A DNA stretch of 64,000 bases from Spirochaetota bacterium (GTDB taxonomy: Bacteria; Spirochaetota; GWE2-31-10; MWDO01). The stretch covers positions 1,163 through 65,162 of the forward strand of contig JAVBQL010000020.1 in assembly GCA_031549085.1 (NCBI GenBank). Reading direction: 5' to 3'. Positions within the stretch are counted from its first letter, which is position 1; every line of letters begins with the position of its first letter. This document shows positions 1 to 64,000 of this stretch, one piece after another. Below the pieces are notes generated by a model that had not been told where the DNA came from, ran no database searches, and saw nothing but the letters and a program-made list of their open reading frames with translations. The position numbers and the translations under genes are program-made.

Positions 1-329
1 AAGAGTATACAAAAGTAAAACTTAATAACAAGTGGGGGCTTATTAACAAAATGGGAATGATTGTTGCTCCATTTATATTTGATGAGTTTCAACGTCATCC
101 TGATGTAGTTGCCACTGTATCTATTGGCGATAAGTATGGTTTGATGAACTATGATGGAAAGCTTCTTACACCTCTTATTTATGATTGGATCGCTTATACA
201 AAACCACTTGATATTGAATATATCCCAGAGGAGAATATAATTGAGATTGGAAATGCAATACTTAATGGAGTGTTGGGGACTATTCATAAGGACTATAGCT
301 TTGTGGCAGATAGGGCACGAGACCGTTGA
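1..329 (+). CDS. WG-repeat (KWG/WG_beta_rep-type) protein, C-terminal fragment; 5' end outside window
   Basis: Frame 3 is open from base 3 (EYTKVKLNNKWGLINKMGMIVAPFIFDEF...). The track ORF 51..329 starts at an internal Met. It has the K-WG-(L/F)-I-(N/D)-x-x-G-x-x-(I/V)-x-P-x-(Y/F)-D repeat signature. Confidence 0.7.
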   Translation, partial: EYTKVKLNNKWGLINKMGMIVAPFIFDEFQRHPDVVATVSIGDKYGLMNYDGKLLTPLIYDWIAYTKPLDIEYIPEENIIEIGNAILNGVLGTIHKDYSFVADRARDR

Positions 330-409
330 CAAATGTGCAAGATATTTTCTATGACATAAGCTAGAAACTAGACATAAGATTAATTATCGGAAAAACACAG
401 ATAAGGTTT

Positions 410-2785
410 TTATGAGTATTTTTTAGATATACCTTCAAACACCATCTTATAATACCTTGTTAGGTTTTGGTTATTAGGTTTTATATATTTATGATATAAG
501 TCTATTAGGTTAGAAGATAGTGTTGCAAGTTCAGGATGATTTGAATTTATTTCTTCATATATCTTTATTGCTTTTATAAATAGGTTTTCTGCGATCTCAT
601 ATTCTCCTAAACATGTATTTGCGACAGCAATATTATTTATAGACTCCGCAGTATCTATATTATTCTCACCCAAAATATTTTTTCTTATGCTTAATGCCTT
701 ATTTAAAAATTGGATCGCTTTATTTGGATTTGACATCAATCTATAACAACCACCAATATTGTGATAGGTCGCCGCAGCCTCTAAAGTGTCAGTTCCCTTA
801 AACTTCTCTTCAATTTCTAGAGCTTTATTAAAACAGCCCATAGCCATCTCATATTTGTTTAAATGGATATAGCTTATTCCTATACTGTTATATATTTTTG
901 AGCGAAGAAGCGGCAGCTCCTCCTCCGCAACAACCAATGCCTTCTCAAACCACTCTATTGCCTCTTCATATTTATTCATAGCATTATATGTAACACCAAT
1001 ATTATTATTGGCAATAGCTATTTTTTCAAGCTCTTCACTAGCGAGCTCTTCCAAAATATTAAGAGCTTTATTATAATATTCAAGTGCAACAATATAATCG
1101 CCTCTATTATAGTAATAAGTTGCAATCATATTATACACATTTGCCATATTTCTATGATTTTTATCAGGAATGGTTCGATATTCATCAAATACTTTATCAA
1201 TAAAACTTAATATTTTGTTTTCAGCTTTTTTTGTTTTCGCTAGATTTTTATCTTTATTTGGAATAATAGCATCTATTTTTACTATTTTATCATATAAGTT
1301 TTTAAGCTCGCTATTATTATCTATTTTTATATACATTTCAGCAGCTTTTAAATAGAGTATTATGGCACTCTTATATATTTTATTGTTATTATATATATTG
1401 GCAATATCAACATATGTTGATGCTGTAATTTCACTGTCTCCCAATGTTTTTCTATATAGAAAAGCAGCCTTTATTAATTTCTCCAAAGCCTCATTTATAT
1501 TCCCTTTAGAGTAGTATAAAACCCCAATATTATAACAAGTTGTTGCAGTATCGGTCGAATACTCTCCAGCAATATTTTCTTTAATCTCTATTGCTTTCTT
1601 GAAAAATTGCAAAGCCTTGTCATAATCCTTCTTATATTTATAGGCAACACCAATGTTGTTGTATGTAATAGATGTCTCAACATGCTTTTTACCAAATAGA
1701 GTCTGCTTAATTTTCAATGTTTTTTGATAATATTTTAAAGCCTTTGAGTAGTCGCCCAACTCTTGGTAGATTACACCAATATTATTGTAAGTTTTTACTG
1801 TATCTATATGGTTATCACCCAATATAGTTTTTCTAATTTTTAATGACTTATTCATTGCGTCAAGAGCTTTTTTATAATTATTTATACCAATATAACATTC
1901 TCCTAAATTATTATACTCATTCGCAGATTCAATATTATTTTCGCCTGCGATTTTCTTGTTTATAGAAATCGATTTTATTATATGATCTATACTTTTTTGA
2001 TAGTTTCCACTATCTTTGTATAATTTTGCCACATTATCATATAATTTAGATATTTCAACACCATCTTTTCCTAAAATCTTCTCACATATCTTTATGGCTC
2101 TTTTGTAATATTTTAGAGCTCTTTGGGTGTAATACATATTTCCATAGATTTTTGCAAGAATTGTTATTAGGTTCAATATTTCTATATTTTCTTCATTAAA
2201 AAATGACTCTGCTAAGTTTTTTGCAATATGAATATAATCAAATTTGGGATAAATATTCTTGTCATAGGCATTTATAAAAATAGTTTTCTCTAATAGTTCC
2301 ATTTCAGTAGTAATTGAGTTTATTATATCTTTATAATCATCGAATTTGAGTGAATACTTACTTTTTACATTGTCTTTTAGTGGAGTTGGTATAAAATAGC
2401 CTCCATCAGCATGTAAAATCCACCCCTCTTTGAAAAGTTTATCTATATTTTTTATATTTTTTTTAATATAGGTATTGATTGTTTCATTATTATAGCCAGA
2501 ACTATCTTTTACATCTATTTTCTCAAACATAGATAAATCTATCAAAAAAGAGACTTCCTCTTTGGTAAGATTCTTGAAAATAGAAATTATTGGATATTCA
2601 TCAATCATTATTAAAAGTTTTGGAATAGTTATCTTGTTCTCTTTTGCATATTTTGCCAGTAGAATTAGTATATATATATTGTTCTCTATTGAAGAGATTA
2701 TTTTCTGAAGTTTTATATCATTCTTCTCTTTTTTGTAGTTATTATAGAATATTTTTATATAGCTATCATTTGATAAATATTTCAA
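410..2785 (-). CDS. NB-ARC/STAND-type NTPase fused to TPR repeats (track ORF; true 5' end probably further upstream)
   Basis: 791-aa ORF. The C-terminal two thirds are tandem KLC-type TPRs (e.g. YNNIGVIYQELGDYSKALKYYQKTLKIKQTLFGKKH). The track start is a TTG lying inside an NB-ARC-like domain (..YKL|KYLSNDSYIKIF..). The frame stays open for 180 more codons upstream. Confidence 0.85.
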   Translation of the reverse strand: MKYLSNDSYIKIFYNNYKKEKNDIKLQKIISSIENNIYILILLAKYAKENKITIPKLLIMIDEYPIISIFKNLTKEEVSFLIDLSMFEKIDVKDSSGYNNETINTYIKKNIKNIDKLFKEGWILHADGGYFIPTPLKDNVKSKYSLKFDDYKDIINSITTEMELLEKTIFINAYDKNIYPKFDYIHIAKNLAESFFNEENIEILNLITILAKIYGNMYYTQRALKYYKRAIKICEKILGKDGVEISKLYDNVAKLYKDSGNYQKSIDHIIKSISINKKIAGENNIESANEYNNLGECYIGINNYKKALDAMNKSLKIRKTILGDNHIDTVKTYNNIGVIYQELGDYSKALKYYQKTLKIKQTLFGKKHVETSITYNNIGVAYKYKKDYDKALQFFKKAIEIKENIAGEYSTDTATTCYNIGVLYYSKGNINEALEKLIKAAFLYRKTLGDSEITASTYVDIANIYNNNKIYKSAIILYLKAAEMYIKIDNNSELKNLYDKIVKIDAIIPNKDKNLAKTKKAENKILSFIDKVFDEYRTIPDKNHRNMANVYNMIATYYYNRGDYIVALEYYNKALNILEELASEELEKIAIANNNIGVTYNAMNKYEEAIEWFEKALVVAEEELPLLRSKIYNSIGISYIHLNKYEMAMGCFNKALEIEEKFKGTDTLEAAATYHNIGGCYRLMSNPNKAIQFLNKALSIRKNILGENNIDTAESINNIAVANTCLGEYEIAENLFIKAIKIYEEINSNHPELATLSSNLIDLYHKYIKPNNQNLTRYYKMVFEGISKKYS

Positions 2786-3325
2786 TTTATAATTAGTAAA
2801 ACCGTCTATGGGTGCATCTACATTTGAAAAAATTAATATTCTTGCTTTAAGAGTATTGATACTATTATCTATCAGGTCATTGAGTTCACTAATGTCTCTT
2901 ATATTATCTATTATTAGTAGTGTTTCACTGTTATTTAAGTATTCTGCTACTATTTTTGAAAAAAGCTGGTTAACATTATAATTTATCCCAATCTGAAAGG
3001 AGTCTTTATTAAGTTTATCTTCAAAAGCCTTAATTAAAGATATTTTAATATTATCATTATATTCAATCAGAGCTATTTTTGTAAAAAAAGTTGTTTTGTT
3101 TTCAATAGATTTCTCTATTGTAGACGCTAATTGTCTGGCTAACTCAGTTTTCCCACTACCTAGTGTAGACTCTATAATAAGATTATTGGTGAGTAATATT
3201 TTTTTTATCTCTGATAGTTCTAGTTCTCTACCAATAAACTCTTTATGTGGAAGAGAATCTAGTTTTTTAGTTATAAATATATAATGCCCCTTATAATTAT
3301 AATCATATTTAATAGTATCACATAT
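2786..3325 (-). other. In-frame, stop-free N-terminal extension of the TPR gene encoding the P-loop part of the NTPase; no canonical start codon
   Basis: 180 codons lie between TAA (3326-3328) and the TTG at 2785. They encode PHKEFIGRELELSEIKKIL, Walker A-like STLGSGKTELA, Walker B-like ETLLIIDNI and ARILIFSN. Codon-by-codon reading finds no in-frame ATG, GTG or TTG. Confidence 0.7.
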
Positions 3326-3366
3326 TTATATAAAATTTCAACTATTTAAAAAAATATTTTTTTGTA

Positions 3367-3780
3367 CTAAAATATTAATATTGCTGTTCCTGCTGTTATT
3401 AACAACAAGGCTGTTATAACTTTGGGTGTTACTGGTTCACCTAAGATAACAAAAGCCAATATTACTGTTAGTACTATACTAAACTTATCTATCGGTGTTA
3501 CTTTTGAGACATCTCCCCTTTGTATAGCCGCAAAATAGAATAGCCATGAAAATCCTGTTGCTAACCCTGATAAAACCAAAAAAAGCAGATTTTTTTTATC
3601 AATATTTGCGATAGTTTTTCCTGCACCTGTTATAAAAACAACGATCCAAGCCATGATAACAACAACAATCGTCCTAATTGCTGTTGCAAGGTTAGAATCT
3701 ACCCCTTTTAAGCCTATTTTGACCAATATTGCTGTTAAACTTGCAAATACAGCCGATAATACTGCATATAATTTCCACAT
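3367..3780 (-). CDS. Small single-domain EamA/DMT-family membrane transporter
   Basis: 137 aa with about 4-5 hydrophobic helices. The sequence (KIGLKGVDSNLATAIRTIVV...FYFAAIQRGDVSKVTPIDKFSIVLTVILAFVILGE) is typical of half-size EamA proteins. Confidence 0.75.
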   Translation of the reverse strand: MWKLYAVLSAVFASLTAILVKIGLKGVDSNLATAIRTIVVVIMAWIVVFITGAGKTIANIDKKNLLFLVLSGLATGFSWLFYFAAIQRGDVSKVTPIDKFSIVLTVILAFVILGEPVTPKVITALLLITAGTAILIF

Positions 3781-3949
3781 ATCATTCTCTAATTCATTAT
3801 CATTTTGTAAGCATTATTTTATATCTAAATAAAGAATATATCATAATATAATATTTTTTTGAAAATTCAAATGTATTATATTTAATTATCTTATAAAGAT
3901 ATTAAAAACTGAAATTTGTTTTGAAGGATTTTTTAGTCAGGTTGAAAAA

Positions 3950-4033
3950 GACCCATAAAAGCAAAGCCTAAATTATTTTTTTAAAAAAATTATTTTATAC
4001 TTTTATGAAGGGAAAAAAACGCCTTTATGGGTC
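3950..4033 (-). repeat. CCATAAA/TTTATGG long-range inverted repeat, copy a
   Basis: GACCCATAAAAGC (3950-62) and GCCTTTATGGGTC (4021-33). The single non-Watson-Crick position is a G.U only in a minus-strand transcript. Confidence 0.6.
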
Positions 4034-4496
4034 CTACTACTTTACAAATTATAGTCTATTGTTTAAATAAAGTCAAACATATTCTTATAAATATAGATTT
4101 ATATAAAAATTATTGTTTATAATTACCATTTTTAATAAAAAAGATTTTATAGACTATTTATAAATAAATGTATTTTATAAGTAAATAGTATAATAATCTT
4201 ACTTATAATTTATTATATATAAAATATTGACAATTATATGTTTTTAGCATAAAACAGATATCAATAGATAACTCTATAAAAGCATACCTATAATATTTTT
4301 TTAAAAAAGGTAATAAACACTCATTGCAATTATAGAATTATCTATTTTTTATTCAAGACAGTTCCTTTTTATGTATATATAGTTCTCTTTCTCTTCCGCT
4401 CTTTTTCCCTCTAACTTCACTATTTTATCAAATATGTGCCTACTACTCTCCTAAAGACATCAGATCTTTTTTTTTATTGCTATTTTTGAAATAGAT

Positions 4497-4533
4497 GAAA
4501 AAATGGGCTATCTTAAATATTTTAAGATAGCCC
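4497..4533 (-). terminator. Rho-independent terminator of 4561..5466
   Basis: A 13-bp perfect stem, GGGCTATCTTAAA/TTTAAGATAGCCC (4505-4517/4521-4533), is followed on the minus strand by a T-run. Confidence 0.7.
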
Positions 4534-4560
4534 ATAATAAATTTATAGAGAAAATATATT

Positions 4561-5466
4561 TTATTCTACATCAATAATATTGCCACTCTCATCAAACAGG
4601 ATAGACTCTTTTGCTGTAACATTTTTTCCATCCACAACTAACTCTATACACTGCCTATTTTCTAATACAATCATTTCGATCTTGCCTCCATCAAAAAAGC
4701 TGATGTGTGCTGGAGAGACAAGTCCAACTTTTGGAATATCTATCTTTTGACCTTTGCTAACAAAAACTCTTGATATATTGCCACTCTCATAAAAAGATAT
4801 ATAGAGTACCTTAAGTTCCCCAAGTTCATTTGGAAGCTTAATTACCTCTCCTCTTCGAAGGAAAATGGCAGAGACATTTCCATCTTTAAAGAATGATATA
4901 TTAATTACATAGACATCTTTTTTTTGTCCAGAAATATTTATACTTAAAAGTTCTTTAGATTGAAGCTCCAATCTCTCTATAGATAGATCATCATCAAACC
5001 ATAATCTTATTGCATTTAGAGAGACATTAAGTTTTGGGATATATACTCCAACACTGCTTGGCGGGGTAAGAAATATTGCCTTTATTTTATCCCCTTTAAA
5101 ATATAGGTATGCTGCAGAGACTTCTCCAATGCCATTGGGAAGTGAGACTTTATCACTATCAGGTGAGAGCTCAAAGGCATACTCTTTTAGGTTGTTGTAT
5201 GAGTGAATACAAGAGACAGAGACTGTTCCCAAGTCTGATGGAAGCCTCATCTTCTCATCATGGGCAACAACAATAGTCATTTCTGGCTTACTATCCTCAT
5301 AGAAAAAAATAGAAGATGCTCGTATCTTTCCAAATGTTTTTGGAAGTGTGATTCTCTCGCCAACCTTCAAAAGGACACTCTCTATTTTAGATTCTTCAGA
5401 AATCTTAAGGCTCTCTATGGCAACATCACCTAGTTCATAGGGAAGCGTGAATATTTTTTGTCCCAT
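4561..5466 (-). CDS. LPxG...FYxxGxI tandem-repeat protein (cytoplasmic variant, no signal peptide)
   Basis: 301 aa. SD AGAGGTGA lies upstream of the ATG. It has repeated ~35-aa units (ITLPKTFGKIRASSIFFYEDSKPEM; VSLPNGIGEVSAAYLYFKGDKIKAI; IKLPNELGELKVLYISFYESGNISRV). Confidence 0.8.
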   Translation of the reverse strand: MGQKIFTLPYELGDVAIESLKISEESKIESVLLKVGERITLPKTFGKIRASSIFFYEDSKPEMTIVVAHDEKMRLPSDLGTVSVSCIHSYNNLKEYAFELSPDSDKVSLPNGIGEVSAAYLYFKGDKIKAIFLTPPSSVGVYIPKLNVSLNAIRLWFDDDLSIERLELQSKELLSINISGQKKDVYVINISFFKDGNVSAIFLRRGEVIKLPNELGELKVLYISFYESGNISRVFVSKGQKIDIPKVGLVSPAHISFFDGGKIEMIVLENRQCIELVVDGKNVTAKESILFDESGNIIDVE

Positions 5467-5721
5467 TTATATCACCTCTCTTATTTTTCACTTAATTTTC
5501 TAGAAAAATCTTTAAAATTCATATTATAATAAATATCCAATATAATCAATTTTTATTTTAAATAACTTTTATTTTTGAATTAGTACCATTTTTCTATATC
5601 TTAACCATACTGATGTTTTTGCATTTTCATTCAAAATGATGAAAAGTAAGATAATATTAAGAAAAGTATCGACTATTTAAAAGTTGTAGACTTATTCTTT
5701 AATATATCATATAAAAGAGAT

Positions 5722-6717
5722 ATGAGTCCTAAATTAATAAAAACTATGAAGCTGATTGCTTCCGTCTTCATAGTTGTATTTTATATTATCTATATTTACC
5801 TCAATCAAATCTATATAAGGCGAATTGCAAATATAGGGTTCTTACATCTCATATTTATCCTATTTACCATGCTTTCGATCGTAACTTTCTATATTATAGG
5901 GCTTTGGAATAACCTTTTTATTAATGTTAAGGATAATTCAAAAAAGATACTATTCTTTTTTCTCTTTGCTATTGTCAATTTTTTAAGCGGAATCTCCTTT
6001 TATGACCTAAGGGGATCCCTTATTGTTGAATCCAATATGACCCTCTTTAAGGTCTATGCACTATTTATGCTTATCACAATAGTTACAAAAATCCTCATTG
6101 GGATTATTTGCTCCATCTATGTTTTGATATGTATAATTATAGAGAAAGATAAGACAAAAATAAAAATTATATTGTCTATCTTTATCTCTGCTGTCTTTCT
6201 CCTCTGCTGCTTTATCTTTGCAAGCTTCCTTACCAATTTTAGTAAATATGTCTCTGACATCACAAAATTGAAAGCAGAGCTAAACTCCTACTTTGGAGAT
6301 CTCTTCTCATATGGAATATTTTTAGTGGTCTCAATTTTTATATTTATTCTATATATGCTTACTGTTTGGAATAGCTTTTTTATTAATGAGCAGAGATGGA
6401 AAAAGATGCTCTTCTATTTTATATTTTCACTGATTAACTCTTTAGCTGTTATAATATCCTATGTTACTATAACCAAGTTTCAAGAGCTTATTGAAGACTA
6501 TGGAATAAAGAAGAGCTTTGTGCATTATGTAAGTCTCTCTGTATCCTACCCTCTCTATTTTATAGCGATATTTTCTATAGTTGTTGGTTCAGTACTCTTT
6601 ATTGATAATATAGTTAGAAAAAATCGTGCTTTGAGTAAAAGAGGGTGGCAGATATTAACAACCATATCTTTAGCACTATCACTTATGTTTTTCCTAATGT
6701 ATTTTAGCAAACCTTGA
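5722..6717 (+). CDS. Polytopic membrane protein, hypothetical, internally duplicated
   Basis: 331 aa, almost entirely hydrophobic helices. The two halves share LWNNLFINVKDNSKKILFFFLFAIVNFLSGISFY and VWNSFFINEQRWKKMLFYFIFSLINSLAVIISY. Confidence 0.7.
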   Translation: MSPKLIKTMKLIASVFIVVFYIIYIYLNQIYIRRIANIGFLHLIFILFTMLSIVTFYIIGLWNNLFINVKDNSKKILFFFLFAIVNFLSGISFYDLRGSLIVESNMTLFKVYALFMLITIVTKILIGIICSIYVLICIIIEKDKTKIKIILSIFISAVFLLCCFIFASFLTNFSKYVSDITKLKAELNSYFGDLFSYGIFLVVSIFIFILYMLTVWNSFFINEQRWKKMLFYFIFSLINSLAVIISYVTITKFQELIEDYGIKKSFVHYVSLSVSYPLYFIAIFSIVVGSVLFIDNIVRKNRALSKRGWQILTTISLALSLMFFLMYFSKP

Positions 6718-6755
6718 GGAGACATTAGCCCTCTTTTAAAGCCCTGATACCATAT

Positions 6756-6790
6756 CCCCTTTACATAAAGGGGGGGGTGTTATTTTCCAA
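6756..6790 (+). terminator. Terminator-like hairpin after 5722..6717
   Basis: CCCCTTT-ACAT-AAAGGGG, followed by GGGGTGTTATTTT. Confidence 0.45.
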
Positions 6791-6855
6791 AATAGAAATA
6801 AGATATTAAACAAGACACCAAAAAGTCACTTTTTTTTCGATTTTGACTAAAGCAA

Positions 6856-6886
6856 AATATACAAAAAGTTTTGTTTTTTGTATATT
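6856..6886. terminator. Bidirectional hairpin between convergent genes
   Basis: A 12-bp perfect stem, AATATACAAAAA/TTTTTGTATATT, with a 7-nt loop. Confidence 0.45.
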
Positions 6887-6939
6887 GTTTATCTTTTTAA
6901 GATATTAAATTAGTTTTAAAAGAGATCTTATTATAAAAA

Positions 6940-7125
6940 TTATTTTGTCAACATTCGAACTGCATAGATTAGTGGAGTTCCAATTGTTATTAAAACAGCA
7001 GCTATCTCAAGAAGTTTTAATACTATATCTGCTTTGCTTAAAAGAATCATAATGAGCAGTGCCACTATCACAACACTTATAGCAATAATGATTGATATTA
7101 AAAGTCTTTTGTCTTTTCTTTTCAT
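6940..7125 (-). CDS. Small single/double-pass membrane protein, hypothetical
   Basis: 61 aa with an N-terminal KRKDKR followed by a long hydrophobic stretch. The ATG lies 8 nt after the stop of the upstream gene, which suggests coupling. No clear SD. Confidence 0.5.
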   Translation of the reverse strand: MKRKDKRLLISIIIAISVVIVALLIMILLSKADIVLKLLEIAAVLITIGTPLIYAVRMLTK

Positions 7126-7133
7126 AATAAAAA

Positions 7134-7907
7134 CTATTTTGGGTCTAATGAAGTTGGATAGCTCTCATCTAACCTCTTCTCTACTTTAAGGCTAATTATT
7201 GTTCCATTATCGGTAGAGACAAAAAACGTCCCATTGACCTTACTGAATATATCTTTAAGAGTATACTTATTTATCTCCTCATTATTCTCAAGCATATATC
7301 TAACATTGTTATCAAACATATCATTGATATTTATATTATTTTGAGTCAAAACGTCAATCATGCAGGATATATATGCAGAATCATCCATTATATGATGGTT
7401 TTTATAGGAGTAAAAAAAGCTGCACTTTTCACCCGGCTGAATAAAGAGATTTCTCTTGTTATTATTAAAGAGGCGTTTGAAGATAAGAGAGTCAATGCTT
7501 GTATAATTATTGTTATGTTTTAGAAGCAGTAATATCCCCGACTCATAATCATATGAGAACCCAACCTTGCCTCGATTCTCTATATCAACCCTTATACCAT
7601 TCTGAAAAAAGAAGATTGCCCCACGCCCAACCTCTTTTGGAGGAAGTGAGCTTATCGCTGCAAAGATGGTTGCTCCACATGTACCTGCAGCAACCATAAC
7701 ATTTATAATCAATCCAAAAATATCAGAGCTACTCCTGCCATCATGTACTCCAATAAAAAAAGCAAGAAATGAACAGGCAAGAGCAATTACAAAGATAATT
7801 GCTACAATCTTCATATATAGGTGAAGATTGCTTTTCGCAAAAAATATAACTATAACCAAAGATACAAAACAAGTTATAACCAAAGGTATAATCGTATTGA
7901 CATCCAT
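7134..7907 (-). CDS. Membrane-anchored hypothetical protein (3 N-terminal TM helices + soluble C-terminal domain)
   Basis: 257-aa ORF with ATG start, about 95 N-terminal hydrophobic residues, then a polar domain. No recognisable motif. Confidence 0.65.
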   Translation of the reverse strand: MDVNTIIPLVITCFVSLVIVIFFAKSNLHLYMKIVAIIFVIALACSFLAFFIGVHDGRSSSDIFGLIINVMVAAGTCGATIFAAISSLPPKEVGRGAIFFFQNGIRVDIENRGKVGFSYDYESGILLLLKHNNNYTSIDSLIFKRLFNNNKRNLFIQPGEKCSFFYSYKNHHIMDDSAYISCMIDVLTQNNININDMFDNNVRYMLENNEEINKYTLKDIFSKVNGTFFVSTDNGTIISLKVEKRLDESYPTSLDPK

Positions 7908-7997
7908 ATCTATACAATCCTAAAAAATGTTATTTTTGTGTAAAGATAAATTATAGAATTAATATGAGAAGATCACAAGTACTTTATCAAAAATAGA

Positions 7998-8687
7998 TTA
8001 AGATTCTTTTGCTCCATGCTCTTTTAAAAGTGATACTACTGAATCACTATCATTATCAATAGCTGCTGTGAGCGGTGTTATTCCATCACTATCCTTTATA
8101 TTGATATCAGCCCCTGCCTCAATAAGAAGCTTTGCAATCTCATAGGAACCTATGATAGCAGCCTCAATAAGCGCTGTTGACTTCATATTATTTTGATGGT
8201 TTACATCTGCTCCACTTTTAATAAGAAGCCTAACGATATCTGCAAGGTTATAGACAGTAGCCCATATCAATGCCGTATTTCCATCCTTATTTGGTTCATC
8301 TATATTTATACCAGACTCTATCAAAAGCTGTAATATATCTATGTGATCATACTCTACAGCCATAATAATAGGAAGTTCATCATATTTATTTTTAATTGTT
8401 AGAGATGCTCCCTCTTTAACAAGAAGTTTTGCAACATCATAGTTCCCTGCTCTTGCAGCAGACATTAATGGAGTATCCCCAGACTCATCCTGAAGGTTGA
8501 TATCTGCTCCCTTCTCTATTAGAATACTAACAATTTCGCTATTTGAGTATCTGCTTGCAAGTACAATAATTGGTGTATTTTCAACATCTCTTAAGTTTGG
8601 ATTTGCCCCCTCAACAAAAGCATCCCTTACGCCTTTAACACTATTGTTATATATGGATGAGAGCAGATTGAAATCGTTATCTCCCAT
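7998..8687 (-). CDS. Ankyrin-repeat protein
   Basis: At least 6 tandem 33-aa ANK units (GDTPLMSAARAGNYDVAKLLVKEGASL, GNTALIWATVYNLADIVRLLIKSGADVN, GITPLTAAIDNDSDSVVSLLKEHGA). I moved the start to ATG 8687 (MGDNDF) because AAAGGAG lies 8 nt upstream. The track start 8735 has no SD. Confidence 0.85.
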   Translation of the reverse strand: MGDNDFNLLSSIYNNSVKGVRDAFVEGANPNLRDVENTPIIVLASRYSNSEIVSILIEKGADINLQDESGDTPLMSAARAGNYDVAKLLVKEGASLTIKNKYDELPIIMAVEYDHIDILQLLIESGINIDEPNKDGNTALIWATVYNLADIVRLLIKSGADVNHQNNMKSTALIEAAIIGSYEIAKLLIEAGADINIKDSDGITPLTAAIDNDSDSVVSLLKEHGAKES

Positions 8688-8930
8688 AGCTAAAACTCCT
8701 TTATTTAAAGAAAACCAACTTAAACTTAAAGTCAATACTAAAAAATTAATATTCTAGAATGCAATTTATACAATTATAGAGCTACTTTTCTTTTAAAACG
8801 TTCTTACTATTTTACAAGCTAGTTTTATACAATTTTTTGTAATATAAGCTATTACTACTTCAATTATAACACAAGACCTCTCATTCTTGCAATATTGTTA
8901 TAAAAAAATAGTAGTTTATTTTTTTTTTAT

Positions 8931-8982
8931 TTTTTAGCTCCACCTCCTTTTTGATTTTTTTTAGATCCCACCTCCTTTTTGA
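8931..8982. repeat. Tandem 26-28-nt repeat carrying CCACCTCCTTTTTGA twice
   Basis: TTTTTAGCTCCACCTCCTTTTTGA followed by TTTTTTAGATCCCACCTCCTTTTTGA. The plus strand mimics the 16S 3' anti-SD; the minus strand reads AAAAAGGAGGTGG. Confidence 0.6.
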
Positions 8983-9142
8983 CCAATATTTTATTCAAAA
9001 AAGATTTTTTTAGGTTCTAATTTAGAATCCTAAAAAATCTAAAATATAAATAGAAATATATTTAATTTCTTAAAAGAGCTATATTGATTTTGTTGATAAT
9101 TTTTAGTAAGATTTCAACTCGCTAAAAATAGGAGATAAAGAT

Positions 9143-9595
9143 ATGATATCTGTTGCTCTATATGAACCTGAGATCCCTCAAAATACCGGGAATATTGCAC
9201 GCCTCTGTGTTGGACTTGATATTCCGCTGATATTGGTTGGAAGGCTTGGCTTCTCTCTTAATGATAAGTATCTAAAGCGTGCAGGGCTTGACTATTGGGA
9301 ACATTTAAAACTTATAAAATATAGTTCTCTTGATGAGTTTTTAGATAAAACATCTGATAACAGAAAAATATTGGCTTCAACAAAAGTTGATATGCCATAC
9401 TACAATTTCAAATATCAAAAGGGAGATATATTGGTTTTTGGGCGTGAGTCTAAAGGCTTGCCTGAGGAATTTATTAAAGATAATATTGATAATGCAGTAA
9501 CAATACCAATGGTGGGGCTAGTTAGGAGTCTAAACCTTGCAAATAGTGTCTCTATAATAGCATACCATTCACTAATAACACTCTCCTATTTCTAA
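9143..9595 (+). CDS. trmL: tRNA (cytidine/uridine(34)-2'-O)-methyltransferase, SPOUT family
   Basis: 150 aa. The N-terminus ISVALYEPEIPQNTGNIARLCVGLDIPLILV, plus FGRESKGLPEE and SLNLANSVSI, are typical of TrmL/YibK. SD TAGGAG lies upstream. Confidence 0.85.
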   Translation: MISVALYEPEIPQNTGNIARLCVGLDIPLILVGRLGFSLNDKYLKRAGLDYWEHLKLIKYSSLDEFLDKTSDNRKILASTKVDMPYYNFKYQKGDILVFGRESKGLPEEFIKDNIDNAVTIPMVGLVRSLNLANSVSIIAYHSLITLSYF

Positions 9596-9611
9596 GACAT
9601 TATTATAAAAA

Positions 9612-9640
9612 AAATCCCCTTAATACTAAGAGGATTTTAA
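9612..9640. terminator. Hairpin between convergent trmL and the S24 repressor gene
   Basis: AAATCCCCTTA-ATAC-TAAGAGGATTT (one mismatch), with T/A runs on both sides. Confidence 0.4.
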
Positions 9641-9673
9641 TTAAATATATGTATAATAAGAAATAGGTTAAAA

Positions 9674-10309
9674 CTATATAAAGTATCTAAGTCCTGTTAT
9701 AACCTTGCCAACAATAGCAAAGTTTGCATAGTTAAGTTCATTCTCCCCGCGATCCACAACCTCATCTTTATAGAGGCTGCTGTCTGAAAGAATAATAACT
9801 TTCTTGTTATTAACAAACTGCAACCTTTTAACCATAAGGTTTCCATTTATACTTATAACATAGAGCCCATCAACATCAATTAAATTGAGAATAAAAACAG
9901 CATAGTCTCCATTAAGAAAAGTAGGACTCATAGAGTCACCCTTTACAGTAATGATTAGAGCATTATCAATCATAGCTCTAACATTGTAGTTTCCAAAGAG
10001 ATATCTGTCTGCATCTATATAGTTTATTACGTTTGCTTGATCTTTTATATTAGAAAAAGATGTAATTTTTGAAGCAAGGACAGGAACAGTAACCTTTGTA
10101 TTCCCTTGACTATCACCAAATCCCTTCATTAGCCAATCAAAATTGATGTTAAAGATCTCACATATCTTGAATTTAACATCATCTGGTGTATTTGTTTTAT
10201 TATTTTCGTAATCACTAAGACTTGCCTGCTTGATATTCAAGAGCTTTGCAAGACTTTTTTGATCAATACTGTTCTGTTTTCTTAAGGTTTTTATTTGTTC
10301 ACCAATCAT
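9674..10309 (-). CDS. XRE-HTH / peptidase S24 (LexA/CI-like) self-cleaving repressor
   Basis: N-terminal HTH (IKTLRKQNSIDQKSLAKLLNIKQASLSDYENNK). C-terminal S24 Ser-Lys dyad motifs GDSMSPTF and LMVKRL. SD AAAGGAG. Confidence 0.85.
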   Translation of the reverse strand: MIGEQIKTLRKQNSIDQKSLAKLLNIKQASLSDYENNKTNTPDDVKFKICEIFNINFDWLMKGFGDSQGNTKVTVPVLASKITSFSNIKDQANVINYIDADRYLFGNYNVRAMIDNALIITVKGDSMSPTFLNGDYAVFILNLIDVDGLYVISINGNLMVKRLQFVNNKKVIILSDSSLYKDEVVDRGENELNYANFAIVGKVITGLRYFI

Positions 10310-10544
10310 ACTTCTTAATGCTCCTTTTTTTGTTTAGCAATAAATCTATGATAAAATAGCTTTTTTTTAAAAAAACTATAAAATCTCTACCCAATGTATT
10401 AATAATTCAAATAGCACCACAACTAGACTATGTCTTTTCAAAACCATATCTCTATGATTCTTCCTAAAAAAATAGGTGTTTTTGTGATAGTATACTGTTA
10501 TTAACTTAAGGTGTGAACTTAAGAGAGATAACTATATAATAGTT

Positions 10545-11243
10545 TTAATCTCTTCTTCCAAAGATCCGTAATAAGTATAGAAATATATTAATAAAATCAA
10601 GATATAGAGAGAGCGCTCCAACTATGGCATACTTCCCTCCATCAGGATAATCCTGAAGCTCGAAAGCCATTGATTTTATCTTTTGTGTATCATAGGCGGT
10701 AAGTCCCATGAATACTCCAATACCGACATAACAAATTACATAATCTAGCCAACCACTTCTTAAAAATAAATTAATAACCGTTGCAATTATTACACCTACA
10801 AGAAAGAAAATTAACATCCTTCCGATAGATGTAAGATCTGTCTTTGTAAAGAAGCCATAGAGGCTCATCATTCCAAAGATAAGGGAGGTAATTCCCAAAA
10901 CCATAACAATTGATTTTACAGAGTAGATAAGCAGTACTACTGAAAGTGTCATGCCTGTAAGAGCTGCATAAGAAAAAAAGAGTAATCCAGCTACAAAAGG
11001 GGACATTTTATTTATAAGTGCAGAGAGGAGGATAACCAATCCTAATTGCACAATTATTAAACCAAAAAATAGAACTTGATTTTTTAGGATCGCTGAAAAA
11101 AATGGTGGATTTGAGACAACAAAATATGCAACAACTCCCGACAACATGAGGCCTGCAAACATAAACAAATAGACCCGTTGAAGAAACTTTTGAACAAAAA
11201 TTGATGATTCTTGATATCCATCAACTTGATTCTCATAGTTCAT
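10545..11243 (-). CDS. Bax inhibitor-1/YccA family membrane protein
   Basis: 7-TM profile, with GLTAYDTQKIK and a C-terminal LYLDFINIFLYLLRIFG typical of the BI-1 family. Start placed at ATG 11243 (GGAGGA 7 nt upstream). The track TTG 11267 is possible but less supported. Confidence 0.85.
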   Translation of the reverse strand: MNYENQVDGYQESSIFVQKFLQRVYLFMFAGLMLSGVVAYFVVSNPPFFSAILKNQVLFFGLIIVQLGLVILLSALINKMSPFVAGLLFFSYAALTGMTLSVVLLIYSVKSIVMVLGITSLIFGMMSLYGFFTKTDLTSIGRMLIFFLVGVIIATVINLFLRSGWLDYVICYVGIGVFMGLTAYDTQKIKSMAFELQDYPDGGKYAIVGALSLYLDFINIFLYLLRIFGRRD

Positions 11244-11700
11244 ATAATTTTCCTCCATCCTACTCAAATAATATAGTTATATATTTAATTTGTCAACAGA
11301 AAGATATTTTTTTTAAAAAAAAATTTGTAATAAAACGAATAAATATAACTTTATTTTATTACGAAAAAATATTTTTTTTAATTTTATAAACTTAACTTAC
11401 TTTAAAAATAATTGATTTTGATAGAAATATATTTTTATTAGAATAGAATTTAATATAATTTATCTATAAATAGACTATTTCTATATTTAGAACACGATTT
11501 AAACGATAATTAAATAACAAATAAAAACAGATGTGTTTTTTTTAAAACAGTTTTAGATCTATTTTGAAAATATTTTTTTTTATTGGAAAAGCCTATTTAC
11601 TATATTGCTTTTTTTTGCTACTATTTTAAAAAAATAATAATTTAAAGTTTAATTAAAAAATAATATAATATATATGTAGATATTTTAAGGACAATCAACA

Positions 11701-12882
11701 TTGAAAAAGAGAGTTTTGATAATTATAGTCATTATAATAAATGCCACTATGTTATATTCTCAAGCAGATGAACTTAATAAGTTAGATAACTCTTCAGATA
11801 TAACAGAGACACCTATAACTCAAACAGAACAGAATATAACAGAAGAACAAAAGACCCCAGCAAAAAAAGAAAAAACCAAAAAAACTAACCCTCCACCAGC
11901 TAAAAGTAGACCTGCTGTAACTAAAACCAATAAAAAAGAGGCTGTTCCTCCTGTCCAAAATATAGTTCATGATGTCTCTTCTGATAACAGCAGTGATAAC
12001 ATTGCTATTATTACTGTTGTAGATCCAACAGGGGATATTATTAAAGAGGAGATCATCGTTACTAAAAATGATCTAAGCAATGATGAAGTTGTAATACACC
12101 CCTCTCCTATAAATGAGGCAGACTTTAAAAATATAGATGTAAGAATAACACCAGTTGTTACAGAAGAAATTATGATTGTAAGAGATGATAAAAGTAGCAC
12201 CATTAAAGACTTTGGAGATCCTAGAGACTACTTTGTAACTGATATAAAACTAAAACAAATAACAAAAAATGAGACACAGCTGCAAATATTTGATCGCAGT
12301 AACAAGAATACATTGGGCTTCTTCTCTATAATGAGAGAGACAGCAACTAAAAACTCCTTTAATAATACAATATTAACGGATGTCTACTATGTATCAGACC
12401 ATGCCCTTGAACCAATCGCTGGGCGTGCTAGTCAGCGTGAGGTGGGGTTCTTATCTGTCTATTACAATAAGTATATGGCAAGCCTTGGTGGAACAATCTC
12501 AACATCTATTATAGATTTTCTTGTCCTTGGCGGAGGAGCTGCTCTTGTTGCAACGGCATTCATTCTCTGCGATCAAAATACAGAGGGGGGGCTTGGAAGC
12601 GACCCGATAGGCACACTTGCAAATAGCAGCAACTCTCAACTATATCTGCCTCTATTTATAGGTGGAATTGCAGCGATGTCATATGCAGTGATATTCTCTG
12701 CAGTTGTTATTGTAAATGCTGTCTTCACTGCAAGATACTACAGCAGTTATAAGTTTATAAAAAATAATATTATAAGAGCTCTAAATTATGCCAGAAACCC
12801 TATAACAATAAAAGATGCAGATGGAGATCCAATAGTTAAAATTGGATTTGATTTAAGAATTAGTCCTCCTAATTTTCAGTAA
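11701..12882 (+). CDS. Secreted/membrane hypothetical protein with K/P/T-rich low-complexity region and C-terminal TM helices
   Basis: 393 aa, TTG start with AAGGA 9 nt upstream. N-terminal signal-like MKKRVLIIIVIIINATMLYSQA. Low-complexity stretch PAKKEKTKKTNPPPAKSRPAVTKTNKK. Two C-terminal hydrophobic helices. Confidence 0.65.
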   Translation: MKKRVLIIIVIIINATMLYSQADELNKLDNSSDITETPITQTEQNITEEQKTPAKKEKTKKTNPPPAKSRPAVTKTNKKEAVPPVQNIVHDVSSDNSSDNIAIITVVDPTGDIIKEEIIVTKNDLSNDEVVIHPSPINEADFKNIDVRITPVVTEEIMIVRDDKSSTIKDFGDPRDYFVTDIKLKQITKNETQLQIFDRSNKNTLGFFSIMRETATKNSFNNTILTDVYYVSDHALEPIAGRASQREVGFLSVYYNKYMASLGGTISTSIIDFLVLGGGAALVATAFILCDQNTEGGLGSDPIGTLANSSNSQLYLPLFIGGIAAMSYAVIFSAVVIVNAVFTARYYSSYKFIKNNIIRALNYARNPITIKDADGDPIVKIGFDLRISPPNFQ

Positions 12883-13041
12883 TATTTGATTATTCTTAAA
12901 AACAGAGAGAGCTCTATCCAAAACTTTGCTAACTTGTCTTTTATCTTCAAACAAAAAAATGTATAATATTATGGATTTGACATATTATTATATTTGAGTT
13001 ATTTTAAGCTTTATTAATATAGAAGGCTTGGAGCGAAAATA

Positions 13042-14001
13042 GTGGGTAAAGAATTTGTACTTCCAAATGGAAGACATGCAATCGTAAAATCTATCTCTTT
13101 TTTTGATTCTGGAAATATCCAATCAGTCATTCTCTCTCATGGCTCAAGTTTTTTTGTTACACTCCCAAACACAAAAATGGTAAAACCTGCAGAGCTTGGA
13201 TTTGACGAGCATGGGAATATAAACTTCGTAAAACTTAATAAAGATGAGATTGTCATAATAAATGTTCCTTCAGGAAGCGGAAAAAAGATAAAGGTTACTG
13301 AGGTTGGTTTTAATAGTGCTGGAAACTTTATCCACTTCAAATTGCCATATGGTGATAATATAGATATTGAACTCCCTAATGGTACACATGTAAAAGTTAT
13401 CGAGGTTAGCTACTATGATACAGGAGAGATAAGTGATGTAACTCTTCTATATGGAGAACATCTGACAATTGATGGAGAGCGGGTTCGGGTTAGAAGAGCC
13501 TCTTTCTATATAAATGGTAAGATGAAAAAGGTCTACTTTACCTTTGGGGAGGCTATAACTATAGATGGACGTACGGTCTTTCCAAAAGAGGTTGAATATT
13601 ATGAAAATGGAGAGATCAGAGCCTTTGTTCTTGGTGATGGGCATAGCTTCTCTCTAATAGTGCCAAAAACAAGAGAAGAAATTAGAGTATCATCAGCGAT
13701 ATTCTACTTTTCTATGGATCTTCAGGAGATAAAACCACTCCCCGGAGAGATTGTTACTCTTCCTGATGGAAGAAAGGTAGAGGTTACCAGCGTCTCCTTT
13801 ACTGAATATGGGAACATAGACCGGGTAAAGATGTATACTGGTGAAATAAAGAGCTTTAAAAATGAGTCCGAAAGAATCAGCAGCCACATAGAGATTGATG
13901 ATGACTTCTCAGATATGGATGATGATTATGGCTATGATGAAGAGAACTCTTATAGTTTGGATAGAATAGATGATGAAGATGAACCTCAAATAAGCTTATA
14001 G
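13042..14001 (+). CDS. LPxG...FYxNGxI tandem-repeat protein with highly acidic C-terminal tail (no signal peptide)
   Basis: 319 aa, GTG start with GGAG 8 nt upstream. Repeats include FVLPNGRHAIVKSISFFDSGNIQSV, IELPNGTHVKVIEVSYYDTGEISDV and VTLPDGRKVEVTSVSFTEYGNIDRV. Tail: DDDFSDMDDDYGYDEENSYSLDRIDDEDE. Confidence 0.8.
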   Translation: MGKEFVLPNGRHAIVKSISFFDSGNIQSVILSHGSSFFVTLPNTKMVKPAELGFDEHGNINFVKLNKDEIVIINVPSGSGKKIKVTEVGFNSAGNFIHFKLPYGDNIDIELPNGTHVKVIEVSYYDTGEISDVTLLYGEHLTIDGERVRVRRASFYINGKMKKVYFTFGEAITIDGRTVFPKEVEYYENGEIRAFVLGDGHSFSLIVPKTREEIRVSSAIFYFSMDLQEIKPLPGEIVTLPDGRKVEVTSVSFTEYGNIDRVKMYTGEIKSFKNESERISSHIEIDDDFSDMDDDYGYDEENSYSLDRIDDEDEPQISL

Positions 14002-14852
14002 GTTGGTAGAACCTTTGCTGATAACTCTCCAAGCATCGCTTCCAAAAAGATCCCCTCTCTATGAGGAGTCCCATTTTTATAGGTTCTCTCTATTACCTTA
14101 TATATAAAGCTTGTTGCTCTATCCAAAGCCATAGGAAGTGAATCTCCCTGTAAAAGAGCACCCAATAGTACACTTGTAAATGTATCCCCACTGCCTGTAT
14201 AGCTTGCAGGAATTAGAGAATTTTTTACTATAAAGAATTCACCAGTGGTACTATTATATGCAGCATTACAAACAATATTGCTACCCTTATCTTCAACAAC
14301 ACTTGTTATAATAACAATCTTTGGCCCATATTTGGAGAGCCTCAAGAGCCACTCTTTAACCTCTGATAGAGAGAGAGTATCTCTCATTGGTTCATTAAGT
14401 AAAAATGCTGCCTCTGTTATGTTTGGAACTATCATATCTGCCTTTTTTATAAGGTTTCTCATCTCAACAACAATATCTTCATTAAAAGCACTATATATTT
14501 TCCCATTATCTGCAAAAACTGGGTCAACAACCACAAGATTGTTATCTCTTTTAAATAGATCTATAAACTTGCTTACCACTGCTATCTGCTGTGAGCTCCC
14601 AAGAAAACCAGTGTATATAGCATCAAACTCAACATTAAGCTTTTTCCAATGGGTGAAAAAGCTCTCCATATGCTCTGTAAAATCAACAAACTCATAATTT
14701 TCAAAACCTGTATGAGCAGAGAGAAGCGAAGTAATAAGCGGACAAACTTGTATTCCCATGCTTGATAGAATTGGAATAATAACGGTCTGGGAGCATCTTC
14801 CAAAACCAGATATATCATGAACAGATGCAACTCTTTTTATATAGTTATCCAT
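13986..14852 (-). CDS. pdxK: Pyridoxal/pyridoxamine kinase (ribokinase superfamily)
   Basis: 288 aa. The N-terminus KRVASVHDISGFGRCSQTVIIPILSSMGIQVCPL, plus VVDPVFADNGK and TGSGDTFTSVLLGALLQG, are typical of PdxK/PdxY-type kinases. Confidence 0.8.
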   Translation of the reverse strand: MDNYIKRVASVHDISGFGRCSQTVIIPILSSMGIQVCPLITSLLSAHTGFENYEFVDFTEHMESFFTHWKKLNVEFDAIYTGFLGSSQQIAVVSKFIDLFKRDNNLVVVDPVFADNGKIYSAFNEDIVVEMRNLIKKADMIVPNITEAAFLLNEPMRDTLSLSEVKEWLLRLSKYGPKIVIITSVVEDKGSNIVCNAAYNSTTGEFFIVKNSLIPASYTGSGDTFTSVLLGALLQGDSLPMALDRATSFIYKVIERTYKNGTPHREGIFLEAMLGELSAKVLPTYKLI

Positions 14853-15041
14853 AAAAAAATCTCCAAATTTAGAGGAAGAATAAAATTTAAAAACTCTCTT
14901 GTCAATTATTTATAAACTATTTTTTTTAGAAAAAACAATCTTAACTATTTTTTGGAAATAGCTAAGATTGTAAAATCGTTTTTATTACAACTTCTTAAAA
15001 ATAAACTTGACTACAAAACGCTTAAATTATAATATTGTTAT

Positions 15042-15881
15042 ATGAAACAAATAAGAAAACATCAAATTATTAATATTATACTCTTTTCTTTTGCTTTGGC
15101 CCTTTTCTCCTGTGATTCTGCAGCAGTAGAGGAGACATATACAATCCCTCTCCCTGATGTGGAGTTTAAAGATGGAAAAAAAACTACAGAGTATAGTGAT
15201 ATGGGCTATTTTGAAAGCAAAATATGGTATGTTAAATTTAAGAGAACTGAGCAGATAAAATTGGCTGATGGACAGATCTTCTATGCAAATGAAATTTGGT
15301 ATGCTAAAGAGAGAGAAAAACTGCTTAGACTTGTCAATAGTGAAAGTGGCTCTATATTAACATTACCAAATGAAAATGTCCCAAGGGTAATAAAAGAGGT
15401 TGTCTTTAAAGAAGACAAGACAATTCACTATGCATTTATCTCTGGTGTAGAGAACTATTATAAAATCTATCTTGACAATGGTGATACCATCTTTGCAGCA
15501 AAAGTGGTGCGAAATGACAATAGCAACCCTACCCTTAGAAACGAATATCAAATATCAGAGATCTCAAGTATCATAAGTGGTGAAACATATTGGATTCCAT
15601 ATCCATCTGGATCTGGTCAACAAATTGCGGCAACAAAGATATATTTTTCTGCTGGAGTTTTAGTATCACTATATAGTGTCTCTGGAACCAATTTTGCTCT
15701 GCCCGGTGGCACTCCTGCAAAAATTGACGCAATATCATTTTATCCAAGTGGAAAGATTAAGAGAGTCAATTTACAGCAAACCCCTCTCCAGTCAATACCT
15801 ATTATAGTCAGTGGCAATAGTGTCAATGCGACAAAATATATTGAGTATAATGAAGATGAGACCGCAAAAAGTTATGAATAG
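15042..15881 (+). CDS. Lipoprotein, divergent member of the LPxGQ...FYxxGxI repeat family
   Basis: Signal peptide with lipobox LALFSC. Repeats include IKLADGQIFYANEIWYAKEREKL and FALPGGTPAKIDAISFYPSGKIKRV. Confidence 0.75.
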   Translation: MKQIRKHQIINIILFSFALALFSCDSAAVEETYTIPLPDVEFKDGKKTTEYSDMGYFESKIWYVKFKRTEQIKLADGQIFYANEIWYAKEREKLLRLVNSESGSILTLPNENVPRVIKEVVFKEDKTIHYAFISGVENYYKIYLDNGDTIFAAKVVRNDNSNPTLRNEYQISEISSIISGETYWIPYPSGSGQQIAATKIYFSAGVLVSLYSVSGTNFALPGGTPAKIDAISFYPSGKIKRVNLQQTPLQSIPIIVSGNSVNATKYIEYNEDETAKSYE

Positions 15882-15928
15882 AGAGCGAAAAAACAGATAA
15901 TTTTTTTATTTTAATAGGAGTTAAAAAA

Positions 15929-16426
15929 GTGAAAAGATATATGAAATATTTTTTATTTATATACATACTTATAATGTTACTATCATGCGCGGAGGAGACC
16001 ATCCCAGAGTTTGATGTAACTCTTCCAGATGGACAGGTAGTAAAAGCCACCCTTGTAGAAAAATACTCTAGTGGAAGTGTAAATTATGTAGATGTTGTAA
16101 GTGGGCAAACGATAGTCTATACAAAAGAGAATAAAACTCAAACAATATATCCAAAGCAGTTGGCATACTATCTGAATGGGGATTATAGAAGAATCTTTAT
16201 TGAGAGTGGTCACTATATAGAGGTAGAAATAACAAACATGATTACCACTGTAAAAGCACAAGATGTCTACTACTTGTTGGAGACCTTAGAGACAGAATCA
16301 AAATTGGAAAGAATATATTTCTCATCAGTACAGACACCAGTAGATGTCACCATTAATGGAGTAACAAAAACAGCTAAAAGTTATATAAAACTCGATAGTA
16401 CTGGAGCTGTTGTAGATGCCTATTAA
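15929..16426 (+). CDS. Small lipoprotein of the LPxGQ repeat family
   Basis: GTG start with TAGGAG 8 nt upstream, lipobox IMLLSC, and VTLPDGQVVKATLVEKYSSGSVNYV. Confidence 0.75.
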   Translation: MKRYMKYFLFIYILIMLLSCAEETIPEFDVTLPDGQVVKATLVEKYSSGSVNYVDVVSGQTIVYTKENKTQTIYPKQLAYYLNGDYRRIFIESGHYIEVEITNMITTVKAQDVYYLLETLETESKLERIYFSSVQTPVDVTINGVTKTAKSYIKLDSTGAVVDAY

Positions 16427-16489
16427 AAAATAGGGTATTTAAGAGTCCTTTATTAGTTAACATCCATCAAGCCCCCCTGTCAACAATTA

Positions 16490-16537
16490 AAAAACAGTAA
16501 ATAGACAATATTGTTTAGTTTGCTGTTTTTTAAAAAA
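16490..16537. terminator. Long imperfect hairpin with flanking A/T runs (bidirectional terminator candidate)
   Basis: AAAAACAGTAAATAGACAAT/ATTGTTTAGTTTGCTGTTTTT, followed by TAAAAAAA. It lies downstream of both 15929..16426 (+) and the micro-ORF 16589..16669 (-). Confidence 0.45.
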
Positions 16538-16588
16538 ATTAAAAAGTTTTTCCCAAATACCCTCTAATTTTTTTAGAAAAAAGATTTT

Positions 16589-16669
16589 TTACCAATGTGT
16601 AGCTCTTCTACCTTTTAAAAAACATAGACCTAAAATAGATAAAAAGATAAATAGAAAGAATTTTCTCAT
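16589..16669 (-). CDS. Candidate 26-codon micro-gene: lipoprotein-signal-like hydrophobic peptide MRKFFLFIFLSILGLCFLKGRRATHW
   Basis: Not in the ORF track (<60 aa). AGGAG lies 6 nt upstream of the ATG. A TTGCCT-N17-TATAAA promoter lies at 16731-16703, and the bidirectional hairpin 16490-16530 lies downstream. ILGLC resembles a lipobox. Confidence 0.4.
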   Translation of the reverse strand: MRKFFLFIFLSILGLCFLKGRRATHW

Positions 16670-16702
16670 CTTAATCTCCTCAATGATAAAATCATCTTTA
16701 TA

Positions 16703-16731
16703 TTTATATTACAAAGTTTAATTAAAGGCAA
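16703..16731 (-). promoter_or_regulatory. Promoter candidate of the micro-ORF
   Basis: On the minus strand: TTGCCT (16731-26), N17, TATAAA (16708-03). Confidence 0.3.
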
Positions 16732-16849
16732 GACATTTTGTCTATTTTTTTACAAAAATTTATTTGGTAAAAAAGAAAATTTGTTTATTAATTGAACCCA
16801 ATTTTTAATTTGACAAGAAGTAATAAATGTATTAAAAATAATTAGAGCG

Positions 16850-16953
16850 GATGAGTCCATAAACAATTAAACAAGATATTCCAAACAGAAAAGATAAGGT
16901 CAGATTAATAAACTTTTAAGAAGGAATAAAAATTGGCAATTTATGGACTCATC
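16850..16953. repeat. CCATAAA/TTTATGG long-range inverted repeat, copy b
   Basis: A 14-bp perfect repeat, GATGAGTCCATAAA (16850-63) / TTTATGGACTCATC (16940-53), with a 76-nt spacer. Confidence 0.65.
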
Positions 16954-17019
16954 TGTTCTAACTATAAAAAATAATCCTACATCAACAAAATCGCACACAA
17001 ATCATCTATTTCATAAAAA

Positions 17020-17290
17020 TCAACAGAGTGGTGTTTTTGGGTCTCCTTTCAATTATAAATTATCTTTTACGGGGAAAATAGGCCCGTAAAAGTAAAGTCA
17101 CACGACTGAATACTCTGTTTAAGAGACCCAAAGGAAAGAATAAGCAGTCCATTACAATTACGGACCTGTCTAATTAGGCCATATAGACGCATGCACCTAA
17201 ATATAGAGCTGCCTTGTTTTGGGTCTCTTTTATAATCCAATCTGTGTGTACTAATTTCAGTCTTTCTGGAGTGTGAATCCTAAAAAAAAC
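17020..17290. other. GC-enriched structured non-coding island (unassigned RNA or element)
   Basis: No ORF. A perfect 10-bp hairpin, CTTTTACGGG/CCCGTAAAAG, lies at 17065-94. TTTGGGTCTC (17036-45) and GAGACCCAAA (17123-32) pair. A second TTTTGGGTCTC at 17217-27 forms a direct repeat with the first. Confidence 0.35.
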
Positions 17291-17591
17291 TAAAATTACT
17301 TAATTTATTAAATTATAAACCTATTCAATATAAAAAGCAACTTTTTTTATGAAAATCTATTTTCAATGTAAAATTACAATGAATAAATACAATACTAAAA
17401 GAATATTAATAGATCGTAGATAAAACAAAAATTATTGATACAAACTTATCTTTACCTTTCAAATCTAAAAATATTATTTTATAAAAATAGAGTTAAATAA
17501 AATAGTATCTTTTTACAAAAAATCACTAAAACGATTCTTGCCTATAAACCATATTATTACTCAATAGTCAAGAGATATAATTTAAACTATA

Positions 17592-17623
17592 TAAAAAAAG
17601 ACTCTCTAGAAATTCTAGAGAGT
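17592..17623 (-). terminator. Rho-independent terminator of 17636..18262
   Basis: Perfect palindrome GACTCTCTAGAA/TTCTAGAGAGTC, followed on the minus strand by T7-8. Confidence 0.7.
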
Positions 17624-17635
17624 CCCTTTAATTAA

Positions 17636-18262
17636 TCAATTAATAAACAGCTCTTTTCCATCTAAGCTAATTCGAAACTCTGAATCTTCATAAAAGGCCT
17701 TTGCTTCTCCATCTTCGAAGCTATGAATATAGTCATATTTGAACTTTACTAACTCTTTTCCTTTTAGATCTATTACTCCCCAAGATGATTTATATTGTGC
17801 TCTTGCAACACCTTTATCAAAATTGCGAACCTTATCATAAATGAGTGAAATTACCTCACCCCCCTTTTCATCTATAAATCCCCATTTGTTCTCTTTTTTT
17901 ACGCCAGCAAGCCCATCATAAAAGTCATATATCTCATCATATTTTGGTGAGACAATCTCTTTGCCTTTGATGTCGACAATACCCCACTTTCCATTTAACT
18001 TAACATTTGCAAAACCATTCGTAAAAAAAGTAGCATCATCATAAATAGGCTTAACAATCTCCTCTCCGGATCTATTTACATAGCCTATTTTACCATTAAA
18101 TACTACTGCTGAAAGTCCATCTATAAAACCATGCACTTTCTCATACTTTGCCTCTACGATCTCAACACCATCTTTATTAATAAATCCCCATTTATCATTT
18201 TTAAACAGTGGTGCAACATCCTCGTAGTAATCACCAATTTTACAGTTTTTTTCTTTGAACAT
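17636..18262 (-). CDS. WG-repeat protein (cytoplasmic, no signal peptide)
   Basis: 208 aa with 6 tandem units such as KWGFINKDGVEIVEAKYEKVHGFIDGLSAV and KWGIVDIKGKEIVSPKYDEIYDFYDGLAGV. Confidence 0.85.
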   Translation of the reverse strand: MFKEKNCKIGDYYEDVAPLFKNDKWGFINKDGVEIVEAKYEKVHGFIDGLSAVVFNGKIGYVNRSGEEIVKPIYDDATFFTNGFANVKLNGKWGIVDIKGKEIVSPKYDEIYDFYDGLAGVKKENKWGFIDEKGGEVISLIYDKVRNFDKGVARAQYKSSWGVIDLKGKELVKFKYDYIHSFEDGEAKAFYEDSEFRISLDGKELFIN

Positions 18263-19199
18263 GATATTCCCTCTAGTTTTTAATATTTTTATCCCATTTT
18301 TTTTAAAACAACCTTGTCAAACAATTGACCCTCCTCCCTTAATAGGGCATTGTTTAATAACTTGACTAAAGTTTGCTAAGTTTAAAATATTTTTACTGAA
18401 ATTGGCTAAAAGAGGAGTCTATTATAATTAAATAATAAAATCTCTTTCATAAAGTAAAAAATATTTTCTTCTAAGAACTAATATAATAGTTAATTCTTAT
18501 GAAAAAGTATTTTTTTAAAACAGAGAGAGCTCAAAGGAATCTTATCAACAATTAAGATAGTTTCCACTATAACAACTGCTCTTTAAGCAAGGTATGAACT
18601 TTGTCCTTAAACTAGAAAGAGCAAAGTTATGAACAAGAGAAAATAGTACTTAAAATCTCTCTTTATGAAAGTTTAAGTATAAAAAACTATATCTAAAATA
18701 ATATATTCACTATTTTAAAGGAGCAAACACTCTATTAAAACATCAAAAATTAGTTTTTTCATATTTGGATTTAAAGCTGCTTTTTTTTAAAAAAGACACC
18801 TGCTAATCCATCTCTCTTAAGCCTAATATTTTCTAATCTTATTTACTAAATATAAAGTAGTAAAAAACAAATTAGAATATACCCTGCAACTATCAAATAA
18901 AATAAATTGCACATTTAAACGATACAAATTATTTATTAAATAATTACACTATACATACAAAATCAATAACATTATACTCTAGTTTAATAATATTTTTGGG
19001 AAGAATCAATAGTTTTTTAAAAAAAAGTGATAAAAAAATAAGATTTTTTGCTATATTTAATCTAAAAAGAAAAAAAATAATAATTTTTTATAACTAAGTC
19101 TATATTTTAATTAGAAATAGTATAATTAAAGAGAAATTTAATTAACAAATAGAGATCTTGTATGTGAAACAAATGGTTATTTTTAGCTGTTTAATTAGA

Positions 19200-21806
19200 T
19201 TATGGAGCTTGTTCTACCATATTTATTCTGATTGTTGATATTCTATTGTTGTTTGTATCAGTAATATAGAGTGCTCTCTCAAAATCGACAGCCATCGCTT
19301 CAGGGGTTAAGAGTTCTCCATTGCCGCTTCCAACACTTCCAAAACTTCTAACAAAAGCCAGCTCTTTTGTATATCTTGAGAAGACCTGTACTCTAGAGCT
19401 TTTTCTCTCTAGTGTGTATATATAATTTTTATCCACATATATCCCAACAATATCTTCAAACTCGCCAGGATTAGCTCCCTCTCTTCCAAAACGAGAGTCA
19501 AACGCGAGAGTTTTTCTATCAAATATCTCTATCCTATTGTTACCTGTATTTGCGATATATATCTTATCTCTATCAGCATAGACCCCCTCTGGCTTATGGA
19601 GAGTTCCATCAACAAATCCATCCTCTCCAAAAACATTTAGGAAGTTTCCATCGAGATCAAAGATTTGAATCCTATGATTATTTGTATCTGCAACAATTAT
19701 ATTCTCCTCATCTGCAAATACTCCCATAGGGAATCGAAACTTGCCCTCTCTTGTCCCCTCACTGCCAAACTCCAGTGTTGATGCTCCAAGTCTATTAAAG
19801 ACAACAATTCGGCTATTATTGGTATCTGCAACATATAGGGAGTCTTTTGTCTTAAATAGGGCTGTTGGATTAAAGAGCTGACCAAGTGCAACTCCAGACT
19901 TTCCATCAAACATAGTTACAAAGTTTCCATTTTTATCTAGCACCTGAATTCTGTTGTTTCCACTATCAGCTATATAGATCAAAGAGCGATCTACAGCTAT
20001 ACCTTTAGGCATATTAAACTCTTTTGGTTCTGGCTTTCTTGAACCAAATGTTGAAACAAAAGCACCTGTATTAGAATTAAATATTGATATCCGGTTGTTC
20101 TCTGTGTCAGCAACATAGAAGTTGTTTTTATCTATTGTGATACCCTTAGGATATGCAAATTGCTCATCATCATCACCTCTCTCTCCAAGCTTCCCCGCAA
20201 AGTTGAATGGAGGCTCTTTATTGAATATTGTTATTCTGCTATTACCATAATCAACTACATATAGATATTGAACTCCAGCAACGAGCCCCTCTGGGTAGTA
20301 GAATTGTCCATCTCCACCGCCTTGAGAACCAATAGATGCTATTTTACCATGATCAAGCTCTTTTTTATCAAATATCTGAACTCTATGATTTCCACTGTCA
20401 GAAACATATAGATATTTATCATCAATAGCTATTTCACGTGGGTTATAAAAGTATCCTGTTTTACGTCCCTTGCTGCCAAAAAAAGTTACATACTCATAAG
20501 TTTTTTTATCAATTATCTGCACTCTGCTATTGCCTGTCTCTATTATATATAGGTTCTTCTCATCTACAGCTATACCTCTTGGGTTATTGAAGTAGCCCTC
20601 CATAAAAGTTTCAGTAATAGAGCCTATCGTTTTTACAAATTTTCCATTTTTTTCAAAAATTTGAATCCTATTATTATCAGAGTCAGCAATATATATAAAC
20701 CTCTCATCTATATTTATTCCTTTTGGTCCATTAAATTTGCCATCAACAGTTCCCCACCCTCCAAAGTTATAGAGGAACTTATTATCTGTCTTTCTAAATA
20801 CCTGTACCATATTATTATCTGTATCAAGAACATATATATTTTTATCATCTACACTTACAGAGTATGGTTTGTTAAGTCTCCCCTCTCCACTGCTTCCAAT
20901 ATTACTTATAAAAGAGAATCTTGGCACTTTGGGAGGCTCAACATATATTACATAGTTTGTGACAGCACCATCAAAATTGGTGTATAATATTTGTCTTAAG
21001 GTCGGATCTCGATTATAGATAAAGTCAACTTTTATATTTCCAAATTCAGATGAAACTTCAACTCTATTTCTACTGGAAGAGACCTCCTCCAACCCTTTTG
21101 GAAAAGCTTCAATATCTCCCTTTCCATCAGCATAAAAAATCTTTCCATCTCTTATAATTAAGGCTTTCTTATTTTGACTATTTGCTCTTGCATAGATTCC
21201 ATTCCACTCTGCTGGAACTGTGGGAACAATTATTACTCTTTCAGGTGGCCCCTGTTCTATTGGCAAATTAGTGCTGCCCTCTGGAGAGACAATTAAACTG
21301 CCATCTTCAGGTTTTGCTTGTTCGCCCCCCAATATTTCCGCCGGTATCCCCTTAAGAACATCAAGTCCATATAATTTTACGGTTGTTGTGGTCGTTGATG
21401 ATGTTGTTGTGGTTGTTCCAAGAGTTGACAAGTCTACATATGGTCTATATTTCAAAATTAGTGTTTTAGTGGAAGATGAGTAGAGAATAGAGCCATCTGC
21501 AAGTTTTGAAAATGAATATTCAACGCTATCCTCTTTTACGATAGCTCTGTCTGAATAGTAGTATGCTTTGCTTCTCTTTTCCATAAATTTAGCAGGGAAT
21601 AGCTCATCTCCAGTAATGGCAGAAAATATTTTGCCATCTCTTATATCCAATACTGCAAGTTCTGGCGAAGACTCTATCGAATATTTTCCATTCCAACTCT
21701 CTGGGATTCCATCTAACTCACCTAAATCACTCTTCATACAGCTGCAAGAGGAGAGTAAATAAAATAGAACAATAAGAAAAACTACTTTGCCTAATCCTAT
21801 TTTCAC
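19200..21806 (-). CDS. NHL-repeat (beta-propeller) lipoprotein
   Basis: About 14 NHL units (NNRIQIFD/NSRVQIID/NHRVQIFD...). Start moved to GTG 21806 (MKIGLGKVVFLIVLFYLLSSC, lipobox LSSC); the track start 21935 adds 43 non-signal residues. The N-terminal module is duplicated and followed by a poly-Thr/Ser linker. Confidence 0.85.
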   Translation of the reverse strand: MKIGLGKVVFLIVLFYLLSSCSCMKSDLGELDGIPESWNGKYSIESSPELAVLDIRDGKIFSAITGDELFPAKFMEKRSKAYYYSDRAIVKEDSVEYSFSKLADGSILYSSSTKTLILKYRPYVDLSTLGTTTTTSSTTTTTVKLYGLDVLKGIPAEILGGEQAKPEDGSLIVSPEGSTNLPIEQGPPERVIIVPTVPAEWNGIYARANSQNKKALIIRDGKIFYADGKGDIEAFPKGLEEVSSSRNRVEVSSEFGNIKVDFIYNRDPTLRQILYTNFDGAVTNYVIYVEPPKVPRFSFISNIGSSGEGRLNKPYSVSVDDKNIYVLDTDNNMVQVFRKTDNKFLYNFGGWGTVDGKFNGPKGINIDERFIYIADSDNNRIQIFEKNGKFVKTIGSITETFMEGYFNNPRGIAVDEKNLYIIETGNSRVQIIDKKTYEYVTFFGSKGRKTGYFYNPREIAIDDKYLYVSDSGNHRVQIFDKKELDHGKIASIGSQGGGDGQFYYPEGLVAGVQYLYVVDYGNSRITIFNKEPPFNFAGKLGERGDDDEQFAYPKGITIDKNNFYVADTENNRISIFNSNTGAFVSTFGSRKPEPKEFNMPKGIAVDRSLIYIADSGNNRIQVLDKNGNFVTMFDGKSGVALGQLFNPTALFKTKDSLYVADTNNSRIVVFNRLGASTLEFGSEGTREGKFRFPMGVFADEENIIVADTNNHRIQIFDLDGNFLNVFGEDGFVDGTLHKPEGVYADRDKIYIANTGNNRIEIFDRKTLAFDSRFGREGANPGEFEDIVGIYVDKNYIYTLERKSSRVQVFSRYTKELAFVRSFGSVGSGNGELLTPEAMAVDFERALYITDTNNNRISTIRINMVEQAP

Positions 21807-21973
21807 CTTTAGACAACCCTTAATTATATAATTTAAAGTTAACTCTTTTTCAAAAAAAATAGTTCTAAAAACAAAAAAAACAAACAGTAATTTATGGACT
21901 GTTTTTATAACTATTCTCTTTAAAATGAACCTCACTATTTTATTAAATATGATTTGGCATTATATCATAAAAA

Positions 21974-22948
21974 CTAATTCGCTTCCACTAATTTTCCATC
22001 ACTATCATACTCTAGGTAGTAATTTGCAACAATTTTTTCACCATTTTTCGATATTTCTACTCCACTCTTACCATCTAAAAAAACACTTTTCATCTTCCCA
22101 TTTTCATGGTAGTCAACAAGTGTGGCATCACTTATAGTTGCTCCATCAGGGGTCGCTATATTTGAGTTGTTTGCCAATAAAATATGTACTAAATTATTCT
22201 CGTCAAACCTTATCAGGCTGACCATTGCCCTCTGTTTATCTGGAAGGTTTATCTCAGTAATTGGGGTTACAACCTCCCTAATTGTTCCATTATCATTATA
22301 GAAAACGATCTCCCCAGCGACCTTCTCACCATTTGGCATTGTGACCTTCTCTCCTCTAAAAAGCCAAGCTCTATCTATATTTCCATTCTCATTAAACCTA
22401 ACTTCAGAAGAGAGAAGCCACTCGCCATTTGGCATAACTGTCTTTTGATTGGCCAATGGAAAAATAGACTCAATTTTTGTATCTTCATAGTAGGATATTG
22501 CATATATCTTCGAATTTTGTCCATCTGGAAGAGTAAGAGAGAAGCCTTCATTTGAAGCAATTAACTTTTTTAATGCTCCATTAAAGTGATATGCAACCTC
22601 TATAACATTATCCAGCTTTTGCATTGTATGTATCTCAATTTTTGATTTACTATCTCTATTTATAAATGCCTCTTTAATATTTCCATTGTCATAGTATGAG
22701 ATATAGTCAATTCCTGCCTTGTTTTTATCAGGAAAAGTTACAGTAACCTTCTCCTCTTTAGGAATAACTACTGATTTTAAAACCCCTCTTCCATAATATA
22801 CAATATTGGTAGCCAAAACTTTTTGTCCATCTGGAAGTGTTACCTCTTGATAAGGAGAATTTTCCTCAATTTTTACCTCTGTCTTCTCTGTAGTTTTACA
22901 CCCTACAAAAAGTAATATAAATAGCAAGCAAACAATAACATTTCTCAT
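21974..22948 (-). CDS. Lipoprotein of the LPxGQ...FYxNGxI repeat family
   Basis: Lipobox LLFVGC. Repeats include VTLPDGQKVLATNIVYYGRGVLKSV, LTLPDGQNSKIYAISYYEDTKIESI and VTMPNGEKVAGEIVFYNDNGTIREV. Confidence 0.85.
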   Translation of the reverse strand: MRNVIVCLLFILLFVGCKTTEKTEVKIEENSPYQEVTLPDGQKVLATNIVYYGRGVLKSVVIPKEEKVTVTFPDKNKAGIDYISYYDNGNIKEAFINRDSKSKIEIHTMQKLDNVIEVAYHFNGALKKLIASNEGFSLTLPDGQNSKIYAISYYEDTKIESIFPLANQKTVMPNGEWLLSSEVRFNENGNIDRAWLFRGEKVTMPNGEKVAGEIVFYNDNGTIREVVTPITEINLPDKQRAMVSLIRFDENNLVHILLANNSNIATPDGATISDATLVDYHENGKMKSVFLDGKSGVEISKNGEKIVANYYLEYDSDGKLVEAN

Positions 22949-23577
22949 ACTAATTCCTCTATAAATAAGGGTTTGTTAAAAAAAACATCTCTATATTTTC
23001 GTATATAATCACTTAAAATCTTTAATTATTTAAAACTTATTAACTAATAAGTTCTACTCTCTCTCTATGTTTATTAATGTTTTTTTAGAATTGTTTTCTT
23101 TTAAAAAAGTCATTTGTCTATAATAAAGAATATATGTTTATTTTGTTATAAAAACAATACTCTAAAAATAATATATATATTGTTGCTATTATTTGTAAAT
23201 AATTATTTTTTATATAAAAAAAGATTGATTTTTATATACAAAAATGATACTATTTTTTAAAAATAAAAGTAAAATAGGCTTGATTTAGTAGATAAAAATT
23301 ACTAAATTAAGTTTAAGAATAGTTATAAAACTTATTATTTATCTTAAATTGTCTAACCACCATACAGTTTAAGATGGGTGAGTTTTTTATATAGTTGGTC
23401 TTCATTATTATTCCTTATGAAGCATAATGAATTGAATCAATAATATTTTAATTAATAATGTTTGTTTTGTTAAATGATTTACTAAAATTAACTTTGGTTA
23501 GAATATTGTTGGTTTGAGATTATGCTTCTTATATTTTTATGGTATACATTTTTCTTAAATATAGAAAAATAAGACCA

Positions 23578-23676
23578 AATAAGCAAGCCCACAATTGGCA
23601 ATTGTTAAGTATGCTCTTTTGTATACAAATAGAGTATACTAACTTTTAAAATGTCCTATTGTGGGTTTGTTTATTT
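23578..23676 (+). repeat. ~100-nt extended double hairpin upstream of the DUF2271 gene
   Basis: The outer arms are AAATAAGCAAGCCCACAAT / ATTGTGGGTTTGTTTATTT: 19 bp, with both non-Watson-Crick positions being G.U on the plus strand. An inner imperfect palindrome is centred on GTATAC (23621-26). Confidence 0.55.
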
Positions 23677-23840
23677 CTAAGCCAATATTTTTAAAATAGT
23701 CTTATATAAAAATATTGTTTTTTTATGATAATATTTTATGAATATGTTATACTTTATATAAGTTGAGGGAGAAAAAGAGGGCAATAGAACCTCTATTTAA
23801 CTAACTTATTGGTGTTAGCAAATAAAAAGGAGGAATAGTA

Positions 23841-24404
23841 ATGAAGAAAAAAATCTTAACTATTCTCATGACTCTAACTATTTTATTATCTGTAAATGCA
23901 ACAGACAATAATCAAAAGAGTGAAGGTGGTGGGGACTTAACTCTACAGTATGATCTCTATAGAATAAATAAGATGGGAAGCAATCAAATTGCTATCTGGG
24001 TAGAAGATACAAATGGAAACTATATCAACACGATATATGCAACAAGGTTTACAGCAAAAGGTGGCTATGCCAAGAGAGCAACATCACTTCCAACATGGGT
24101 TAAACAATCAAAAGTAGATAAGATGACAAAACAAGAGGTTGATACAATATCCAAAGCTACCAAAAAAGCTGGAAAAATTACAATAAACTGGAGCTGTGTT
24201 AACAACAAGGGAGAAAAACTTCCAAAGGGTGACTACATATTGAAAATAGAAGGAAATATATATCAAGATAATATGATTATGTATAGCGGACAATTTGAGG
24301 TTGGTGGGGATAATATAACTGTTGCCCTATCTCCAACCTACTCATCAGAGAGTGCAAAAGATTTTAAACTAATAGAAAATGTTACAATCAGTTATTCAAA
24401 ATAG
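23841..24404 (+). CDS. Secreted DUF2271-like protein
   Basis: Signal peptide. NQIAIWVEDTNGNYINTIYATRFTAKGGYAKRATSLPTWV resembles the DUF2271 core (qlAvWiED...). SD AAAGGAGG. Confidence 0.6.
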   Translation: MKKKILTILMTLTILLSVNATDNNQKSEGGGDLTLQYDLYRINKMGSNQIAIWVEDTNGNYINTIYATRFTAKGGYAKRATSLPTWVKQSKVDKMTKQEVDTISKATKKAGKITINWSCVNNKGEKLPKGDYILKIEGNIYQDNMIMYSGQFEVGGDNITVALSPTYSSESAKDFKLIENVTISYSK

Positions 24405-24412
24405 GTAATAAT

Positions 24413-24447
24413 AAAAAACTCTCTTTTATGAAAGAGAGTTTTTTTAG
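24413..24447. terminator. Bidirectional terminator between 23841..24404 (+) and 24457..25599 (-)
   Basis: ACTCTCTTT-TATG-AAAGAGAGT, flanked by A5 upstream and T6 downstream. Confidence 0.7.
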
Positions 24448-24456
24448 TTTTAAATA

Positions 24457-25599
24457 TTAGTTCTTAATTTGAATTTTATAGACAGCAACCTCTTTCTCTA
24501 CAATAGAGAGTCTGCCATTTTTATCGAAGTTCTTCTCAAGCTTAACGAAGACACCATTATAGCTTGCCAAAGCAACCCCATCAACAAAATCTTCTAGATC
24601 TTTATATTTAGGTGATACAACCTCAACACCCTTCTTGTTAACAAAACCATACTTCCCATCTATCGCCACAACAGCAAATCCATCATGGAAGTTTTTAGTC
24701 ATATCATATTTTACAGGTGTAATTCTCTCACCTGTACTAGAGATATATCCCCATTTGCTGTTTAATCTTACAGAGAGAACATTTTCTCCTGCAAACTCTA
24801 TTTGATCATATGTTAATGGAACAACCTCTATTCCACTTGTATTTATAAGTCCCCATTTTGAATCCAACATAACAGGGGCAACTCCATCAACAAAGCTCCA
24901 TATTTCACTATACCTCGGGATAACGATCTCAACACCTTTATTATTAATAATTCCATATTTCTGTTTACTGTCTTGATCTTCAACACTAACTTTTGCAGCA
25001 CCATTAATAAAACCATTGATCTCGTCATATTTAACTGCGGTAAGCTGTTTTCCTGTGTCGTCAATAAGCCCCCACTTATTTTTTATTCTAACCATAGCAA
25101 CACCATCAACAAAGTCTGTAACATAATCGTACTTTGGAGGAATAATCTCTTTACCTTCTCTGTCAATATATCCCATTTTATAATTCAAATTGACCAATGC
25201 CAAACCATTATCGCCAAACTCATAGACCTTATTATATTTAGCAGGGACAACCTCTTTCCCTGCAGGATTTATCAAGCCATATTTTCCTTTATAGCCTCCA
25301 TATTTAAATAGAGCCAAGCCATCTACAAAGCTATATATAAAATCATACTTGACCTCTGCAATCTCTTTTCCTGTCTCATCAACTAAACCATATAAGTTGT
25401 TTCCATCCTTGCCACGAATAGCAACTATAGCGGCACCATCTTTAAAATTGGAGATATCGCTATATTTTGCACTAACTACGGTTTTGCCGCTTTGATCTTT
25501 CAGTCCATACTTGCCACCACTGTGAAACTTAGTAAGTTCATCAGAGTAGACAAATTGGATAGAAACGAGCATCATGAAAATTACCATTTTTTTTATCAT
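24457..25599 (-). CDS. Secreted WG-repeat protein
   Basis: Start set at the ATG 6 nt after AGGAG (MIKKMVIFMMLVSIQFVYS signal peptide). It has 10 or more WG units (KYGLKDQSGKTVVSAKYSDISNFKDGAAIV, KWGLIDDTGKQLTAVKYDEINGFINGAAKV). Confidence 0.85.
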   Translation of the reverse strand: MIKKMVIFMMLVSIQFVYSDELTKFHSGGKYGLKDQSGKTVVSAKYSDISNFKDGAAIVAIRGKDGNNLYGLVDETGKEIAEVKYDFIYSFVDGLALFKYGGYKGKYGLINPAGKEVVPAKYNKVYEFGDNGLALVNLNYKMGYIDREGKEIIPPKYDYVTDFVDGVAMVRIKNKWGLIDDTGKQLTAVKYDEINGFINGAAKVSVEDQDSKQKYGIINNKGVEIVIPRYSEIWSFVDGVAPVMLDSKWGLINTSGIEVVPLTYDQIEFAGENVLSVRLNSKWGYISSTGERITPVKYDMTKNFHDGFAVVAIDGKYGFVNKKGVEVVSPKYKDLEDFVDGVALASYNGVFVKLEKNFDKNGRLSIVEKEVAVYKIQIKN

Positions 25600-25932
25600 T
25601 TTCATCTCCTTTTTAACCTTAACTTCTACTCTATTATTATAGAAGATAAGATTCAAAAACCTCCTAACAACCTATTTTGAATATAAAAACCTAAAATGTT
25701 ACACAAAATTTAATTTAAAAACTAAGATAAGTCAATATTTGGAGGAGTATATTTTTATAGTTTTTTTCTAAAATAGAAATATTATACATAGACAAAAGTT
25801 ATAATAACATATCTCTACCTATAATATATTAAGATTCGGTTAATCCATAAATAAAAGTTGATATTTATACATAAAAATATTCTTAAAAGCCTAATTTTTT
25901 TTATGTTTAGATATAAAAAGTAGTGAAACATA

Positions 25933-28056
25933 TTAGGTTTTAAATTTGTTGGCAATCTGAGATACATTTAAAATATTAACCTTATTCTGTTCTGAAAGTT
26001 TATCAACCTCATTTGCAGAGTGTAAAATCATGCTGCTTCCATCTCTAATTAGATCCATTGAATCTTTAATTGTTGTTGTTAAAGAGTTAAGCTTTGTAAT
26101 TGACTGCGATATTATAATATTATTTGCTGTCATATTTTCTGCTTTATTAAAGACCTCTTCAGCAATTGTTCTTGTCTCTTTTAATATCTGCAAAATTTTT
26201 GTTGTCTCAAGGGATTGATCTTTCATGCTGGATCTTATTGTTCTTGAAACATAGTCAACAGACTCTACTGTACTCATTACAGATACAAAAGCCTGCATTG
26301 TGTCTCCACTAAAATCAACAGCCTCCTTGATCTGATCCTTTATCTCAGTAAGCCACTTTCCAATAAGCTTTGAGTGGGATCTCGTATCTTCAGAGAGTCT
26401 TCTAATCTCATCAGCAACAACAGAGAAGCCAAGCCCAAATTCCCCAGCATGTGCCGCCTCAATGGTTGCATTCATAGATAGAAGGCTTGTTTGGTTTGCG
26501 ATATTTTTAATAAGATTATTTGCATTCATAAGATTTGTAGATTTATCTGAAATATCATTAATTAACTCAACAATCTGATGGAACATTGTCTCTCCATTTT
26601 TTGCAGTACCACGCAACTGATCAAAGCTGCTGACAGATTCACTCTCAAGAAAGCTGGTCATCTCCTGTATTTTTGTAACCATAGATTCAACCAGCTCCGA
26701 TGTCTTTTTGATCTTTTTTGTCTGCGTCTCTATCAAACCATGAAGATCTGTGATCTCCCCCTGAGTCTCAGTTATAACATCAACAACAGAGTCTGTTGTT
26801 ACAACCTGATCTTTTATTCTCTCTTTTGTTAAATCAATTCTTTTATCAATAGTATAGATCTCAACATTTGTTGTAGAGGCAATATCCGAAAGAAGAATTC
26901 CTGATGTCTCAAGCTCCTTCATATTTTGTAATATCAACTCTATCATATGTTTAAAACTATCTATAAATGTATTAAATCTACCCGATGTATCTCCAATCTC
27001 ATCATCATTAGGCTTTACCTCCAGCCTTGGTCTTAAATCGCCCTCTGTCATTTTCGAGATGGTAACAAATATGCTCTTCATTCTTTTGACAACAAACTCA
27101 TTCAAGAGTGAGTAGACCACAATTGCAAGCAGTATAACAGATATTATTGTTACAAAAGTAGTGAAACTTAGAGCATTATATAGATCTGAAGATACAAGTG
27201 CCCCTCTGTCAATAGAGGAGAGCAGATACCAAGGTTTTGATGTCATCTTAACATAGGCAGCAATGTTTGTTACTTTCTTCTTATCTTTTCCATCATTTTC
27301 TGTACTTGTATATTCAAAAACTCCATAGCTGCTGCTTTTTGAACGGCTACTAAAATCATCAAAATATGAATATACATTCTTTATATTGGAAAGAATGTAT
27401 CTAGGATTTTGATGAACAATTATTGTTCCATCACTCTTAAAGAGAGTGATATTTCCCTCATTTTTAAAAAACCTCTTATCAACAACTAAAAAGGTGAGAT
27501 AGTTTGATATATCTATCATTGAAATAAAGTATCCAATGGTTGCATTACTTTTATCTTTTATTGCAACAGCAACTGGAAATACTAAAATATTTTTCTCTCT
27601 CTTTAAAATTTCTATATCAGAATCCCTTGTATATGTAACATTCTTATCAAGAAAAAGCCCCCTCATGTATGGCTTATCTTTGACACTCTCTCCAATCACA
27701 TCTTTATTATCTGAAGCAATAATTATTCCACGTTCACTGGCAAAAGAGATACTATTTATAAACTGATTATCATTAGCGAGTTTTGTTAAATATTTTGTTA
27801 AGGTTTCATTGTTTCTCTGCTCTATTGCATCTATTGTTGTTGATGAGTTTGCCATTAGTATTGTCTGTTTTATAATTGAGTCTATGGCAAAGGTCATATA
27901 TTTTTCCAAATCCATTGTAGATGAGAGTAGAAAGCCCTCCATTTTTTCCCTTACAGGCTTTCTATAGTTGCCATTTATAATAATTATAGAACGAACAACC
28001 ATAATAACAATTATACATATAATTATTGGAATATTTATTTTTGTATTCAGCTTCAT
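25933..28056 (-). CDS. Methyl-accepting chemotaxis protein with ~265-aa periplasmic (Cache-like) sensor, HAMP and MCP signalling domains
   Basis: Two TM helices (residues ~8-30 and ~296-318). Highly conserved MCP hairpin tip: NQTSLLSMNATIEAAHAGEFGLGFSVVADEIRRLSEDT. Confidence 0.9.
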   Translation of the reverse strand: MKLNTKINIPIIICIIVIMVVRSIIIINGNYRKPVREKMEGFLLSSTMDLEKYMTFAIDSIIKQTILMANSSTTIDAIEQRNNETLTKYLTKLANDNQFINSISFASERGIIIASDNKDVIGESVKDKPYMRGLFLDKNVTYTRDSDIEILKREKNILVFPVAVAIKDKSNATIGYFISMIDISNYLTFLVVDKRFFKNEGNITLFKSDGTIIVHQNPRYILSNIKNVYSYFDDFSSRSKSSSYGVFEYTSTENDGKDKKKVTNIAAYVKMTSKPWYLLSSIDRGALVSSDLYNALSFTTFVTIISVILLAIVVYSLLNEFVVKRMKSIFVTISKMTEGDLRPRLEVKPNDDEIGDTSGRFNTFIDSFKHMIELILQNMKELETSGILLSDIASTTNVEIYTIDKRIDLTKERIKDQVVTTDSVVDVITETQGEITDLHGLIETQTKKIKKTSELVESMVTKIQEMTSFLESESVSSFDQLRGTAKNGETMFHQIVELINDISDKSTNLMNANNLIKNIANQTSLLSMNATIEAAHAGEFGLGFSVVADEIRRLSEDTRSHSKLIGKWLTEIKDQIKEAVDFSGDTMQAFVSVMSTVESVDYVSRTIRSSMKDQSLETTKILQILKETRTIAEEVFNKAENMTANNIIISQSITKLNSLTTTIKDSMDLIRDGSSMILHSANEVDKLSEQNKVNILNVSQIANKFKT

Positions 28057-28261
28057 AATTTTAAAATCCTAATTTTCTTTAGTTATTCCATAGATATAAA
28101 AGAGCTCTTATTAAATATGATAAATTATAACATAATAGCCCTCTTTTCTCAAAGAAAAGGTTTTATAAAATCAAGAATAATATTATCTAAAAAAGATGAT
28201 TTGCTATTTATATGATAAATATATTTCAAAATATATCAAAATATGTAATCTAATGAAAGAT

Positions 28262-28358
28262 AAAAAGATCCATAAAACAAATCTGATCTAGCTTAAGCCT
28301 CTCTTTTGAGACAATGAGAAAAAGAGTGCCTAAAGCATAATATTTTATGGATCTTTTT
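28262..28358. repeat. CCATAAA/TTTATGG long-range inverted repeat, copy c
   Basis: A 16-bp perfect repeat, AAAAAGATCCATAAAA (28262-77) / TTTTATGGATCTTTTT (28343-58), with an inner CTCTTT/AAAGAG hairpin. Confidence 0.65.
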
Positions 28359-28519
28359 TAAGGCTCTATAAAATAAAAAGTGATATTATAAAAGCCTTAA
28401 AAAAGATAAAATTTCTTATGTATCTTATTTAAGTATATTTTAAACTACCAAATATTGAATTATGTTCTATAAAAATATTCTAAAGACTATTTTAGACAAT
28501 TGTAATGGTGATGCTCTAT

Positions 28520-28732
28520 CTAATCTTCTTCAATATATACAACATCTATATTTTGATAGATTGTATAAAAGTCCTCTTCTAGAAAATTTAGTAAGTCCAT
28601 CATTAATAGTGCAACAGATTTAACATTATCATCACAAAGATACTCTATATAGCTTTTTGATAGCAGATCAGCAATAGCCTTTGCCTGACCTATCTTTGCT
28701 TTAAAATCATCAGCTGCCTCTAAATACTCCAT
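28520..28732 (-). CDS. Small (70 aa) acidic helical hypothetical protein
   Basis: Start moved to ATG 28732 (MEYLEAADDFKAK) with AAGGAG 8 nt upstream. The track GTG start 28780 lies inside an upstream hairpin arm. Confidence 0.6.
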   Translation of the reverse strand: MEYLEAADDFKAKIGQAKAIADLLSKSYIEYLCDDNVKSVALLMMDLLNFLEEDFYTIYQNIDVVYIEED

Positions 28733-29033
28733 CTCAAGTGCTCCTTGTATTATAAAAATAAAACAAGTCCATAAAAGCACAGTGGAACCCCTGTTGGAGC
28801 ATTACCAAATTATCCAGAAGCAATATAGAAACAAGGTAAGCTCCGTTAAAGATGCGCAGTTACGGACTTGTTTGTAATAAAAACACACTTAAGATTACAG
28901 GCATGTTTTGAATGCGAGTAAAGGTTTTTTTATCTGCTTCTGGAATAATAGTTATTAAAGCCTATTTAATGGATTCCACTCTGTTAAATATGACTTATTG
29001 ACCATTATACTCTATAATGAGTTTAATGGTCAA
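28733..29033 (-). promoter_or_regulatory. Promoter plus ~260-nt highly structured 5' leader of the small acidic-protein gene
   Basis: On the minus strand: TTGACC (29033-28), N18, TATAAT (29009-04). There are three long-range pairings: 28967-76 with 28787-96, CCAGAAGCA/TGCTTCTGG, and 28761-74 with 28860-73 (the last has a G.U pair only on the minus strand). Confidence 0.4.
28761..28873 (-). repeat. CCATAAA-type long-range inverted repeat, copy d
   Basis: AAACAAGTCCATAA (28761-74) / TTACGGACTTGTTT (28860-73). The A/C position becomes G.U on the minus strand. Confidence 0.6.
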
Positions 29034-29391
29034 TAAATTTTATAAAAAAAGAAATATATTTAAATTAAATATAAAAATTAAAAAAATAAATATCTTTATA
29101 AAGTATATCATGAATATGAGATAAATATATAATATTGTATTAATTTATTTAACATTATGCTAGATAATTATTATACTATAATATTAATAGGTCTTTCAGT
29201 AAAAAACACATCTAATCGTAATGCAATTTAGCATGTTTTTATATTATAATCAATTTAAGAGATAGAACAAATACTATTTTTTGTATAATTCTCACTTTTT
29301 TAAATAAAAGTAGACTAATAGTCCTTGCTCCTTTTTATTGCTGTTATTATATTTATAATAGCAATAAAAACCTTGGGGGAGGAATAGAGAT

Positions 29392-29550
29392 ATGAAAATG
29401 CAAAAAGAATGTAAGGAAAATAGTAGAAAAGAAAAAATATTTTTTTACACACAAAAAGAGAGTTTTGAAATTGCGATGAAAAGCAATTTTTCTCCTTTAG
29501 ATAGTGTTGGAGAATTTATGGTAAAACTTAATTTAATAGTACCTAATTAA
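29392..29550 (+). CDS. Candidate 52-aa ORF (MKMQKECKENSRKEKIFFYTQKESFEIAMKSNFSPLDSVGEFMVKLNLIVPN)
   Basis: Below the track cutoff. A strong SD (GGGGGAGGA) lies about 9 nt upstream of the ATG, and the frame is open to TAA at 29548-29550. Confidence 0.4.
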   Translation: MKMQKECKENSRKEKIFFYTQKESFEIAMKSNFSPLDSVGEFMVKLNLIVPN

Positions 29551-29588
29551 TATCTCTAAAGAGCAGCCTGCCTAACCCTAATCATAAA

Positions 29589-30569
29589 CTACTTTTTATA
29601 CTTTGCAAAAAAAGCAAGATCTCTATTTAATGCCTCATACCAATTTTGGCTAATGTTGTGATCCGCCCCCTTATATATATAATAGTTAAATATTATCTTA
29701 TTTGTGCGTTTTTCATTCTCTTTTTTTATAGCTGCTTCAAAGTCATTTGACCAAGATAGTGGCACAGCATCATCCTTTGTCCCCTGATGAAGCTGTATAG
29801 CTGCCCCATCAGCCATAAGATTTAAATTATCTATAATAGAAAAATCTTTTACTTTATATTGTTTTTCAAAAACACTACTTATCCACTCTCTAAGCCTATC
29901 CCCTTGCTCTGTTCCTGCTTTGGCATAGTGGGTCATTGAATATGGCCATGGCTTACTAACTGGTTCCCAAAGGGTCATAGGAATAGCAACTCCCAAGATC
30001 TCGCTTGCTGTTATTGCAACCTGACCGCCATTGCTATGTCCCCACATAAAAAAGCTCTTTGGATACTCTATAGCTGTCTTATTGACTCTATTGCTAACCC
30101 CCTTCTCATCAAGGCTCTTATATAGCTCAACTGCACTGATTGGCATTATATAGCGTGAAAATGGTGAGTCTCCCAATCCATCATCATCAGAGCCACCATA
30201 CCCAAAAAAATCAATAGAGATTGCCATATAACCATTAGAAGCATAATATTTCATAGTATTTTGTGATCCAAGACCTATATAGTAACCTTTCTTTGGAGAA
30301 TAGCCCCTAAAGCATAAAATGACACCAATTGGCTTTTTTTTAGGATATACAATCAAGCCGCTCATTTTTTTACCCATCGTGGTAAAAGAGTGAGTAAAGA
30401 CGAAATAGTCTCTCTTTTCTTCTCTTAAACTATCAATATTTATTTCATTTGCAGTAAATTGATAATTATCTCTTAAATTAACAATTGAGAGCCTGTCATA
30501 TTGAAGCTCCTCTGAATGTATGAACACTATAGTTGTAACAAAAAACACCAAGAAATTCCATTTTCTCAT
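29589..30569 (-). CDS. Secreted alpha/beta-hydrolase (S9/dienelactone-hydrolase-like serine hydrolase)
   Basis: Signal peptide, nucleophile elbow GHSNGG (G-x-S-x-G), a late DDAVP and GADHNI consistent with an Asp/His triad. SD TAGGAG. Confidence 0.75.
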   Translation of the reverse strand: MRKWNFLVFFVTTIVFIHSEELQYDRLSIVNLRDNYQFTANEINIDSLREEKRDYFVFTHSFTTMGKKMSGLIVYPKKKPIGVILCFRGYSPKKGYYIGLGSQNTMKYYASNGYMAISIDFFGYGGSDDDGLGDSPFSRYIMPISAVELYKSLDEKGVSNRVNKTAIEYPKSFFMWGHSNGGQVAITASEILGVAIPMTLWEPVSKPWPYSMTHYAKAGTEQGDRLREWISSVFEKQYKVKDFSIIDNLNLMADGAAIQLHQGTKDDAVPLSWSNDFEAAIKKENEKRTNKIIFNYYIYKGADHNISQNWYEALNRDLAFFAKYKK

Positions 30570-31069
30570 AATTATTCTCCTAAAAGATCACATAATATAA
30601 ATTATATGAGATTAAAAGAAATAGTCAAGAGAATATAGTCTAGTAAAAATTCTACTTTATAGATCTATAAGCAAAACCTCTTTAATATTCAACAAAATGT
30701 TTCTAAACAATAGAGCATTTAAATAGAAAAAATATCGATAAGAAAAAACAGCTCATTTATAATATTTAATAAATTGAGCTGCTTTTATCTTATTCATAAG
30801 TGATCTAAGAAATATTATATTGTTTTATAAAAACAAAGTCAACTATTTTTATGAAAAAACAAGAAAAATGTAGATTTTAATAATCTTTTTATTTAATAAT
30901 AAAAACAGTTTTTAATATAAGTTAACAAAAAAAATATTTTATATTAAAAATTAATATTATGTTAGATAATTTATTCTGAAATAGTGAAGAATTATGAGCG
31001 ATCTGTATAATAATTTGAATATATTTGAGCAATCTTGAAAAATATAGTCAATTTTTGGCTCTTTTAAAA

Positions 31070-31179
31070 TTCAAAAAAAGTAGAGAAGAATAAATGGGGA
31101 ACTCTTCTCTACTTTTGATAAAAACCATGTTCAATAAAAAAACATACTGTTTTATATTTTTTTATTAGATAAATGTCAA
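31070..31179 (-). ncRNA. Candidate ~75-nt small RNA (promoter + terminator pair, no ORF)
   Basis: On the minus strand: TTGACA (31179-74), N17, TATAAA (31156-51). A 12-bp perfect hairpin, AAAGTAGAGAAG/CTTCTCTACTTT (31077-88/31104-15), is followed by T7 on the minus strand. Confidence 0.3.
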
Positions 31180-31370
31180 TATTTTAATCATATTAAAATA
31201 AAAAAATATTATATCTATTTTAGTCTTTGTTAATAGCACTATTAAAAATTATTCAATAGATATATTGTTGCTATACTTTGCAAAAAAATAAATTAATTTC
31301 AAAATTATTAGAAAATATAGTAAATTATATGTGAAAGAATACTGGCTATACTATTTTTAAGGAAGATAAA

Positions 31371-32201
31371 ATGGATGAGAAAAATAAGAGTGAGACAAAT
31401 GACAAAGAGGTTAGCGATAACATTATAACTAATAATTATGATGCTATCGGTGATTTTAAATATGGACTGGCTAAAGTAGTAAAGAATAATCTTTGGGGCA
31501 TAATTGATAAAGATCATAATGAGATAATTAAGCCCAAATATAACCATATAAACGATTTTAAATATGGTCTTGCATGGGCAGAGCTTGATCATAAGTGGGG
31601 CTTGGTTTCAAATGATGGAAGAGAGCTAGTTCATCCGAAATATGATGATGCAAGTGATTTTTATAGTGAGATGGCATTTATCAAAATTAATAATAAGTGG
31701 GGAACAATCTCGACATCTGGACATGAGATGGCCCCTCCAAAATATGATTGGATAGGGACTCCAAAAAATGGGTATACTTTGGTAAAAATTGATGAAAAAG
31801 ATGGACCAAAATATGGCTATATAAACAGTGCTGGAGTTGAGACAATAGAGCCTCAATATGATTTTGCAGAATCATTTAATAGAGAAATAGCGCTTGTATC
31901 AGCTAATGATAAGTTTTTTTATATTGATAAAAATAATAGGCACATAACAAACCACTATGACTCTATAGAGCCCTTTCAAGATGGGGTTGCAAGAGTCGTT
32001 TTAAATAGAAAATGCGGCTTTATTAATGAGTATGGAAAAGAGATTGTCCCTCCTAAATATGACTCTATTAGTGAGTTTAAAGATAGGCTTGCTTGGGGTA
32101 AAATTGGCAATGAGTTTGTAGAACTAAAGAGAGAGAGAGATAGCAATTACGAGGTCATTATAACCGAACAAAAGACCGTAAATAGTATTGAAGAAAAATA
32201 G
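31371..32201 (+). CDS. WG-repeat protein
   Basis: 276 aa with units such as LWGIIDKDHNEIIKPKYNHINDFKYGLAWA and KWGLVSNDGRELVHPKYDDASDFYSEMAFI. Confidence 0.85.
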   Translation: MDEKNKSETNDKEVSDNIITNNYDAIGDFKYGLAKVVKNNLWGIIDKDHNEIIKPKYNHINDFKYGLAWAELDHKWGLVSNDGRELVHPKYDDASDFYSEMAFIKINNKWGTISTSGHEMAPPKYDWIGTPKNGYTLVKIDEKDGPKYGYINSAGVETIEPQYDFAESFNREIALVSANDKFFYIDKNNRHITNHYDSIEPFQDGVARVVLNRKCGFINEYGKEIVPPKYDSISEFKDRLAWGKIGNEFVELKRERDSNYEVIITEQKTVNSIEEK

Positions 32202-32403
32202 TATTATACTCACATAATAACCACTCTATATAACAAACACACTATTTAAACTAAACAAAAAAAAATATATAAAAAAAAACAATATAAATTATTAATATTG
32301 ACTATTATGTCTAATAGTATTATTCTATAATAATTAGTATTATTAGATAATAAAAGAGGCACAATTTTTATATTAAGCAGTATTAATATCTGATTAAATT
32401 AAA

Positions 32404-32416
32404 TAATTTCGTTTTT
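32404..32416 (+). repeat. ATTTCGTTTTT motif copy 1 (upstream of S24 repressor)
   Basis: TAATTTCGTTTTTG. Other copies are at 36219-36232 (+), 38751-38763 (+) and 38711-38724 (inverted). Confidence 0.5.
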
Positions 32417-32528
32417 GATTGTATATTAATCTGTTTTTGTTCACCTCTTTATTATTATAGTAATGTATTCTTCGTTGGATATTATACATGTTATAATATA
32501 TTATTATTTTATTAAAAAAGGTGGTTTT

Positions 32529-33170
32529 ATGATGGACAACATTGGGACAAGACTCACTACATTAAGAGAGTCTTTAAAAGAGACTAAAGCTTCATTTGCA
32601 GCGAGTATAAAGATATCACCGCAAAGATTACATAATTATGAAACTGGAAAGAGAAATATTCCTCAAGATATCCTTGATCGTTTAAAAAAAATGTATAGAG
32701 TAAATCTTGAGTGGCTTCTATATGGCATTGATGACATGTTTATCGCAGAGGGAAAGCTACAATACCCCCTTTTGGAACAGAAAGTATCTGCAGGAATGCA
32801 GGCTGTTATTTTTGATGATATTTTAGATAAGCCTTCTCGCTATCTATCTGTTTCACGTGATATACTTGGAAGACATGCTAATGAAAAAGCATTTTTTATG
32901 ATCGTTGTTGGAAACAGTATGGAACCTAAGATCAAAAATGGAGATCTAATTGCATCAGTTAGAATAAGCCATCCTGAAATGATCAATGATACATATGTAA
33001 TCAGATATAATGGAATTATGATGGTAAAAAATATTCAGTGGCTCTCCCCTACAGAGATAATAATCATAAGTGAAAATAAAATTTATGAGCCTATAAGAAT
33101 AAGGCTTAATGAAAACCAGACAGACTTTGCCATTTTAGGGAAAGTGATATTCCATGGAGAGTTTTACTAA
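32529..33170 (+). CDS. XRE-HTH / peptidase S24 (CI/LexA-like) repressor, second copy in window
   Basis: Start moved to ATG 32529 (AAGGTGG 4 nt upstream). HTH: LTTLRESLKETKASFAASIKISPQRLHNYETGKR. S24 motifs: GNSMEPKI and MMVKNI. Confidence 0.85.
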   Translation: MMDNIGTRLTTLRESLKETKASFAASIKISPQRLHNYETGKRNIPQDILDRLKKMYRVNLEWLLYGIDDMFIAEGKLQYPLLEQKVSAGMQAVIFDDILDKPSRYLSVSRDILGRHANEKAFFMIVVGNSMEPKIKNGDLIASVRISHPEMINDTYVIRYNGIMMVKNIQWLSPTEIIIISENKIYEPIRIRLNENQTDFAILGKVIFHGEFY

Positions 33171-33185
33171 AACTATTATAGACAC

Positions 33186-33527
33186 TTAGGCATCAACAGA
33201 AAATATCTTCTCACCCTTCTCATTGATAAAAACATATCCAGAAAGCTTTGATACAACAAGCTTTCTGATTTTGTAGTTATCTTTATTTTTTAGAAACTCA
33301 TCATAAAACTTAGAGATAAACTCTCTAAATGTCCCCTCAACCTCTACCTTTAAAAGCAAAATATTATTTCCAGAATCATCCTCATTATCACTATTTTTTT
33401 TATTAAAAAAAGAGAGAACATCTGATGCAAATTGGCTGCTATTATTAGCATCTTGAAGAAGATAGTTTATAATAATATCTATTTTTCTCTTTGGTTTTCT
33501 TCTGTTGTATAATTTTGTCTCTGACAT
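33186..33527 (-). CDS. Hypothetical 113-aa protein
   Basis: ATG with AAGGAG 5 nt upstream. Basic N-terminus (RRKPKRK). No recognisable motif. Confidence 0.6.
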   Translation of the reverse strand: MSETKLYNRRKPKRKIDIIINYLLQDANNSSQFASDVLSFFNKKNSDNEDDSGNNILLLKVEVEGTFREFISKFYDEFLKNKDNYKIRKLVVSKLSGYVFINEKGEKIFSVDA

Positions 33528-33967
33528 ATTTTCTCCTTCTATTTTTAAACTAAAAAAAATAAAGACCCTATTAAACAGAGAACATTATAACATTACTAAA
33601 AAAATTGGTCTATTCTTATCTGACAATAATTTCAAATAATTATTTATAAACAGGTATTTATAAATCATAGAAAGAAAAAAATAAATTTAGTTTATGTAAA
33701 ATTTGTGTAACACTATATAATAAATTATTATTATACTTAATTAAAAATAATTTTAGCGATATTCTAGTAGATAAGAATATTTATTATTTCTGATCTATAA
33801 AACACTCTATAGATCTACTTTTCAAAGCAAACATAACAAAAAATTCAACTAAAATAGAATAAAAAAATATATTTTTATCTTATAAAATATTCATTAAAAT
33901 TGTAAAATATATTATGTTACTGTATATTTTTATCTATTTATTTTATCTTTTCTTCGGGAGGTTAATT

Positions 33968-34498
33968 ATGTCTATGTATGACGAAATCCACAAGTTTAGC
34001 GGCGACTTGATGAAAGTTAAGCTATATTGCAAGTGGGGTCTAATAACAAAGGATAATAGAGAAGTCCTTGAACCAAAATATGACTCCATTAGTTATTTCA
34101 ACGATGATGGCTTTGCAGAGATTAAACTTGATGGCAGAACAGGCCGTATTAATATGAAAGGCATTGTATGTATTCAACCTAAATATGATACAATTGATAT
34201 GGGCTATTCTGACATCCTCTATAAAGTCAGGGTCAACAACCGATGGGGGTTGATAGAAGCAAACTATTGCACTGAAGTTATTCCGCCTCAGTATGATGAA
34301 CTTTTGAAACCTTATAGTGGTCTTATCCCTGTAAAGTTTAACAAGAAGTGGGGATTTATAGATATCGATGATAAGGAGATCATTAGATTTAAGTACGACG
34401 AAATCATATTTGATGATGACTTCGTTATGGGAAGAGTAGGTGATAGCTACCAGCTTATCAATCTTGACTTGCAAAATTGCGCAAAAATATCTTTATAG
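33968..34498 (+). CDS. WG-repeat protein (inside the plasmid-like island)
   Basis: Start moved to ATG 33968 (GGGAGG 6 nt upstream). Units include KWGLITKDNREVLEPKYDSISYFNDDGFAE and RWGLIEANYCTEVIPPQYDELLKPYSGLIPV. Confidence 0.8.
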   Translation: MSMYDEIHKFSGDLMKVKLYCKWGLITKDNREVLEPKYDSISYFNDDGFAEIKLDGRTGRINMKGIVCIQPKYDTIDMGYSDILYKVRVNNRWGLIEANYCTEVIPPQYDELLKPYSGLIPVKFNKKWGFIDIDDKEIIRFKYDEIIFDDDFVMGRVGDSYQLINLDLQNCAKISL

Positions 34499-34519
34499 TA
34501 AAAAAAATAAAATAAATAG

Positions 34520-34552
34520 AGTCCCTAAACTTGTAAGGGGGGGGACTTTTTA
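34520..34552 (+). terminator. Terminator-like hairpin after 33968..34498
   Basis: AGTCCC...GGGACT stem, followed by TTTTT. Confidence 0.45.
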
Positions 34553-34657
34553 AGGAAATATTCCAATTTTATAAAATTAACTATATTCTAAAAAAAATAA
34601 TTTTCAAAAACTGCCAGCATATAATATATCTAATTAAAAACAAAACATTATAATAAT

Positions 34658-35587
34658 CTAGCCTATCATAGCAAGAAAATGGCTTATTAGGGCTGCCTCC
34701 GTTACTGTTTCAAGTAAATTTTTATCATCGTATACTTTTTTATCTGCCATTAGCTTTTCTGTGATTTCAGTTCTAAGTTTTGAAATATCATTAAGAGAAC
34801 TATCTTTAATCATCTTTTTAGCTATTGCAACCTTTTCTGCAGAAGAGAGAGAGGGTCTATTCTGTTTTTCTGACTTATATGTGTCATAGAGTGGATCTAT
34901 CCACTCATCCATTATAGACATATAGAGATATGTTGCTTTTGATCGTATCTTTTTTGGATGATTTTTTAGTAAAAATCTTATCTGCTCTATCTTCTCTTGG
35001 ATGAAAAATAGATCTCTTTTATTAATTATTTTATCTATTTGGCTATTTGATATTCCAAACTCCTTCAAGGTTTTTAAAATTATCGACTTAGCCTCTTCGT
35101 CTTCTGTTTTATTTTTCTCTGTTTTAAGATCTTGTATAGCTACCTCATTTTGTTTGGTTGGAGTTTTTGTTTTTTGATTTTCCATTTGTGATTTTGAGCA
35201 AATGGAACTATTATTTTTGTTTAAGGTCTCTAAATCCTCTTTTTCAGAACTACTGGAGCTATTTTGGCTGCAACTATTGATGATCTCATTCATAAAATCA
35301 TCATCAACAAAAGTATACCATATCGTTCTATCATACTTTATTTTATTGTGATTATCTTTTATGAGTATATTACTATCTACTAGATCTTGGATAGTTTTTC
35401 TGATCTTTGTTATATTAATAAACGGAAATTTTTCTTTTAAACTATCAATTGTCTGGTATGTCCAATACTTGTCATTAACAAAGTTTTTATTATTTTTTTT
35501 ATTTATATTTATCCAAAATGCAAAGTTCTGCAGAATTATAGCACTGGTAATGCCAAATTTCAGCATCAGATTATCATTGATATACAT
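34658..35587 (-). CDS. Putative replication-initiator/DnaD-like winged-helix protein (weak call)
   Basis: 309 aa, AAAGGAG 9 nt upstream. The N-terminal ~100 aa (LKFGITSAIILQNFAFWI...WTYQTIDSLKEKFPFINITKIRKTIQDLVDSNILIK) resemble the wHTH of phage/plasmid replication organisers. The context is next to parA. Confidence 0.4.
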   Translation of the reverse strand: MYINDNLMLKFGITSAIILQNFAFWININKKNNKNFVNDKYWTYQTIDSLKEKFPFINITKIRKTIQDLVDSNILIKDNHNKIKYDRTIWYTFVDDDFMNEIINSCSQNSSSSSEKEDLETLNKNNSSICSKSQMENQKTKTPTKQNEVAIQDLKTEKNKTEDEEAKSIILKTLKEFGISNSQIDKIINKRDLFFIQEKIEQIRFLLKNHPKKIRSKATYLYMSIMDEWIDPLYDTYKSEKQNRPSLSSAEKVAIAKKMIKDSSLNDISKLRTEITEKLMADKKVYDDKNLLETVTEAALISHFLAMIG

Positions 35588-35809
35588 GAAAGAGGTCTCC
35601 TTTTATATTTTTTAAAATTCTAATTAGACAAAACAATATACACTCAAATCATATTAAAAAATTTGAGAGGTTTAATTTTAAAGCTGATTTATCTTTTGCC
35701 TTTAAGATCTCATCAATTATTTAAGTAGATCTTACGCATAGATATATAAATACAGCTTTTTTAGAGATAAAATAAAAATTATTTTTTATGAAAAAATAAA
35801 ATATTTTTT

Positions 35810-35943
35810 TTGACTTGACAAAACCAGATAAATATAATAGATTTGAAACAACTAAATTTCTAATTTCATATTATATGTATCAGCCTTTTATTCTTATAGA
35901 TTGCCGTCTTTAAGTATAAGGGCTGGTTTTTTTGTCGAATCTA
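35810..35943 (+). ncRNA. Candidate ~100-nt small RNA or attenuated leader in the rep-parA divergent region
   Basis: TTGACT (35810-15), N17, TATAAT (35833-38). Hairpin CAGCCTTT.../...AAGGGCTG (35881-35935) is followed by G+T7. Confidence 0.3.
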
Positions 35944-35962
35944 TTTTTTGCCTCCTTTATTG

Positions 35963-35980
35963 TGTGCAACCGGTTGCACA
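35963..35980. promoter_or_regulatory. 18-bp perfect GC-rich palindrome TGTGCAACCGGTTGCACA (copy 1, upstream of parA)
   Basis: Read directly from the sequence. It lies in the divergent rep-like/parA intergenic region. Confidence 0.6.
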
Positions 35981-36352
35981 TTTAATTTTATTTATTTTTA
36001 CCACCATTATGGGTATTTTTTACTTCTCATCAAAACACTCTTTTCTCTGCTTCATTTATTACTCTCTTTTGCTTCTCCCATCCAAGATCGATATATGCTC
36101 AACTTGCTAAATTACAAAATATTATAGGTTATTAAAAGACAAAAGTCAATTTAAAATTCCCGAAATTTAAAAAAAACGATCTTTTCGGGATCTTCTCTTT
36201 GATTATTAATTATCGAGATTAATTTCGTTTTTTTAACATTAATTTGCTTTTTTTTTTTATATTTCTATGATATATTATAACTTGATTTTCATCAAAAATA
36301 AAGAGTTAATTTAGAAATTTGCTTTTCTAGATTAAATGTTAAGAGGTTCTTT

Positions 36353-37288
36353 ATGCAATTGATATCAGTAAAAGAGGCTGTTAGTTTAATTAAGGTACCA
36401 GATAGTACATTGAGAGACTGGATTGATAATGGAACTCTTGAAAAATATAAAGATGAGAAGGGTTTTATCTGCCTTGATAAGAGACAAGTCTTAAGATTGA
36501 TGCCTACGGTTATAGCTTTTTATAACTATAAAGGGGGTGTCTCAAAAACCAGCATGAGTATATTGATGGGGGATTACTACGAGAAGCGTAAAGAAAAAAT
36601 ATTATTAATTGATCTAGATCCTCAATCCAATTTGACCAAAAGCTTTTTTTCAGATGATGATATCCATGATGGTGTCAATCATGAGTACCGGAATACACTA
36701 TATGATTTCTTTAATGATAAAAAATCCCTCTCAAAAATTGTTATGCACTATAATGATTATATTGATGTTTTACCATCTAAACTGGAGTTAATGGAAAAAT
36801 CGACTATTAATGATTTTGATCTATTAGATTATAAAATAGAGTTTAGCAATTTCTTTAAAAAATACTCAATCGTTATAATAGATTGTCCTCCTGCACTTAA
36901 TGCATTTACATCTACAGGCCTTCTACTAGCAAATTATGTGTATATTCCATTTGTTCCAGAGCCATTTGCATATGATGGATTGGTTTCTATGTTAAAAACT
37001 ATGCAAAAAATAACTCCATACAATAAAGATTTTATTGATTATAGAATTGTCTATTCAAAAGTTAAGGGACAAAAAACAATTATTCATGAAAACTATATTA
37101 ATCATGTAAACACTCAAATGAGTGGCAAAATTATAGATAACCATAAGATCCCAGATTTTATAGGCATTGTTGAGAGGGGAGCGTCAAAACAAAATATCTT
37201 TGATATGTATCCAGGAGATACACCTGCACAGAAAATAACAGAGTTGTTTGATGAACTTGATAAAATTATGTTTGAAGAAAGAACTTAG
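36353..37288 (+). CDS. parA: ParA/Soj-family partition ATPase with N-terminal MerR/excisionase-type HTH
   Basis: HTH: ISVKEAVSLIKVPDSTLRDWIDNG. Deviant Walker A: FYNYKGGVSKTS. Also LLIDLDPQSNL and Walker B VIIDCPPAL. SD AAGAGG. Confidence 0.85.
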   Translation: MQLISVKEAVSLIKVPDSTLRDWIDNGTLEKYKDEKGFICLDKRQVLRLMPTVIAFYNYKGGVSKTSMSILMGDYYEKRKEKILLIDLDPQSNLTKSFFSDDDIHDGVNHEYRNTLYDFFNDKKSLSKIVMHYNDYIDVLPSKLELMEKSTINDFDLLDYKIEFSNFFKKYSIVIIDCPPALNAFTSTGLLLANYVYIPFVPEPFAYDGLVSMLKTMQKITPYNKDFIDYRIVYSKVKGQKTIIHENYINHVNTQMSGKIIDNHKIPDFIGIVERGASKQNIFDMYPGDTPAQKITELFDELDKIMFEERT

Positions 37289-37290
37289 TT

Positions 37291-37307
37291 TGTGCAACCG
37301 GTTGCAC
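37291..37307. promoter_or_regulatory. Palindrome TGTGCAACCGGTTGCAC (copy 2, immediately downstream of parA)
   Basis: The same 16-bp core, GTGCAACCGGTTGCAC, starts 3 nt after the parA stop. Confidence 0.6.
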
Positions 37308-37316
37308 TCTTGAGAG

Positions 37317-38222
37317 CTAATCAAGAATATATCTTTCCAAACGATTTAACTCTTCTAGACATTTTTCAAATATAGATTCATAAGTGGTGTGATCGAATTT
37401 TATATATCCAACATTTTGATGAAATCGCTCTTCATCATCTTCTGGAATGATAAAATCATTTCCAAAACGCATCAGCATAAAGAATTGAGCATATAACTTT
37501 TTTTCTAAAATATATTCAATATCATTAGATTTTTCGTAGTTCATCTTCAGAACAACCATTAGTGTAGATTGTTCAAGGCTATATTCTACTTGCCAGTAAA
37601 AAATAATCTTATTTATATGAATGCTATTCCATTCAAATCCTAATTTATCAATAATATCTTCACTATTTTTTACATCGATTTTTGATAAATTGAATAAGTT
37701 TTCGATAGTAACATATGACCACTCACTTATTGGCTTCGCTATATCGAGTTTTTTTTCTTTCTCTATGTTTGTAATGTAGTTCAAATAATCATGATAGATT
37801 CTGCTGTTTATATCTTTTTCATATCTTTTTAATATTGTTATAAGTTTATCTCTCGTAAAAACTTTATATGGCTCCACTATATTTGGATTTTCATCCTTAA
37901 TATTAAAATAGATACAAATAAGATTATTATCATCAAATTTTTTAAGATATCTGCCTGTTATAATCCCGTGGTAAGTTTTTTTTGCATCTGGAACAATCTT
38001 ATCATCTATTATTAAAACATATTTATCATCTATTATAACTATTATACCAATATCATACTTCTCTTTGATAATACGAACTTTTTTAAAATCCTCTTTTAAG
38101 TTTGTTAAGCTCTGTAAAAGTAGTGTAGCAGTCAGAAAAAGTGGGTTAGCATCATCTCCTTCATCATTTACAAGATTTAAAAGGCGACTTATAAAATCAT
38201 TTTGTGTTAATGCTTCTTTCAT
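37317..38222 (-). CDS. PD-(D/E)XK-nuclease-like hypothetical protein (weak call)
   Basis: Start moved to ATG 38222 (AAAGGG 7 nt upstream). YDIGIIVIIDDKYVLIIDDKIVPDAKK resembles the iDl...iiIEnKi core strand motif of PDDEXK families. Confidence 0.4.
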   Translation of the reverse strand: MKEALTQNDFISRLLNLVNDEGDDANPLFLTATLLLQSLTNLKEDFKKVRIIKEKYDIGIIVIIDDKYVLIIDDKIVPDAKKTYHGIITGRYLKKFDDNNLICIYFNIKDENPNIVEPYKVFTRDKLITILKRYEKDINSRIYHDYLNYITNIEKEKKLDIAKPISEWSYVTIENLFNLSKIDVKNSEDIIDKLGFEWNSIHINKIIFYWQVEYSLEQSTLMVVLKMNYEKSNDIEYILEKKLYAQFFMLMRFGNDFIIPEDDEERFHQNVGYIKFDHTTYESIFEKCLEELNRLERYILD

Positions 38223-38710
38223 AATTATACCCTTTATATGTATAAAGCAATCTTTAAAATAGGTTGATGTTATATATATTATAAAATAATAAATATAAAA
38301 CACTATATATGATAAATAGATATACTATTTTAGTTTAAGCAGACAATAGGACATATATAACAGATATTTCATTTTTTTGCTACCATTATTTTCTTTTTTA
38401 AGAGATGAAAATATTTTTCTTTAATTTATGGTAAAAAGACTTTTTAATATATATTAAAGTAATACTTTTAAAAAAAATAGAGAAAAGAACATAATTTATT
38501 TTTAAAAGCAATAATTTAATAGAAAAATATTGATTTATAGATATAAAAAGATATAATGTATTGTATTATGGTAAATAATTTTATTAAGTGAGCTCTTATT
38601 TATATTAGTAAAATAGATGAAACTTATATAATCATTCTTAAGAATATAGTATAAGATGAAAGTTTTTTCCAAAATATAATGAAAAAGTTTATAAAAGTAT
38701 TTTAACAGAT

Positions 38711-38763
38711 AAAAACGAAATAATCTATTATATTGATCATTTTTAAAAAATATTTCGTTTTTG
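38711..38763. repeat. Inverted pair of the ATTTCGTTTTT motif
   Basis: AAAAACGAAATAAT (38711-24) and TATTTCGTTTTTG (38751-63) face each other across 26 nt. Confidence 0.5.
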
Positions 38764-38983
38764 CTTATAGCTTTTATTGCTATTTCAAGATTATACTGAT
38801 AAGTCTGTGATTTTTTATCTCTTTATGTTTATTCTTATACAAATATAGAGAGTGAATCTTTTTTATAATAAAAAAATTGTTGATTTTTCGATAAAATAGA
38901 TTTATATTTAACTATCTAAAAAAACAATTTAAGGAGAATACTTTACGATATTAAGTTCTCTTGTATCTTATATAAGGTTATTT

Positions 38984-39158
38984 AAACTAAAACAGATAGG
39001 CCCATAAATTTAAGTAGTTCTTTAGTTTTAGTTTCTAAAATGATAAGTTATTTTTATTCATAAGTGATTTAGTTTTGTACATTGTCATAAGTGATTCAAA
39101 AAAGATGTGCAAAACAATTGTTTTTTGCTTATTTTTTTGGGCCTTTCTGTTTTAGTTT
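38984..39158. repeat. 20-bp long-range inverted repeat with a GGCCCATAAA core, copy e
   Basis: AAACTAAAACAGATAGGCCC (38984-39003) / GGGCCTTTCTGTTTTAGTTT (39139-58), one mismatch. The interior carries TCATAAGTGATT twice. Confidence 0.6.
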
Positions 39159-39398
39159 TAAAGAATAATCTTTTAACCTCTTTTATCTATCTGTTTTTTT
39201 TGCAATTCTAATTGTCTTATAGTCATCCAATTCTTTTATTAACCTCTTTCACATTATAAATAGTTAGAAACACATATTTTAAATAAATAATATGTGTTAT
39301 AAACTGATTATCTTAAAAAAAAGTGTTACCACCCTTATTGATACTATGAAGCAACAATAAGTTGGTAACACTATATTCTTAAATACTATCTCTCTAAA

Positions 39399-42300
39399 TT
39401 AGAAGAGAGCATTTCTTATACCAAATCCTATTTGTGGTATCAGTCTACTGTTAACTTCAGAGGCAATGAAGTAGAATGCAGCCTCCATATAGAGTGCGAA
39501 CTTTCTAAATCCATAGTATCTCTCAACCTTAAAGAAGTCCCACTGGAACATAAAACCAGCAAGTAGTCGGTCAGTTCTCTTGATATCACTATTAGGCTGA
39601 AAAGATGCAGCCCATGTATCGAAGTCTTCTTGGCTACCACCAGAGAACCCACTCATCCAGAAGAACCCTGCACCAATCTCTATTGACCATGAGAAGTTTT
39701 TAGCATCTTCTCCAAAGAAGAACTCAAATGGGATATCAATTACACGGGCTAATATCTTCCCTCCAGCAGCGAAACCACTATATGCGGGGTAATATTGACC
39801 ATACTGCCATCCCCAATTTTCTGAGAATATAGGGTCATCAAGATTGATCCCCATTGCAACAAGGTTCTCTCTTGTTGGAGTCCAACCAAACATCGCCTCC
39901 AGACGCACTATATCATCAAAGAATGATAACCCAAACCCTGTTGATAGAAATGGTCCACCATAGACCTGTGCCCATAGGTACAACCCCTCAATAAATTTAG
40001 GGAGCTTACCAGCGTTTTTATCAAACTGCTTAAATAGAAGTTTAACTTCAGTTATATCATTATTATCTTCAGCGATACCCTTAATAACCACCTTCTCATT
40101 GACTTTTGCGTTCTCAAGAGGAGTATTGATTGTGACTGTTGGCAATTTTCTATCTATTGCTACTTTAAAGTATTGAATACTACTCTTATTTGTGAATGTC
40201 GTTGCCTTTAATTGAAGGGTATGATTTCCATCAAGTAGGTATTGGCTTTGAAGTCTAACAATCCAATCTTTAGTAATTCCTCCGAGTGCCTGTTCAAAAG
40301 TATTTCCATTGTCAATGGTTAGAGCGATATTTTTGATCTTGTTTTTAGCTTTTTGCTGATTAACAAGGCTCATAACCTCAAATTTTGAGACTGGAATTTG
40401 ATCTGGTTCTGGAAGCAGTTCTGGGTTCTTCACATACTTTTTCTTTAGTTGATAATATTTTTTCAACTGAAGCTCTTTTTTCATCTTCAATTCTATATTT
40501 CTTTCATAATATTGAGCTGTTCCCTTAAGCCATGGTCTATGCTCTATTGGCTTTCCATTTGTATGTGAAGTAACATTTATTATAGGACCTGACTCTTGAT
40601 AGTAGAATGTTCTTAAAATTGGTCCAGATGATTTTGGAGGGAATCTAGGATCGAGTTGCTTCTCTGTTGCAATAACTGTAACACTATGTAAACCTTCAGT
40701 TAGATCTCCTGCAGGGAAGGTATACTTCCATACATCAGTTCCCTCTGCCGTGAAGAATTCTCCATTATCAATTTTTACTTTAACAAATTCAAGTCCATCA
40801 TCATCATATGCCGTTCCATAAAACTCAATAATATCTCCCATTATGCTTTGGTTACTTTGTGGTTGGTCAAGCTCTACTGTTGGAAGATCTGACATAGGAT
40901 CTACCAAAAAGAATGAGCTCTTTTCTGTTACATTTCCTGCAATATCAACTGCTTTGATTAGGATATAATATTTATACATAGGAGGCCATCTTGTGGTATC
41001 AATCTCATAGTACCACGCCTCTTTTCCAATTGTTTCCGCATATCCATCCTCATCAGCAATTTCACTTGGAAGCATGGAGTTGTTGTTTTCATCAACTATT
41101 TTTATATATACATTATCTAAAGCGATGTTATCACTTGCACGTCCCTCTATTTTATAGATATTATTGACTGATTCTCCTACTCTAGGACGAATTATACCAA
41201 CCTCTGGAGGGGTGTTGTCGACGTTGTACATCGCAAATGAGTATGATTCACTTCCAGCCTTATCTCTTGCTCTAATCAAGAACTTTAATATTCCATCAGG
41301 CAGAGCCTTGGTATTTAAATAGTAGTTCCAGCTCTCTTTACCATTGGCCAACTGGAATGACCAACCATTATTGATCGATATTGAGACCTCTTCAATTCCG
41401 TTAGGGTCAACAGCTCGCCCTGTTACAATTCGCTCATCTTTCAGATAGCTTCCATTTGGAGGGCTAAATAGTGATATAACAGGATTTTCATAGTCAAGCT
41501 GGAATCTGACGGTCTTTATATCACTCTTGATTCCAAGGATATCTATCGCCTGAACCTCAATAATATGCTCTCCTGCAACCATTTTACCCTTATCTATAAA
41601 GATTTCCCAGTTTGTTCGATTTGCAGAGAGGGGAGCTTCATGCCATTTTGCATACTCTGTTCCCTTTGATTCAATGATATCTCCCTCATCATTTAGGTAG
41701 ATCTTTCCATGATCAAGCTTATACATAACAGATGCAATTTCATCATCATCAAGGGCTAGACCAGTAATATTTACAACATCACTGAATCTCTCTCCCTCAA
41801 TTGCAGGGCTATTGATGTATACTTTTGGTCTATCTGTTAATGTATCAAATATAATAGACGCCTTTGCTATTGAGGTGTTTCCAGCTCTATCTACTCCAAC
41901 AACATCTATACTTATTGGTTTTGGCTCTGTATTTGTAAGGTCAATGCCATTTATTGCATAGAGGTCATAGTAGCCTTCCCAATATGAGATTCCATTTGCC
42001 AATATCTTCTTTCCATTCAATAAGAAATATGTAGAGTCAACTCTATTGTTATCACTTGTTGTTCCTCTTATTGTAATATTACCATTTTGAGTACTGTTTT
42101 CTGATGGCACCAATATTTTAGTCTCTGGAGGGGTTGTATCATATGTTAGATGATAGATTAATGTTGTCTTTTTTCCAGCATTGTCTTCAACAATCAGAGT
42201 GACTGTATTGTCCCCCTCTTTTAACTGCTCTTTAGGGACATCTATAACAAACATTCTTCCATCATTAAAAAAGAGTCCATTAGTCATAGATTGATAATCT

Positions 42301-45281
42301 GTCAAGAGCATTGTTGTTTCTCTCTCTACAGGATCTATATTTGGAACTCTAACCCCAGAAATATTAGGATTTATCAATGTTGCATTTGTATATGTTGCAT
42401 CATTTGGATTTCCAGTAACATTAACAGCATATTTAAGTGTCAGGTTTTTAGGATCATCATCTTTTATAGAACCATATAGTTTTACGCCACTATTAAATGA
42501 TAAATTTGATGGAGGGTAGAGTATACTCGCTTTTGGAAATTCTTTGTCTACAATAACAGATGAGTTATAAGTATCGATTTTAGAGTGTTCTACTCTAGCA
42601 ACCAATGGAGTTGTTCCTATTACAAGGTTCCCCTTTATAGCATCATCTATCTCAAAGTACTTGAAGTAGTCTCCATTTATATTTTGAACGGCAAGCTCAC
42701 TGTTGCCCAATCTAACAGTTGCCTTTGCTGTTGCAAGAGGAGCATATATATAAAATCCACGGTTTGCATCAACATTAATCTTTTCATCAAAGTAGAAGCC
42801 AACATTTTTGTTTGTTGAATCAAGATATGGGCTTGCAACTCCCTCAAATGTAAGAGCTATTTGATCTGGAGGGTTATCAAAGTTTATAAGAATTGGATAT
42901 TTTGCCTCATTTCCAGCCCTATCTTTTAATGTGATATTTCCAGTATAGTTTAAGAGAGCTCCCTTCTCATTTTTTGTTTTAAGCTCTACTATTTTTGAGC
43001 CTGCTCCACTTATTGCAACTTTATCTTTGCCAGAAATTTCTATCTCAGCGGAGGCAAATGAAAAGTCATCTTCTAGAGTTATTTTAGTATCCTCTTTTAG
43101 CAATAAAACATGTTGGTTTTTATTGTTAACTTCAACAGGGACTCCAATTGCTTTTGGAGGAGTTGTATCAATTATTACAGGGACTCTTGTTATAGAGCTG
43201 TTTAAACCACTGTCAGTTGCCTCTATAACGATTAAATAGACCCCTTTAAGAGCATGAGAGATTGTTGTTGTAAGATTTGCAGAGAAATAGCCCGGTCTTC
43301 CTGCCATTGGTTGAAAATTGCTGTCCATGTACTCTACAACGCTCTTTTTAGCCTCTGGATCAAAAATTGAGAATCTGACACTCTTTAATGGTCCAAAGTT
43401 CTTTATGGTTACAGGTAGATTTATATTTCCATTTAATAGTTTTCCTGCCCATGACGTATTTATAGGTCCAAGTTCAACTTGAGGATACTCCTGCTTCTTC
43501 CAGAATGTTCTTGTTAGGGCATCACTTGGAGTATTTTTTTGGTCTAGTGCAGTTAAAGATAACTTATATTGTCCATCAGGGTATTTTTCACCATCTAGAC
43601 TAACATAGGAGTTTAGGGAGTATCTCGCATCTACACTTCTAGTTAGAATCTCCTCTCCAGCGCTATTGCTTATCTTGATCTCAACATCTTTTATATCACT
43701 CTCACTATCATAAACAGAGCCAAATATTGGCAGTATAGATGAGAATATTTGATTATCTTCAACTGATGATAGAGTTATCACAGGTTTCTCAAGATCTTTT
43801 TTTAGTGTTAGCTTCATAGATGTTACTGCTTTGTTTCCAGCAATATCAGTTACTGTTGCTATGAAGTTGTACACACCATCTTTATATAGATCTGGATCGA
43901 TATATTGAACAACAGGATCTCCAAGGTCAAAACCCCAGAGTGGATTTCCAGGTATAATTTCTACTGGATATGGGTTTTTAGGAGCTCCAGGCCCCTCAAT
44001 CTTTATCATAATATCTTTTATTGCGATATTATCTTCAGCATATCCATAGATCTTTGTTTTATTTCCTACAACAGAGTTTGGCTGAGGATTTTGAAAAGCA
44101 ATCTCTGGCTTTGTATGATCTATTGTAACACTTAATGAGGCAAACCCCTCACTTCCAGTCTTATCTCTTGCTTTTACCCACACAGTTTGTATTCCTTCAG
44201 GTAGCTCTCTTGTGTTTAATGTGAACTTAAAGTTTGCTTTTGTTCTATTTTTTTCGGTAGCACTCATGGTAGCACTTTTGAATGAGTATCTATCATCAGT
44301 AGAGAAGACAACCTCTTCAACACCATTATCATCAGCCACAGTACCAAATATGTTTACTTGCCCAGATAGAACCGCTCCAGATTGAATATTGGAGAATAGA
44401 ATAACCGGAGTCTTTCTATCTAGATTAAATGGAACAATATAATCTTTACTTGCAACACCCTTATGATCATATACTCTAAATCTTATAGAGTGCTTACCAT
44501 CTTTCATACTTGTTGTATCAAGCATATAGCTCCAATATTCTGTACCTGTGGCAACACGCTCCTCCTTCTCGTTATCAACGAAAAGAACAATCTTTCCAAC
44601 CTCATCATCATCATGGGCAGTACCTACAACCATTAGGTTTCCAGGGACACGTGCATTTTGTTGAGGATTTATCACAGTAAGAGATGGGATGTCAGATTTT
44701 GGGTCTATTTTGATGTTGATTGCAGCATCTTCGCTCCAGTTGTCCATGGTATCTTTTGCCTTTACAGCGATACTCCATGTACCGGGCTTTGTCTTTTCAA
44801 CTTCTGATATGTCGAATATTTTTGTCCAGTTGTATATACCATCTACATTGACATAACCATCAAATGGTTTTTTTATTTCCTCTTTTAGTTTTGCTAATAC
44901 ATTTTTTTTGTCTCTTATTTTTATTTCGAGGGCAGAAGCTTTTAATATTTCTGCATCACGCTCATCTATTAATTTTGCGATCTCCTCTTTCTTGTTTGTT
45001 GCGATTAGAGAATTTGTTAAATTAGTTCTTTTTTTATTTATTGCATCATATTCAACCATTAAAGCCTTAATTTCGGCCTTTACTTTTATCTCTTCCTCTT
45101 TCAAGACTTTTTTCTTCTCATTATACTCTTTTTTTGCTAAAGCACTTGTTGGCTTTGGATATCCTGTATCCTTCGGGGCAAATGTAAAGCCTCCGCCAGC
45201 ATCATCTTCTCCCCATAAGTATCCAGAGGTAAGAAACAACAGTGAGATTGAAATCAAAATCAAAACAAACTTTTTAAACAT
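39399..45281 (-). CDS. Giant (1960 aa) surface protein: signal peptide, coiled coil, ~15 Ig-like modules, C-terminal OM beta-barrel-like domain
   Basis: AGGAG lies 6 nt upstream of the ATG. Signal peptide: MFKKFVLILISISLLFLTSGYLWG. A K/E-rich heptad region spans residues ~45-140. Modules recur, e.g. DNTPPEVGIIRPRVGESVNNIYKIEGRASDNIALDNVYIKI. The last ~230 aa have alternating hydrophobic strands and end in ...GFGIRNALF. Confidence 0.9.
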   Translation of the reverse strand: MFKKFVLILISISLLFLTSGYLWGEDDAGGGFTFAPKDTGYPKPTSALAKKEYNEKKKVLKEEEIKVKAEIKALMVEYDAINKKRTNLTNSLIATNKKEEIAKLIDERDAEILKASALEIKIRDKKNVLAKLKEEIKKPFDGYVNVDGIYNWTKIFDISEVEKTKPGTWSIAVKAKDTMDNWSEDAAINIKIDPKSDIPSLTVINPQQNARVPGNLMVVGTAHDDDEVGKIVLFVDNEKEERVATGTEYWSYMLDTTSMKDGKHSIRFRVYDHKGVASKDYIVPFNLDRKTPVILFSNIQSGAVLSGQVNIFGTVADDNGVEEVVFSTDDRYSFKSATMSATEKNRTKANFKFTLNTRELPEGIQTVWVKARDKTGSEGFASLSVTIDHTKPEIAFQNPQPNSVVGNKTKIYGYAEDNIAIKDIMIKIEGPGAPKNPYPVEIIPGNPLWGFDLGDPVVQYIDPDLYKDGVYNFIATVTDIAGNKAVTSMKLTLKKDLEKPVITLSSVEDNQIFSSILPIFGSVYDSESDIKDVEIKISNSAGEEILTRSVDARYSLNSYVSLDGEKYPDGQYKLSLTALDQKNTPSDALTRTFWKKQEYPQVELGPINTSWAGKLLNGNINLPVTIKNFGPLKSVRFSIFDPEAKKSVVEYMDSNFQPMAGRPGYFSANLTTTISHALKGVYLIVIEATDSGLNSSITRVPVIIDTTPPKAIGVPVEVNNKNQHVLLLKEDTKITLEDDFSFASAEIEISGKDKVAISGAGSKIVELKTKNEKGALLNYTGNITLKDRAGNEAKYPILINFDNPPDQIALTFEGVASPYLDSTNKNVGFYFDEKINVDANRGFYIYAPLATAKATVRLGNSELAVQNINGDYFKYFEIDDAIKGNLVIGTTPLVARVEHSKIDTYNSSVIVDKEFPKASILYPPSNLSFNSGVKLYGSIKDDDPKNLTLKYAVNVTGNPNDATYTNATLINPNISGVRVPNIDPVERETTMLLTDYQSMTNGLFFNDGRMFVIDVPKEQLKEGDNTVTLIVEDNAGKKTTLIYHLTYDTTPPETKILVPSENSTQNGNITIRGTTSDNNRVDSTYFLLNGKKILANGISYWEGYYDLYAINGIDLTNTEPKPISIDVVGVDRAGNTSIAKASIIFDTLTDRPKVYINSPAIEGERFSDVVNITGLALDDDEIASVMYKLDHGKIYLNDEGDIIESKGTEYAKWHEAPLSANRTNWEIFIDKGKMVAGEHIIEVQAIDILGIKSDIKTVRFQLDYENPVISLFSPPNGSYLKDERIVTGRAVDPNGIEEVSISINNGWSFQLANGKESWNYYLNTKALPDGILKFLIRARDKAGSESYSFAMYNVDNTPPEVGIIRPRVGESVNNIYKIEGRASDNIALDNVYIKIVDENNNSMLPSEIADEDGYAETIGKEAWYYEIDTTRWPPMYKYYILIKAVDIAGNVTEKSSFFLVDPMSDLPTVELDQPQSNQSIMGDIIEFYGTAYDDDGLEFVKVKIDNGEFFTAEGTDVWKYTFPAGDLTEGLHSVTVIATEKQLDPRFPPKSSGPILRTFYYQESGPIINVTSHTNGKPIEHRPWLKGTAQYYERNIELKMKKELQLKKYYQLKKKYVKNPELLPEPDQIPVSKFEVMSLVNQQKAKNKIKNIALTIDNGNTFEQALGGITKDWIVRLQSQYLLDGNHTLQLKATTFTNKSSIQYFKVAIDRKLPTVTINTPLENAKVNEKVVIKGIAEDNNDITEVKLLFKQFDKNAGKLPKFIEGLYLWAQVYGGPFLSTGFGLSFFDDIVRLEAMFGWTPTRENLVAMGINLDDPIFSENWGWQYGQYYPAYSGFAAGGKILARVIDIPFEFFFGEDAKNFSWSIEIGAGFFWMSGFSGGSQEDFDTWAASFQPNSDIKRTDRLLAGFMFQWDFFKVERYYGFRKFALYMEAAFYFIASEVNSRLIPQIGFGIRNALF

Positions 45282-45695
45282 ATATTCTCCTGATTTTTAG
45301 AAATTTTCTAAAATTATTCAAAAAAAACTTCGCAAATAATATAAAAATGTAATTATACATCAATATATAGTCAATAAGCAATATAAATTAAGAACACAAA
45401 CAATTTTAATACTTAATACTAAGATAATTTAAATACTAAAATTTCGGAATGCTGCGTTTATTAGCTTTAAACCTTGTTTTTTGCTTACAAAACACTTAAT
45501 TTTGAAGACAAAAAACATATTTTTTTATAAATAAGTTACAAAACGGTTTTAATAATTGCTGTTCATTATAGTTTGTGCTCTACAAACAATAACATGCCAA
45601 TAGATACCTTATCTCAACATATTATCACCTAATTTTAAATAATATTCAATAAAAAGTGATATTTTTTTATAAAAATAAAAAAAATGAGAATTATG

Positions 45696-45723
45696 TTGAC
45701 TTTATAGATTATAGGATTATAAT
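45696..45723 (+). promoter_or_regulatory. Sigma70-like promoter candidate for the giant-lipoprotein operon
   Basis: TTGACT (45696-45701), N16, TATAAT (45718-45723). It implies a 5' leader of about 365 nt before ATG 46098. Confidence 0.4.
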
Positions 45724-46097
45724 ATGGTGGAGTAGTAGTGCTTTTTTACCTTTGGATAAGAAAATGTATCTATATTTTATGATTGGTTTTTGACAAGGCT
45801 TATGGTAGATGTATGCTATTTTGTTATTAAACCATCTATCTTTTTTTAATCTTGTCTTTTTTATCAGTTTTTAAAATATAATTACTATTTAAAGTTATAT
45901 TGTTGTATTTAACGATATATAATTTGGAAAAGTATCTTTTTTTTAGTATTTTAATAGAGTAATATTCTACATTTTAACTAATTATTTGATTTTTTTTTGT
46001 AAAATATTATATTTATGACACCATATTTTAATATGGACTTGAAATAATAAACAATAGATAGTATTAGCTTTAAGTATTATACTAAGGAGTTTTATAA

Positions 46098-49000
46098 ATG
46101 AGACAAAAACCTAAAAAATCTTTTTTTGTATCTGTTATGATTATATTGTTAACAATCTTCACTATTTTAGGTTGTAGTCAGGATGTTATGAATCCTCTCT
46201 TTGGTATGGGAAATAAACTCGATTCCGAATATCCAAAATTAAAAATAACCTCTCCCAAGGCTTCAAGCTTGCTTCCAAGATATTTTACAATTACTGGAAC
46301 GACAAGTGATGATATGGGTGTTGATACTCTAACCATTGTAGCGAAGAATAAGGCTGGAAATGAGGCAATAAACATCACGATGAATCCAGATAGTAAATGG
46401 TCTACAAACATTGATGCTATTGGGCTTGATGATGGTTCAAATAAGTTTATTTTTACCTTAAGAGATAAGTCTGGTAATACAGTAAGAGAAGAGTTGAGTC
46501 TAACCATAGATAAAACCGCTCCAGAGATAAAGGTCTTTAGCCCAGACCTTAGTGGGTATGCGAATGGGAATATTCCTGAAGTTAGTGGAGTACTCAATTT
46601 CTATGGGTTTGTTTCAGACTCCTACTCTGGAGTTAAGCCTAAAGACCCTGAAAATTGGATTCGTTTATATAAAGAGAGTGACCCTAGTTCGTTTCTAATA
46701 AATGAGGCGCTAGATAATGGAGATGGTTTGTGGCAAACGGATGTATCAGTAGATACTCTAACAAAGCCAGAGGGGGTCTATGTATTAGAAATTCTTTTTA
46801 AAGATAAATTGGGAAATCCACAGAATAATACTTCTCAGATATGGAAGATGAATATGAAGCAGGAGAATGATCATCCATCACTAATACTTCAAAACCCTAC
46901 TCCAGGGGCAAGTAACTCTTTTGAAACATCTGGACTCTTGCCAATATCTGGAATCGCCAAAGATAATAGAGGACTAAAGAAGGTTGATTATGTTCTTAAT
47001 AACAGCAGTGGACAACTTGCAACTCAAGGTTCACTTCCAGCATCTGGACTTCAATATGCCTTCTCAACAGTATTGAATCTAAAGAGCACCATATATGGCC
47101 CAAATGGGCTGCCCGATGATATGTATACATTGATTGTAACTGCATGGGATGAAGATTTAAGCAGGACTCCACCAATGTATTCTTCTCCCCAAGCAGTTGT
47201 AAGTATAAGTTTAAGTAATGATGTCCCATCATTTGATATTTTAACCAAAACCACTTCCCCAGTTGGGAAGACGCCAGAGGCTCTTACATACTTAAATAGC
47301 AGTTTCTATTTAACTACAAAGACATTAACATCAACTGCGGGGATGTCCTATGAAATTGTACAAAATGGGTCTGTAAAGAAAAGTGGAAGCATCGATTATA
47401 CTGGCTCTAATAATATATGTGAGACGGCTGTTCCCGTAAGCATTAGTGGGTTATCTGATGGAGCAATTGATGTCTATTTTATTGCTAGGGGAGCAAACGG
47501 AAAAGAGTATAAAGTCTCAAGAATCTACTATATAGATCAGACTCCTCCAACAGTAAAGATTATCACACCAGAACCCCCTATCGCTAGTAAACCGGGTCGC
47601 TATAATGGACCTTTGAAAATAGAGGGTAATGCCAGTGATGGAAATAGCATTGATAAAGTACATTTTAAACTATCAACAGCACCTGATATTGCGAGCTCAT
47701 GGAAACTAATGGATGGAACAAGCCACTTCTCCTACGAATATGCAACAGATGCAAATGGTGGTGATTTGGAGTCATTACATCATGTAGATAATGGAAATAC
47801 CTTTGATGTTACATTTGATGTAAGAGCAACAGATATTGCTGGAAATTATGGCTATGATCATTTGGGAATTACAATAGATCCAGAGACGGACTACCCTGTT
47901 CTCTCTCTGATATCTCCAGTTCCATTTGCACCAGGGCCAGGGAAAGATAATACTAGTGATTCAAAGTACCAAAATTTGAAGTACTCTGGAATGCTTACAA
48001 TAGCAGCTACATTAGAAGATGACGACTTTCCTCCAGCAAGTAACAGACCGCTTGTTATTGCAAGTCCAATGTCAGCGAAAGTAGAGATATTCAAATATGG
48101 GACCACTACAAAGGTGTTTTCATCACCAGAAATAAAAAACAATATGAATGTAATCCCAACCCCTCAAGATTTGTCAGCTGCACCATATGAAGATGGACAA
48201 AAATATACTATAAAAATTACAGCAAAAGATTGGCACAACATGCCAAGTAACACAATAGAGTTGGACTTTCAGGTCGATCAAAATGTTCCAAGAATCACGT
48301 TGGATAGTGTAACTGATTATCAATATAGAACTAATGAGGTCACTTTAAGCGGAGTTATTGAGGATGAGAATGAGGTAAAATCTGCTAAAATTAGTTTTAC
48401 TACTACAGGAGCTAACAAAGAAGAGACCTTTGATGTGAAGCTTACTCAAACTCAAACAGCAAATCCACCTTCTGTTCTTACCAACAAATATACATATAAC
48501 ATTGTCCTAAAAAAGGGCGGTGGACATACAGGATTTGATACAGCATTAGGGAAAAAAGCTGCAACTGCATCAGATTTGAGTTGGGGTGACAATGAGTGGG
48601 GTAATTCTCCTCAAAGATTTAGAATATCAGCAACTGACCAGACTGGGTTAGAGGGTTCTAGGATCGTAACAGTGAATATGGATAATCACACACCAAAAGT
48701 ATCTACTCTTACTACCAAGGTTGAGGGGGTTGATGTTCAGGGAACAGAGGCTATTCCTTACCTTTTGAAAAACGATAGTAATGGTAATGTAACTATATAT
48801 GGAACAGCAAGTGATCTGCCAAGCGCAGGAGTTGTCTATCCTTTAGGACTCACAAACAATATAAGGATAACAAGAGCGGTTAAAAACGCTGGCAGTTTTA
48901 TAAATGAAACTGAAGTAAAGCCTTATGGTGACAATTGTGTAGAGGGGAGCGGATTTTCAATAACTGGTACCTTCGCTTCATTCACTATGGGATGGCGTCC

Positions 49001-52000
49001 TCCAGCAGGTTTTCTTGATGGAGTATATAGAATAAACGTATATGCAAAAGATAATGCTCTTAATGAGACTACTATTATTACTGATGGGGCAGGAAAAAAT
49101 GTTGGTACTTTTGTGCTACAGCTTGATCAAAATCCTCCATATATAACAGATGTTTCCCTTGTATACCCAACTTCTAATCAGGTTGCTTATACTGGGAAAA
49201 TAAAATACAAAGTAACAGCACAAGATTCTGGAAATATATCTGATACAAATAATGGAATAGTAAAATTGGAGATGTATGTTGATAATGAGACATCTCCTCG
49301 CGGGACTCAATCTTATACACCAGCCGATAACAGTGCAGTATCACATACTTTTGAGCTGGATACATCACTGTTTCCAGATAATGTGGAGCATGTTCTAAAA
49401 TTTGTGGCAACTGATAAAATTACCCTTAACAAAGTTATTGCATATAGCCCTGCTATGATTTTTGATAATAGCGCACCAAAGATCTCTGAAATTGCTTTTC
49501 ATACAAAAGACTATGTTGATAGTAGTGGAAAACCAAAGAATATTAGTGCCTACTCATCATATTTGACTATGGATATAACAATAGAAGATGATTTTGGAAT
49601 TGACACATCAAAAAAACCTGATGTTATACTTACAGCAAAACGAAAATCAGGCTCTAGTGTTCTGCCTGCACTTCTACCAATATCTTTGGATTCTCAACTA
49701 TTTAACCTTAATAGTACATATTATCAGGTGACAGATAAAAAGTATACAATGAGCTATTCAGTTCCAATTGATCTATTTGAGATTCTTGCTGCTAACTATG
49801 ACGAATATGACAAACTTACAATGAAAATATTTGTTCAAGATAGGGTTGGGATTGGAACATATTATACATATGATACAGATACTAATACAATTATAAGTGT
49901 AGTTGAAGCACCGGGCTCTAATGCAACAGTAGCCAACATAATAAAACCAACAAATACAGATCTAAAGACATATATTAATAGAGGAGATGGTGTAACTTTA
50001 ACTGTCGGCAAGCCAGACTACTCCTATATAGGTCCAAATAATGATGATGATGATGCCAATACTACTCAGGTTAAGATCGCGATAGGTGGTTCTGGCGCTG
50101 GTGGAACAGAAAGGAAGTTGTTTGTAGAGATTGATGGAACAACAACAAAGACTATTCCACTAACAACAGCGAATCCTTTCTCTACATATTTGACATTAAA
50201 CCCAGGAGAGATAGCTGACGGAATTCACACCTTTAAGTTTAGACTAATTGCAGGTGAGGGTATTCAAAAAGAGCTTACTAAAACTTTCTATATAGATACA
50301 ACAGCACCAACATTGGTTATAACATCTGTAGCCGCAGTGCCTGACAGTGGATATGTAAATGGTAGTAATATCTCTGGAAAAGTTAGAATAAGTGGAACCT
50401 ATGAAGATGCACATATGGGCAGTATGAGTATTGCACAGGCAGATATAAAATTATCCCTTGATGGAGCAGTAGTCCCTGTTGACTCTGCAAATATTGATAA
50501 TGCAACAGGCGGGGCGTGGATCTTTACATATGATTGGGATACTGAGGGAACAGGTTTGGCTGCTTTAGTAAAAAATAGTATTCAAATATTTGCAACAGCT
50601 AAAGACCTGACAGATAATAAGGGACAAAGTGCAAACGCTGTTAAAAATATTGTGCCATATATTACCGATATAGTAGGAAACACAGCAAAAGATCTTGTTT
50701 ATCCTGTTAGAAGTTACAATGGAACTATTTGGGCGAACCATAATTTGGAGTTCAGCACCAATAGAAAGCAGCAAGGAGTTACAACTGGTGTGCAAATACA
50801 AATTCGTGGTTATAACCTTAAGGGAAGCGGGAACACAACTGTTTCACTTGCAGGAACAGCTCTTACTGTTGAGAGCAGTACAAAACAGAGTGTTGTTGCT
50901 CGTCTTGCACCTACTACATCTATATCAGGTACTGTGGTTCTAACAGCTATTGGGAGTAATACAACTCAAGCAAATAGTGCAACCCTATATGTATGGGAAG
51001 GGAATAGAGTAGGTGGTGGATATGCTACTAATGATCCTGGATTTATAGACATGGATTTAGACAATTTCGGAAAGGCTGTTTTCTCATACTATAGAAATCA
51101 TAAAGTAAGTGGGTATGAGTCCGATGACTATGCAACATATAGGATAAAAGAGGAAGAGCCCACTGCTTATAGAACAATTAATATGGTAGACCCATGTTTC
51201 TTTTCTAGTGTTGTTTTTATCCCAGGAAATACAGGATATTCAACAAGAGATGGGCGTGGACAGTTATTTATTGCAAGTTGTATAGATGAGTGGGGAACAC
51301 CATCTTATACTTTCTTTGTGGAGATGGATTATACCTTTAATATAGGAGATACAGTTTTTCAATCTACAAGTGGGAATAGTGGTTCTCCTACTCAAACTGG
51401 TCGATGGAAAGTTGGTTTGAATAAATCTGGCTCATCTTTAAACACAGCTAAATATGGTTCTATGAGCTATTATATAAATGGCAATGGGATGAGATATATA
51501 TACACATCAATTTATGATGATGATTCAAGAGAAACAGGCCCTAACCCAAGAATTTTGATTGATGTTACTGGTCTTGGGACTGGCGGTACCAACACTGGAA
51601 CTCCACATAACCTTACAATAAAACAAACACAAGCAGCTGGAGATATCCTATTCCCAGCTACTGATGTTGATGTTACTAATGGTGGTAATTTAATCTATTC
51701 ATATGCTACTAAAAATAATGGTTTAAAGTTGGGTAGCATAGCATGTACCACAACGGCTAGTTTGGGTGCTGGTCTTGTAACTCCTTCACTTACAGGAACT
51801 GAATATACTACAAGTGTAGACAGTGCAGGAAATGGACAAGATAACAGCTTGGTTAGTAGATATTATACTTCTGCGGGAGCATATGCTAATGCCAGCAGTG
51901 TGCATGTTGCATACCAAACAACTGATGGTAGTTTAAAATATGCCTATGTTACAGGATATGATGGTTCATCTCCAGTAGTTAATAAAGCAACATTAGAGCT

Positions 52001-52310
52001 ATATTCTAATGAGGGATTGACTGGGGGGCAAACTGCGATAGATTTGGATAAAACCCAAAAACCTCATATAACTTATCTAAACAAGAGTAAGATTAATACA
52101 AAAGAGGCATTAAGATATGCTTTCTATACAGGAACTGCAAATAGTGCAACTGAATTATCAGACCCTTCAAAGTGGAAATATATGGTTGTTCCAAGTGAAG
52201 TAATGGTTAATTTGGAGAGAACGAGAGTAAGAGCTCCATATAGTGGTGAAAACAAGGTAGTTGTTGGATATAGAGGAGAGAACTTTATATATATAATAAA
52301 ATTGAAATAA
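46098..52310 (+). CDS. Giant (2070 aa) lipoprotein with Ig-like module array, IPT/TIG-like domain and C-terminal beta-propeller-like region
   Basis: AAGGAG lies 8 nt upstream. Lipobox FTILGC. Modules include IDKTAPEIKVFSPDLSG and IDQTPPTVKIITPEPP...GNASDGNSIDKVHFKL. C-terminal repeats include VHVAYQTTDGSLKYAYVTG and KPHITYLNKSKINTKEALRYAFYTG. Confidence 0.9.
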   Translation: MRQKPKKSFFVSVMIILLTIFTILGCSQDVMNPLFGMGNKLDSEYPKLKITSPKASSLLPRYFTITGTTSDDMGVDTLTIVAKNKAGNEAINITMNPDSKWSTNIDAIGLDDGSNKFIFTLRDKSGNTVREELSLTIDKTAPEIKVFSPDLSGYANGNIPEVSGVLNFYGFVSDSYSGVKPKDPENWIRLYKESDPSSFLINEALDNGDGLWQTDVSVDTLTKPEGVYVLEILFKDKLGNPQNNTSQIWKMNMKQENDHPSLILQNPTPGASNSFETSGLLPISGIAKDNRGLKKVDYVLNNSSGQLATQGSLPASGLQYAFSTVLNLKSTIYGPNGLPDDMYTLIVTAWDEDLSRTPPMYSSPQAVVSISLSNDVPSFDILTKTTSPVGKTPEALTYLNSSFYLTTKTLTSTAGMSYEIVQNGSVKKSGSIDYTGSNNICETAVPVSISGLSDGAIDVYFIARGANGKEYKVSRIYYIDQTPPTVKIITPEPPIASKPGRYNGPLKIEGNASDGNSIDKVHFKLSTAPDIASSWKLMDGTSHFSYEYATDANGGDLESLHHVDNGNTFDVTFDVRATDIAGNYGYDHLGITIDPETDYPVLSLISPVPFAPGPGKDNTSDSKYQNLKYSGMLTIAATLEDDDFPPASNRPLVIASPMSAKVEIFKYGTTTKVFSSPEIKNNMNVIPTPQDLSAAPYEDGQKYTIKITAKDWHNMPSNTIELDFQVDQNVPRITLDSVTDYQYRTNEVTLSGVIEDENEVKSAKISFTTTGANKEETFDVKLTQTQTANPPSVLTNKYTYNIVLKKGGGHTGFDTALGKKAATASDLSWGDNEWGNSPQRFRISATDQTGLEGSRIVTVNMDNHTPKVSTLTTKVEGVDVQGTEAIPYLLKNDSNGNVTIYGTASDLPSAGVVYPLGLTNNIRITRAVKNAGSFINETEVKPYGDNCVEGSGFSITGTFASFTMGWRPPAGFLDGVYRINVYAKDNALNETTIITDGAGKNVGTFVLQLDQNPPYITDVSLVYPTSNQVAYTGKIKYKVTAQDSGNISDTNNGIVKLEMYVDNETSPRGTQSYTPADNSAVSHTFELDTSLFPDNVEHVLKFVATDKITLNKVIAYSPAMIFDNSAPKISEIAFHTKDYVDSSGKPKNISAYSSYLTMDITIEDDFGIDTSKKPDVILTAKRKSGSSVLPALLPISLDSQLFNLNSTYYQVTDKKYTMSYSVPIDLFEILAANYDEYDKLTMKIFVQDRVGIGTYYTYDTDTNTIISVVEAPGSNATVANIIKPTNTDLKTYINRGDGVTLTVGKPDYSYIGPNNDDDDANTTQVKIAIGGSGAGGTERKLFVEIDGTTTKTIPLTTANPFSTYLTLNPGEIADGIHTFKFRLIAGEGIQKELTKTFYIDTTAPTLVITSVAAVPDSGYVNGSNISGKVRISGTYEDAHMGSMSIAQADIKLSLDGAVVPVDSANIDNATGGAWIFTYDWDTEGTGLAALVKNSIQIFATAKDLTDNKGQSANAVKNIVPYITDIVGNTAKDLVYPVRSYNGTIWANHNLEFSTNRKQQGVTTGVQIQIRGYNLKGSGNTTVSLAGTALTVESSTKQSVVARLAPTTSISGTVVLTAIGSNTTQANSATLYVWEGNRVGGGYATNDPGFIDMDLDNFGKAVFSYYRNHKVSGYESDDYATYRIKEEEPTAYRTINMVDPCFFSSVVFIPGNTGYSTRDGRGQLFIASCIDEWGTPSYTFFVEMDYTFNIGDTVFQSTSGNSGSPTQTGRWKVGLNKSGSSLNTAKYGSMSYYINGNGMRYIYTSIYDDDSRETGPNPRILIDVTGLGTGGTNTGTPHNLTIKQTQAAGDILFPATDVDVTNGGNLIYSYATKNNGLKLGSIACTTTASLGAGLVTPSLTGTEYTTSVDSAGNGQDNSLVSRYYTSAGAYANASSVHVAYQTTDGSLKYAYVTGYDGSSPVVNKATLELYSNEGLTGGQTAIDLDKTQKPHITYLNKSKINTKEALRYAFYTGTANSATELSDPSKWKYMVVPSEVMVNLERTRVRAPYSGENKVVVGYRGENFIYIIKLK

Positions 52311-52444
52311 TATCATAGAGGATTTATTGTATGCTCTGCTCTACAAAATAGTAGGGAGCGAAGAAATATAAAAAAAAGAAGTTTTAAGTAAAATGTGTTT
52401 TATAAAGAAGTTGTTTATTGTCTCTATTTTTGAGGAGGTTTATT

Positions 52445-55400
52445 TTGAAAAATAGATTTTTAACTAAAGGAATATGGCTTTTTGTCATAATTATTATATC
52501 TACTGTTTTTTTTACTACATGTGAAAACCCAACAAATGCATTTTTGGGAACAGGGAACCCAGCAGATACAGAACCTCCAAAACTTTCAATAACTTCGCAT
52601 AAAGATAGAGACTTGGTAAGCGGAGATATAGTTATCTCAGGTATTGCAACAGATGATATTCTTATTAAAGAGGTAAGATTATACTCATATATAGATAATG
52701 CAAGACAACTATTGCAAACAACAACAGTTGGTTGGGATCATGCATGGTCATTCCTATTAAATACAAGAGTGTTTGCAGATGGAACAAACATATTTGTTGT
52801 AGAGGCTATTGATGTTGCAACGCCTTCAAACCTTGCAGCAGAAAATCTTATATTAAGATTGGATAACTATGGTCCAACAGTTGTAATTAATAGTCCAAAC
52901 AATTCGACTGGCACACAGATGGGGCCTTTTTCTGTTGATCTTACATTGGTAAGTGTTAGGAACACCACTGAAGTAGAGTGGGAAGTATATGCAAAAAATG
53001 ATGAGTCCATAAAAATTTCTGGAACACGTTCAAATAGTGGAGTGGCTCTAGCTACCCCAGATAAATTTGGATACTCATTTATATTATCAGAGATTGTAGA
53101 AATATCTGGCAAAGTTGGCCCTGTCTATCCTGATGGATTTTTTGTGGGAGATATTGTTTTAAGAGTAAGAGCTAAAGATGATAAGGACAGATATTCGAAA
53201 GAGTGGACTGAGAAAGTAGTTGCTTTAAATTTTGACTCATACAAACCAGTTGTTTATATTAGCACACCGGTTGCAACAACTTCTGGAACGGCGAATACAT
53301 ATGGGGGCTCTGGAATAACTGCAACTGGGATGGTAACAAGTGACGCTCAATTGAAAGAACTTATTTTAGAGTTATCTTTCGCTAGTTCATCTACACACTA
53401 TGATGTAACAATAGATCTATCAGCGGACTCTTCTCCTGTAGAATTTAGATATCTTATAAGTGAAAAGTTGGGGGCACCAGGTTCACCTATTGAAGATGGT
53501 ACCTACAAAGTGAGAGGAAAAGCTTTTACAATGGGCGGAGTTGAGAGTGTATATACTCCATATTACTATTTTACGATAGACTCAAACTATCCTTCAGTTA
53601 CTTTCTCAAATCCTCAAGGAGGCTCTTGGGATAAGGGAGATGTGACTGTAATGGGGAATGCTACCGTTGGAGGAGGTGGAACTCTCTCCTCTGTTGCATA
53701 TAGTATTAATAATGCAAACGGTCCTTGGACACCTCTATCTCTAGGAGCTGGAGGTTCATTCTCTATTTTGGTTAATGGTGGGACTCTTATTAAGAGTGAG
53801 GTTATTGTCTATGTAAAGGCAATGAGGGGATCTGACTCAACAACAGGAGTATTGATATTTAATATTGATAATATAAGTCCAATAGTTAAAATACTGAAGC
53901 CAGGAACATCCGACACAGGTTTAAATCAAGTAATTACTGTTGAAGGGACAGCATCTGACACTGCTGATAGTCTTGGAGCAAAAGGAACAGTTAATAGTAT
54001 AAAAGCAGAAATAAAGAGGGCAGGAGATCTAAACTTTAGTGATCTTGTTGGTGTTACAATAAATGGAACAGAGAATTGGTATTTTAATTTTGATACAAGT
54101 TCATATGGTATAAATGGGAATGAGGATGTAACAATTAGAATTACTGGAACTGATCGTGTTGGAAACAGCAGCAGTGTTACTCAAGTTCTACATATAAATC
54201 AATTGGCAGATATTCCTTGGGTTGCGATAGATGAGACAAGCTTGTCTAATGGCAATGATAAATTATATGGGCTAATAACAGTAACAGGAGGCTCATTTGA
54301 TGATGATGGAGTTAGGGCTGTATATACTAAAGTTGTGCCATTAGGTGCTGATGTACTAGCTCATAGCTATACCACAGGATGGAGTGATAGTGATACATAT
54401 AAGTGGGAGAGAGCAAGTGGCACAACAGAGTGGTCAGCTAGAATAAATTGTGTTAATTATGCTCAAGGAGATCATATTTTATATGCATGTGCTTTAGATA
54501 TAAATGGCAAAGAATCATATTTTAGAAATGATATATCTTATAGATCACTTGGACCGGCTCCAGCTAACAAGCCTAGCCGTGACAAAGTTCCTTTTAGAGT
54601 AGATCCAAATAAACCAGTAGTTAGTTTTTATCTTGAACCGCCAACATCTAGTTCTGCGCCTCTTGAAAAAGATCATACTGTCTATGTTAAAACTAACTCT
54701 ATACTATATGGTAAAGCAACAAAAACCAATGGAGTTATTCAGAAGCTAGAGTTTATAATATCTGGAACAAATAGAATTGGTGGAGGAGCTCTGCCATTGT
54801 CCTATGCAATTGATAGTAATAGTGCACCTGTTGGAAGTGGGATAACAATAAGTGGAATGGGAACAGCAACAGTTAGCTTTACTTATACAGTTGCAACATC
54901 AATGTTTGCTGATGGTGATGTAGATATTTTGGTAAGAGCCACCGATGATGGAAAAAAGATAGATGGACAATCAGTTATATTCCAAGTTGATACTGTTGTT
55001 CCTATAGTAAAACTTATACAGCCTCTTGCAGGACATGTTCAGTTAAGCCAATATTTCGTTCTATCTGGTTCATCAGAAGATGCCCCTCCATCTAGTGGAT
55101 TGCTTAACACAGATGGTAAAGTGGTTTTTACACACACTAATACAGGAGAATCGTTTACATATATTACACCAATTCCAAGCCCTGTAAATGAGTGGACATT
55201 CAATGATCCTCTACAATCGAGCGTTAAAGATGGTCTATACACAATAACATTTACACAAGCAGATCGGGCAGGAAACTCGTCATCAACAAGTGTTACTAAT
55301 GTTAGATTGGCTAGATATCCAGCATATATTAATACTGGGGCTATAAATGGAGATACACTTCGAAATGGTGTATCAATCAAAAGAAATTCTACATATACTT

Positions 55401-58400
55401 TTAATCTTAAAGAAGATTCTGTTAATGATCAATATCCAGGCTTTAAAGAGATGAAAGTCTATCTATATGATCAAAATACTATTACAAATTATAGTGATTC
55501 AAGCCTTGTTCTATTGAACACAAAAACATGGACACAACCTAATACAGACACCAGTGCTACTCATGAGTTTACATATAATTATACAAGCTCACCCTCCTCC
55601 CCTCCAAAATATTTGATAGTAGAACTAACAGATAGGGCGGGCTATACAGCTAAAAAAGCCTATGATGTAAAGGTAGACTTTGTAGACCCTGTACATCAAT
55701 TTAAACTTACATCAGTTAAAGGGACACAGCCTCCAACAACAGTAATGCTTAACAATGGAAGTGGGGCTGGATATAGCAGCAGTTTATGGATTAAATTAGA
55801 TGCAATAGATAAAGATGGGGTTATTGCTCCGGGAATTAATGATCAGGACATGAGTGCTGCACAGATCTCTGTTGCACTTAGTTCTTATGCAACAGATCCT
55901 GCTGCAGATGCCTATACAACTATTAGAATGGGGGACTACTTTAAGAGGGATACGAAAGTTTACCATCAAAATGTTACTGGTGATACAAACTATTATCTTC
56001 ACTATAAGATCCCAGATCCTGCAGGAAATATTGCTAAAGGATATATAATATTAAAGAGAGAAACAAATCTTCCACAATTTAATTCTGTTCTTATTAATGG
56101 AGATACATACTCAAGCGCCACATTAGAGGAGACTATTGCTGGAACTAAACAACCAAAAACTATCTGGACTAAGAGTTTAAATATAACAGGAACAATTACT
56201 GTCCCTTCAGGGAACACATTGTCATCTGTGATTTTCTCAAAATTGGAATTCAATAGAGCAGATCACATAAATGATATTGCTACTGATAGCAGCGGAAATG
56301 TTGCAACAGGAAATAATTTTTCATATACAATTCCAGCTATCAGTGATACAGAGGGAAATGTTCATACAATTACTGCACTTGCAACATTAAATAATAATGT
56401 CAACTGGGATCAAACCATCGCATTTATATATGACAATGTTCCTCCAGTAATAAATAGTCTTAAGATAAAAGAGATCCCTAACAGTAATGATGGAAGGGTA
56501 TTTACATTAGATAGCAATAGAGTCCCTACAACAGTGGTTGCAGAATTAGATTCACAAAATGCTAGGATTTCAGGAAAAGTGCGTATTTTTGGAACATTCA
56601 GTGATAATTTGGGAGCAAAACAACCTGTATCAGATTTCAAATTGACTGTAAGTATTGATGGTACTGACTACCTTGTTCCTTCTCTAAATATAGAGAAAGA
56701 CCCTAGCGATAGTGATAAAAAATCATTCACATTCTACTTTGATTATGATTCAGCACTCTTTGGTTCTGTTAAAAAAGATGTTCAGGTAAGAGTGAAATTA
56801 GCAGATAAGGCAAAAAATGAGGCAACACCAAAAGCACTTAAAGTTAATATCGCTCCATATCTTCTATCGATTACAACAAATAGTGCTGTACAAGATGTAA
56901 GAAAATATAAGCAAAGTACAGACTCTTGGGAAAATATTAATGATAATATGAGATACTCATATAGAATTGATAGTGGGAGCATAACTGTAAAGGGCTTTAA
57001 CCTATATAGCCCTAGTTTTGTCCTAACATATGTTAGGGATGTTGATTCTGCTACAAGGACAATAACACCTACTACAAGAACAGATACCAGTATAACATTT
57101 AATCCGAGACCAGACTCGTTAACATATGATAGTAATTTGAAGAGTGGATATTTCTATATAACAACTGGAGCAGAGGCTTTAGAGACAAACAAAAAAGTTC
57201 TATATATATTTGATAACTATGGTGCAACTTCATATGATATGTTCGCAGATGAGCAGGACATGGTGATAGATCCATACAAAAATAGTGATAATCCTCTTGC
57301 AGTATTTGTATTGCAGAAACACTATCAAAATAATACTGCTCATCAAATTAAATCTAGATATTATCGTAGAGATAATTTTGCTTCTGGAGCGCAATCACAA
57401 ATACAAGGTTCAGGTCTATATAGAGGCTACGAAACAGATGTTGGCACTTTTTTAACTCTTGATGGGAACACAGATGGAGTTCTTGGTGTTGGCAAGGCCG
57501 GCTATAATTATATAACTCATGGATTTAATAGATATTGGTTTACAACAATAGCAAGAGACCCCTATTATACAACTGCTCTTCAAGTAAGTAATGGACAAAA
57601 AGACTCTGTTTATTATTTATACACATCTGATACAGAAAATATTGCTGGCAGTACGAGAGGAGCATTCGTATCTGGAAGTAGAGATTATTGGAATAGAATG
57701 GGAGACAACCCTTATAATTTTGCTGATAGTAATAACAAATATACAATAGCAGAGTTTAGCTGGTATGCGGACACAAATACTCCTATATTTATGCCAGTAA
57801 ATGACTGGTGGGATGCCGCTGATGGAACTCCTAGCCCAAGTTTGGGGGTAGGTAAGACCAAATTTTTAAGAAATGCTTGGAGAACAGGTGCTGTTGACTG
57901 GAATAATACTAATGGCACTGGAACAGATGATGGAACTCTTAGTAAAGACTGGTCCACTGTATGGGGGGACGTGGTTGCATATAAAGATAATATTTATACA
58001 GCTGGATATAATGCATCTTTATTGAAGACTACATATAGGAGAATTAAAAATCAAAATACAAACTCGCCTAAATATCCAGAAGTTAATCCGTTAGATCTTG
58101 GTTTTGCTGGAGAACAACCAACAATAGCTGTTGATCCAAGAAAGGCTGGAAATGCATCAACAGAGAATAGTGCCGCTTATATTGTTGGGGTGGATAATAG
58201 TAATAATGGAGCGGTGAAGCTTGCAAAGGTAACAAATGATTTGCTTGCTACAAGCAACTCAGAAAATGTAACTGTTCTTGGTAGTTCTGGAGGCTATCCA
58301 TCTATAGCAATTAGTGATGTAGGAATAATTCATCTTGTTTATCAAGATATTGGAGAGGGGACTATAAAATATACAAGATTTTCTGCAGATAATTGGAGTA

Positions 58401-58735
58401 GTATTCCTACAGAAAATTCTCCATCATATTTCTCAAATTATACAGTAACTCTCGATAATGTGGGTTCTCCAGGATATTTCTCCCATATTACTTTAGATAG
58501 TAGTGGAATGCCAATAATCACATATCTTACTATTGCGGAGGTTGGAACACCAAGTGCTGTAAAGATTGCTCGTGCTGTTGCAGATCCAACCAATGCTGAT
58601 AATTGGGAGATCGTAACTGTTCCAATGAAGAACAACATCTCTCTAATAAAAGTTAGAGGCTATAGCTGGAATGGAAAGATGATTGGAGCTGCAAAATCTA
58701 CATATCCAGAGGTATTTAGAGAGTACAATAAATAG
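52445..58735 (+). CDS. Giant (~2096 aa) lipoprotein, paralogue of 46098..52310
   Basis: Start placed at TTG 52445 (GAGGAGG 7 nt upstream; MKNRFLTKGIWLFVIIIISTVFFTTC). The track start is 52418. It shares with the upstream gene the N-terminal NP-x-F-x-G-x-GN..D.E.PKL.ITS.K motif, the Ig-like modules, NI(V/A)PY and a C-terminal region (IIHLVYQDIGEGTIKYTRF; MPIITYLTIAEVGTPSAVKIARA). Confidence 0.9.
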   Translation: MKNRFLTKGIWLFVIIIISTVFFTTCENPTNAFLGTGNPADTEPPKLSITSHKDRDLVSGDIVISGIATDDILIKEVRLYSYIDNARQLLQTTTVGWDHAWSFLLNTRVFADGTNIFVVEAIDVATPSNLAAENLILRLDNYGPTVVINSPNNSTGTQMGPFSVDLTLVSVRNTTEVEWEVYAKNDESIKISGTRSNSGVALATPDKFGYSFILSEIVEISGKVGPVYPDGFFVGDIVLRVRAKDDKDRYSKEWTEKVVALNFDSYKPVVYISTPVATTSGTANTYGGSGITATGMVTSDAQLKELILELSFASSSTHYDVTIDLSADSSPVEFRYLISEKLGAPGSPIEDGTYKVRGKAFTMGGVESVYTPYYYFTIDSNYPSVTFSNPQGGSWDKGDVTVMGNATVGGGGTLSSVAYSINNANGPWTPLSLGAGGSFSILVNGGTLIKSEVIVYVKAMRGSDSTTGVLIFNIDNISPIVKILKPGTSDTGLNQVITVEGTASDTADSLGAKGTVNSIKAEIKRAGDLNFSDLVGVTINGTENWYFNFDTSSYGINGNEDVTIRITGTDRVGNSSSVTQVLHINQLADIPWVAIDETSLSNGNDKLYGLITVTGGSFDDDGVRAVYTKVVPLGADVLAHSYTTGWSDSDTYKWERASGTTEWSARINCVNYAQGDHILYACALDINGKESYFRNDISYRSLGPAPANKPSRDKVPFRVDPNKPVVSFYLEPPTSSSAPLEKDHTVYVKTNSILYGKATKTNGVIQKLEFIISGTNRIGGGALPLSYAIDSNSAPVGSGITISGMGTATVSFTYTVATSMFADGDVDILVRATDDGKKIDGQSVIFQVDTVVPIVKLIQPLAGHVQLSQYFVLSGSSEDAPPSSGLLNTDGKVVFTHTNTGESFTYITPIPSPVNEWTFNDPLQSSVKDGLYTITFTQADRAGNSSSTSVTNVRLARYPAYINTGAINGDTLRNGVSIKRNSTYTFNLKEDSVNDQYPGFKEMKVYLYDQNTITNYSDSSLVLLNTKTWTQPNTDTSATHEFTYNYTSSPSSPPKYLIVELTDRAGYTAKKAYDVKVDFVDPVHQFKLTSVKGTQPPTTVMLNNGSGAGYSSSLWIKLDAIDKDGVIAPGINDQDMSAAQISVALSSYATDPAADAYTTIRMGDYFKRDTKVYHQNVTGDTNYYLHYKIPDPAGNIAKGYIILKRETNLPQFNSVLINGDTYSSATLEETIAGTKQPKTIWTKSLNITGTITVPSGNTLSSVIFSKLEFNRADHINDIATDSSGNVATGNNFSYTIPAISDTEGNVHTITALATLNNNVNWDQTIAFIYDNVPPVINSLKIKEIPNSNDGRVFTLDSNRVPTTVVAELDSQNARISGKVRIFGTFSDNLGAKQPVSDFKLTVSIDGTDYLVPSLNIEKDPSDSDKKSFTFYFDYDSALFGSVKKDVQVRVKLADKAKNEATPKALKVNIAPYLLSITTNSAVQDVRKYKQSTDSWENINDNMRYSYRIDSGSITVKGFNLYSPSFVLTYVRDVDSATRTITPTTRTDTSITFNPRPDSLTYDSNLKSGYFYITTGAEALETNKKVLYIFDNYGATSYDMFADEQDMVIDPYKNSDNPLAVFVLQKHYQNNTAHQIKSRYYRRDNFASGAQSQIQGSGLYRGYETDVGTFLTLDGNTDGVLGVGKAGYNYITHGFNRYWFTTIARDPYYTTALQVSNGQKDSVYYLYTSDTENIAGSTRGAFVSGSRDYWNRMGDNPYNFADSNNKYTIAEFSWYADTNTPIFMPVNDWWDAADGTPSPSLGVGKTKFLRNAWRTGAVDWNNTNGTGTDDGTLSKDWSTVWGDVVAYKDNIYTAGYNASLLKTTYRRIKNQNTNSPKYPEVNPLDLGFAGEQPTIAVDPRKAGNASTENSAAYIVGVDNSNNGAVKLAKVTNDLLATSNSENVTVLGSSGGYPSIAISDVGIIHLVYQDIGEGTIKYTRFSADNWSSIPTENSPSYFSNYTVTLDNVGSPGYFSHITLDSSGMPIITYLTIAEVGTPSAVKIARAVADPTNADNWEIVTVPMKNNISLIKVRGYSWNGKMIGAAKSTYPEVFREYNK

Positions 58736-58749
58736 AGAAATAATAATTT

Positions 58750-58782
58750 AAGCTCTCTTTGAAAAAAGAGAGCTTTTATTAT
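58750..58782 (+). terminator. Rho-independent terminator closing the two-gene giant-lipoprotein operon
   Basis: AAGCTCTCTTT-GAAAA-AAAGAGAGCTT, followed by TTATT. It starts 15 nt after the stop at 58735. Confidence 0.7.
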
Positions 58783-58932
58783 ATTGTTATAGACTCTATA
58801 AGATTGCATCTAATAGAAGTTCATAAATTATATTTTTAAAATAGATAAATATTTCAATCTTGTTTACAAGATATTTTATATATGATAAAATTAATAGTAT
58901 AAAATAGTAGATTTTAAAAAAAGGAGTTTTAT

Positions 58933-59520
58933 ATGAATATCATTTTAAAGAATAAAATTGTTTTCAGAAATATGTTTTTATTTTTTTTATTAATAATTCC
59001 ATTTAATAATATATATAGCAAAGAGTCAAATGAAGTGCTGCTTCCAACAGGACAAACGGTTAAAGTAACAGATGTATATTACTATCCTAATAATGATGTC
59101 TATTTTATCTCTTGTATGTATGGTGAGGCAGCCAATATAATATTGCCAGATGGACAAACTGTAAAAGCAAAGTATGTTACTTTTTATGAAGATGGGGCTA
59201 TACTAGCATTTACCTTGATTGATGGGCAAGAGTTAAAAATAAGATTTCCTAATGGAGATTTTGTAAAAACTACTGAAGTAAGATATAAACGAGATAAAAC
59301 ACCACTAATAGTTAAAGAAGATGATAATATCTACTCTGTATTTTTACCAGATGGTAGGATTGTAAAGGCACAATCTGTTTTTTATGATGAAAATGGAACA
59401 TTAAAGATGGTGACTTTAGCTGATGAGGAGAGTATTATCTTAAAAATTAAAGGCAAAGAGATAAAAGCACGTCAAAAAATAGAGTTTAATGATAATGGAA
59501 CAGTGAAATTTGCTAAATAA
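58933..59520 (+). CDS. Secreted LPxGQ...FYxNGxI repeat protein
   Basis: AAGGAG upstream and a signal peptide. Repeats include VLLPTGQTVKVTDVYYYPNNDVYFI, IILPDGQTVKAKYVTFYEDGAILAF and VFLPDGRIVKAQSVFYDENGTLKMV. Confidence 0.85.
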   Translation: MNIILKNKIVFRNMFLFFLLIIPFNNIYSKESNEVLLPTGQTVKVTDVYYYPNNDVYFISCMYGEAANIILPDGQTVKAKYVTFYEDGAILAFTLIDGQELKIRFPNGDFVKTTEVRYKRDKTPLIVKEDDNIYSVFLPDGRIVKAQSVFYDENGTLKMVTLADEESIILKIKGKEIKARQKIEFNDNGTVKFAK

Positions 59521-59641
59521 TTTTTTTGCTATATTTAAAAATATATGTTAGGATTTATTGGATAAAAAAATAGGTCATATACCTATTTAAATTTGTTTTT
59601 AAATTATAAAAAGTAGAATCTAATAAGATTTGGAGGTTCTT

Positions 59642-60592
59642 ATGAAAAATGTATTTGTTATTATGATTTTTCTCTTTGTTTGTTCAACCACTCTATTTTC
59701 TCAACAAAAGATTTTAACTATTACGCTTTCAGATGGTCAAGTTATAAAAGTTACATATGTTGGTTACAATCAAGATAATGGCGCAGTAAAAGAGTATCAA
59801 GTAGCACCTGGACAAAGCGCTAACCTTACACTTCCAAATGGCCAAGTAACAAAAGTTAAAGATGTAAGATACTATCATACTGGGGAACTTGAGTATGCTA
59901 GATTTTTTAAAGTCGAACCGATAAAACTTCAAGATGGACAGCTTGTAAAGGCGACAGAGATAAGATTTTTTCTAAATGGAAATATTGACTATATAGAATT
60001 TAATCACCCAATAGTATTGCCTAATAAACAGAAAGTAAAAGTTTTTAGAGTAAAAAACGATTATAATGGGGTACTTGATGGATTTGTACTACCAGAAAAA
60101 GTAATCATTACTATTCCTAATGGACAGAAAATACCAGCAACTTTTGTTAGCTTTTATAGTGGTTCTGATGCAATCAAAGATGTGGAGCTGGATTCATCTA
60201 CATTAATAAAGCTTCCAGATGGTCAAAATGTTAGTCTTAGTTCAATATCATTTTTTGAAGATGGTACTATAAAATCAGTGAAAACGTTAAGCTCAACTAG
60301 TGCAGAGATAAATGTTAAACTGCCAAATGGAGTTGTTGTTCCTTCAACTGAAGTTACATATTATCAAGGAGGGGTGATTGAAGGTGTTATCTTTGCAAAA
60401 AAAACAAAAATCGAACTTGCTCCCGGTATTACTCCATATGTTAAAATTCTATACTACTATAATACTGCAAAGGTGAAAGAGGCTGTTCTTGATTCTAAAG
60501 AGGAAGTACATTTGACAATAAACAATAAACCAATTGTAGCAACATATAGAATATTCTTTGATGAGATTGGAAATATTACAGATGCTGAATAG
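59642..60592 (+). CDS. Secreted/lipoprotein LPxGQ...FYxNGxI repeat protein (9 repeats)
   Basis: Start moved to ATG 59642 (GGAGG 5 nt upstream). Repeats include LTLPNGQVTKVKDVRYYHTGELEYA, IKLQDGQLVKATEIRFFLNGNIDYI and IKLPDGQNVSLSSISFFEDGTIKSV. Confidence 0.85.
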   Translation: MKNVFVIMIFLFVCSTTLFSQQKILTITLSDGQVIKVTYVGYNQDNGAVKEYQVAPGQSANLTLPNGQVTKVKDVRYYHTGELEYARFFKVEPIKLQDGQLVKATEIRFFLNGNIDYIEFNHPIVLPNKQKVKVFRVKNDYNGVLDGFVLPEKVIITIPNGQKIPATFVSFYSGSDAIKDVELDSSTLIKLPDGQNVSLSSISFFEDGTIKSVKTLSSTSAEINVKLPNGVVVPSTEVTYYQGGVIEGVIFAKKTKIELAPGITPYVKILYYYNTAKVKEAVLDSKEEVHLTINNKPIVATYRIFFDEIGNITDAE

Positions 60593-60620
60593 TATTTTTT
60601 GATAAGTAATTAATAAAATT

Positions 60621-60675
60621 AAATATAGATAGAGATTAAATAATCATTTTTTTCTCTATCTATATTTTTTTATTG
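60621..60675 (+). terminator. Rho-independent terminator after 59642..60592
   Basis: A 15-bp perfect stem, AAATATAGATAGAGA/TCTCTATCTATATTT (60621-35/60653-67), followed by T-rich sequence. Confidence 0.65.
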
Positions 60676-60978
60676 TAACTAAAAAAAATCTTCTTTTTTT
60701 ATAGAAAATGTTTTTAATATTTTATTCCGTTTTTATAATTGATATATGCGTTTTTAATTCATTAAACCTAATAGCATAATAACCTTATAGATCTCACATT
60801 GTTAAAAATCGAGTATTATAATAATAAATTAAAATTTATTTGCTCTGGCCGTATATAAGTGAACTGTTTTTTATTATTAAGCAATATAATTTGTTATATA
60901 AATTATAATTTACGATAAATTTTATTAATTGTAAAAAAAGAACTTGATATTATCCCCTTTATCCCTTATAATAATAGT

Positions 60979-62394
60979 ATGCCTATTATTTTATTTTTTG
61001 GTTTTATTTTATCTCCATTTTTTCTAAAAGAGGAGTCGTGTTCAATTACTGTTCATGAAGATAAATATGGTTATAAAGATGAAGATAATATTGAAATTAT
61101 ACCAGCAATATTTGATAGTGTATTCCCATTCCACAATAAGTTGTCAAGAATCCAATTTGATGGGCTGTATGGTTTTTTGAATCTAAATGGTATTGAAGTT
61201 ATTCCTCCTAAATATGATTTTGCAAGTGATTTTCGCAATGGAGTTGCAATGGTTTCTATAAAAGGTAAGAATTTTTATATAAACCAAAAAAATGAACAGC
61301 TAACAAGAGTATCAAGCTCTATAGAGATGGAAGAGGCAAAAGCAAAAATAGTGATTGATAATAAGTGGGGGGTTGCAACAGCAAATGGGAAAATTATTCT
61401 TCCTCCAGTATATGACTTTATTGGAATTTTTAATAGAGATTTGCCACTTGAGAGTATTCGAATAAATGATAAATGGGGATTGGTAGACTATAAATACAAT
61501 ATTATTGCTCCTCCTAAATATGATGAAGAGATAATATTTGATAATGAAGATCTTGAAAATGATTTAATTCCTGTTAAACTAAATGGAAAGTTTGGTTATA
61601 TAAATCTAAATGGAACTGAAGTCATTTCTCCAATATATGATTTTATTGGAGATTTTTCAAGGAGTAGTGTAGAGCGTTTGAAACTTGATGAAAAATGGGG
61701 GCTAATTAATAAAAAAGGGATCGCTATAACAAAGATGATCTACCAATATATTGATCCTTTTGTTGATAATTTTGCAAATGCTACATTAAATGGAAAACAG
61801 ATCTTAATAGATAAGAGTGGAAATAATATAGACATTAATGTTTCAACAGTCAATAGAAAAAGCCCAGTTATACGAAAGTATGATAGAGTTCTCTTTTTTC
61901 AAGGAGACCATGCAAAGGTTGAGCATAATGGTTTGTGGGGTTTAATTGATGAGAATGGTTTAGAGCTAACCCCTCCGATATACCAAAAGATAGACTTTTT
62001 CTATGATAAAATCGCTATGGTAAAAAAGAGCGGATTATGGGGATATATCGATAGTTTGGGGAAAGTGATTGCTGATGCAAAATATGAGTATGTTGAACCA
62101 TTTTTTAGAGATGGATTTGCCGCAGTTAAATATAAAGGATTGTATGGGTATATAAATAAGAGTGGAATTGAGGTTATTCCTCCAAACAAATATGAGGACG
62201 CTAGAGGTTTTGATAGTGGTTTTGCTAGAGTTAAGCTGAATGGCAAGTGGGGATTAATAAACATGAAAGGTGAGTTGATTACAAAAATAAAATATGACGG
62301 AATAGGTGAGTTTATTGGTGATTATGCCTATATTAGATTAAATGGGAAAGCAGGAAAAATTAAAAAAAATGGAAAAGAGGTTCTCTTTCGTTAG
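60979..62394 (+). CDS. WG-repeat protein (471 aa)
   Basis: 12 or more WG units (KWGVATANGKIILPPVYDFIGIF, KWGLVDYKYNIIAPPKYDEE, LWGYIDSLGKVIADAKYEYVEPF). The exact start is uncertain. Confidence 0.8.
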   Translation: MPIILFFGFILSPFFLKEESCSITVHEDKYGYKDEDNIEIIPAIFDSVFPFHNKLSRIQFDGLYGFLNLNGIEVIPPKYDFASDFRNGVAMVSIKGKNFYINQKNEQLTRVSSSIEMEEAKAKIVIDNKWGVATANGKIILPPVYDFIGIFNRDLPLESIRINDKWGLVDYKYNIIAPPKYDEEIIFDNEDLENDLIPVKLNGKFGYINLNGTEVISPIYDFIGDFSRSSVERLKLDEKWGLINKKGIAITKMIYQYIDPFVDNFANATLNGKQILIDKSGNNIDINVSTVNRKSPVIRKYDRVLFFQGDHAKVEHNGLWGLIDENGLELTPPIYQKIDFFYDKIAMVKKSGLWGYIDSLGKVIADAKYEYVEPFFRDGFAAVKYKGLYGYINKSGIEVIPPNKYEDARGFDSGFARVKLNGKWGLINMKGELITKIKYDGIGEFIGDYAYIRLNGKAGKIKKNGKEVLFR

Positions 62395-62425
62395 ACTTTG
62401 AGTTGGCAATTAAGGGATTGAAATA

Positions 62426-63088
62426 TTGAAACGTAGATATAATAAGACTAGTTATACAAAAAAGCCTAAAGTTGTTTATGTAGCAATGTTAGGCGTTTTT
62501 TTATTAGCCTCTCTAGTGTACTATATAACTACTCCAGAAAAAGAGGAAGAGTCTAGAAAAACTATGGAAAAGATCTCAACTATTGATAAAAAAGAGAGGA
62601 TAGGGGCTCAGGATATTGTTCTAAAACCTAATGGTTGGTACTCTGGAACTGTTATCCGTGTAGTTGATGGAGATACAATAGAGGTGCAATTAAAAAATGG
62701 AGAGTCAAAAACAAAAGAAAAAATTCGACTGATTGGAGTAGATACACCAGAGACAAAGCATCCTAAAAAAGCAGTTGAATATTATGGAGTAGAGGCCTCT
62801 AACTTTACTAAATCAAATTTAGCTGATAAAAATATATGGCTTCAGTTAGATGTAGGGGCAAGGGATAGATATCAGCGGATATTGGCCTATGTTTGGATTG
62901 AAAAGCCAAAAGATGAGAGCAGTGAGAAAGAGATACGAACAAAAATGTTCAATGCTCATCTTATATTAGAGGGATATGGAAAAGTTGTAACAATTCAACC
63001 AAATAGTAGATATTCAGAACTATTTGTTAAGTTTCAAAGAGAGGCTAGAAAAAATGGTATGGGCTTGTGGAATGAAACAAAAAAGTAG
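62426..63088 (+). CDS. Membrane-anchored staphylococcal-nuclease (SNase/thermonuclease) homologue
   Basis: TTG start with AAGGGA 8 nt upstream and an N-terminal TM anchor. GTVIRVVDGDTIEV and IRLIGVDTPETKHP match the SNase OB-fold active-site segment. RYQRILAYVW and a C-terminal GMGLW are also present. Confidence 0.8.
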   Translation: MKRRYNKTSYTKKPKVVYVAMLGVFLLASLVYYITTPEKEEESRKTMEKISTIDKKERIGAQDIVLKPNGWYSGTVIRVVDGDTIEVQLKNGESKTKEKIRLIGVDTPETKHPKKAVEYYGVEASNFTKSNLADKNIWLQLDVGARDRYQRILAYVWIEKPKDESSEKEIRTKMFNAHLILEGYGKVVTIQPNSRYSELFVKFQREARKNGMGLWNETKK

Positions 63089-63130
63089 AGAGTTAAGCCT
63101 TTATCCCTAAATCTCTACTTTTATTTTTAT
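63081..63130. terminator. Bidirectional hairpin between the nuclease gene (+) and the WG gene (-)
   Basis: An 11-bp stem, AAAAGTAGAGA/TCTCTACTTTT, with a 20-nt loop and flanking T-rich sequence. Confidence 0.5.
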
Positions 63131-63149
63131 TTAAATAGTTAAATCTGTT

Positions 63150-64000
63150 CTAATTTTGTCCTTGCTCTATTATTATTATAGTTCCCTTTTTATCAACAAT
63201 TCTTTTTATTTCAATCCACTCTCCATCAAGCTCCACTTGAGCTCGATCATTTCTCCAATCTTTTATATTTGTATATCTTGGTGAAATTATCTCTCTTCCA
63301 TCTCTTGCAATAAAACCATATTTATTCCCAGCTTTTACCCAAGCAATACTGTTTTTCCAATCATCAACTTGATCATATTGTGGTTCAATTATTTCTAATC
63401 CCTCTTTTATGATAAATCCATATTTTCCATCAAGTTCAACAAGTGCAAGTCCCTTTTCAAAACTATTTACTTTATCATATTTTAGAGGAACTGCCTCAAT
63501 ACCATTTTTATCAATAAAGCCATATTTATCACCATTTTTAACAACTGCCATTCCCTCTTTGAAATCATTTGCAAAGTCATATTTAGGAGGGACAATCTCA
63601 ACACCCTCTTTATTAATAAAACCATCTTTGTTATCTAGTGTAATTAGTGCCATACCTTCATTAAAACTATATGCTTTGTCATATTTAGGCGCAACAACTT
63701 CAGCACCTTGGGCATTAATAAAACCATCTTTTCCATCAAGTGTTACAAGAGCCATTCCCTCTTTAAAGTTGTTTGCTTTATCATAATTTTTATCTGTGAT
63801 CTTTTCACCCAATTTGTTTATATAGGTATATTTGCTCTCTGGAGTTCCATCTATTTTTATCCATGTTACACCATTAACAAAATCCCCAGCACCATAATAT
63901 TTTTCAGAATTAATAGGTTTATTATTTTTGTCGATGAAGGTATACCAAACATATCCCCACTTATTATCTGCAATTTTAGCTAAACCATCACTGAAATTAT
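63150..64000 (-). CDS. WG-repeat protein, 5' end outside window
   Basis: The track ORF starts at an internal TTG (63812). The same frame stays open to base 64000 (..NFSDGLAKIADNKWGYVWYTFIDKNNKPINSEKYYGAGDFVNGVTWIKIDG..YINKLGEKIT). Confidence 0.8.
   Translation of the reverse strand, partial: NFSDGLAKIADNKWGYVWYTFIDKNNKPINSEKYYGAGDFVNGVTWIKIDGTPESKYTYINKLGEKITDKNYDKANNFKEGMALVTLDGKDGFINAQGAEVVAPKYDKAYSFNEGMALITLDNKDGFINKEGVEIVPPKYDFANDFKEGMAVVKNGDKYGFIDKNGIEAVPLKYDKVNSFEKGLALVELDGKYGFIIKEGLEIIEPQYDQVDDWKNSIAWVKAGNKYGFIARDGREIISPRYTNIKDWRNDRAQVELDGEWIEIKRIVDKKGTIIIIEQGQN

Follow-up and report, generated by a model that had tools for sequence, protein, structure and literature searches.

What are the paired arms that recur in the long intergenic regions of this spirochaete contig? 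The genome is an 88%-complete metagenome-assembled genome of an uncultured spirochaete (2.68 Mb, 33 contigs, 32% G+C; G000 below). The window, that is, the whole stretch of 64,000 nt analysed here (C11:1163-65162), lies on a gene-poor contig with many intergenic gaps of 0.5-1.2 kb, and the gene products of this contig include WG-repeat, MORN-variant, NHL, chemoreceptor, and giant surface proteins. An earlier note had described five intergenic elements in the window, designated here as a to e, as one family of long-range inverted repeats, in which arms with conserved inner ends and covarying outer ends enclose unrelated sequence.

Arm pairs and their frequency in the genome

Direct reading of the sequence confirmed all five arm pairs (Table 1). 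The heptamer CCATAAA was not enriched within the window (21 observed versus 19 expected), and a generic motif or protein-binding half-site was rejected because CC[AG]TAAAAG was neither enriched nor preferentially intergenic. Pairs of CC[AG]TAA and TTA[CT]GG lying 30-300 nt apart, with arms extending at least 3 nt outward, were found only six times in the 2.68 Mb of the genome, and four of these six fall inside the 64-kb window, a count that rules out a chance origin of the arm pairs.

When a to e were aligned, the arms formed a 15-bp helix in which 91% of the cells pair and 6 of the 15 pairs vary on both sides, with a covariation score of 0.43 as compared with 0.23 in shuffles. Since these arms had been chosen as inverted repeats, their pairing and double changes are true by construction and do not prove an RNA on their own. 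Covariation among five copies cannot tell RNA from DNA palindromes either, and the RNA argument consequently leans on the large family described below. The covariation on which the earlier note relied was present in the arms and in this large family, but the five copies alone were insufficient to argue for RNA.

A covariance model built from a to e alone (R1) found only these five copies in the genome, and none in 20 genomes of the order or 400 genomes of the phylum; three marginal matches in one further genome (G003) were plain terminators. Neither the pair count nor this genome scan showed a MITE-like, genome-wide spread of the exact arm element, in agreement with the earlier note. A DNA search among relatives returned no homologues of the window elements, and a scan of a genome collection for the arms of a and c gave no match. 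Other assemblies, sought by exact protein match, were represented by one contig of 995 nt that ends before copy a; the neighbouring EamA gene is contained in one public run, SRR23967707. Metagenome pattern matches for b (GAGTCCATAAA...TTTATGGACTC, JGI) were rejected as unrelated, being long foldbacks with terminal repeats of 30-76 nt in DNA of approximately 40% G+C. The lack of a known Rfam family also held: no match to Rfam 15 was obtained in the window at the gathering threshold, and at E≤5 only three chance microRNA/snoRNA matches appeared, all away from the elements.

Several ordinary sources of such arms were rejected. Split terminators were excluded by the occurrence of just one unsplit CCATAA...TTATGG hairpin in the whole genome, and small ORFs starting from the AUG within UUUAUGG were excluded because their frames were short or without a Shine-Dalgarno sequence at a usable distance. 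CRISPR repeats were excluded because the arrays of this genome have a different repeat. These two arrays, at approximately 79.5 kb of C24 and 25.5 kb of C31 in G000, comprise at least 12 and at least 21 repeat units, respectively; their repeats end in ...ACCTATGAGGTATTGAAAC and are unrelated to both hairpin families of the genome. A supposed half-site of the arms at 21885-21900 turned out to belong to a short terminator of the ordinary kind, ACAGU-CCAUAAAUU-ACUGU followed by U8, of which it forms only the loop.

A three-helix domain of about 95 nt

A mismatch-tolerant arm search showed that GCA(A/T)GCCCA(C/T)AAAAGC recurs within extended conserved blocks that are present in multiple copies at other sites of the genome. 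Alignment and nhmmer analysis resolved three groups, namely Z (approximately 280 nt, 13-15 copies), Z2 (approximately 350 nt, 7 copies), and many stand-alone units, all of which have a domain of approximately 95 nt in common. The arm motif, GRYCC-AUAAAAGC / GCUUUUAU-GGRYC, is helix P1 of this three-helix domain, the consensus of which is 5'-AaGCCCgcA (P1) - aUUGuAuUG - GgCUgg (P2) - cuCuuU (P3) - loop - P3' - P2' - GugUgAACuuUaCuUUU - gcGGGCuUg (P1')-3'. The contrast between conserved inner and differing outer arm ends was indeed seen, and the inner part corresponds to the inner P1 and the first junction.

The helices are nested in our alignment of the domain (A3), with P1 in columns 6-16/93-103, P2 in 30-34/70-74, and P3 in 38-43/62-67. 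This structure pairs in 90% of the cells, 15 of its 22 pairs are double-changed, and none of 500 shuffles matched it; when the partners were slid by 1-3 columns as a control, just 39-48% of the cells paired. Both junctions, aUUGuAuUG and GugUgAACuuUaCuUUU, are conserved and form large internal loops. P1 itself was 98.5% paired, with 24 G.U cells and 3 non-pairs. As first extracted, in the opposite orientation, the closing helix contained many A.C cells and almost no G.U, indicating that the functional strand is the reverse complement of that orientation. The family thus displays strand-specific pairing, in which a G.U on the sense strand reads as A.C on the other strand. Judged from these alignments, this is a real, uncatalogued family of structured RNA with three predicted helices on one strand. 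When Z2 and other repeat loci were searched against Rfam, the only matches were to generic hairpins of microRNA precursors, well below the thresholds.

The sequences around the domain point in the same direction on the same strand. TTGATT-N16-TATAAT is conserved upstream on the sense strand of ten Z copies, with 63-69 nt between its end and the domain, and the Z copies that were read carry a U-run of 4-6 after P1, so that promoter, domain, and U-run together make up a unit of approximately 165 nt. Among all copies, a promoter of at least 10/12 was found in 11 of 48, as compared with 7 of 144 control windows, and a clear U-run was present in only about half. The U-run after P1' suggests that P1 may also act as the stem of a factor-independent terminator. 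Classical terminators have far shorter loops than the putative "loop" here, which is the structured interior of 58-135 nt, and a consensus scan (loops of 3-8 nt) does not call these elements.

A second covariance model (R2) was built from 18 copies of the domain. Searching with R2 yielded 47 copies in this genome and a single good copy outside it, at C136:2545-2637 of G018 (52.9 bits), a genus in another family of the same order, the proteins of which are approximately 30% identical to those of this genome. That copy has a periplasmic-binding-protein gene on one side and, on the other, a sensor-kinase-like ORF whose start codon follows after 27 nt; its P1 is followed by U6. R2 detected no copy in the family to which G018 belongs, nor in 400 further genomes of the phylum. 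The 47 copies showed no orientation preference relative to the flanking genes and no preferred distance from them, and many lie 200-900 nt from any ORF. Tandem pairs on the same strand are typical of the family, with six pairs among the genome-wide copies. Eight near-identical stand-alone copies are flanked by ordinary housekeeping genes and by no mobile-element gene.

A second hairpin family was also observed, with 43 intergenic copies elsewhere in the genome (for example, C20:223533-223638, C24:36841-36946, and C29:2280-2367) and none on the contig of the window. It has a conserved centre of 36-50 nt, GTCGAT4-7...A4-7TCTTTG, and variable, near-perfectly complementary arms of at most 36 nt ending in TATAA/TTATA. 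Its orientation matched that of the flanking genes in 12 of 12 "++" contexts, and it has no Rfam match.

Copies in the window

R2 was run over the entire window with cmsearch without filters, f being the only window member in its training set (Table 1). Copies f, h, c, d, and a2 were thereby shown, by score and alignment to the model, to belong to the family of the 95-nt domain. The best-preserved of them is f, which retains P1, P2, P3, and the junctions and had been listed earlier only as a related motif (17084-17165); h and a2 had been overlooked. Copies a and b are inferred to be further-decayed members, although both were selected for P1-like arms and score weakly, so that their membership is partly circular. 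Element e is probably not a member and is better described as a separate long hairpin. The window would then hold seven copies, namely three same-strand tandem pairs (a2/a, f/b, and d/c) and h.

Table 1 Intergenic elements of the window, with arm pairing, R2 match, and folding on each strand.
Element	Position	Strand	Arms	Arm pairing	R2 score and E value	Fold, kcal/mol (+ / -)	G.U (+ / -)	Remarks
a	3943-4041	-	3950-3962 / 4021-4033	12/13	12.4 bits; 0.59 window-wide, 0.005 in own 500-nt region	-16.6 / -23.5	0 / 4	
a2	4264-4346	-			20.2 bits; 0.005 window-wide			High composition bias (9.6)
b	16838-16965 (R2 alignment 16847-16957, -)	ambiguous	16838-16863 / 16940-16965	23/26	9.3 bits (-), 4.2; 8.7 bits (+)	-36.9 / -35.5 (16838-16965)	2 / 3	
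f	17074-17174	-			68.6 bits; 3e-16 (in training set)			nhmmer Z2 model, E 0.003
h	23578-23674	+			41.0 bits; 1e-8 (outside training set)	-42.1 / -29.6	4 / 0	Full-length
c	28260-28361	-	28262-28277 / 28343-28358	16/16	29.5 bits; 1.4e-5	-25.5 / -32.9	0 / 3	Full-length, diverged; P1, P2, and P3
d	28759-28876	-	28761-28774 / 28860-28873	13/14	25.4 bits; 1.8e-4		0 / 7	P1 and both junctions kept; interior is a different hairpin
e	38981-39161	+	38981-39014 / 39128-39161	85%	Arms not aligned	-58.0 / -37.8	9 / 2	Hairpin of 181 nt; core CCCAUAAA/UUUUUGGG

These results divide the earlier claim of a single family of five elements. The unit represented by f, h, c, d, and a2 is real, and c and d match R2; the elements a to e do not stand alone as a family, and e fails the model. 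Arms around unrelated sequence are accordingly not a family of their own, but rather copies, decayed to varying degrees, of the family of approximately 47 copies, which has conserved P2, P3, and junctions. The interiors of a to e are unique in the genome; they had been described as unrelated AT-rich sequence, but those of c and d, like that of h, contain nested helices that match R2. The structural reading of the earlier note was thus largely right, and the unit had been mis-delimited.

The strand on which the elements would function is indicated by their wobble pairs. The hint that mismatches become G.U on the minus strand was borne out for a, c, and d, in which G.U pairs are gained on the minus strand only (Table 1). 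Every element but b has a clearly more stable fold on one of its strands, and this holds against shuffles as well. Regional GC skew around the elements is uniformly negative, and since the favoured strand varies by element under this uniform skew, composition is not the cause. For a, c, d, h, and f, R2 assigned the strand that the G.U counts, made independently and beforehand, had favoured.

Copy h lies 165 nt upstream of a plus-strand gene (23841-24404) and is preceded by a promoter-like TTGAGA-18-TATGGT at 23514-23543. Copy d lies in the leader, of approximately 260 nt, of a gene for an acidic protein, with its 3' strand ending 28 nt before the ATG (28732-28730), and a promoter, TTGACC-18-TATAAT, is found at 29033-29004; on the favoured strand, its stem is followed by the U-rich tail UUUUAUUUUUAU. 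Copy c is located behind this gene for the acidic protein of 70 aa and approximately 110 nt upstream of the promoter of an MCP gene. Its P1 is followed by UUUUUAUCUUUC, and the U-rich tail on its favoured strand reads U5AUCUUUC. A perfect 15-bp hairpin, 28351-28365 / 28393-28407 (ATCTTTTTTAAGGCT / AGCCTTAAAAAAGAT), was observed on the minus strand; it overlaps 8 nt of the 5' strand of c, and the two structures are therefore mutually exclusive.

Copy a2 has decayed toward AT and retains P1 (GAUAAUUCUAUA / UAUAGAGUUAUC) together with the junctions AAUUGCAAUG and UGCUUUU. Copy a keeps only P1 and the 3' junction CUUUGCUUUUAUGGGUC around an AU-rich interior, followed on the favoured strand by U5. 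On the same strand, TTGACT-17-TATAAT (11/12) at 4076-4048 ends approximately 12 nt before the stem; sites of this quality are expected 0.85 times in 10.6 kb of shuffled intergenic sequence (six regions together, both strands). Family likeness in b is limited to P1 and the AAUUG junction within its arm pair of 26 nt. TTGACA-18-AAAAAT (10/12) on the plus strand at 16810-16839 ends just before this stem, and such sites occur at the chance rate.

The motif that a and b share before the 3' arm proved to be real; it is not a feature of the family, and there is one other exact 16-nt match, at C28:16699. This match, CTTTTATGAAGGGAAA, is common to the interior of a and that of an element at C28:16658-16840 of G000, where its place with respect to the arms is reversed, at the other end of the interior. 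The latter element consists of perfect 25-bp arms around 133 nt, immediately behind a gene, and two R2-type copies are located just downstream of it (C28:17066-17159 and 17367-17462).

Two further observations concern sequences next to the elements. Three segments of the window, at 17036-17045, 17121-17132, and 17218-17229, hold GAGACCCAAA and the two stretches with which it could pair, TTTGGGTCTC on its upstream side and TTTGGGTCTCTT at a distance of 85 nt downstream. Pairing with TTTGGGTCTCTT would enclose the 5' part of f, and TTTTATAAT comes after it on the plus strand. Beyond e, the minus strand at 39309-39385 carries GUGUUACCA, 31 nt, and UGGUAACAC, followed by U8. This is likely the true terminator of the gene for a surface protein of 1960 aa; its long loop contains a nested hairpin, as in other terminators here.

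Explanations and comparison with known systems

Taken together, these findings suggest that the arms are the P1 helices of a multicopy family of small-RNA genes, specific to this lineage, whose paralogues range from complete to decayed, an interpretation that we hold with somewhat more confidence than doubt. The best-kept subfamily, Z, would be an RNA gene with its own promoter and a closing helix that doubles as the terminator. P1 and the adjoining junction would be the last part of the unit to decay, and their outlasting the interior would explain why the inner ends are conserved, why the outer arms covary, and why the interiors seem unrelated. The copies are presumably transcribed, and P1 may end or attenuate transcripts where it is located. 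Copy d would act 28 nt ahead of the acidic-protein start codon, within the leader of that gene, and c behind the gene, ahead of the chemoreceptor promoter; copy a would be a transcript of approximately 100 nt from its own promoter.

The positions of d and of the G018 copy invite a cis-acting interpretation, in which the domain is a riboswitch-like attenuator, P1 and the U-run form an "off" terminator set by a ligand, a protein, or an RNA, and d, h, a, and c regulate the co-oriented genes downstream. In both copies P1 is followed by a U-run, and a ribosome-binding site with its start codon comes 27-28 nt downstream in the same orientation; the junctions form large conserved internal loops. A competing structure is conceivable as well, since the GCCC 5' strand can pair with a nearby GGGC in 83% of the cells and the 15-bp hairpin beside c overlaps its 5' strand by 8 nt. 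However, covariation of the GCCC/GGGC hairpin was not above that of shuffles, and it was rejected as a switch. The indifference of the 47 copies to gene orientation and distance, the remoteness of many of them from ORFs, and the diversity of the downstream genes, which have no function in common, also speak against cis-regulation, as does the self-contained promoter-to-terminator unit of Z. We consider this explanation unlikely for the family.

A selfish origin, as intergenic foldback repeats like MITE, REP/BIME, or ERIC, would mean that the elements propagate at the DNA level, perhaps in the form of folded single strands, with the hairpin needed for transposition and the RNA fold incidental. 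Such an origin would fit the presence of many copies in one genome and near absence elsewhere, both orientations relative to genes, every stage of decay, and swollen intergenic regions alongside the other hairpin repeat families of the genome; strand-specific tolerance of G.T would equally suit an element handled as folded single-stranded DNA. A classical MITE is out, since the interiors of a to e are unique in the genome and the flanking sequence, read directly, has no direct repeats or target-site duplications. The outer termini are not conserved and the inner arm ends are, which upholds the earlier proposal that selection acts on single-stranded structure and not on transposon ends. Furthermore, the 88%-complete genome gave no match to the Y1 transposase family (RAYT/IS200; PF01797), for which the control genomes were positive, and no serine recombinase was found in the genome. 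The conserved sigma-70 promoter lies on the wobble-favoured strand, which points to a transcribed gene, and a diverged, intact copy has been retained in a distant genus. A selfish origin thus appears rather improbable.

Invertons of the Mpi/Tsr type show a shared core within differing inverted repeats, in long intergenic regions near surface and sensory genes. If a single site-specific recombinase inverted small DNA switches at these arms, exchange would keep them complementary. The arms do fit the shared-core pattern beside surface and sensory genes, and the 16-nt motif sits at one end of the interior in a and at the other in the C28 element. This reading is very improbable, however, because no recombinase gene is present on the contig and just four tyrosine recombinases occur elsewhere in the genome, the interiors of 58-85 nt have no promoter better than 9/12, the conserved, strand-specific part of the RNA domain makes up the interior in c, h, and f, and G.U asymmetry is not expected of a double-stranded recombination site. 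Integron attC sites were also rejected, as the arms have no GTTRRRY or RYYYAAC boxes and the contig no integrase.

To return to the small-RNA gene family, its closest counterparts are sibling small RNAs with a 3' terminator hairpin, such as Qrr1-5 of Vibrio and LhrC1-5 of Listeria. Like these, it consists of paralogous intergenic RNA genes of 100-170 nt running from promoter to terminator, with conserved structure, drifting sequence, and tandem copies on the same strand. Unlike these, it has approximately 47 copies, far above the known sibling families, with many of them decayed; no seed or target was identified, and the part of the terminator falls to the long-range helix that closes the domain, in place of a separate 3' hairpin.

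SPRITE, BOX, and RUP of Streptococcus pneumoniae, ERIC, Correia/CREE, and REP/BIME resemble the family in their high copy number within one lineage, intergenic location in either orientation, hairpin with a U-run, all states of decay, and the presence of other repeat families alongside. In contrast to those repeats, the family has no terminal inverted repeats with target-site duplications and no RAYT/Y1 transposase, and it has a three-helix domain with junction loops, its own promoter, and a single copy in a distant genus. Riboswitch and attenuator leaders share with d and the G018 copy a closing helix and U-run directly upstream of the ribosome-binding site, and with the family conserved internal loops and a possible competing hairpin; in contrast to such leaders, most copies lie outside leaders, with no common class of downstream gene and no Rfam family.

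A more far-reaching proposal, which we regard as rather doubtful, is that the domain is a new regulatory RNA, either an attenuator controlled by a ligand or protein or a trans-acting small RNA with a junction "pocket". It would be ancestral to the order; one genus would have kept it once, ahead of a sensor-kinase gene, and in the present organism it would have been amplified to approximately 47 promoter-bearing copies, of which those on the gene-poor contig of the window would control surface and sensory genes (MCP, EamA, and the acidic protein).

A decaying RNA gene family can mimic a separate family of long-range inverted repeats, because its closing helix outlives the interior. What lies behind the arms is an RNA structure supported by covariation, with approximately 48 examples, absent from Rfam, for which a model of strand, promoter, and terminator has been defined. 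If selfish, it would add a promoter-carrying, terminator-like repeat to the spirochaete catalogue; if the RNA is regulatory, the family would be among the largest paralogous small-RNA families in a bacterium.

Follow-up and report, generated by a model that had tools for sequence, protein, structure and literature searches.

The segment at 32.3–38.8 kb of the analysed window, a 64,000-nt stretch of DNA, is best read, with a probability of about 0.7, as holding the basic replicon of a plasmid-type element, together with its partition locus, in an uncultured spirochaete of anaerobic-digester-type communities. An initial annotation had proposed a plasmid- or prophage-like island here. Its plasmid-type replication and partition module was upheld, given that the Rep protein has its homologs among the initiators of phages and plasmids and that its divergent arrangement with ParA recurs elsewhere, and every ORF that it had listed was found in place and intact. 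The features of the segment are as follows.

32406–32416, plus strand: ATTTCGTTTTT copy 1, part of the left 12-mer of the initial annotation, 113 nt upstream of the repressor ATG
32529–33170, plus strand: XRE-HTH and S24 peptidase repressor of the CI/LexA-like, self-cleaving type (Pfam, PHROG)
33186–33527, minus strand: 113-aa ORF with a basic N-terminus, no detectable homologs
33914–34498, plus strand: WG-repeat (WG_beta_rep) protein (Pfam)
34658–35587, minus strand: replication initiator-like protein (Rep, Rep309) with an N-terminal wHTH (PHROG)
35810–35935, plus strand: predicted small transcription unit with promoter TTGACT-N17-TATAAT at 35810–35838 (11/12), hairpin at 35879–35927 and then a U-run
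35964–35979: palindrome copy 1, GTGCAACCGGTTGCAC, 16 bp (18 bp with flanks, 35963–35980), candidate centromere
36121–36149, minus strand: promoter-like site TTGACT-N17-TATAAT (11/12), facing the small unit
36222–36232, plus strand: ATTTCGTTTTT copy 2, 120 nt before the parA ATG
36353–37288, plus strand: ParA-type Walker ATPase with KGGVSKT and an N-terminal HTH-like extension of ~50 aa (Pfam, PHROG)
37292–37307: palindrome copy 2, GTGCAACCGGTTGCAC, 3 nt after the parA stop codon, where orthologous loci have the partner gene
37317–38222, minus strand: divergent PDDEXK_4-like protein, 301 aa (transitive homology); ORF open up to GTG 38303
38711–38721, minus strand, and 38752–38762, plus strand: inverted pair of ATTTCGTTTTT, including the right 12-mer of the initial annotation, ~490–540 nt upstream of the PDDEXK-like gene

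Repressor and accessory genes

The repressor assignment was supported by Pfam (XRE HTH and Peptidase_S24, 3e-18) and by phrog_4, repressor (2e-38), and the island copy is one of four XRE-S24 paralogs in the genome. The small basic protein that had been noted beside it is a real ORF of 113 aa whose N-terminus is basic, and homolog searches of Pfam, PHROG and its own genome detected none. The WG-repeat gene was likewise supported by its WG_beta_rep match; it likely starts at ATG 33968, after a GGGAGG site, and is of a cargo type that is widespread across the genome.

The PD-(D/E)XK-like assignment of the gene convergent with parA is supported by transitive homology. The protein itself had no direct match in Pfam or PHROG; phmmer collected 66 remote homologs (E down to 1e-11), and all 10 homologs tested matched PF14281 (PDDEXK_4); in 8 the match exceeded the curated cut-off. 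Its catalytic motif departs from that of the family, with G59 at the nearly invariant Asp (Ala in a 69% homolog), D73-D74-K75 as E-D-K and Tyr84 at the conserved Gln. The AF2 model (pLDDT 80.7) had the N-terminal order helix-helix-three strands-helix-strand, and a Foldseek search against the PDB returned no match with E below 0.06. Against the 69% homolog, which lies in the same layout in a second organism, dN/dS was 0.15, indicating purifying selection. The WG-repeat gene, the 113-aa gene and the PDDEXK_4-like gene are accessory genes of the island.

ParA and its missing partner

ParA has the deviant Walker A motif of type I ParA and matched AAA_31 (7.6e-34), CbiA (1.2e-12) and phrog_164 (1.7e-41); it would be the partition ATPase of the element. 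The MerR-type HTH claimed for its N-terminus was seen only in matches below threshold (HTH_17, E 0.001, 19.7 bits against a 27-bit cut-off; MerR_1, E 0.038), and the extension is kept in full-length alignments with the protein of the Thiospirochaeta plasmid pSpe and with MAG orthologs. ParA orthologs from three genomes of the family show 65–68% identity with the island protein. It is not of the chromosomal Soj type, and a canonical ParA/ParB pair exists on another contig (C24).

This ParA had been called solitary. That description stood in so far as neither a ParB nor a partner gene adjoins parA, whose stop codon is followed by the palindrome and then by the convergent gene, and tblastn of five partner homologs found no remnant on the contig, C11. 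As a design it did not stand, because in orthologous loci the gene that immediately follows parA encodes a PF49-like partner (G001, G004, G005, L038, L039, pl14 and pSpe); judged from this comparison of loci, the solitary ParA is a derived state.

The partner is an HTH protein of 254–291 aa, probably of the family that holds Borrelia PF49, and the family is conserved from pSpe to the MAGs. A precomputed match to PF01672 (PF01672.22), the Borrelia PF49 family (PMC6945570), was present on 27 of 29 partner homologs and was marked weak for pl14; a current Pfam scan of nine members gave no PF01672 and only sub-threshold DUF3102 and HTH_11. In Borrelia, PF49 is presumed to act as the ParB-like centromeric protein (PMC10406323). 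The partner N-termini carry a ParB/ParZ-like basic peptide, MSKKKSF..GRGNL, with a motif of the R-G-x-L type.

The genome has partner genes of its own at C18:31060 and C10:8303. The one on C10 is an intact orphan in which the N-terminal peptide is conserved. It has exactly the SRRTAYNYIELVE helix of the G004 and L038 partners, and the loci of these two bear the identical palindrome. The partner tree did not resolve the family, and the cognate status of the C10 orphan is read from identity values and the common helix only. We infer that the partner was lost from the island locus and is probably supplied in trans by this orphan.

A plasmid-type element or a relic

C11 is a 67-kb contig with accessory genes only, on which the housekeeping genes recognised were limited to a SpoU methylase-like and a pyridoxal-kinase-like gene. 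It was binned together with the chromosome in a genome of 2.68 Mb. The prophage side of the initial proposal found no support, as structural genes, terminase and integrase were all absent from the 64 kb when ORFs of at least 100 aa were scanned (Pfam and PHROG for virion structural and packaging genes). Its statement that the window has no integrase was correct: the tyrosine recombinase family PF00589 had no match on the whole of C11, its matches in the genome being confined to C32, C10, C25 and C23, and Pfam found no recombinase domain of any kind in window ORFs of at least 100 aa. The segment is not universally syntenic in relatives, since those of the family share only parA and its palindrome; the closest relatives of the MAG are at family level only, and the element boundaries cannot be mapped by comparison.

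The main competing explanation, possible and clearly the less probable of the two, is an episome that became integrated in the chromosome and was domesticated or decayed there, in which Rep and ParA are relics or ParA was co-opted and autonomous replication and partition have ceased. It would account for the partner gene missing in cis, for the lack of an integrase and of mobilisation genes in the window, for the binning of C11 with the chromosome and for the absence of a circular signature at the C11 ends. The G001 contig that carries ParA also has an ortholog (67%) of the trmL-like SpoU gene of C11. Furthermore, ADurb.Bin133 (G001 and three metagenome contigs) has an orthologous ParA-partner pair without Rep on contigs of 69–87 kb, which look chromosomal, because many of their conserved genes are common with other contigs of the genome studied here; such a pair may thus reside outside a plasmid-type Rep context.

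Against decay, however, every ORF is intact, two perfect palindrome copies are retained, and the divergence of ParA is like that of the conserved genes common with G001. The order parA, palindrome, PDDEXK-like gene is kept under purifying selection in the second organism, and recognised housekeeping genes on C11 are few. In addition, a second, paralogous full module on contig C18 of the same genome, together with up to seven partner genes in one relative, points to multipartite genomes in this order.

A palindrome that accompanies ParA

Two exact copies of GTGCAACCGGTTGCAC, 1.3 kb apart, flank parA, and no other copy occurs in the 2.68 Mb even when up to three mismatches are allowed. Each ParA ortholog identified is accompanied by the same palindrome or by one closely similar to it. 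In the family, GYGCAACNNGTTGCRC occurred once per genome, always at the par locus and only in genomes with a ParA ortholog (4 of 4 with the ortholog, 0 of 2 without it), and reversed patterns used as a control gave 0. Between lineages, substitutions are symmetric and preserve the palindrome (GTGCAAC/GTTGCAC, GCGCAAC/GTTGCGC and GTGCAAA/TTTGCAC). Its location varies: in G001, G005 and pl14 it falls within the partner ORF, at the same codons each time, in G004 and L038 it lies just 3' of the partner stop, and in the island and L023 just 3' of the parA stop. The palindromes flanking parA look like a segregation site and are a stronger cis signal than the repeated 12-mers; they would be the centromere sites of ParA, to which the partner HTH protein would bind.

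We consider it unlikely that the palindromes are instead operators for the ParA N-terminal HTH, as in type Ia autoregulation, or bidirectional hairpin terminators. The HTH-like extension is kept in all orthologs, the palindrome could fold as a short hairpin and copy 1 was listed as terminator-like in a terminator scan, and stop codons immediately precede copy 2 as well as the sites in G004 and L038. Yet the position relative to the parA promoter varies, being upstream in some cases, downstream in others or internal to the partner ORF; where the copy is intragenic, as in G001, G005 and pl14, it cannot terminate that gene; and the site is a perfect palindrome of 16–20 bp without a loop and, after copy 2, without a T-run. 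Genome uniqueness and the symmetric substitutions fit a dimeric DNA-binding protein.

A further-reaching proposal, which we put forward as speculative and on balance doubtful, is that C11 makes up a secondary replicon, low in copy number and no smaller than 67 kb, whose partition system is split: it has kept parA and two centromere palindromes, while its PF49-like binding protein is encoded on C10 in a chromosome-like context. GTGCAA(N4)TTGCAC, in many cases sited within the ORF of the partner itself, would then represent the centromere type, undefined until now, of the PF32/PF49-like systems of spirochaetes and would connect them in evolution with Borrelia ParZ, which binds its own gene. If true, the division between C11 and C10 would lock plasmid and host together.

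Probable replication initiator and candidate copy control

The replication-organiser assignment of Rep was upheld by PHROG despite the lack of a Pfam match for Rep309 or for the Rep of C18. Residues 2–162 matched phrog_11233, replication initiation protein (1.1e-25), followed by phrog_6493, DnaD-like helicase loader (2.2e-15), and phrog_428 (8e-4). The N-terminal wHTH is of the phage replication-initiator/DnaD-like type, and a C-terminal LYxSIxDxW domain is common to the Reps of C18, G004, G005, pl14 and a groundwater contig; those of G004 and G005 match Phage_rep_O in Pfam. A PDB sequence search with Rep gave no match, and Pfam assigned neither Rep309 nor the C18 Rep to the PF50 (PF02890) or PF57/62 (PF02414) initiators.

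Rep homologs always lie divergent from a ParA gene, a layout found on C18, in G004, G005, L039 and L027, and on a circular metagenomic plasmid of ~13.9 kb. The latter bears the full triad of Rep (38%), HTH-ParA (36%) and partner (42–47%); it was recovered as L024 with a 141-nt terminal overlap and as its circular permutation L025 (99.98–100% identity).

No iteron array was found near rep, the only repeats being weak two-copy AT-rich ones such as that at 35757–35811 (period 24). The two 11/12 promoters facing each other between rep and parA are the best in 7.2 kb, in which promoter-like counts overall were not above those of shuffles (58 against 53). From the minus-strand promoter, rep would receive a leader of ~525 nt that passes through palindrome 1; Rep would be the initiator, transcribed leftwards, probably from this strong promoter (36149–36121). 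The opposing small unit is predicted to yield an RNA of ~90 nt, and its terminator fold has a z of −2.5. Equivalent promoter-terminator units are present in C18 and G004; the sequence is not conserved between modules, and Rfam had no match. The predicted RNA is a candidate countertranscript or leader. Made from a convergent unit, this RNA would be antisense to the rep leader, as in countertranscript copy control.

The repeated 12-mers

Identical direct 12-mers had been reported as possible boundaries. They do exist, with the right copy at 38752–38763 as given and the left copy at 32406–32417, one base from the reported position. As boundaries of the attL/attR or iteron-like kind they were not borne out: the island holds four copies, one internal and two forming an inverted pair, the motif is absent from all related loci, and the scans of C11 and of the window found no recombinase. 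Between 32200 and 39400, 44 distinct 12-mers are repeated, against ~20 expected from a Markov-1 simulation, and an exact repeat is not remarkable here.

The 11-nt core ATTTCGTTTTT departs from randomness in another respect, having nine copies in the 2.68-Mb genome, four of them in these 6.4 kb and all four intergenic. As four of the genome's copies fall in intergenic DNA of the island, ATTTCGTTTTT is more likely an operator than an att site. The copies would be operator-like sites before three outward units (the repressor, parA and the PDDEXK-like gene), for which the XRE-S24 repressor of the island itself would be the simplest candidate binder, and would not be recombination sites; the 11-mer is non-palindromic, an uncommon property in a target of dimeric CI-like repressors. 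A genomic island or prophage bounded by the 12-mers as attL/attR, with a single ATTTCGTTTTTG joining 32405|38764 as its empty site, would suit the direct copies at both ends, the CI-like repressor and a Rep resembling phage initiators, but is highly improbable given the internal and inverted copies, the 44 other repeated 12-mers in the same 7.2 kb, the lack of an integrase on C11 and of phage structural genes in the 64 kb, and the homologous layout of L023, which spans the same parA and PDDEXK-like stretch without the motif.

Comparison with known systems

The best named match of ParA was on pSpe of Thiospirochaeta perfilievii (NZ_CP035808), with 37.6% identity over the full length, where the par locus has the order ParA, a 291-aa partner homolog and a PDDEXK nuclease-domain gene. 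Unlike the island, pSpe showed no GTGCAA-type palindrome, its PDDEXK gene is co-directional and without detectable similarity to ours, and BLAST detected no Rep309 homolog in the 12.9 kb around its par locus.

With type Ia partition (P1 ParA/ParB/parS and F SopA/SopB/sopC) the island has in common the large size of ParA, which carries an HTH-like N-terminal extension, and the placing of a candidate centromere downstream of the operon. The partner, however, is not of the ParB/Srx fold, the HTH call is sub-threshold, and the candidate centromere is a single or double palindrome of 16–20 bp in place of a repeat array. The candidate copy control resembles countertranscript replicons of the pT181, pIP501 and R1 CopA type in its predicted strong promoter, intrinsic terminator and ~90-nt RNA opposite a long putative rep leader; it differs from them in being known from prediction, without an Rfam match or sequence conservation between modules.

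The PF32/PF49/PF50/PF57-62 cassette of Borrelia is likewise a spirochaete replicon core, in which a ParA-type ATPase is combined with a non-ParB partner and an adjacent initiator gene; the partner family described here bears precomputed PF01672 matches, and relatives have several modules per genome. The systems described here differ in that the initiator is a phage-O/DnaD-like wHTH protein rather than PF50 or PF57/62, ParA has an additional HTH-like extension at its N-terminus, the island locus lacks the partner gene, the partners lack PF01672 in the current Pfam scan, and the hosts are free-living digester spirochaetes.

In the chromosomal ParA/ParZ system of B. burgdorferi, described by Takacs et al. 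2022 (PMC9712426), ParA acts together with a centromere-binding protein that is not a ParB, has a basic peptide like that of ParB at its N-terminus and binds to the region that encodes it. The island ParA differs from that of Borrelia in not being of the chromosomal Soj type, and the site in the window lies outside any partner gene. By feature rather than by homology, the two systems are alike in the R-G-x-L type of the partner N-termini and in the candidate site, which in three lineages falls within the ORF of the partner.

Gene content of the Rep/ParA cassette

The Rep/ParA genes of the window form a genuine cassette of plasmid type, of a kind specific to spirochaetes, present here in a derived form that has lost its partner gene in cis. 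The source metagenome-assembled genome (MAG; 2.68 Mb, 33 contigs, 88% complete, ∼32% GC) contributes the window as positions 1163-65162 of contig C11. It alone represents its genus, and all comparisons were made at family level, with 'Spirochaetes bacterium' MAGs, or with metagenome contigs. The main features, in window coordinates, are as follows.

32529-33170, plus strand, XRE-S24 repressor gene
34658-35587, minus strand, rep
35810-35838, plus strand, promoter-like site (11/12)
35964-35979, palindrome GTGCAACCGGTTGCAC
36149-36121, minus strand, promoter-like site (11/12)
36353-37288, plus strand, parA
37292-37307, palindrome GTGCAACCGGTTGCAC, second copy
37317-38222, minus strand, PDDEXK-like gene

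Every ORF of the initial annotation exists as described, and profile searches agreed with its XRE-S24 repressor and WG-repeat gene. They likewise recovered ParA, for which the proposed N-terminal HTH matched below threshold. A second XRE-HTH and S24 repressor paralog (30% identical) was found at window 9674-10309, and two further ones on contigs C1 and C30. The Rep-like call was upheld by PHROGs only, with a replication-initiator-like match (1.1e-25); an exact-protein look-up for Rep gave no record, and PDB sequence searches with Rep and with the profile of the ParA partner protein returned nothing. Homologs of Rep are few. The most distant (27%), on two metagenome contigs (JGI 3300020049 and 3300020047), belongs to a phage-like gene block that also encodes RecT, a DEAD helicase and N6/N4 methylases; the initiator family is thus linked to both phages and plasmids.

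The convergent gene, which had been called PD-(D/E)XK-like, gave no direct family match in profile searches, and the call was recovered through its relatives: an exhaustive search with phmmer yielded 66 remote homologs, similar to it in length, and the 10 that were tested all matched PDDEXK_4. In the alignment, the near-invariant first Asp of the family is replaced by Gly59 (Ala in the sole close homolog) and the E-x-K element is retained as D73-D74-K75. Together with purifying selection (dN/dS 0.15), these residues suggest that the predicted protein is a functional family member, probably altered in catalysis. With 2 input sequences AF2 gave no usable model (pLDDT 37); with 23 the model was good (80.7), and Foldseek found no PDB neighbour for it.

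Loss of the partner gene

In related loci, parA is followed by a gene for a 254-296-aa protein, often with a 4-nt overlap. This arrangement was found in the MAGs ADurb.Bin133 and Go_SlDig_bin_318 (G001 and G005, both digester/sludge) and GWD1_27_9 (G004), at the fetched loci L038 and L039, on the plasmid pSpe of Thiospirochaeta perfilievii, on a 14-kb plasmid and on contig C18 of the source MAG. The ParA without a partner of the initial annotation is thus accurate for the window locus, which has no partner gene and no remnant of one, and does not extend to these relatives. The partner carries an HTH in its central part and a basic peptide at its N-terminus, and 27 of its 29 database homologs have a precomputed match to PF01672, the family of Borrelia PF49 (PMC6945570). 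On Borrelia plasmids, PF49 is regarded as the centromeric protein equivalent to ParB (PMC10406323). We treat the apparent family link to PF49 as provisional, because the current Pfam scan of the partner yields only weak DUF3102 and HTH_11 matches.

An intact orphan homolog of the partner (254 aa, with the N-terminal peptide MSKKKSF..GRGNL) is encoded at C10:8303-9067 of the source MAG, adjoined by neither ParA nor the palindrome. It lies between an ABC-transporter-like gene and other genes that look chromosomal, with a XerD-like recombinase 5 kb away, in a context that appeared housekeeping-like (gatB-, flgB-, argC- and xerD-like genes) when judged from the sequences by eye, not by profile search. 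The orphan shares 50% identity with the partners of G004 and G001, and the helix SRRTAYNYIELVE is common to it and exactly those partners whose loci bear the window's palindrome. We infer that the orphan would supply the partner function of the window in trans. In the ParA tree, the window protein groups with those of G004, G001, G005 and L039 (support 87/99). The tree of the partners, by contrast, is star-shaped and so does not formally prove the orphan to be cognate.

A candidate centromere and the rep-parA spacer

The 16-bp palindrome GTGCAACCGGTTGCAC stands on either side of parA and has no further copy in the genome, even allowing three mismatches. Among six family genomes, those that have a ParA ortholog, namely G001, G004 and G005, each contained the pattern GYGCAACNNGTTGCRC a single time, always at the par locus; it was absent from G002 and G003, and a reversed control pattern gave zero matches. 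The GTGCAA-type palindrome was also absent from the C18, pSpe and L039 modules. Differences between lineages are symmetric, so that the dyad is preserved. Its position relative to the genes varies as follows.

Position of the palindrome in the par loci
Within the coding sequence of the partner, at matching codons: G001 and G005 (AQLVAR), 14-kb plasmid (VQTFAH)
Directly after the partner stop: G004, L038
Directly after the parA stop: window, L023

L023, a contig of 1.6 kb, comes from a related organism and matches the window in its parA/palindrome/PDDEXK-like layout. Since the palindrome keeps to the genes and not to the promoter, it looks like a candidate centromere.

The two best sigma-70-like sites of the 7.2 kb searched converge in the rep-parA spacer. 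The plus-strand site is followed by a hairpin and a U-run (z = -2.5), and this unit would produce an RNA of ∼90 nt, complementary to the long rep leader that the minus-strand promoter is predicted to initiate. Comparable promoter-terminator units adjoin rep in C18 and G004, and the predicted layout resembles, by analogy, countertranscript copy control. Rfam detected nothing at the gathering threshold in the 64-kb window and gave only a chance snoRNA match (E 0.22).

Autonomous replicon or integrated copy

A Rep homolog (38%) was found on contigs of two ENA assemblies (ERZ27262927 k141_415260 and ERZ27262924 k141_265893). The first has a 141-nt terminal overlap and the second is its circular permutation; together they constitute the 14-kb plasmid mentioned above, a circle of ∼13.9 kb with 30% GC. 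This plasmid encodes Rep, HTH-ParA and a PF49-like partner whose gene contains a 20-bp palindrome. It also has a YafQ-type toxin gene preceded by a small ORF, a Bsp6I-type R-M system, an integrase (tyrosine recombinase), an FRG gene and a DUF7669 gene. The best named ParA match is also plasmid-borne, on pSpe. The source MAG itself holds a complete paralogous module at C18:28527-31824 (L013 6525-9828), in which Rep (326 aa) is divergent from ParA (312 aa) and partner (255 aa), with 37% (Rep) and 42% (ParA) identity to the window; three WG-repeat genes follow, and C18 also bears accessory genes of peptidase- and pectinesterase-like types. G005 has seven partner-family matches, of which six are strong, complete and spread over separate small contigs; in G006 and G009 there are three matches each. 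This suggests that many members of this uncultured order have multipartite, Borrelia-like genomes with several Rep/ParA/PF49-like modules.

Gene content of C11 is mostly accessory (TPR, ankyrin, WG-repeat, NHL, MCP, nuclease and three ∼2,000-aa Ig-array proteins), and dnaA (on C20) and canonical parAB are on other contigs. Against an autonomous C11 replicon, its ends show no circular signature, and no contig of the MAG has a terminal overlap. Furthermore, ADurb.Bin133 has a ParA-partner pair without Rep, reproduced in three metagenome assemblies, on contigs that look chromosomal because they share many conserved genes with other contigs of that genome. We consider the odds between an autonomous C11 replicon and an integrated copy to be roughly even. 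The left end of C11 is a WG-repeat array, and its last 141 nt are identical, in the same orientation, to the last 141 nt of C20 (C11:67185-67325 and C20:349027-349167). We read this as a repeat at which the assembly graph branches (k = 141), not as a linkage. GC skew across window 1-64000 tracks the coding strand, with a sign change at ∼45.5 kb coinciding with a divergent giant-gene pair, and so locates no origin.

A prophage origin, also raised initially, is unsupported, as window ORFs of at least 100 aa include no phage structural genes. The identical 12-mers proposed as att-like boundaries are present (32406-32417 and 38752-38763), but their identity means little because such repeats are common in the AT-rich 7.2 kb (44 distinct repeated exact 12-mers versus ∼20 expected). 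Their 11-nt core, ATTTCGTTTTT, has nine copies in the genome, four of which are in the island and all intergenic: one before the repressor gene, one before parA and an inverted pair upstream of the PDDEXK-like gene. It was absent from all 37 foreign loci searched. The placement of the island copies is that expected of an operator or promoter element specific to the island and does not suit recombination ends, and the absence of an integrase, noted initially for the window, holds for the whole contig. No tRNA was found, excluding a tRNA-type integration site. One of the five ATTTCGTTTTT copies outside the island, at C17:56371, lies 3 kb from a weak, N-terminally truncated partner-like gene (C17:59316-59993, 225 aa), near which are sigma-factor-like and small phage-like ORFs.

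Beyond the island, a 181-nt element (38981-39161) with inverted arms of ∼20-34 nt (TTTAAACTAAAACAGA...) lies downstream of a 1960-aa gene; L023 has it at the equivalent position with a conserved sequence (bases 1-175). It is single-copy in the genome, which rules out a MITE, and may act as a long terminator or as some structured 3' element.

Discussion

Plasmid segregation in spirochaetes is poorly understood. Borrelia PF49 is only a presumed centromere protein, and the centromere sequence is not defined in PMC10406323 and PMC9712426. The palindrome offers a simple, testable candidate site, found in three positions (in the partner gene, after it, or flanking parA) yet always with the ParA/partner pair, and the window, from whose par locus the partner gene has gone, provides a natural experiment. 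We regard the cassette as the probable counterpart, outside Borrelia, of the PF32/PF49 systems.

Follow-up and report, generated by a model that had tools for sequence, protein, structure and literature searches.

Fibrillar adhesins are defined by a stalk, a terminal non-stalk domain and an anchor, although about half of them are without a known anchor (PMC8286594). The closest spirochaetal parallels are the Lig proteins (LigA, LigB and LigC), surface adhesins that are lipidated on an N-terminal Cys and consist largely of Ig-like domains, non-identical and arranged in a long row, to which LigB and LigC add a non-Big_2 C-terminal extension (PMC7821625). Here we describe a locus of three giant genes, named P1, P2 and P3, within a window of 64,000 nucleotides (the whole stretch of DNA that was analysed) from a Spirochaetota bacterium (assembly GCA_031549085.1, contig JAVBQL010000020.1). 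Each of the three products fits the fibrillar-adhesin scheme, their adhesion and surface location being putative. None of them matches a characterised S-layer, RTX or autotransporter family and, judged from sequence, they lie outside every characterised family. The first-pass annotation, which could name no described system with this architecture, was right to this extent and yet overstated its case, given the fibrillar-adhesin scheme and the Lig parallel.

Organization of the locus

The P1 gene (39399..45281, minus strand) encodes a giant Ig-array protein of 1960 aa with a predicted C-terminal outer-membrane barrel, and the P2 (46098..52310, plus strand) and P3 (52445..58735, plus strand) genes encode giant putative lipoproteins of 2070 and 2096 aa (families ‘A' and ‘B', respectively). 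These open reading frames (ORFs) agree in size with those given by the first-pass annotation, which also described the AT-rich spacer of 816 bp from which P1 and P2 diverge (45282..46097). In this spacer, AAGGAG precedes the P2 ATG and the best sigma70-like site, on the plus strand at 45696..45723, matches 11 of 12 positions. Promoters are not demonstrated there, because the number of sigma70-like sites equals the shuffle expectation, with no excess. The P3 ORF is open from the first TTG, at 52418 (52418..58735, plus strand; 2105 aa), and its true start is likely to be the TTG at 52445, which is preceded by the ribosome-binding site GAGGAGG. This start gives the 2096 aa of database entry P0033 and a P2–P3 gap of 134 nt, both in agreement with the earlier description. 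Direct reading of the sequence 3′ of P3 reveals an intrinsic-terminator-like hairpin of 10 bp (AAGCTCTCTT-TGAAAA-AAGAGAGCTT) followed by the T-run TTTATTAT (58750..58782, plus strand), at the place where a terminator had been proposed. As also noted before, no secretion ATPase, usher, sortase or glycosyltransferase adjoins the locus, and LP(D/N/T)GQ repeats are present in both of the genes immediately downstream.

Ig-like module arrays

Results of a Pfam search show Big_7 (E 3.8e-61) together with Big_13 and Big_3_3 in P1, a single Big_7 in P2 (1.1e-11; aa 46-115) and a single Big_13 in P3 (3.7e-6), with no match to Big_2 (PF02368) in any of the three. A module profile seeded with P1 aa 196-290 and iterated on P1, P2 and P3, and hence trained on the very proteins that it describes, detects 27 modules in total, 12 in P1, 8 in P2 (7 of them solid) and 7 in P3. 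Taken together, the Pfam and profile matches indicate that the common module type is real, and all three proteins appear to be arrays of Big_7-type Ig-like modules, far beyond chance. The module type claimed by the first-pass annotation was therefore recovered, and only its boundary signature proved looser than stated: a strict regular expression matches 2, 5 and 0 times in P1, P2 and P3, and both quoted examples were found (P1 1354 and P2 479).

The P1 array (aa ~145-1763; 39993..44849, minus strand) has room for about 16-17 modules, against the 12 found by the profile, and includes a conserved K-rich helical insertion (aa ~1575-1625). The Ig-like or β-sandwich arrays of P2 (aa ~46-1520; 46233..50657, plus strand) and P3 (52577..56854, plus strand) would hold about 15 β-sandwich modules each.

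A predicted outer-membrane barrel in P1

Inspection of the P1 translation reveals a putative signal peptide (aa 1-24, MFKKFVLILISISLLFLTSGYLWG; 45210..45281, minus strand) without Cys, a residue absent from the whole protein. It is followed by a K/E-rich, coiled-coil-like segment (aa ~47-140; 44862..45143, minus strand), which is recognizable by composition only and has a sub-threshold APG6_N coiled-coil as its sole match. Both elements had been noted in the first-pass annotation, likewise by inspection. Full-length P1 orthologues form about 16 clusters (35-67% identity), in which the K/E-rich segment ranges from absent to about 400 aa, and further relatives include Treponema sp. proteins of ~1,700 aa. 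Flagellar genes lie near P1 orthologues no more frequently than by chance.

The C-terminal domain of P1 (aa 1764-1960, ending in ...GFGIRNALF; 39402..39992, minus strand), previously described as barrel-like, is predicted to be an 8-stranded outer-membrane β-barrel. The AlphaFold2 model, calculated on 20 homologues, shows 8 strands with pLDDT values mostly of 74-92 over the strand blocks, dipping to 41-66 in a loop region around residues 171-200. The strands are amphipathic, and the domain is kept in nearly all relatives examined, with an aromatic terminal residue in most. It has no sequence match in Pfam or the PDB, and its best Foldseek matches, OmpA-TM, Ail, OmpX and NspA, are weak, with E 2.6e-3 and TM-scores no higher than 0.49.

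In an even-stranded outer-membrane barrel, the two termini face the periplasm. Because such a barrel at the C terminus places the N terminus in the periplasm by default, the P1 array may be periplasmic rather than extracellular. Indeed, where treponemal outer-membrane proteins end in a barrel, their N-terminal domains are periplasmic (PMC8407342).

Extended to the whole locus, this usual topology rule suggests a periplasmic scaffold or tether, which would link the outer membrane to the cell wall, or set the distance between them, in a spirochaete taken to be without a Braun-type lipoprotein. The P1 array would then hang from its barrel into the periplasm, maybe along the cell cylinder, and P2 and P3 would be periplasm-facing lipoproteins whose C-terminal propellers (described below) bind the glycan of peptidoglycan or some other polymer of the envelope. 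Such an arrangement is consistent with the periplasmic location of many treponemal lipoproteins and with the lack of a visible export route, a 12-stranded autotransporter barrel, T1SS, T9SS and usher all being absent. The treponemal Tpr/MOSP proteins and BamA likewise combine a periplasmic N-terminal part with a C-terminal barrel (PMC8407342; PMC5643300). However, an array with about 15-17 Ig modules would exceed the width of the periplasm several-fold, and elsewhere proteins built in this way are typically extracellular stalks (PMC8286594). The length of the P1 N-terminal tip is, moreover, highly variable among orthologues, as exposed tips tend to be, and the chance-level frequency of flagellar genes also argues against a periplasmic scaffold, which we regard as unlikely.

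P2 and P3 as paralogous, probable lipoproteins with predicted propeller heads

P2 begins with a lipoprotein signal (Cys26, ...TILGC) and a conserved post-Cys tether (CSQDVMNPLFGMGNKLDSEYP), together occupying 46098..46235 on the plus strand. The equivalent region of P3 (52445..52582, plus strand) contains the signal ...FFTTC, with its Cys at 52520..52522 (Cys35 counted from 52418, Cys26 from 52445), and the tether CENPTNAFLGTGNPADTEPP. The lipobox Cys is invariant in the P2 family (alignment A7) and in 8/8 sequences of the P3 family (alignment A4), and the tether motif C-x(2-6)-[FLY]-x-G-x-G-x(2,3)-D-x(3)-P is found in 17/17 P2- and P3-family sequences. Both proteins are thus probably lipidated, and the difference in anchoring put forward by the first-pass annotation, with a predicted barrel for P1 as against lipid anchors for the other two, is upheld.

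Full-length orthologues of P2 are present in 8 other lineages (27-31% identity), and full-length relatives of P3 share 31-35% identity with it. The two families are colinear over their full length (1670 columns aligned with hhalign, probability 100%, E 7e-118), which at the sequence level identifies P2 and P3 as full-length colinear paralogues.

Both proteins end, as first described, in large non-Ig domains. In P2 an IPT/TIG-like domain (aa ~1562-1625; 50781..50972, plus strand) gives a sub-threshold match to Pfam TIG (E 0.0044; 17.4 bits, cut-off 20.9) and aligns with the all-β N-terminal part of the P3 C-terminal AlphaFold2 model. This part of P3, an IPT-like β-sandwich that precedes the propeller (56855..57139, plus strand), is modelled over residues 1-~95 as an 8-strand sandwich with pLDDT values of ~60-87. 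The remainder (57149..58732, plus strand) is modelled as all-β (pTM 0.78) and is predicted to form a β-propeller of about 7 blades and of lectin/sialidase type. The C-terminal non-Ig domain of P2 (aa ~1636-2070; 51003..52307, plus strand) is colinear with the P3 propeller in profile–profile alignment and BLAST and is presumed to adopt the same fold.

The strongest structural similarity of the P3 propeller is with the PLL/PHL 7-bladed fucose lectins (Foldseek E 1e-7, TM 0.60-0.64), followed by bacterial sialidases and GH145 BT3686, with 8-14% identity to lectins and sialidases. The latter matches might imply that the propellers are catalytic, as sialidase or GH145-type hydrolases or lyases, in which case P2 and P3 would be cell-bound glycan-processing enzymes and the Ig stalks would merely hold them off the cell to attack polymeric substrates. 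The presence of Pfam BNR_4 in remote sequence relatives of P3 points in the same direction, as do the charged and aromatic motifs that are invariant in each family (NRWR, DWS..WGD, YRRL and IH.VYQD in P3; DEW and YDDDSR in P2). However, the top TM-scores belong to non-catalytic lectins, Asp-boxes are absent from every P2/P3-family member, neither the propeller proteins nor the family profile match any Pfam or PDB sequence, and the neighbourhood of the pair has no conserved genes for sugar uptake or catabolism, all of which makes an enzymatic role distinctly improbable.

Linkage across genomes

P2 and P3 stand in tandem on the same strand in 7/7 informative lineages of uncultured Spirochaetales (the window, L009, L010, L011, L012, L013 and L016; 27-51% protein identity), and in L009-L012 the called ORFs overlap or sit only about 6 nt apart. 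A P1 orthologue adjoins the pair in three divergent lineages, in two orientations or gene orders, and apart from it no neighbouring gene is conserved. P1 and the pair are unlinked in 4 lineages of P2 and 7 of P1, and one genome carries all three genes on different contigs. P2 and P3 are a conserved pair and P1 is a loosely associated third gene, so that the conserved trio for which the first-pass annotation had proposed a search holds for its P2–P3 part and only patchily for P1. The same annotation regarded P1 (outer-membrane-anchored) and P2 and P3 (lipid-anchored) as subunits of one coat, fibre or surface apparatus, a view consistent with the adjacency in three lineages, the occurrence of all three genes in GCA_964471825, their common module type and a tether motif that could serve as a docking site, but made very improbable by the unlinking of P1 in most lineages, the reach of its family to Treponema sp. 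relatives and the finding that no accessory or assembly gene, chaperone and secretion genes included, is conserved beside the pair.

A model for the three proteins

We favour, with about even confidence, a reading in which all three genes of this uncultured Treponema-like spirochaete specify envelope proteins resembling fibrillar adhesins. An ancient tandem duplication would have given rise to P2 and P3, which are probably transcribed together. Following Sec export, lipidation at the conserved Cys and membrane tethering, each would form a stalk of about 15 Ig-like/β-sandwich modules with the IPT-like domain and the roughly seven-bladed propeller at its far end. The propeller fold suggests carbohydrate-binding heads, whose targets may be carried by particles, by other cells or by the envelope of the organism itself, with P2 and P3 providing either two distinct specificities or a heteromeric pair. 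P1, composed of a signal peptide, a K/E-rich tip of variable length, some 16 Big_7 modules and, at the C terminus, an 8-stranded barrel that BAM presumably inserts into the outer membrane, would be a separate barrel-anchored rod and a member of a wider spirochaete family, its gene being often, though not always, retained beside P2 and P3. All three proteins may be surface exposed and may physically interact.

Comparison with known systems

P1, P2 and P3 resemble the fibrillar adhesins surveyed by Monzon et al. (2021) in their single long chain, tandem β-sandwich stalk, distinct terminal domain and cell anchor at the opposite end, and differ from them in that neither an 8-stranded C-terminal barrel nor a lipobox is found among the anchors of that survey (PMC8286594). 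P2 and P3 parallel the Lig proteins as spirochaetal lipoproteins with an Ig-like series. However, Lig domains are of the Big_2 type (PF02368), which is found in none of P1, P2 and P3, and Lig proteins contain 12-13 domains and a Big_5-like extension, as opposed to the IPT domain and propeller head of P2 and P3. They also belong to pathogenic Leptospira rather than to free-living uncultured Spirochaetales, have no paired-paralogue operon like that of P2 and P3 and show no detected sequence homology to them.

Autotransporters (type Va) and inverse autotransporters (intimin/invasin, type Ve) share with P1 an outer-membrane β-barrel and a long passenger, which in intimin and invasin is an Ig-like array. 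Autotransporter barrels have 12 strands, a linker pore and the Pfam domains Autotransporter or IAT_beta, and the type Ve barrel is N-terminal, whereas that of P1 is C-terminal, has 8 predicted strands and lacks a Pfam match. In strand number, amphipathic strands and terminal aromatic residue, the P1 barrel is closer to the OmpA N-domain, OmpX, Ail and NspA, with which it shares no sequence similarity. Known eight-stranded barrels make up the whole protein or are followed by a periplasmic domain, OmpA being an example of the latter, and to our knowledge none has a 1,750-residue N-terminal Ig array. The same likeness, again without sequence similarity, extends to the eight-stranded barrels TP0126, TP0479, TP0698 and TP0733 of T. 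pallidum (PMC8407342). Treponemal Tpr/MOSP proteins are, like P1, spirochaetal and combine a non-barrel N-terminal part with a C-terminal barrel (PMC8407342, PMC5643300), but the fold families differ, MOSP domains are absent from P1, P2 and P3, and Tpr N-domains are small, periplasmic and unlike the P1 domain in not being Ig arrays. Finally, the P3 C-terminal domain has the predicted fold of the Photorhabdus PLL/PHL lectins and of sialidase/BNR_4 propellers (GH33 and GH145), with Foldseek E values of 1e-7 to 1e-5 and TM-scores of up to 0.64 (target-length normalised), and is set apart from them by its low identity, its lack of Asp-boxes and of a Pfam match, and its fusion to a lipoprotein stalk of ~1,500 residues.

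Organization of the giant-gene locus

The three very long open reading frames (ORFs) described by the first-pass annotation are confirmed, with P1 (39399..45281, minus strand), P2 (46098..52310, plus strand) and P3 (plus strand) encoding 1960, 2070 and 2096 amino acids, respectively, and together taking up ~30% of the 64-kb window. The P3 frame is open from a TTG at position 52418 (2105 aa). Its start is most likely the TTG at 52445, which is preceded by a GAGGAGG ribosome-binding site and gives the 2096-residue protein of the database entry; the 134-nt P2–P3 gap described earlier is obtained with this start. P1 and P2 diverge from an AT-rich spacer of 816 bp, for which a promoter scan counts no more sigma70-like sites than in shuffled sequence, and a 10-bp GC-containing hairpin followed by a T-run lies 3′ of P3 (58750..58782). 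At the other end, a small bidirectional hairpin (39390..39409) overlaps the P1 stop codon, 3′ of which extends a 1.1-kb AT-rich, ORF-poor stretch (38304..39398). The window is AT-rich (GC range 26–38%), the giant genes having a GC content of 35–38% and most of the remainder 26–33%, with two 2-kb windows at 34–35%. The higher GC of the giant genes could be due to amino-acid composition or to foreign origin. The window holds no tRNA gene and no Rfam match.

Several genes around the locus encode other repeat proteins. Two small secreted proteins (58933..59520 and 59630..60592) consist of LP(D/N/T)GQxVK...Y(Y/F) repeats that look MORN_2/YwqK-like by eye and have no Pfam match at E≤0.001; their genes are absent beside the P2–P3 pair in other lineages. 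Four paralogous WG_beta_rep proteins (PF14903, E down to 1e-81) are encoded at 24457..25656 (minus), 33914..34498 (plus), 60979..62394 (plus) and 63150..63812 (minus). A 911-aa NHL-repeat propeller protein (19200..21935, minus) and the 324-aa product of the adjoining gene (21974..22948, minus), which matches MORN_2 just below threshold (29.3 bits versus a cut-off of 29.6), add to this repeat-protein content. A LexA-like repressor with HTH and S24 peptidase domains (32463..33170, plus), a ParA/MinD-like AAA_31 ATPase (36353..37288, plus) and an unannotated 328-aa ORF (37317..38303, minus), all upstream of P1 in window coordinates, could be the remnant of a mobile element.

Ig-like modules

Pfam detects Big_7 (E 3.8e-61), Big_13 and Big_3_3 in P1, a single Big_7 in P2 and a single Big_13 in P3. 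A module profile, seeded with one P1 module and iterated on P1, P2 and P3 themselves, recognizes 12, 8 and 7 Big_7-type modules, respectively, and the stretches outside them are presumably more divergent β-sandwiches. Both examples of the module-boundary signature quoted in the first-pass annotation are found in the proteins, while the pattern taken literally is looser than was claimed. No DNA-level repeats occur between 39 and 59 kb; the modules are therefore ancient, without recent amplification or duplication and without cassette-type variation.

Big_7-type modules are also shared between P1 and a giant Ig-like protein of a Desulfurococcales archaeon (P0032/P0035, 2218 aa), and both proteins carry a faint match to PF27332 (‘TP_0781'). 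This precomputed match was rejected as an identity for the P1 barrel: because it also falls on the archaeal Ig protein, PF27332 is probably a β-sandwich domain and not a barrel, and its distribution suggests that it is not spirochaete-specific. The sole mention of TP0781 retrieved from the literature is one genome comparison.

P1 is an Ig rod with a predicted C-terminal barrel

By inspection, P1 begins with a signal peptide devoid of cysteine, followed by a K/E-rich stretch (aa ~47–140), and this K/E-rich tip is all that is seen at the end opposite its anchor. Nearly all P1 relatives examined have in common a C-terminal domain of ~200 aa, the last residue of which is aromatic in most of them (mostly F), a few having short extensions. 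AlphaFold2, run with 20 homologues, models the P1 C-terminus as eight long antiparallel amphipathic strands (pLDDT mostly 74–92 over the strand blocks), and the predicted barrel fits the eight-stranded outer-membrane β-barrel class in strand count, amphipathicity and C-terminal aromatic residue. Its best Foldseek matches are OmpA-TM, Ail, OmpX and NspA, all weak (E 2.6e-3, TM ≤0.49). The barrel has no Pfam match to OmpA_membrane, OMP_b-brl, OmpW or Ail_Lom and no PDB profile match, and the 20-member family finds no match in Pfam at E≤1. The module before the barrel (39993..40160, aa ~1708–1763) matches only positions 1–38 of the 70 of the Big_7 profile and is modelled at low confidence, the barrel following directly after this half-module. 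Within the penultimate module lies a K-rich helical insertion (40407..40559, aa ~1575–1625; YYERNIELKMKKELQLKKYYQLKKKYVKNPE) that is kept in all orthologues seen, including Treponema sp. relatives of ~1,740 aa.

Full-length P1 orthologues form ~16 clusters at 35–67% identity, and further relatives of ~1,640–2,200 aa, two of them labelled Treponema sp., show ~25% identity over part of their length. FlaA, FlgI and FliS genes flank P1 orthologues on related contigs, confirming that the hosts of these contigs are spirochaetes. The closest relative, P0002 (JGI, 1218 aa, 67% identity), is a short form missing the central ~740 residues, equivalent to P1 aa ~400–1140, from which it follows that module number varies within the P1 family.

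P2 and P3 are paralogues predicted to be propeller-headed lipoproteins

BLAST detects only short colinear similarities between P2 and P3. When the family profiles are compared with each other, 1670 columns align (probability 100%, E 7e-118), which identifies P2 and P3 as full-length paralogues that arose by an old duplication. Both start with a hydrophobic leader followed by a cysteine that is invariant within each family. Directly after this lipobox cysteine lies a tether motif, C-x(2-6)-[FLY]-x-G-x-G-x(2,3)-D-x(3)-P (P2, 46173..46235; P3, 52520..52582), which is present in 17 out of 17 P2- and P3-family sequences, including those of loci L009–L012 and of database proteins P0036–P0042. The motif is common to both families despite an identity between them of only ~20%, and it could act as a sorting, export or docking signal. 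The stalk that follows comprises ~15 modules and leads, in P2, to a sub-threshold IPT/TIG match.

An AlphaFold2 model of the C-terminal 626 residues of P3, built with eight relatives, is all-β (pTM 0.78) and comprises an N-terminal sandwich and a propeller of ~7 blades, as counted from the strand list alone. The best Foldseek matches of the propeller are PLL/PHL, fucose lectins of Photorhabdus with seven blades and repeated inter-blade sugar-binding sites (E 1e-7, TM 0.60–0.64), a match of fold at only 8–9% identity; bacterial sialidases and the GH145 protein BT3686 are also matched, all Foldseek matches having 8–14% identity. The predicted C-terminal propellers of P2 and P3, lectin-like in fold, lie at the end opposite the anchor and might be adhesive. 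An exhaustive HMMER scan with P3 yields 242 relatives, most of which match residues 440–600 repeatedly, and the remote relatives of this kind that were checked carry Pfam BNR_4 (PF15892). The BNR_4 profile itself does not match P2, P3 or their close family. Searches of Pfam and NCBIfam with the C-terminal domains give only the sub-threshold TIG match, and the PDB yields no meaningful sequence match to individual C-terminal domains or to family profiles; an alignment of just the C-termini of P2 and P3 is too poor to serve as a profile.

Conservation and linkage of the three genes

Word-indexed searches return only the query proteins and weak Ig-domain matches for P2 and P3. The orphan status that this implies is an artefact of sensitivity, overturned by the exhaustive HMMER scan and a genome pattern scan; at face value, it would wrongly have spoken against co-occurrence. 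The HMMER scan reveals a P3 family of seven proteins of ~1,870–1,940 aa that align end-to-end with P3 at 31–35% identity. The family-pattern scan of species-representative genomes and metagenomes gave loci L009–L017, and all four genome-derived loci (L009–L012) come from uncultured Spirochaetales. L012, L014 and L018 belong to the same organism (GWE1_32_154 lineage) and are counted once. In every lineage with visible downstream DNA (the window, L009, L010, L011, L012, L013 and L016), a P2 orthologue, 27–31% identical to P2 of the window over ~2,100 aa, is followed immediately by a P3 orthologue in the same orientation, and in L009–L012 the called ORFs overlap or are separated by only ~6 nt.

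A P1 orthologue abuts the pair in three lineages, in different arrangements: divergent in the window, co-directional P1>P2>P3 in the GWE1_32_154 lineage, and P1>P2 followed by the contig end in L005. The first six P1 orthologue contexts looked solitary, a reading that fails for L005, where the cut gene downstream of P1 is an orthologue of P2. No P1 is present upstream of P2 in L010, L011, L015/16 and L017; a further seven P1 orthologues are solitary, flanked by unrelated genes, and GCA_964471825 has all three genes, with P1 on another contig. Besides the giant genes no neighbour is conserved, and this holds also for the pair of LP(D/N/T)GQ-repeat genes downstream of P3 in the window. Since P1 adjacency recurs in two orientations, at 41–51% P1 identity and with other synteny lost, it is more than chance, and points to a functional association of P1 with the P2/P3 pair that is not obligatory. 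The proposed co-occurrence of the three genes as a trio holds for P2 and P3 as a conserved pair, P1 being linked to it recurrently, not obligatorily. A clade of uncultured Spirochaetales shows conservation of the giant genes, which are among the largest in their genomes and carry no informative database name.

Possible roles in the cell envelope

The reading we favour, at about an even chance, is that P1, P2 and P3 are envelope proteins of the fibrillar-adhesin-like kind. In this view P2 and P3 would be lipid-anchored stalks carrying a glycan-recognizing propeller at their distal end, perhaps kept as a pair because the functions of the two heads differ or are cooperative, and P1 would be an Ig rod anchored by its barrel. 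Glycan binding by the propellers, if it occurs, would plausibly make the pair a determinant of attachment to particles or partner cells in free-living as well as gut or digester spirochaetes.

We infer that the three proteins are surface-exposed, with a caution imposed by the topology of the P1 barrel: an eight-stranded barrel has both ends on the periplasmic side. This topology, the absence of a visible export route for the 1,750-residue array of P1 and the precedent of treponemal C-terminal-barrel proteins, the N-terminal parts of which are periplasmic (PMC8407342), make a periplasmic scaffold a serious, if unlikely, rival to a surface structure. A periplasmic P1 would be an unusual envelope scaffold.

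That the propellers of P2 and P3 are catalytic, as the fold matches to sialidases and BT3686 might suggest, is slightly less probable still. GH33 sialidases are defined by Asp-boxes (S/T-x-D-x-G-x-x-W/F/Y) on a six-bladed propeller. The Asp-box is absent from the C-terminal 620 aa of P2, P3 and four orthologues, and a canonical GH33 sialidase was rejected because no member tested has one.

Assembly of the three proteins as subunits of one apparatus is improbable, and the ‘undescribed apparatus' of the first-pass annotation is not borne out, support reaching as far as a conserved pair and a recurrently linked third gene. We regard as a similarly long shot a spirochaete-specific heteromeric envelope structure of the P2/P3 pair and P1, a surface or periplasmic fibre or lattice, in which the tether motif would be the docking or export signal, read by a P1-type barrel or another outer-membrane factor. 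If real, such a heteromeric Ig-rod fibre or lattice would be a structure without currently known protein components.

Comparison with known systems

As initially proposed, the three families are uncharacterized, and the Lig, autotransporter, intimin, RTX, S-layer and GH33 families are each rejected on their defining features. Nothing specific emerged from the literature searched on Big_7, on giant spirochaete Ig lipoproteins or on the surface structures of T. primitia. For P1, a type Va autotransporter is rejected for lack of a PF03797 match and because the model has 8 strands versus the defining 12 plus α-helical linker, and an inverse autotransporter (intimin/invasin) because the barrel is C-terminal, not N-terminal, with no IAT_beta or Big_1 match. 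An RTX/LapA-type adhesin is excluded by the lack of a HemolysinCabind match; such adhesins are defined by RTX nonapeptide repeats at the C-terminus and a nearby T1SS (ABC, MFP, TolC), and the locus is adjoined by ParA-like, WG-repeat, MORN-like and SNase genes. Ca_tandemer of NCBIfam scores 42 bits, below its cut-off of 50. S-layer proteins are rejected because Pfam and NCBIfam detect no SLH domain and no other domain known to anchor S-layers or to form their lattice.

The Leptospira Lig adhesins (PMC7821625) are lipidated Ig arrays, as P2 and P3 are predicted to be, the only two of the three with an N-terminal lipobox cysteine. No Big_2 (PF02368) match is found in P1, P2 or P3 at E≤0.01, and membership of the Lig family is rejected on this ground. 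The scheme of fibrillar adhesins (PMC8286594), namely stalk, terminal domain and anchor, fits P1, P2 and P3 in stalk and predicted anchor and may fit in the terminal domain: their modules form a stalk of tandemly repeated β-sandwich domains, and the anchors predicted in silico are the lipobox cysteine of P2 and P3 and the eight-stranded barrel of P1. About half of the fibrillar adhesins surveyed have no known anchor (PMC8286594), and the C-terminal barrel of P1 is a candidate new anchor type. Set beside these systems, the three families defined here are a putative barrel-anchored Ig rod and a pair of putative propeller-headed lipoproteins.
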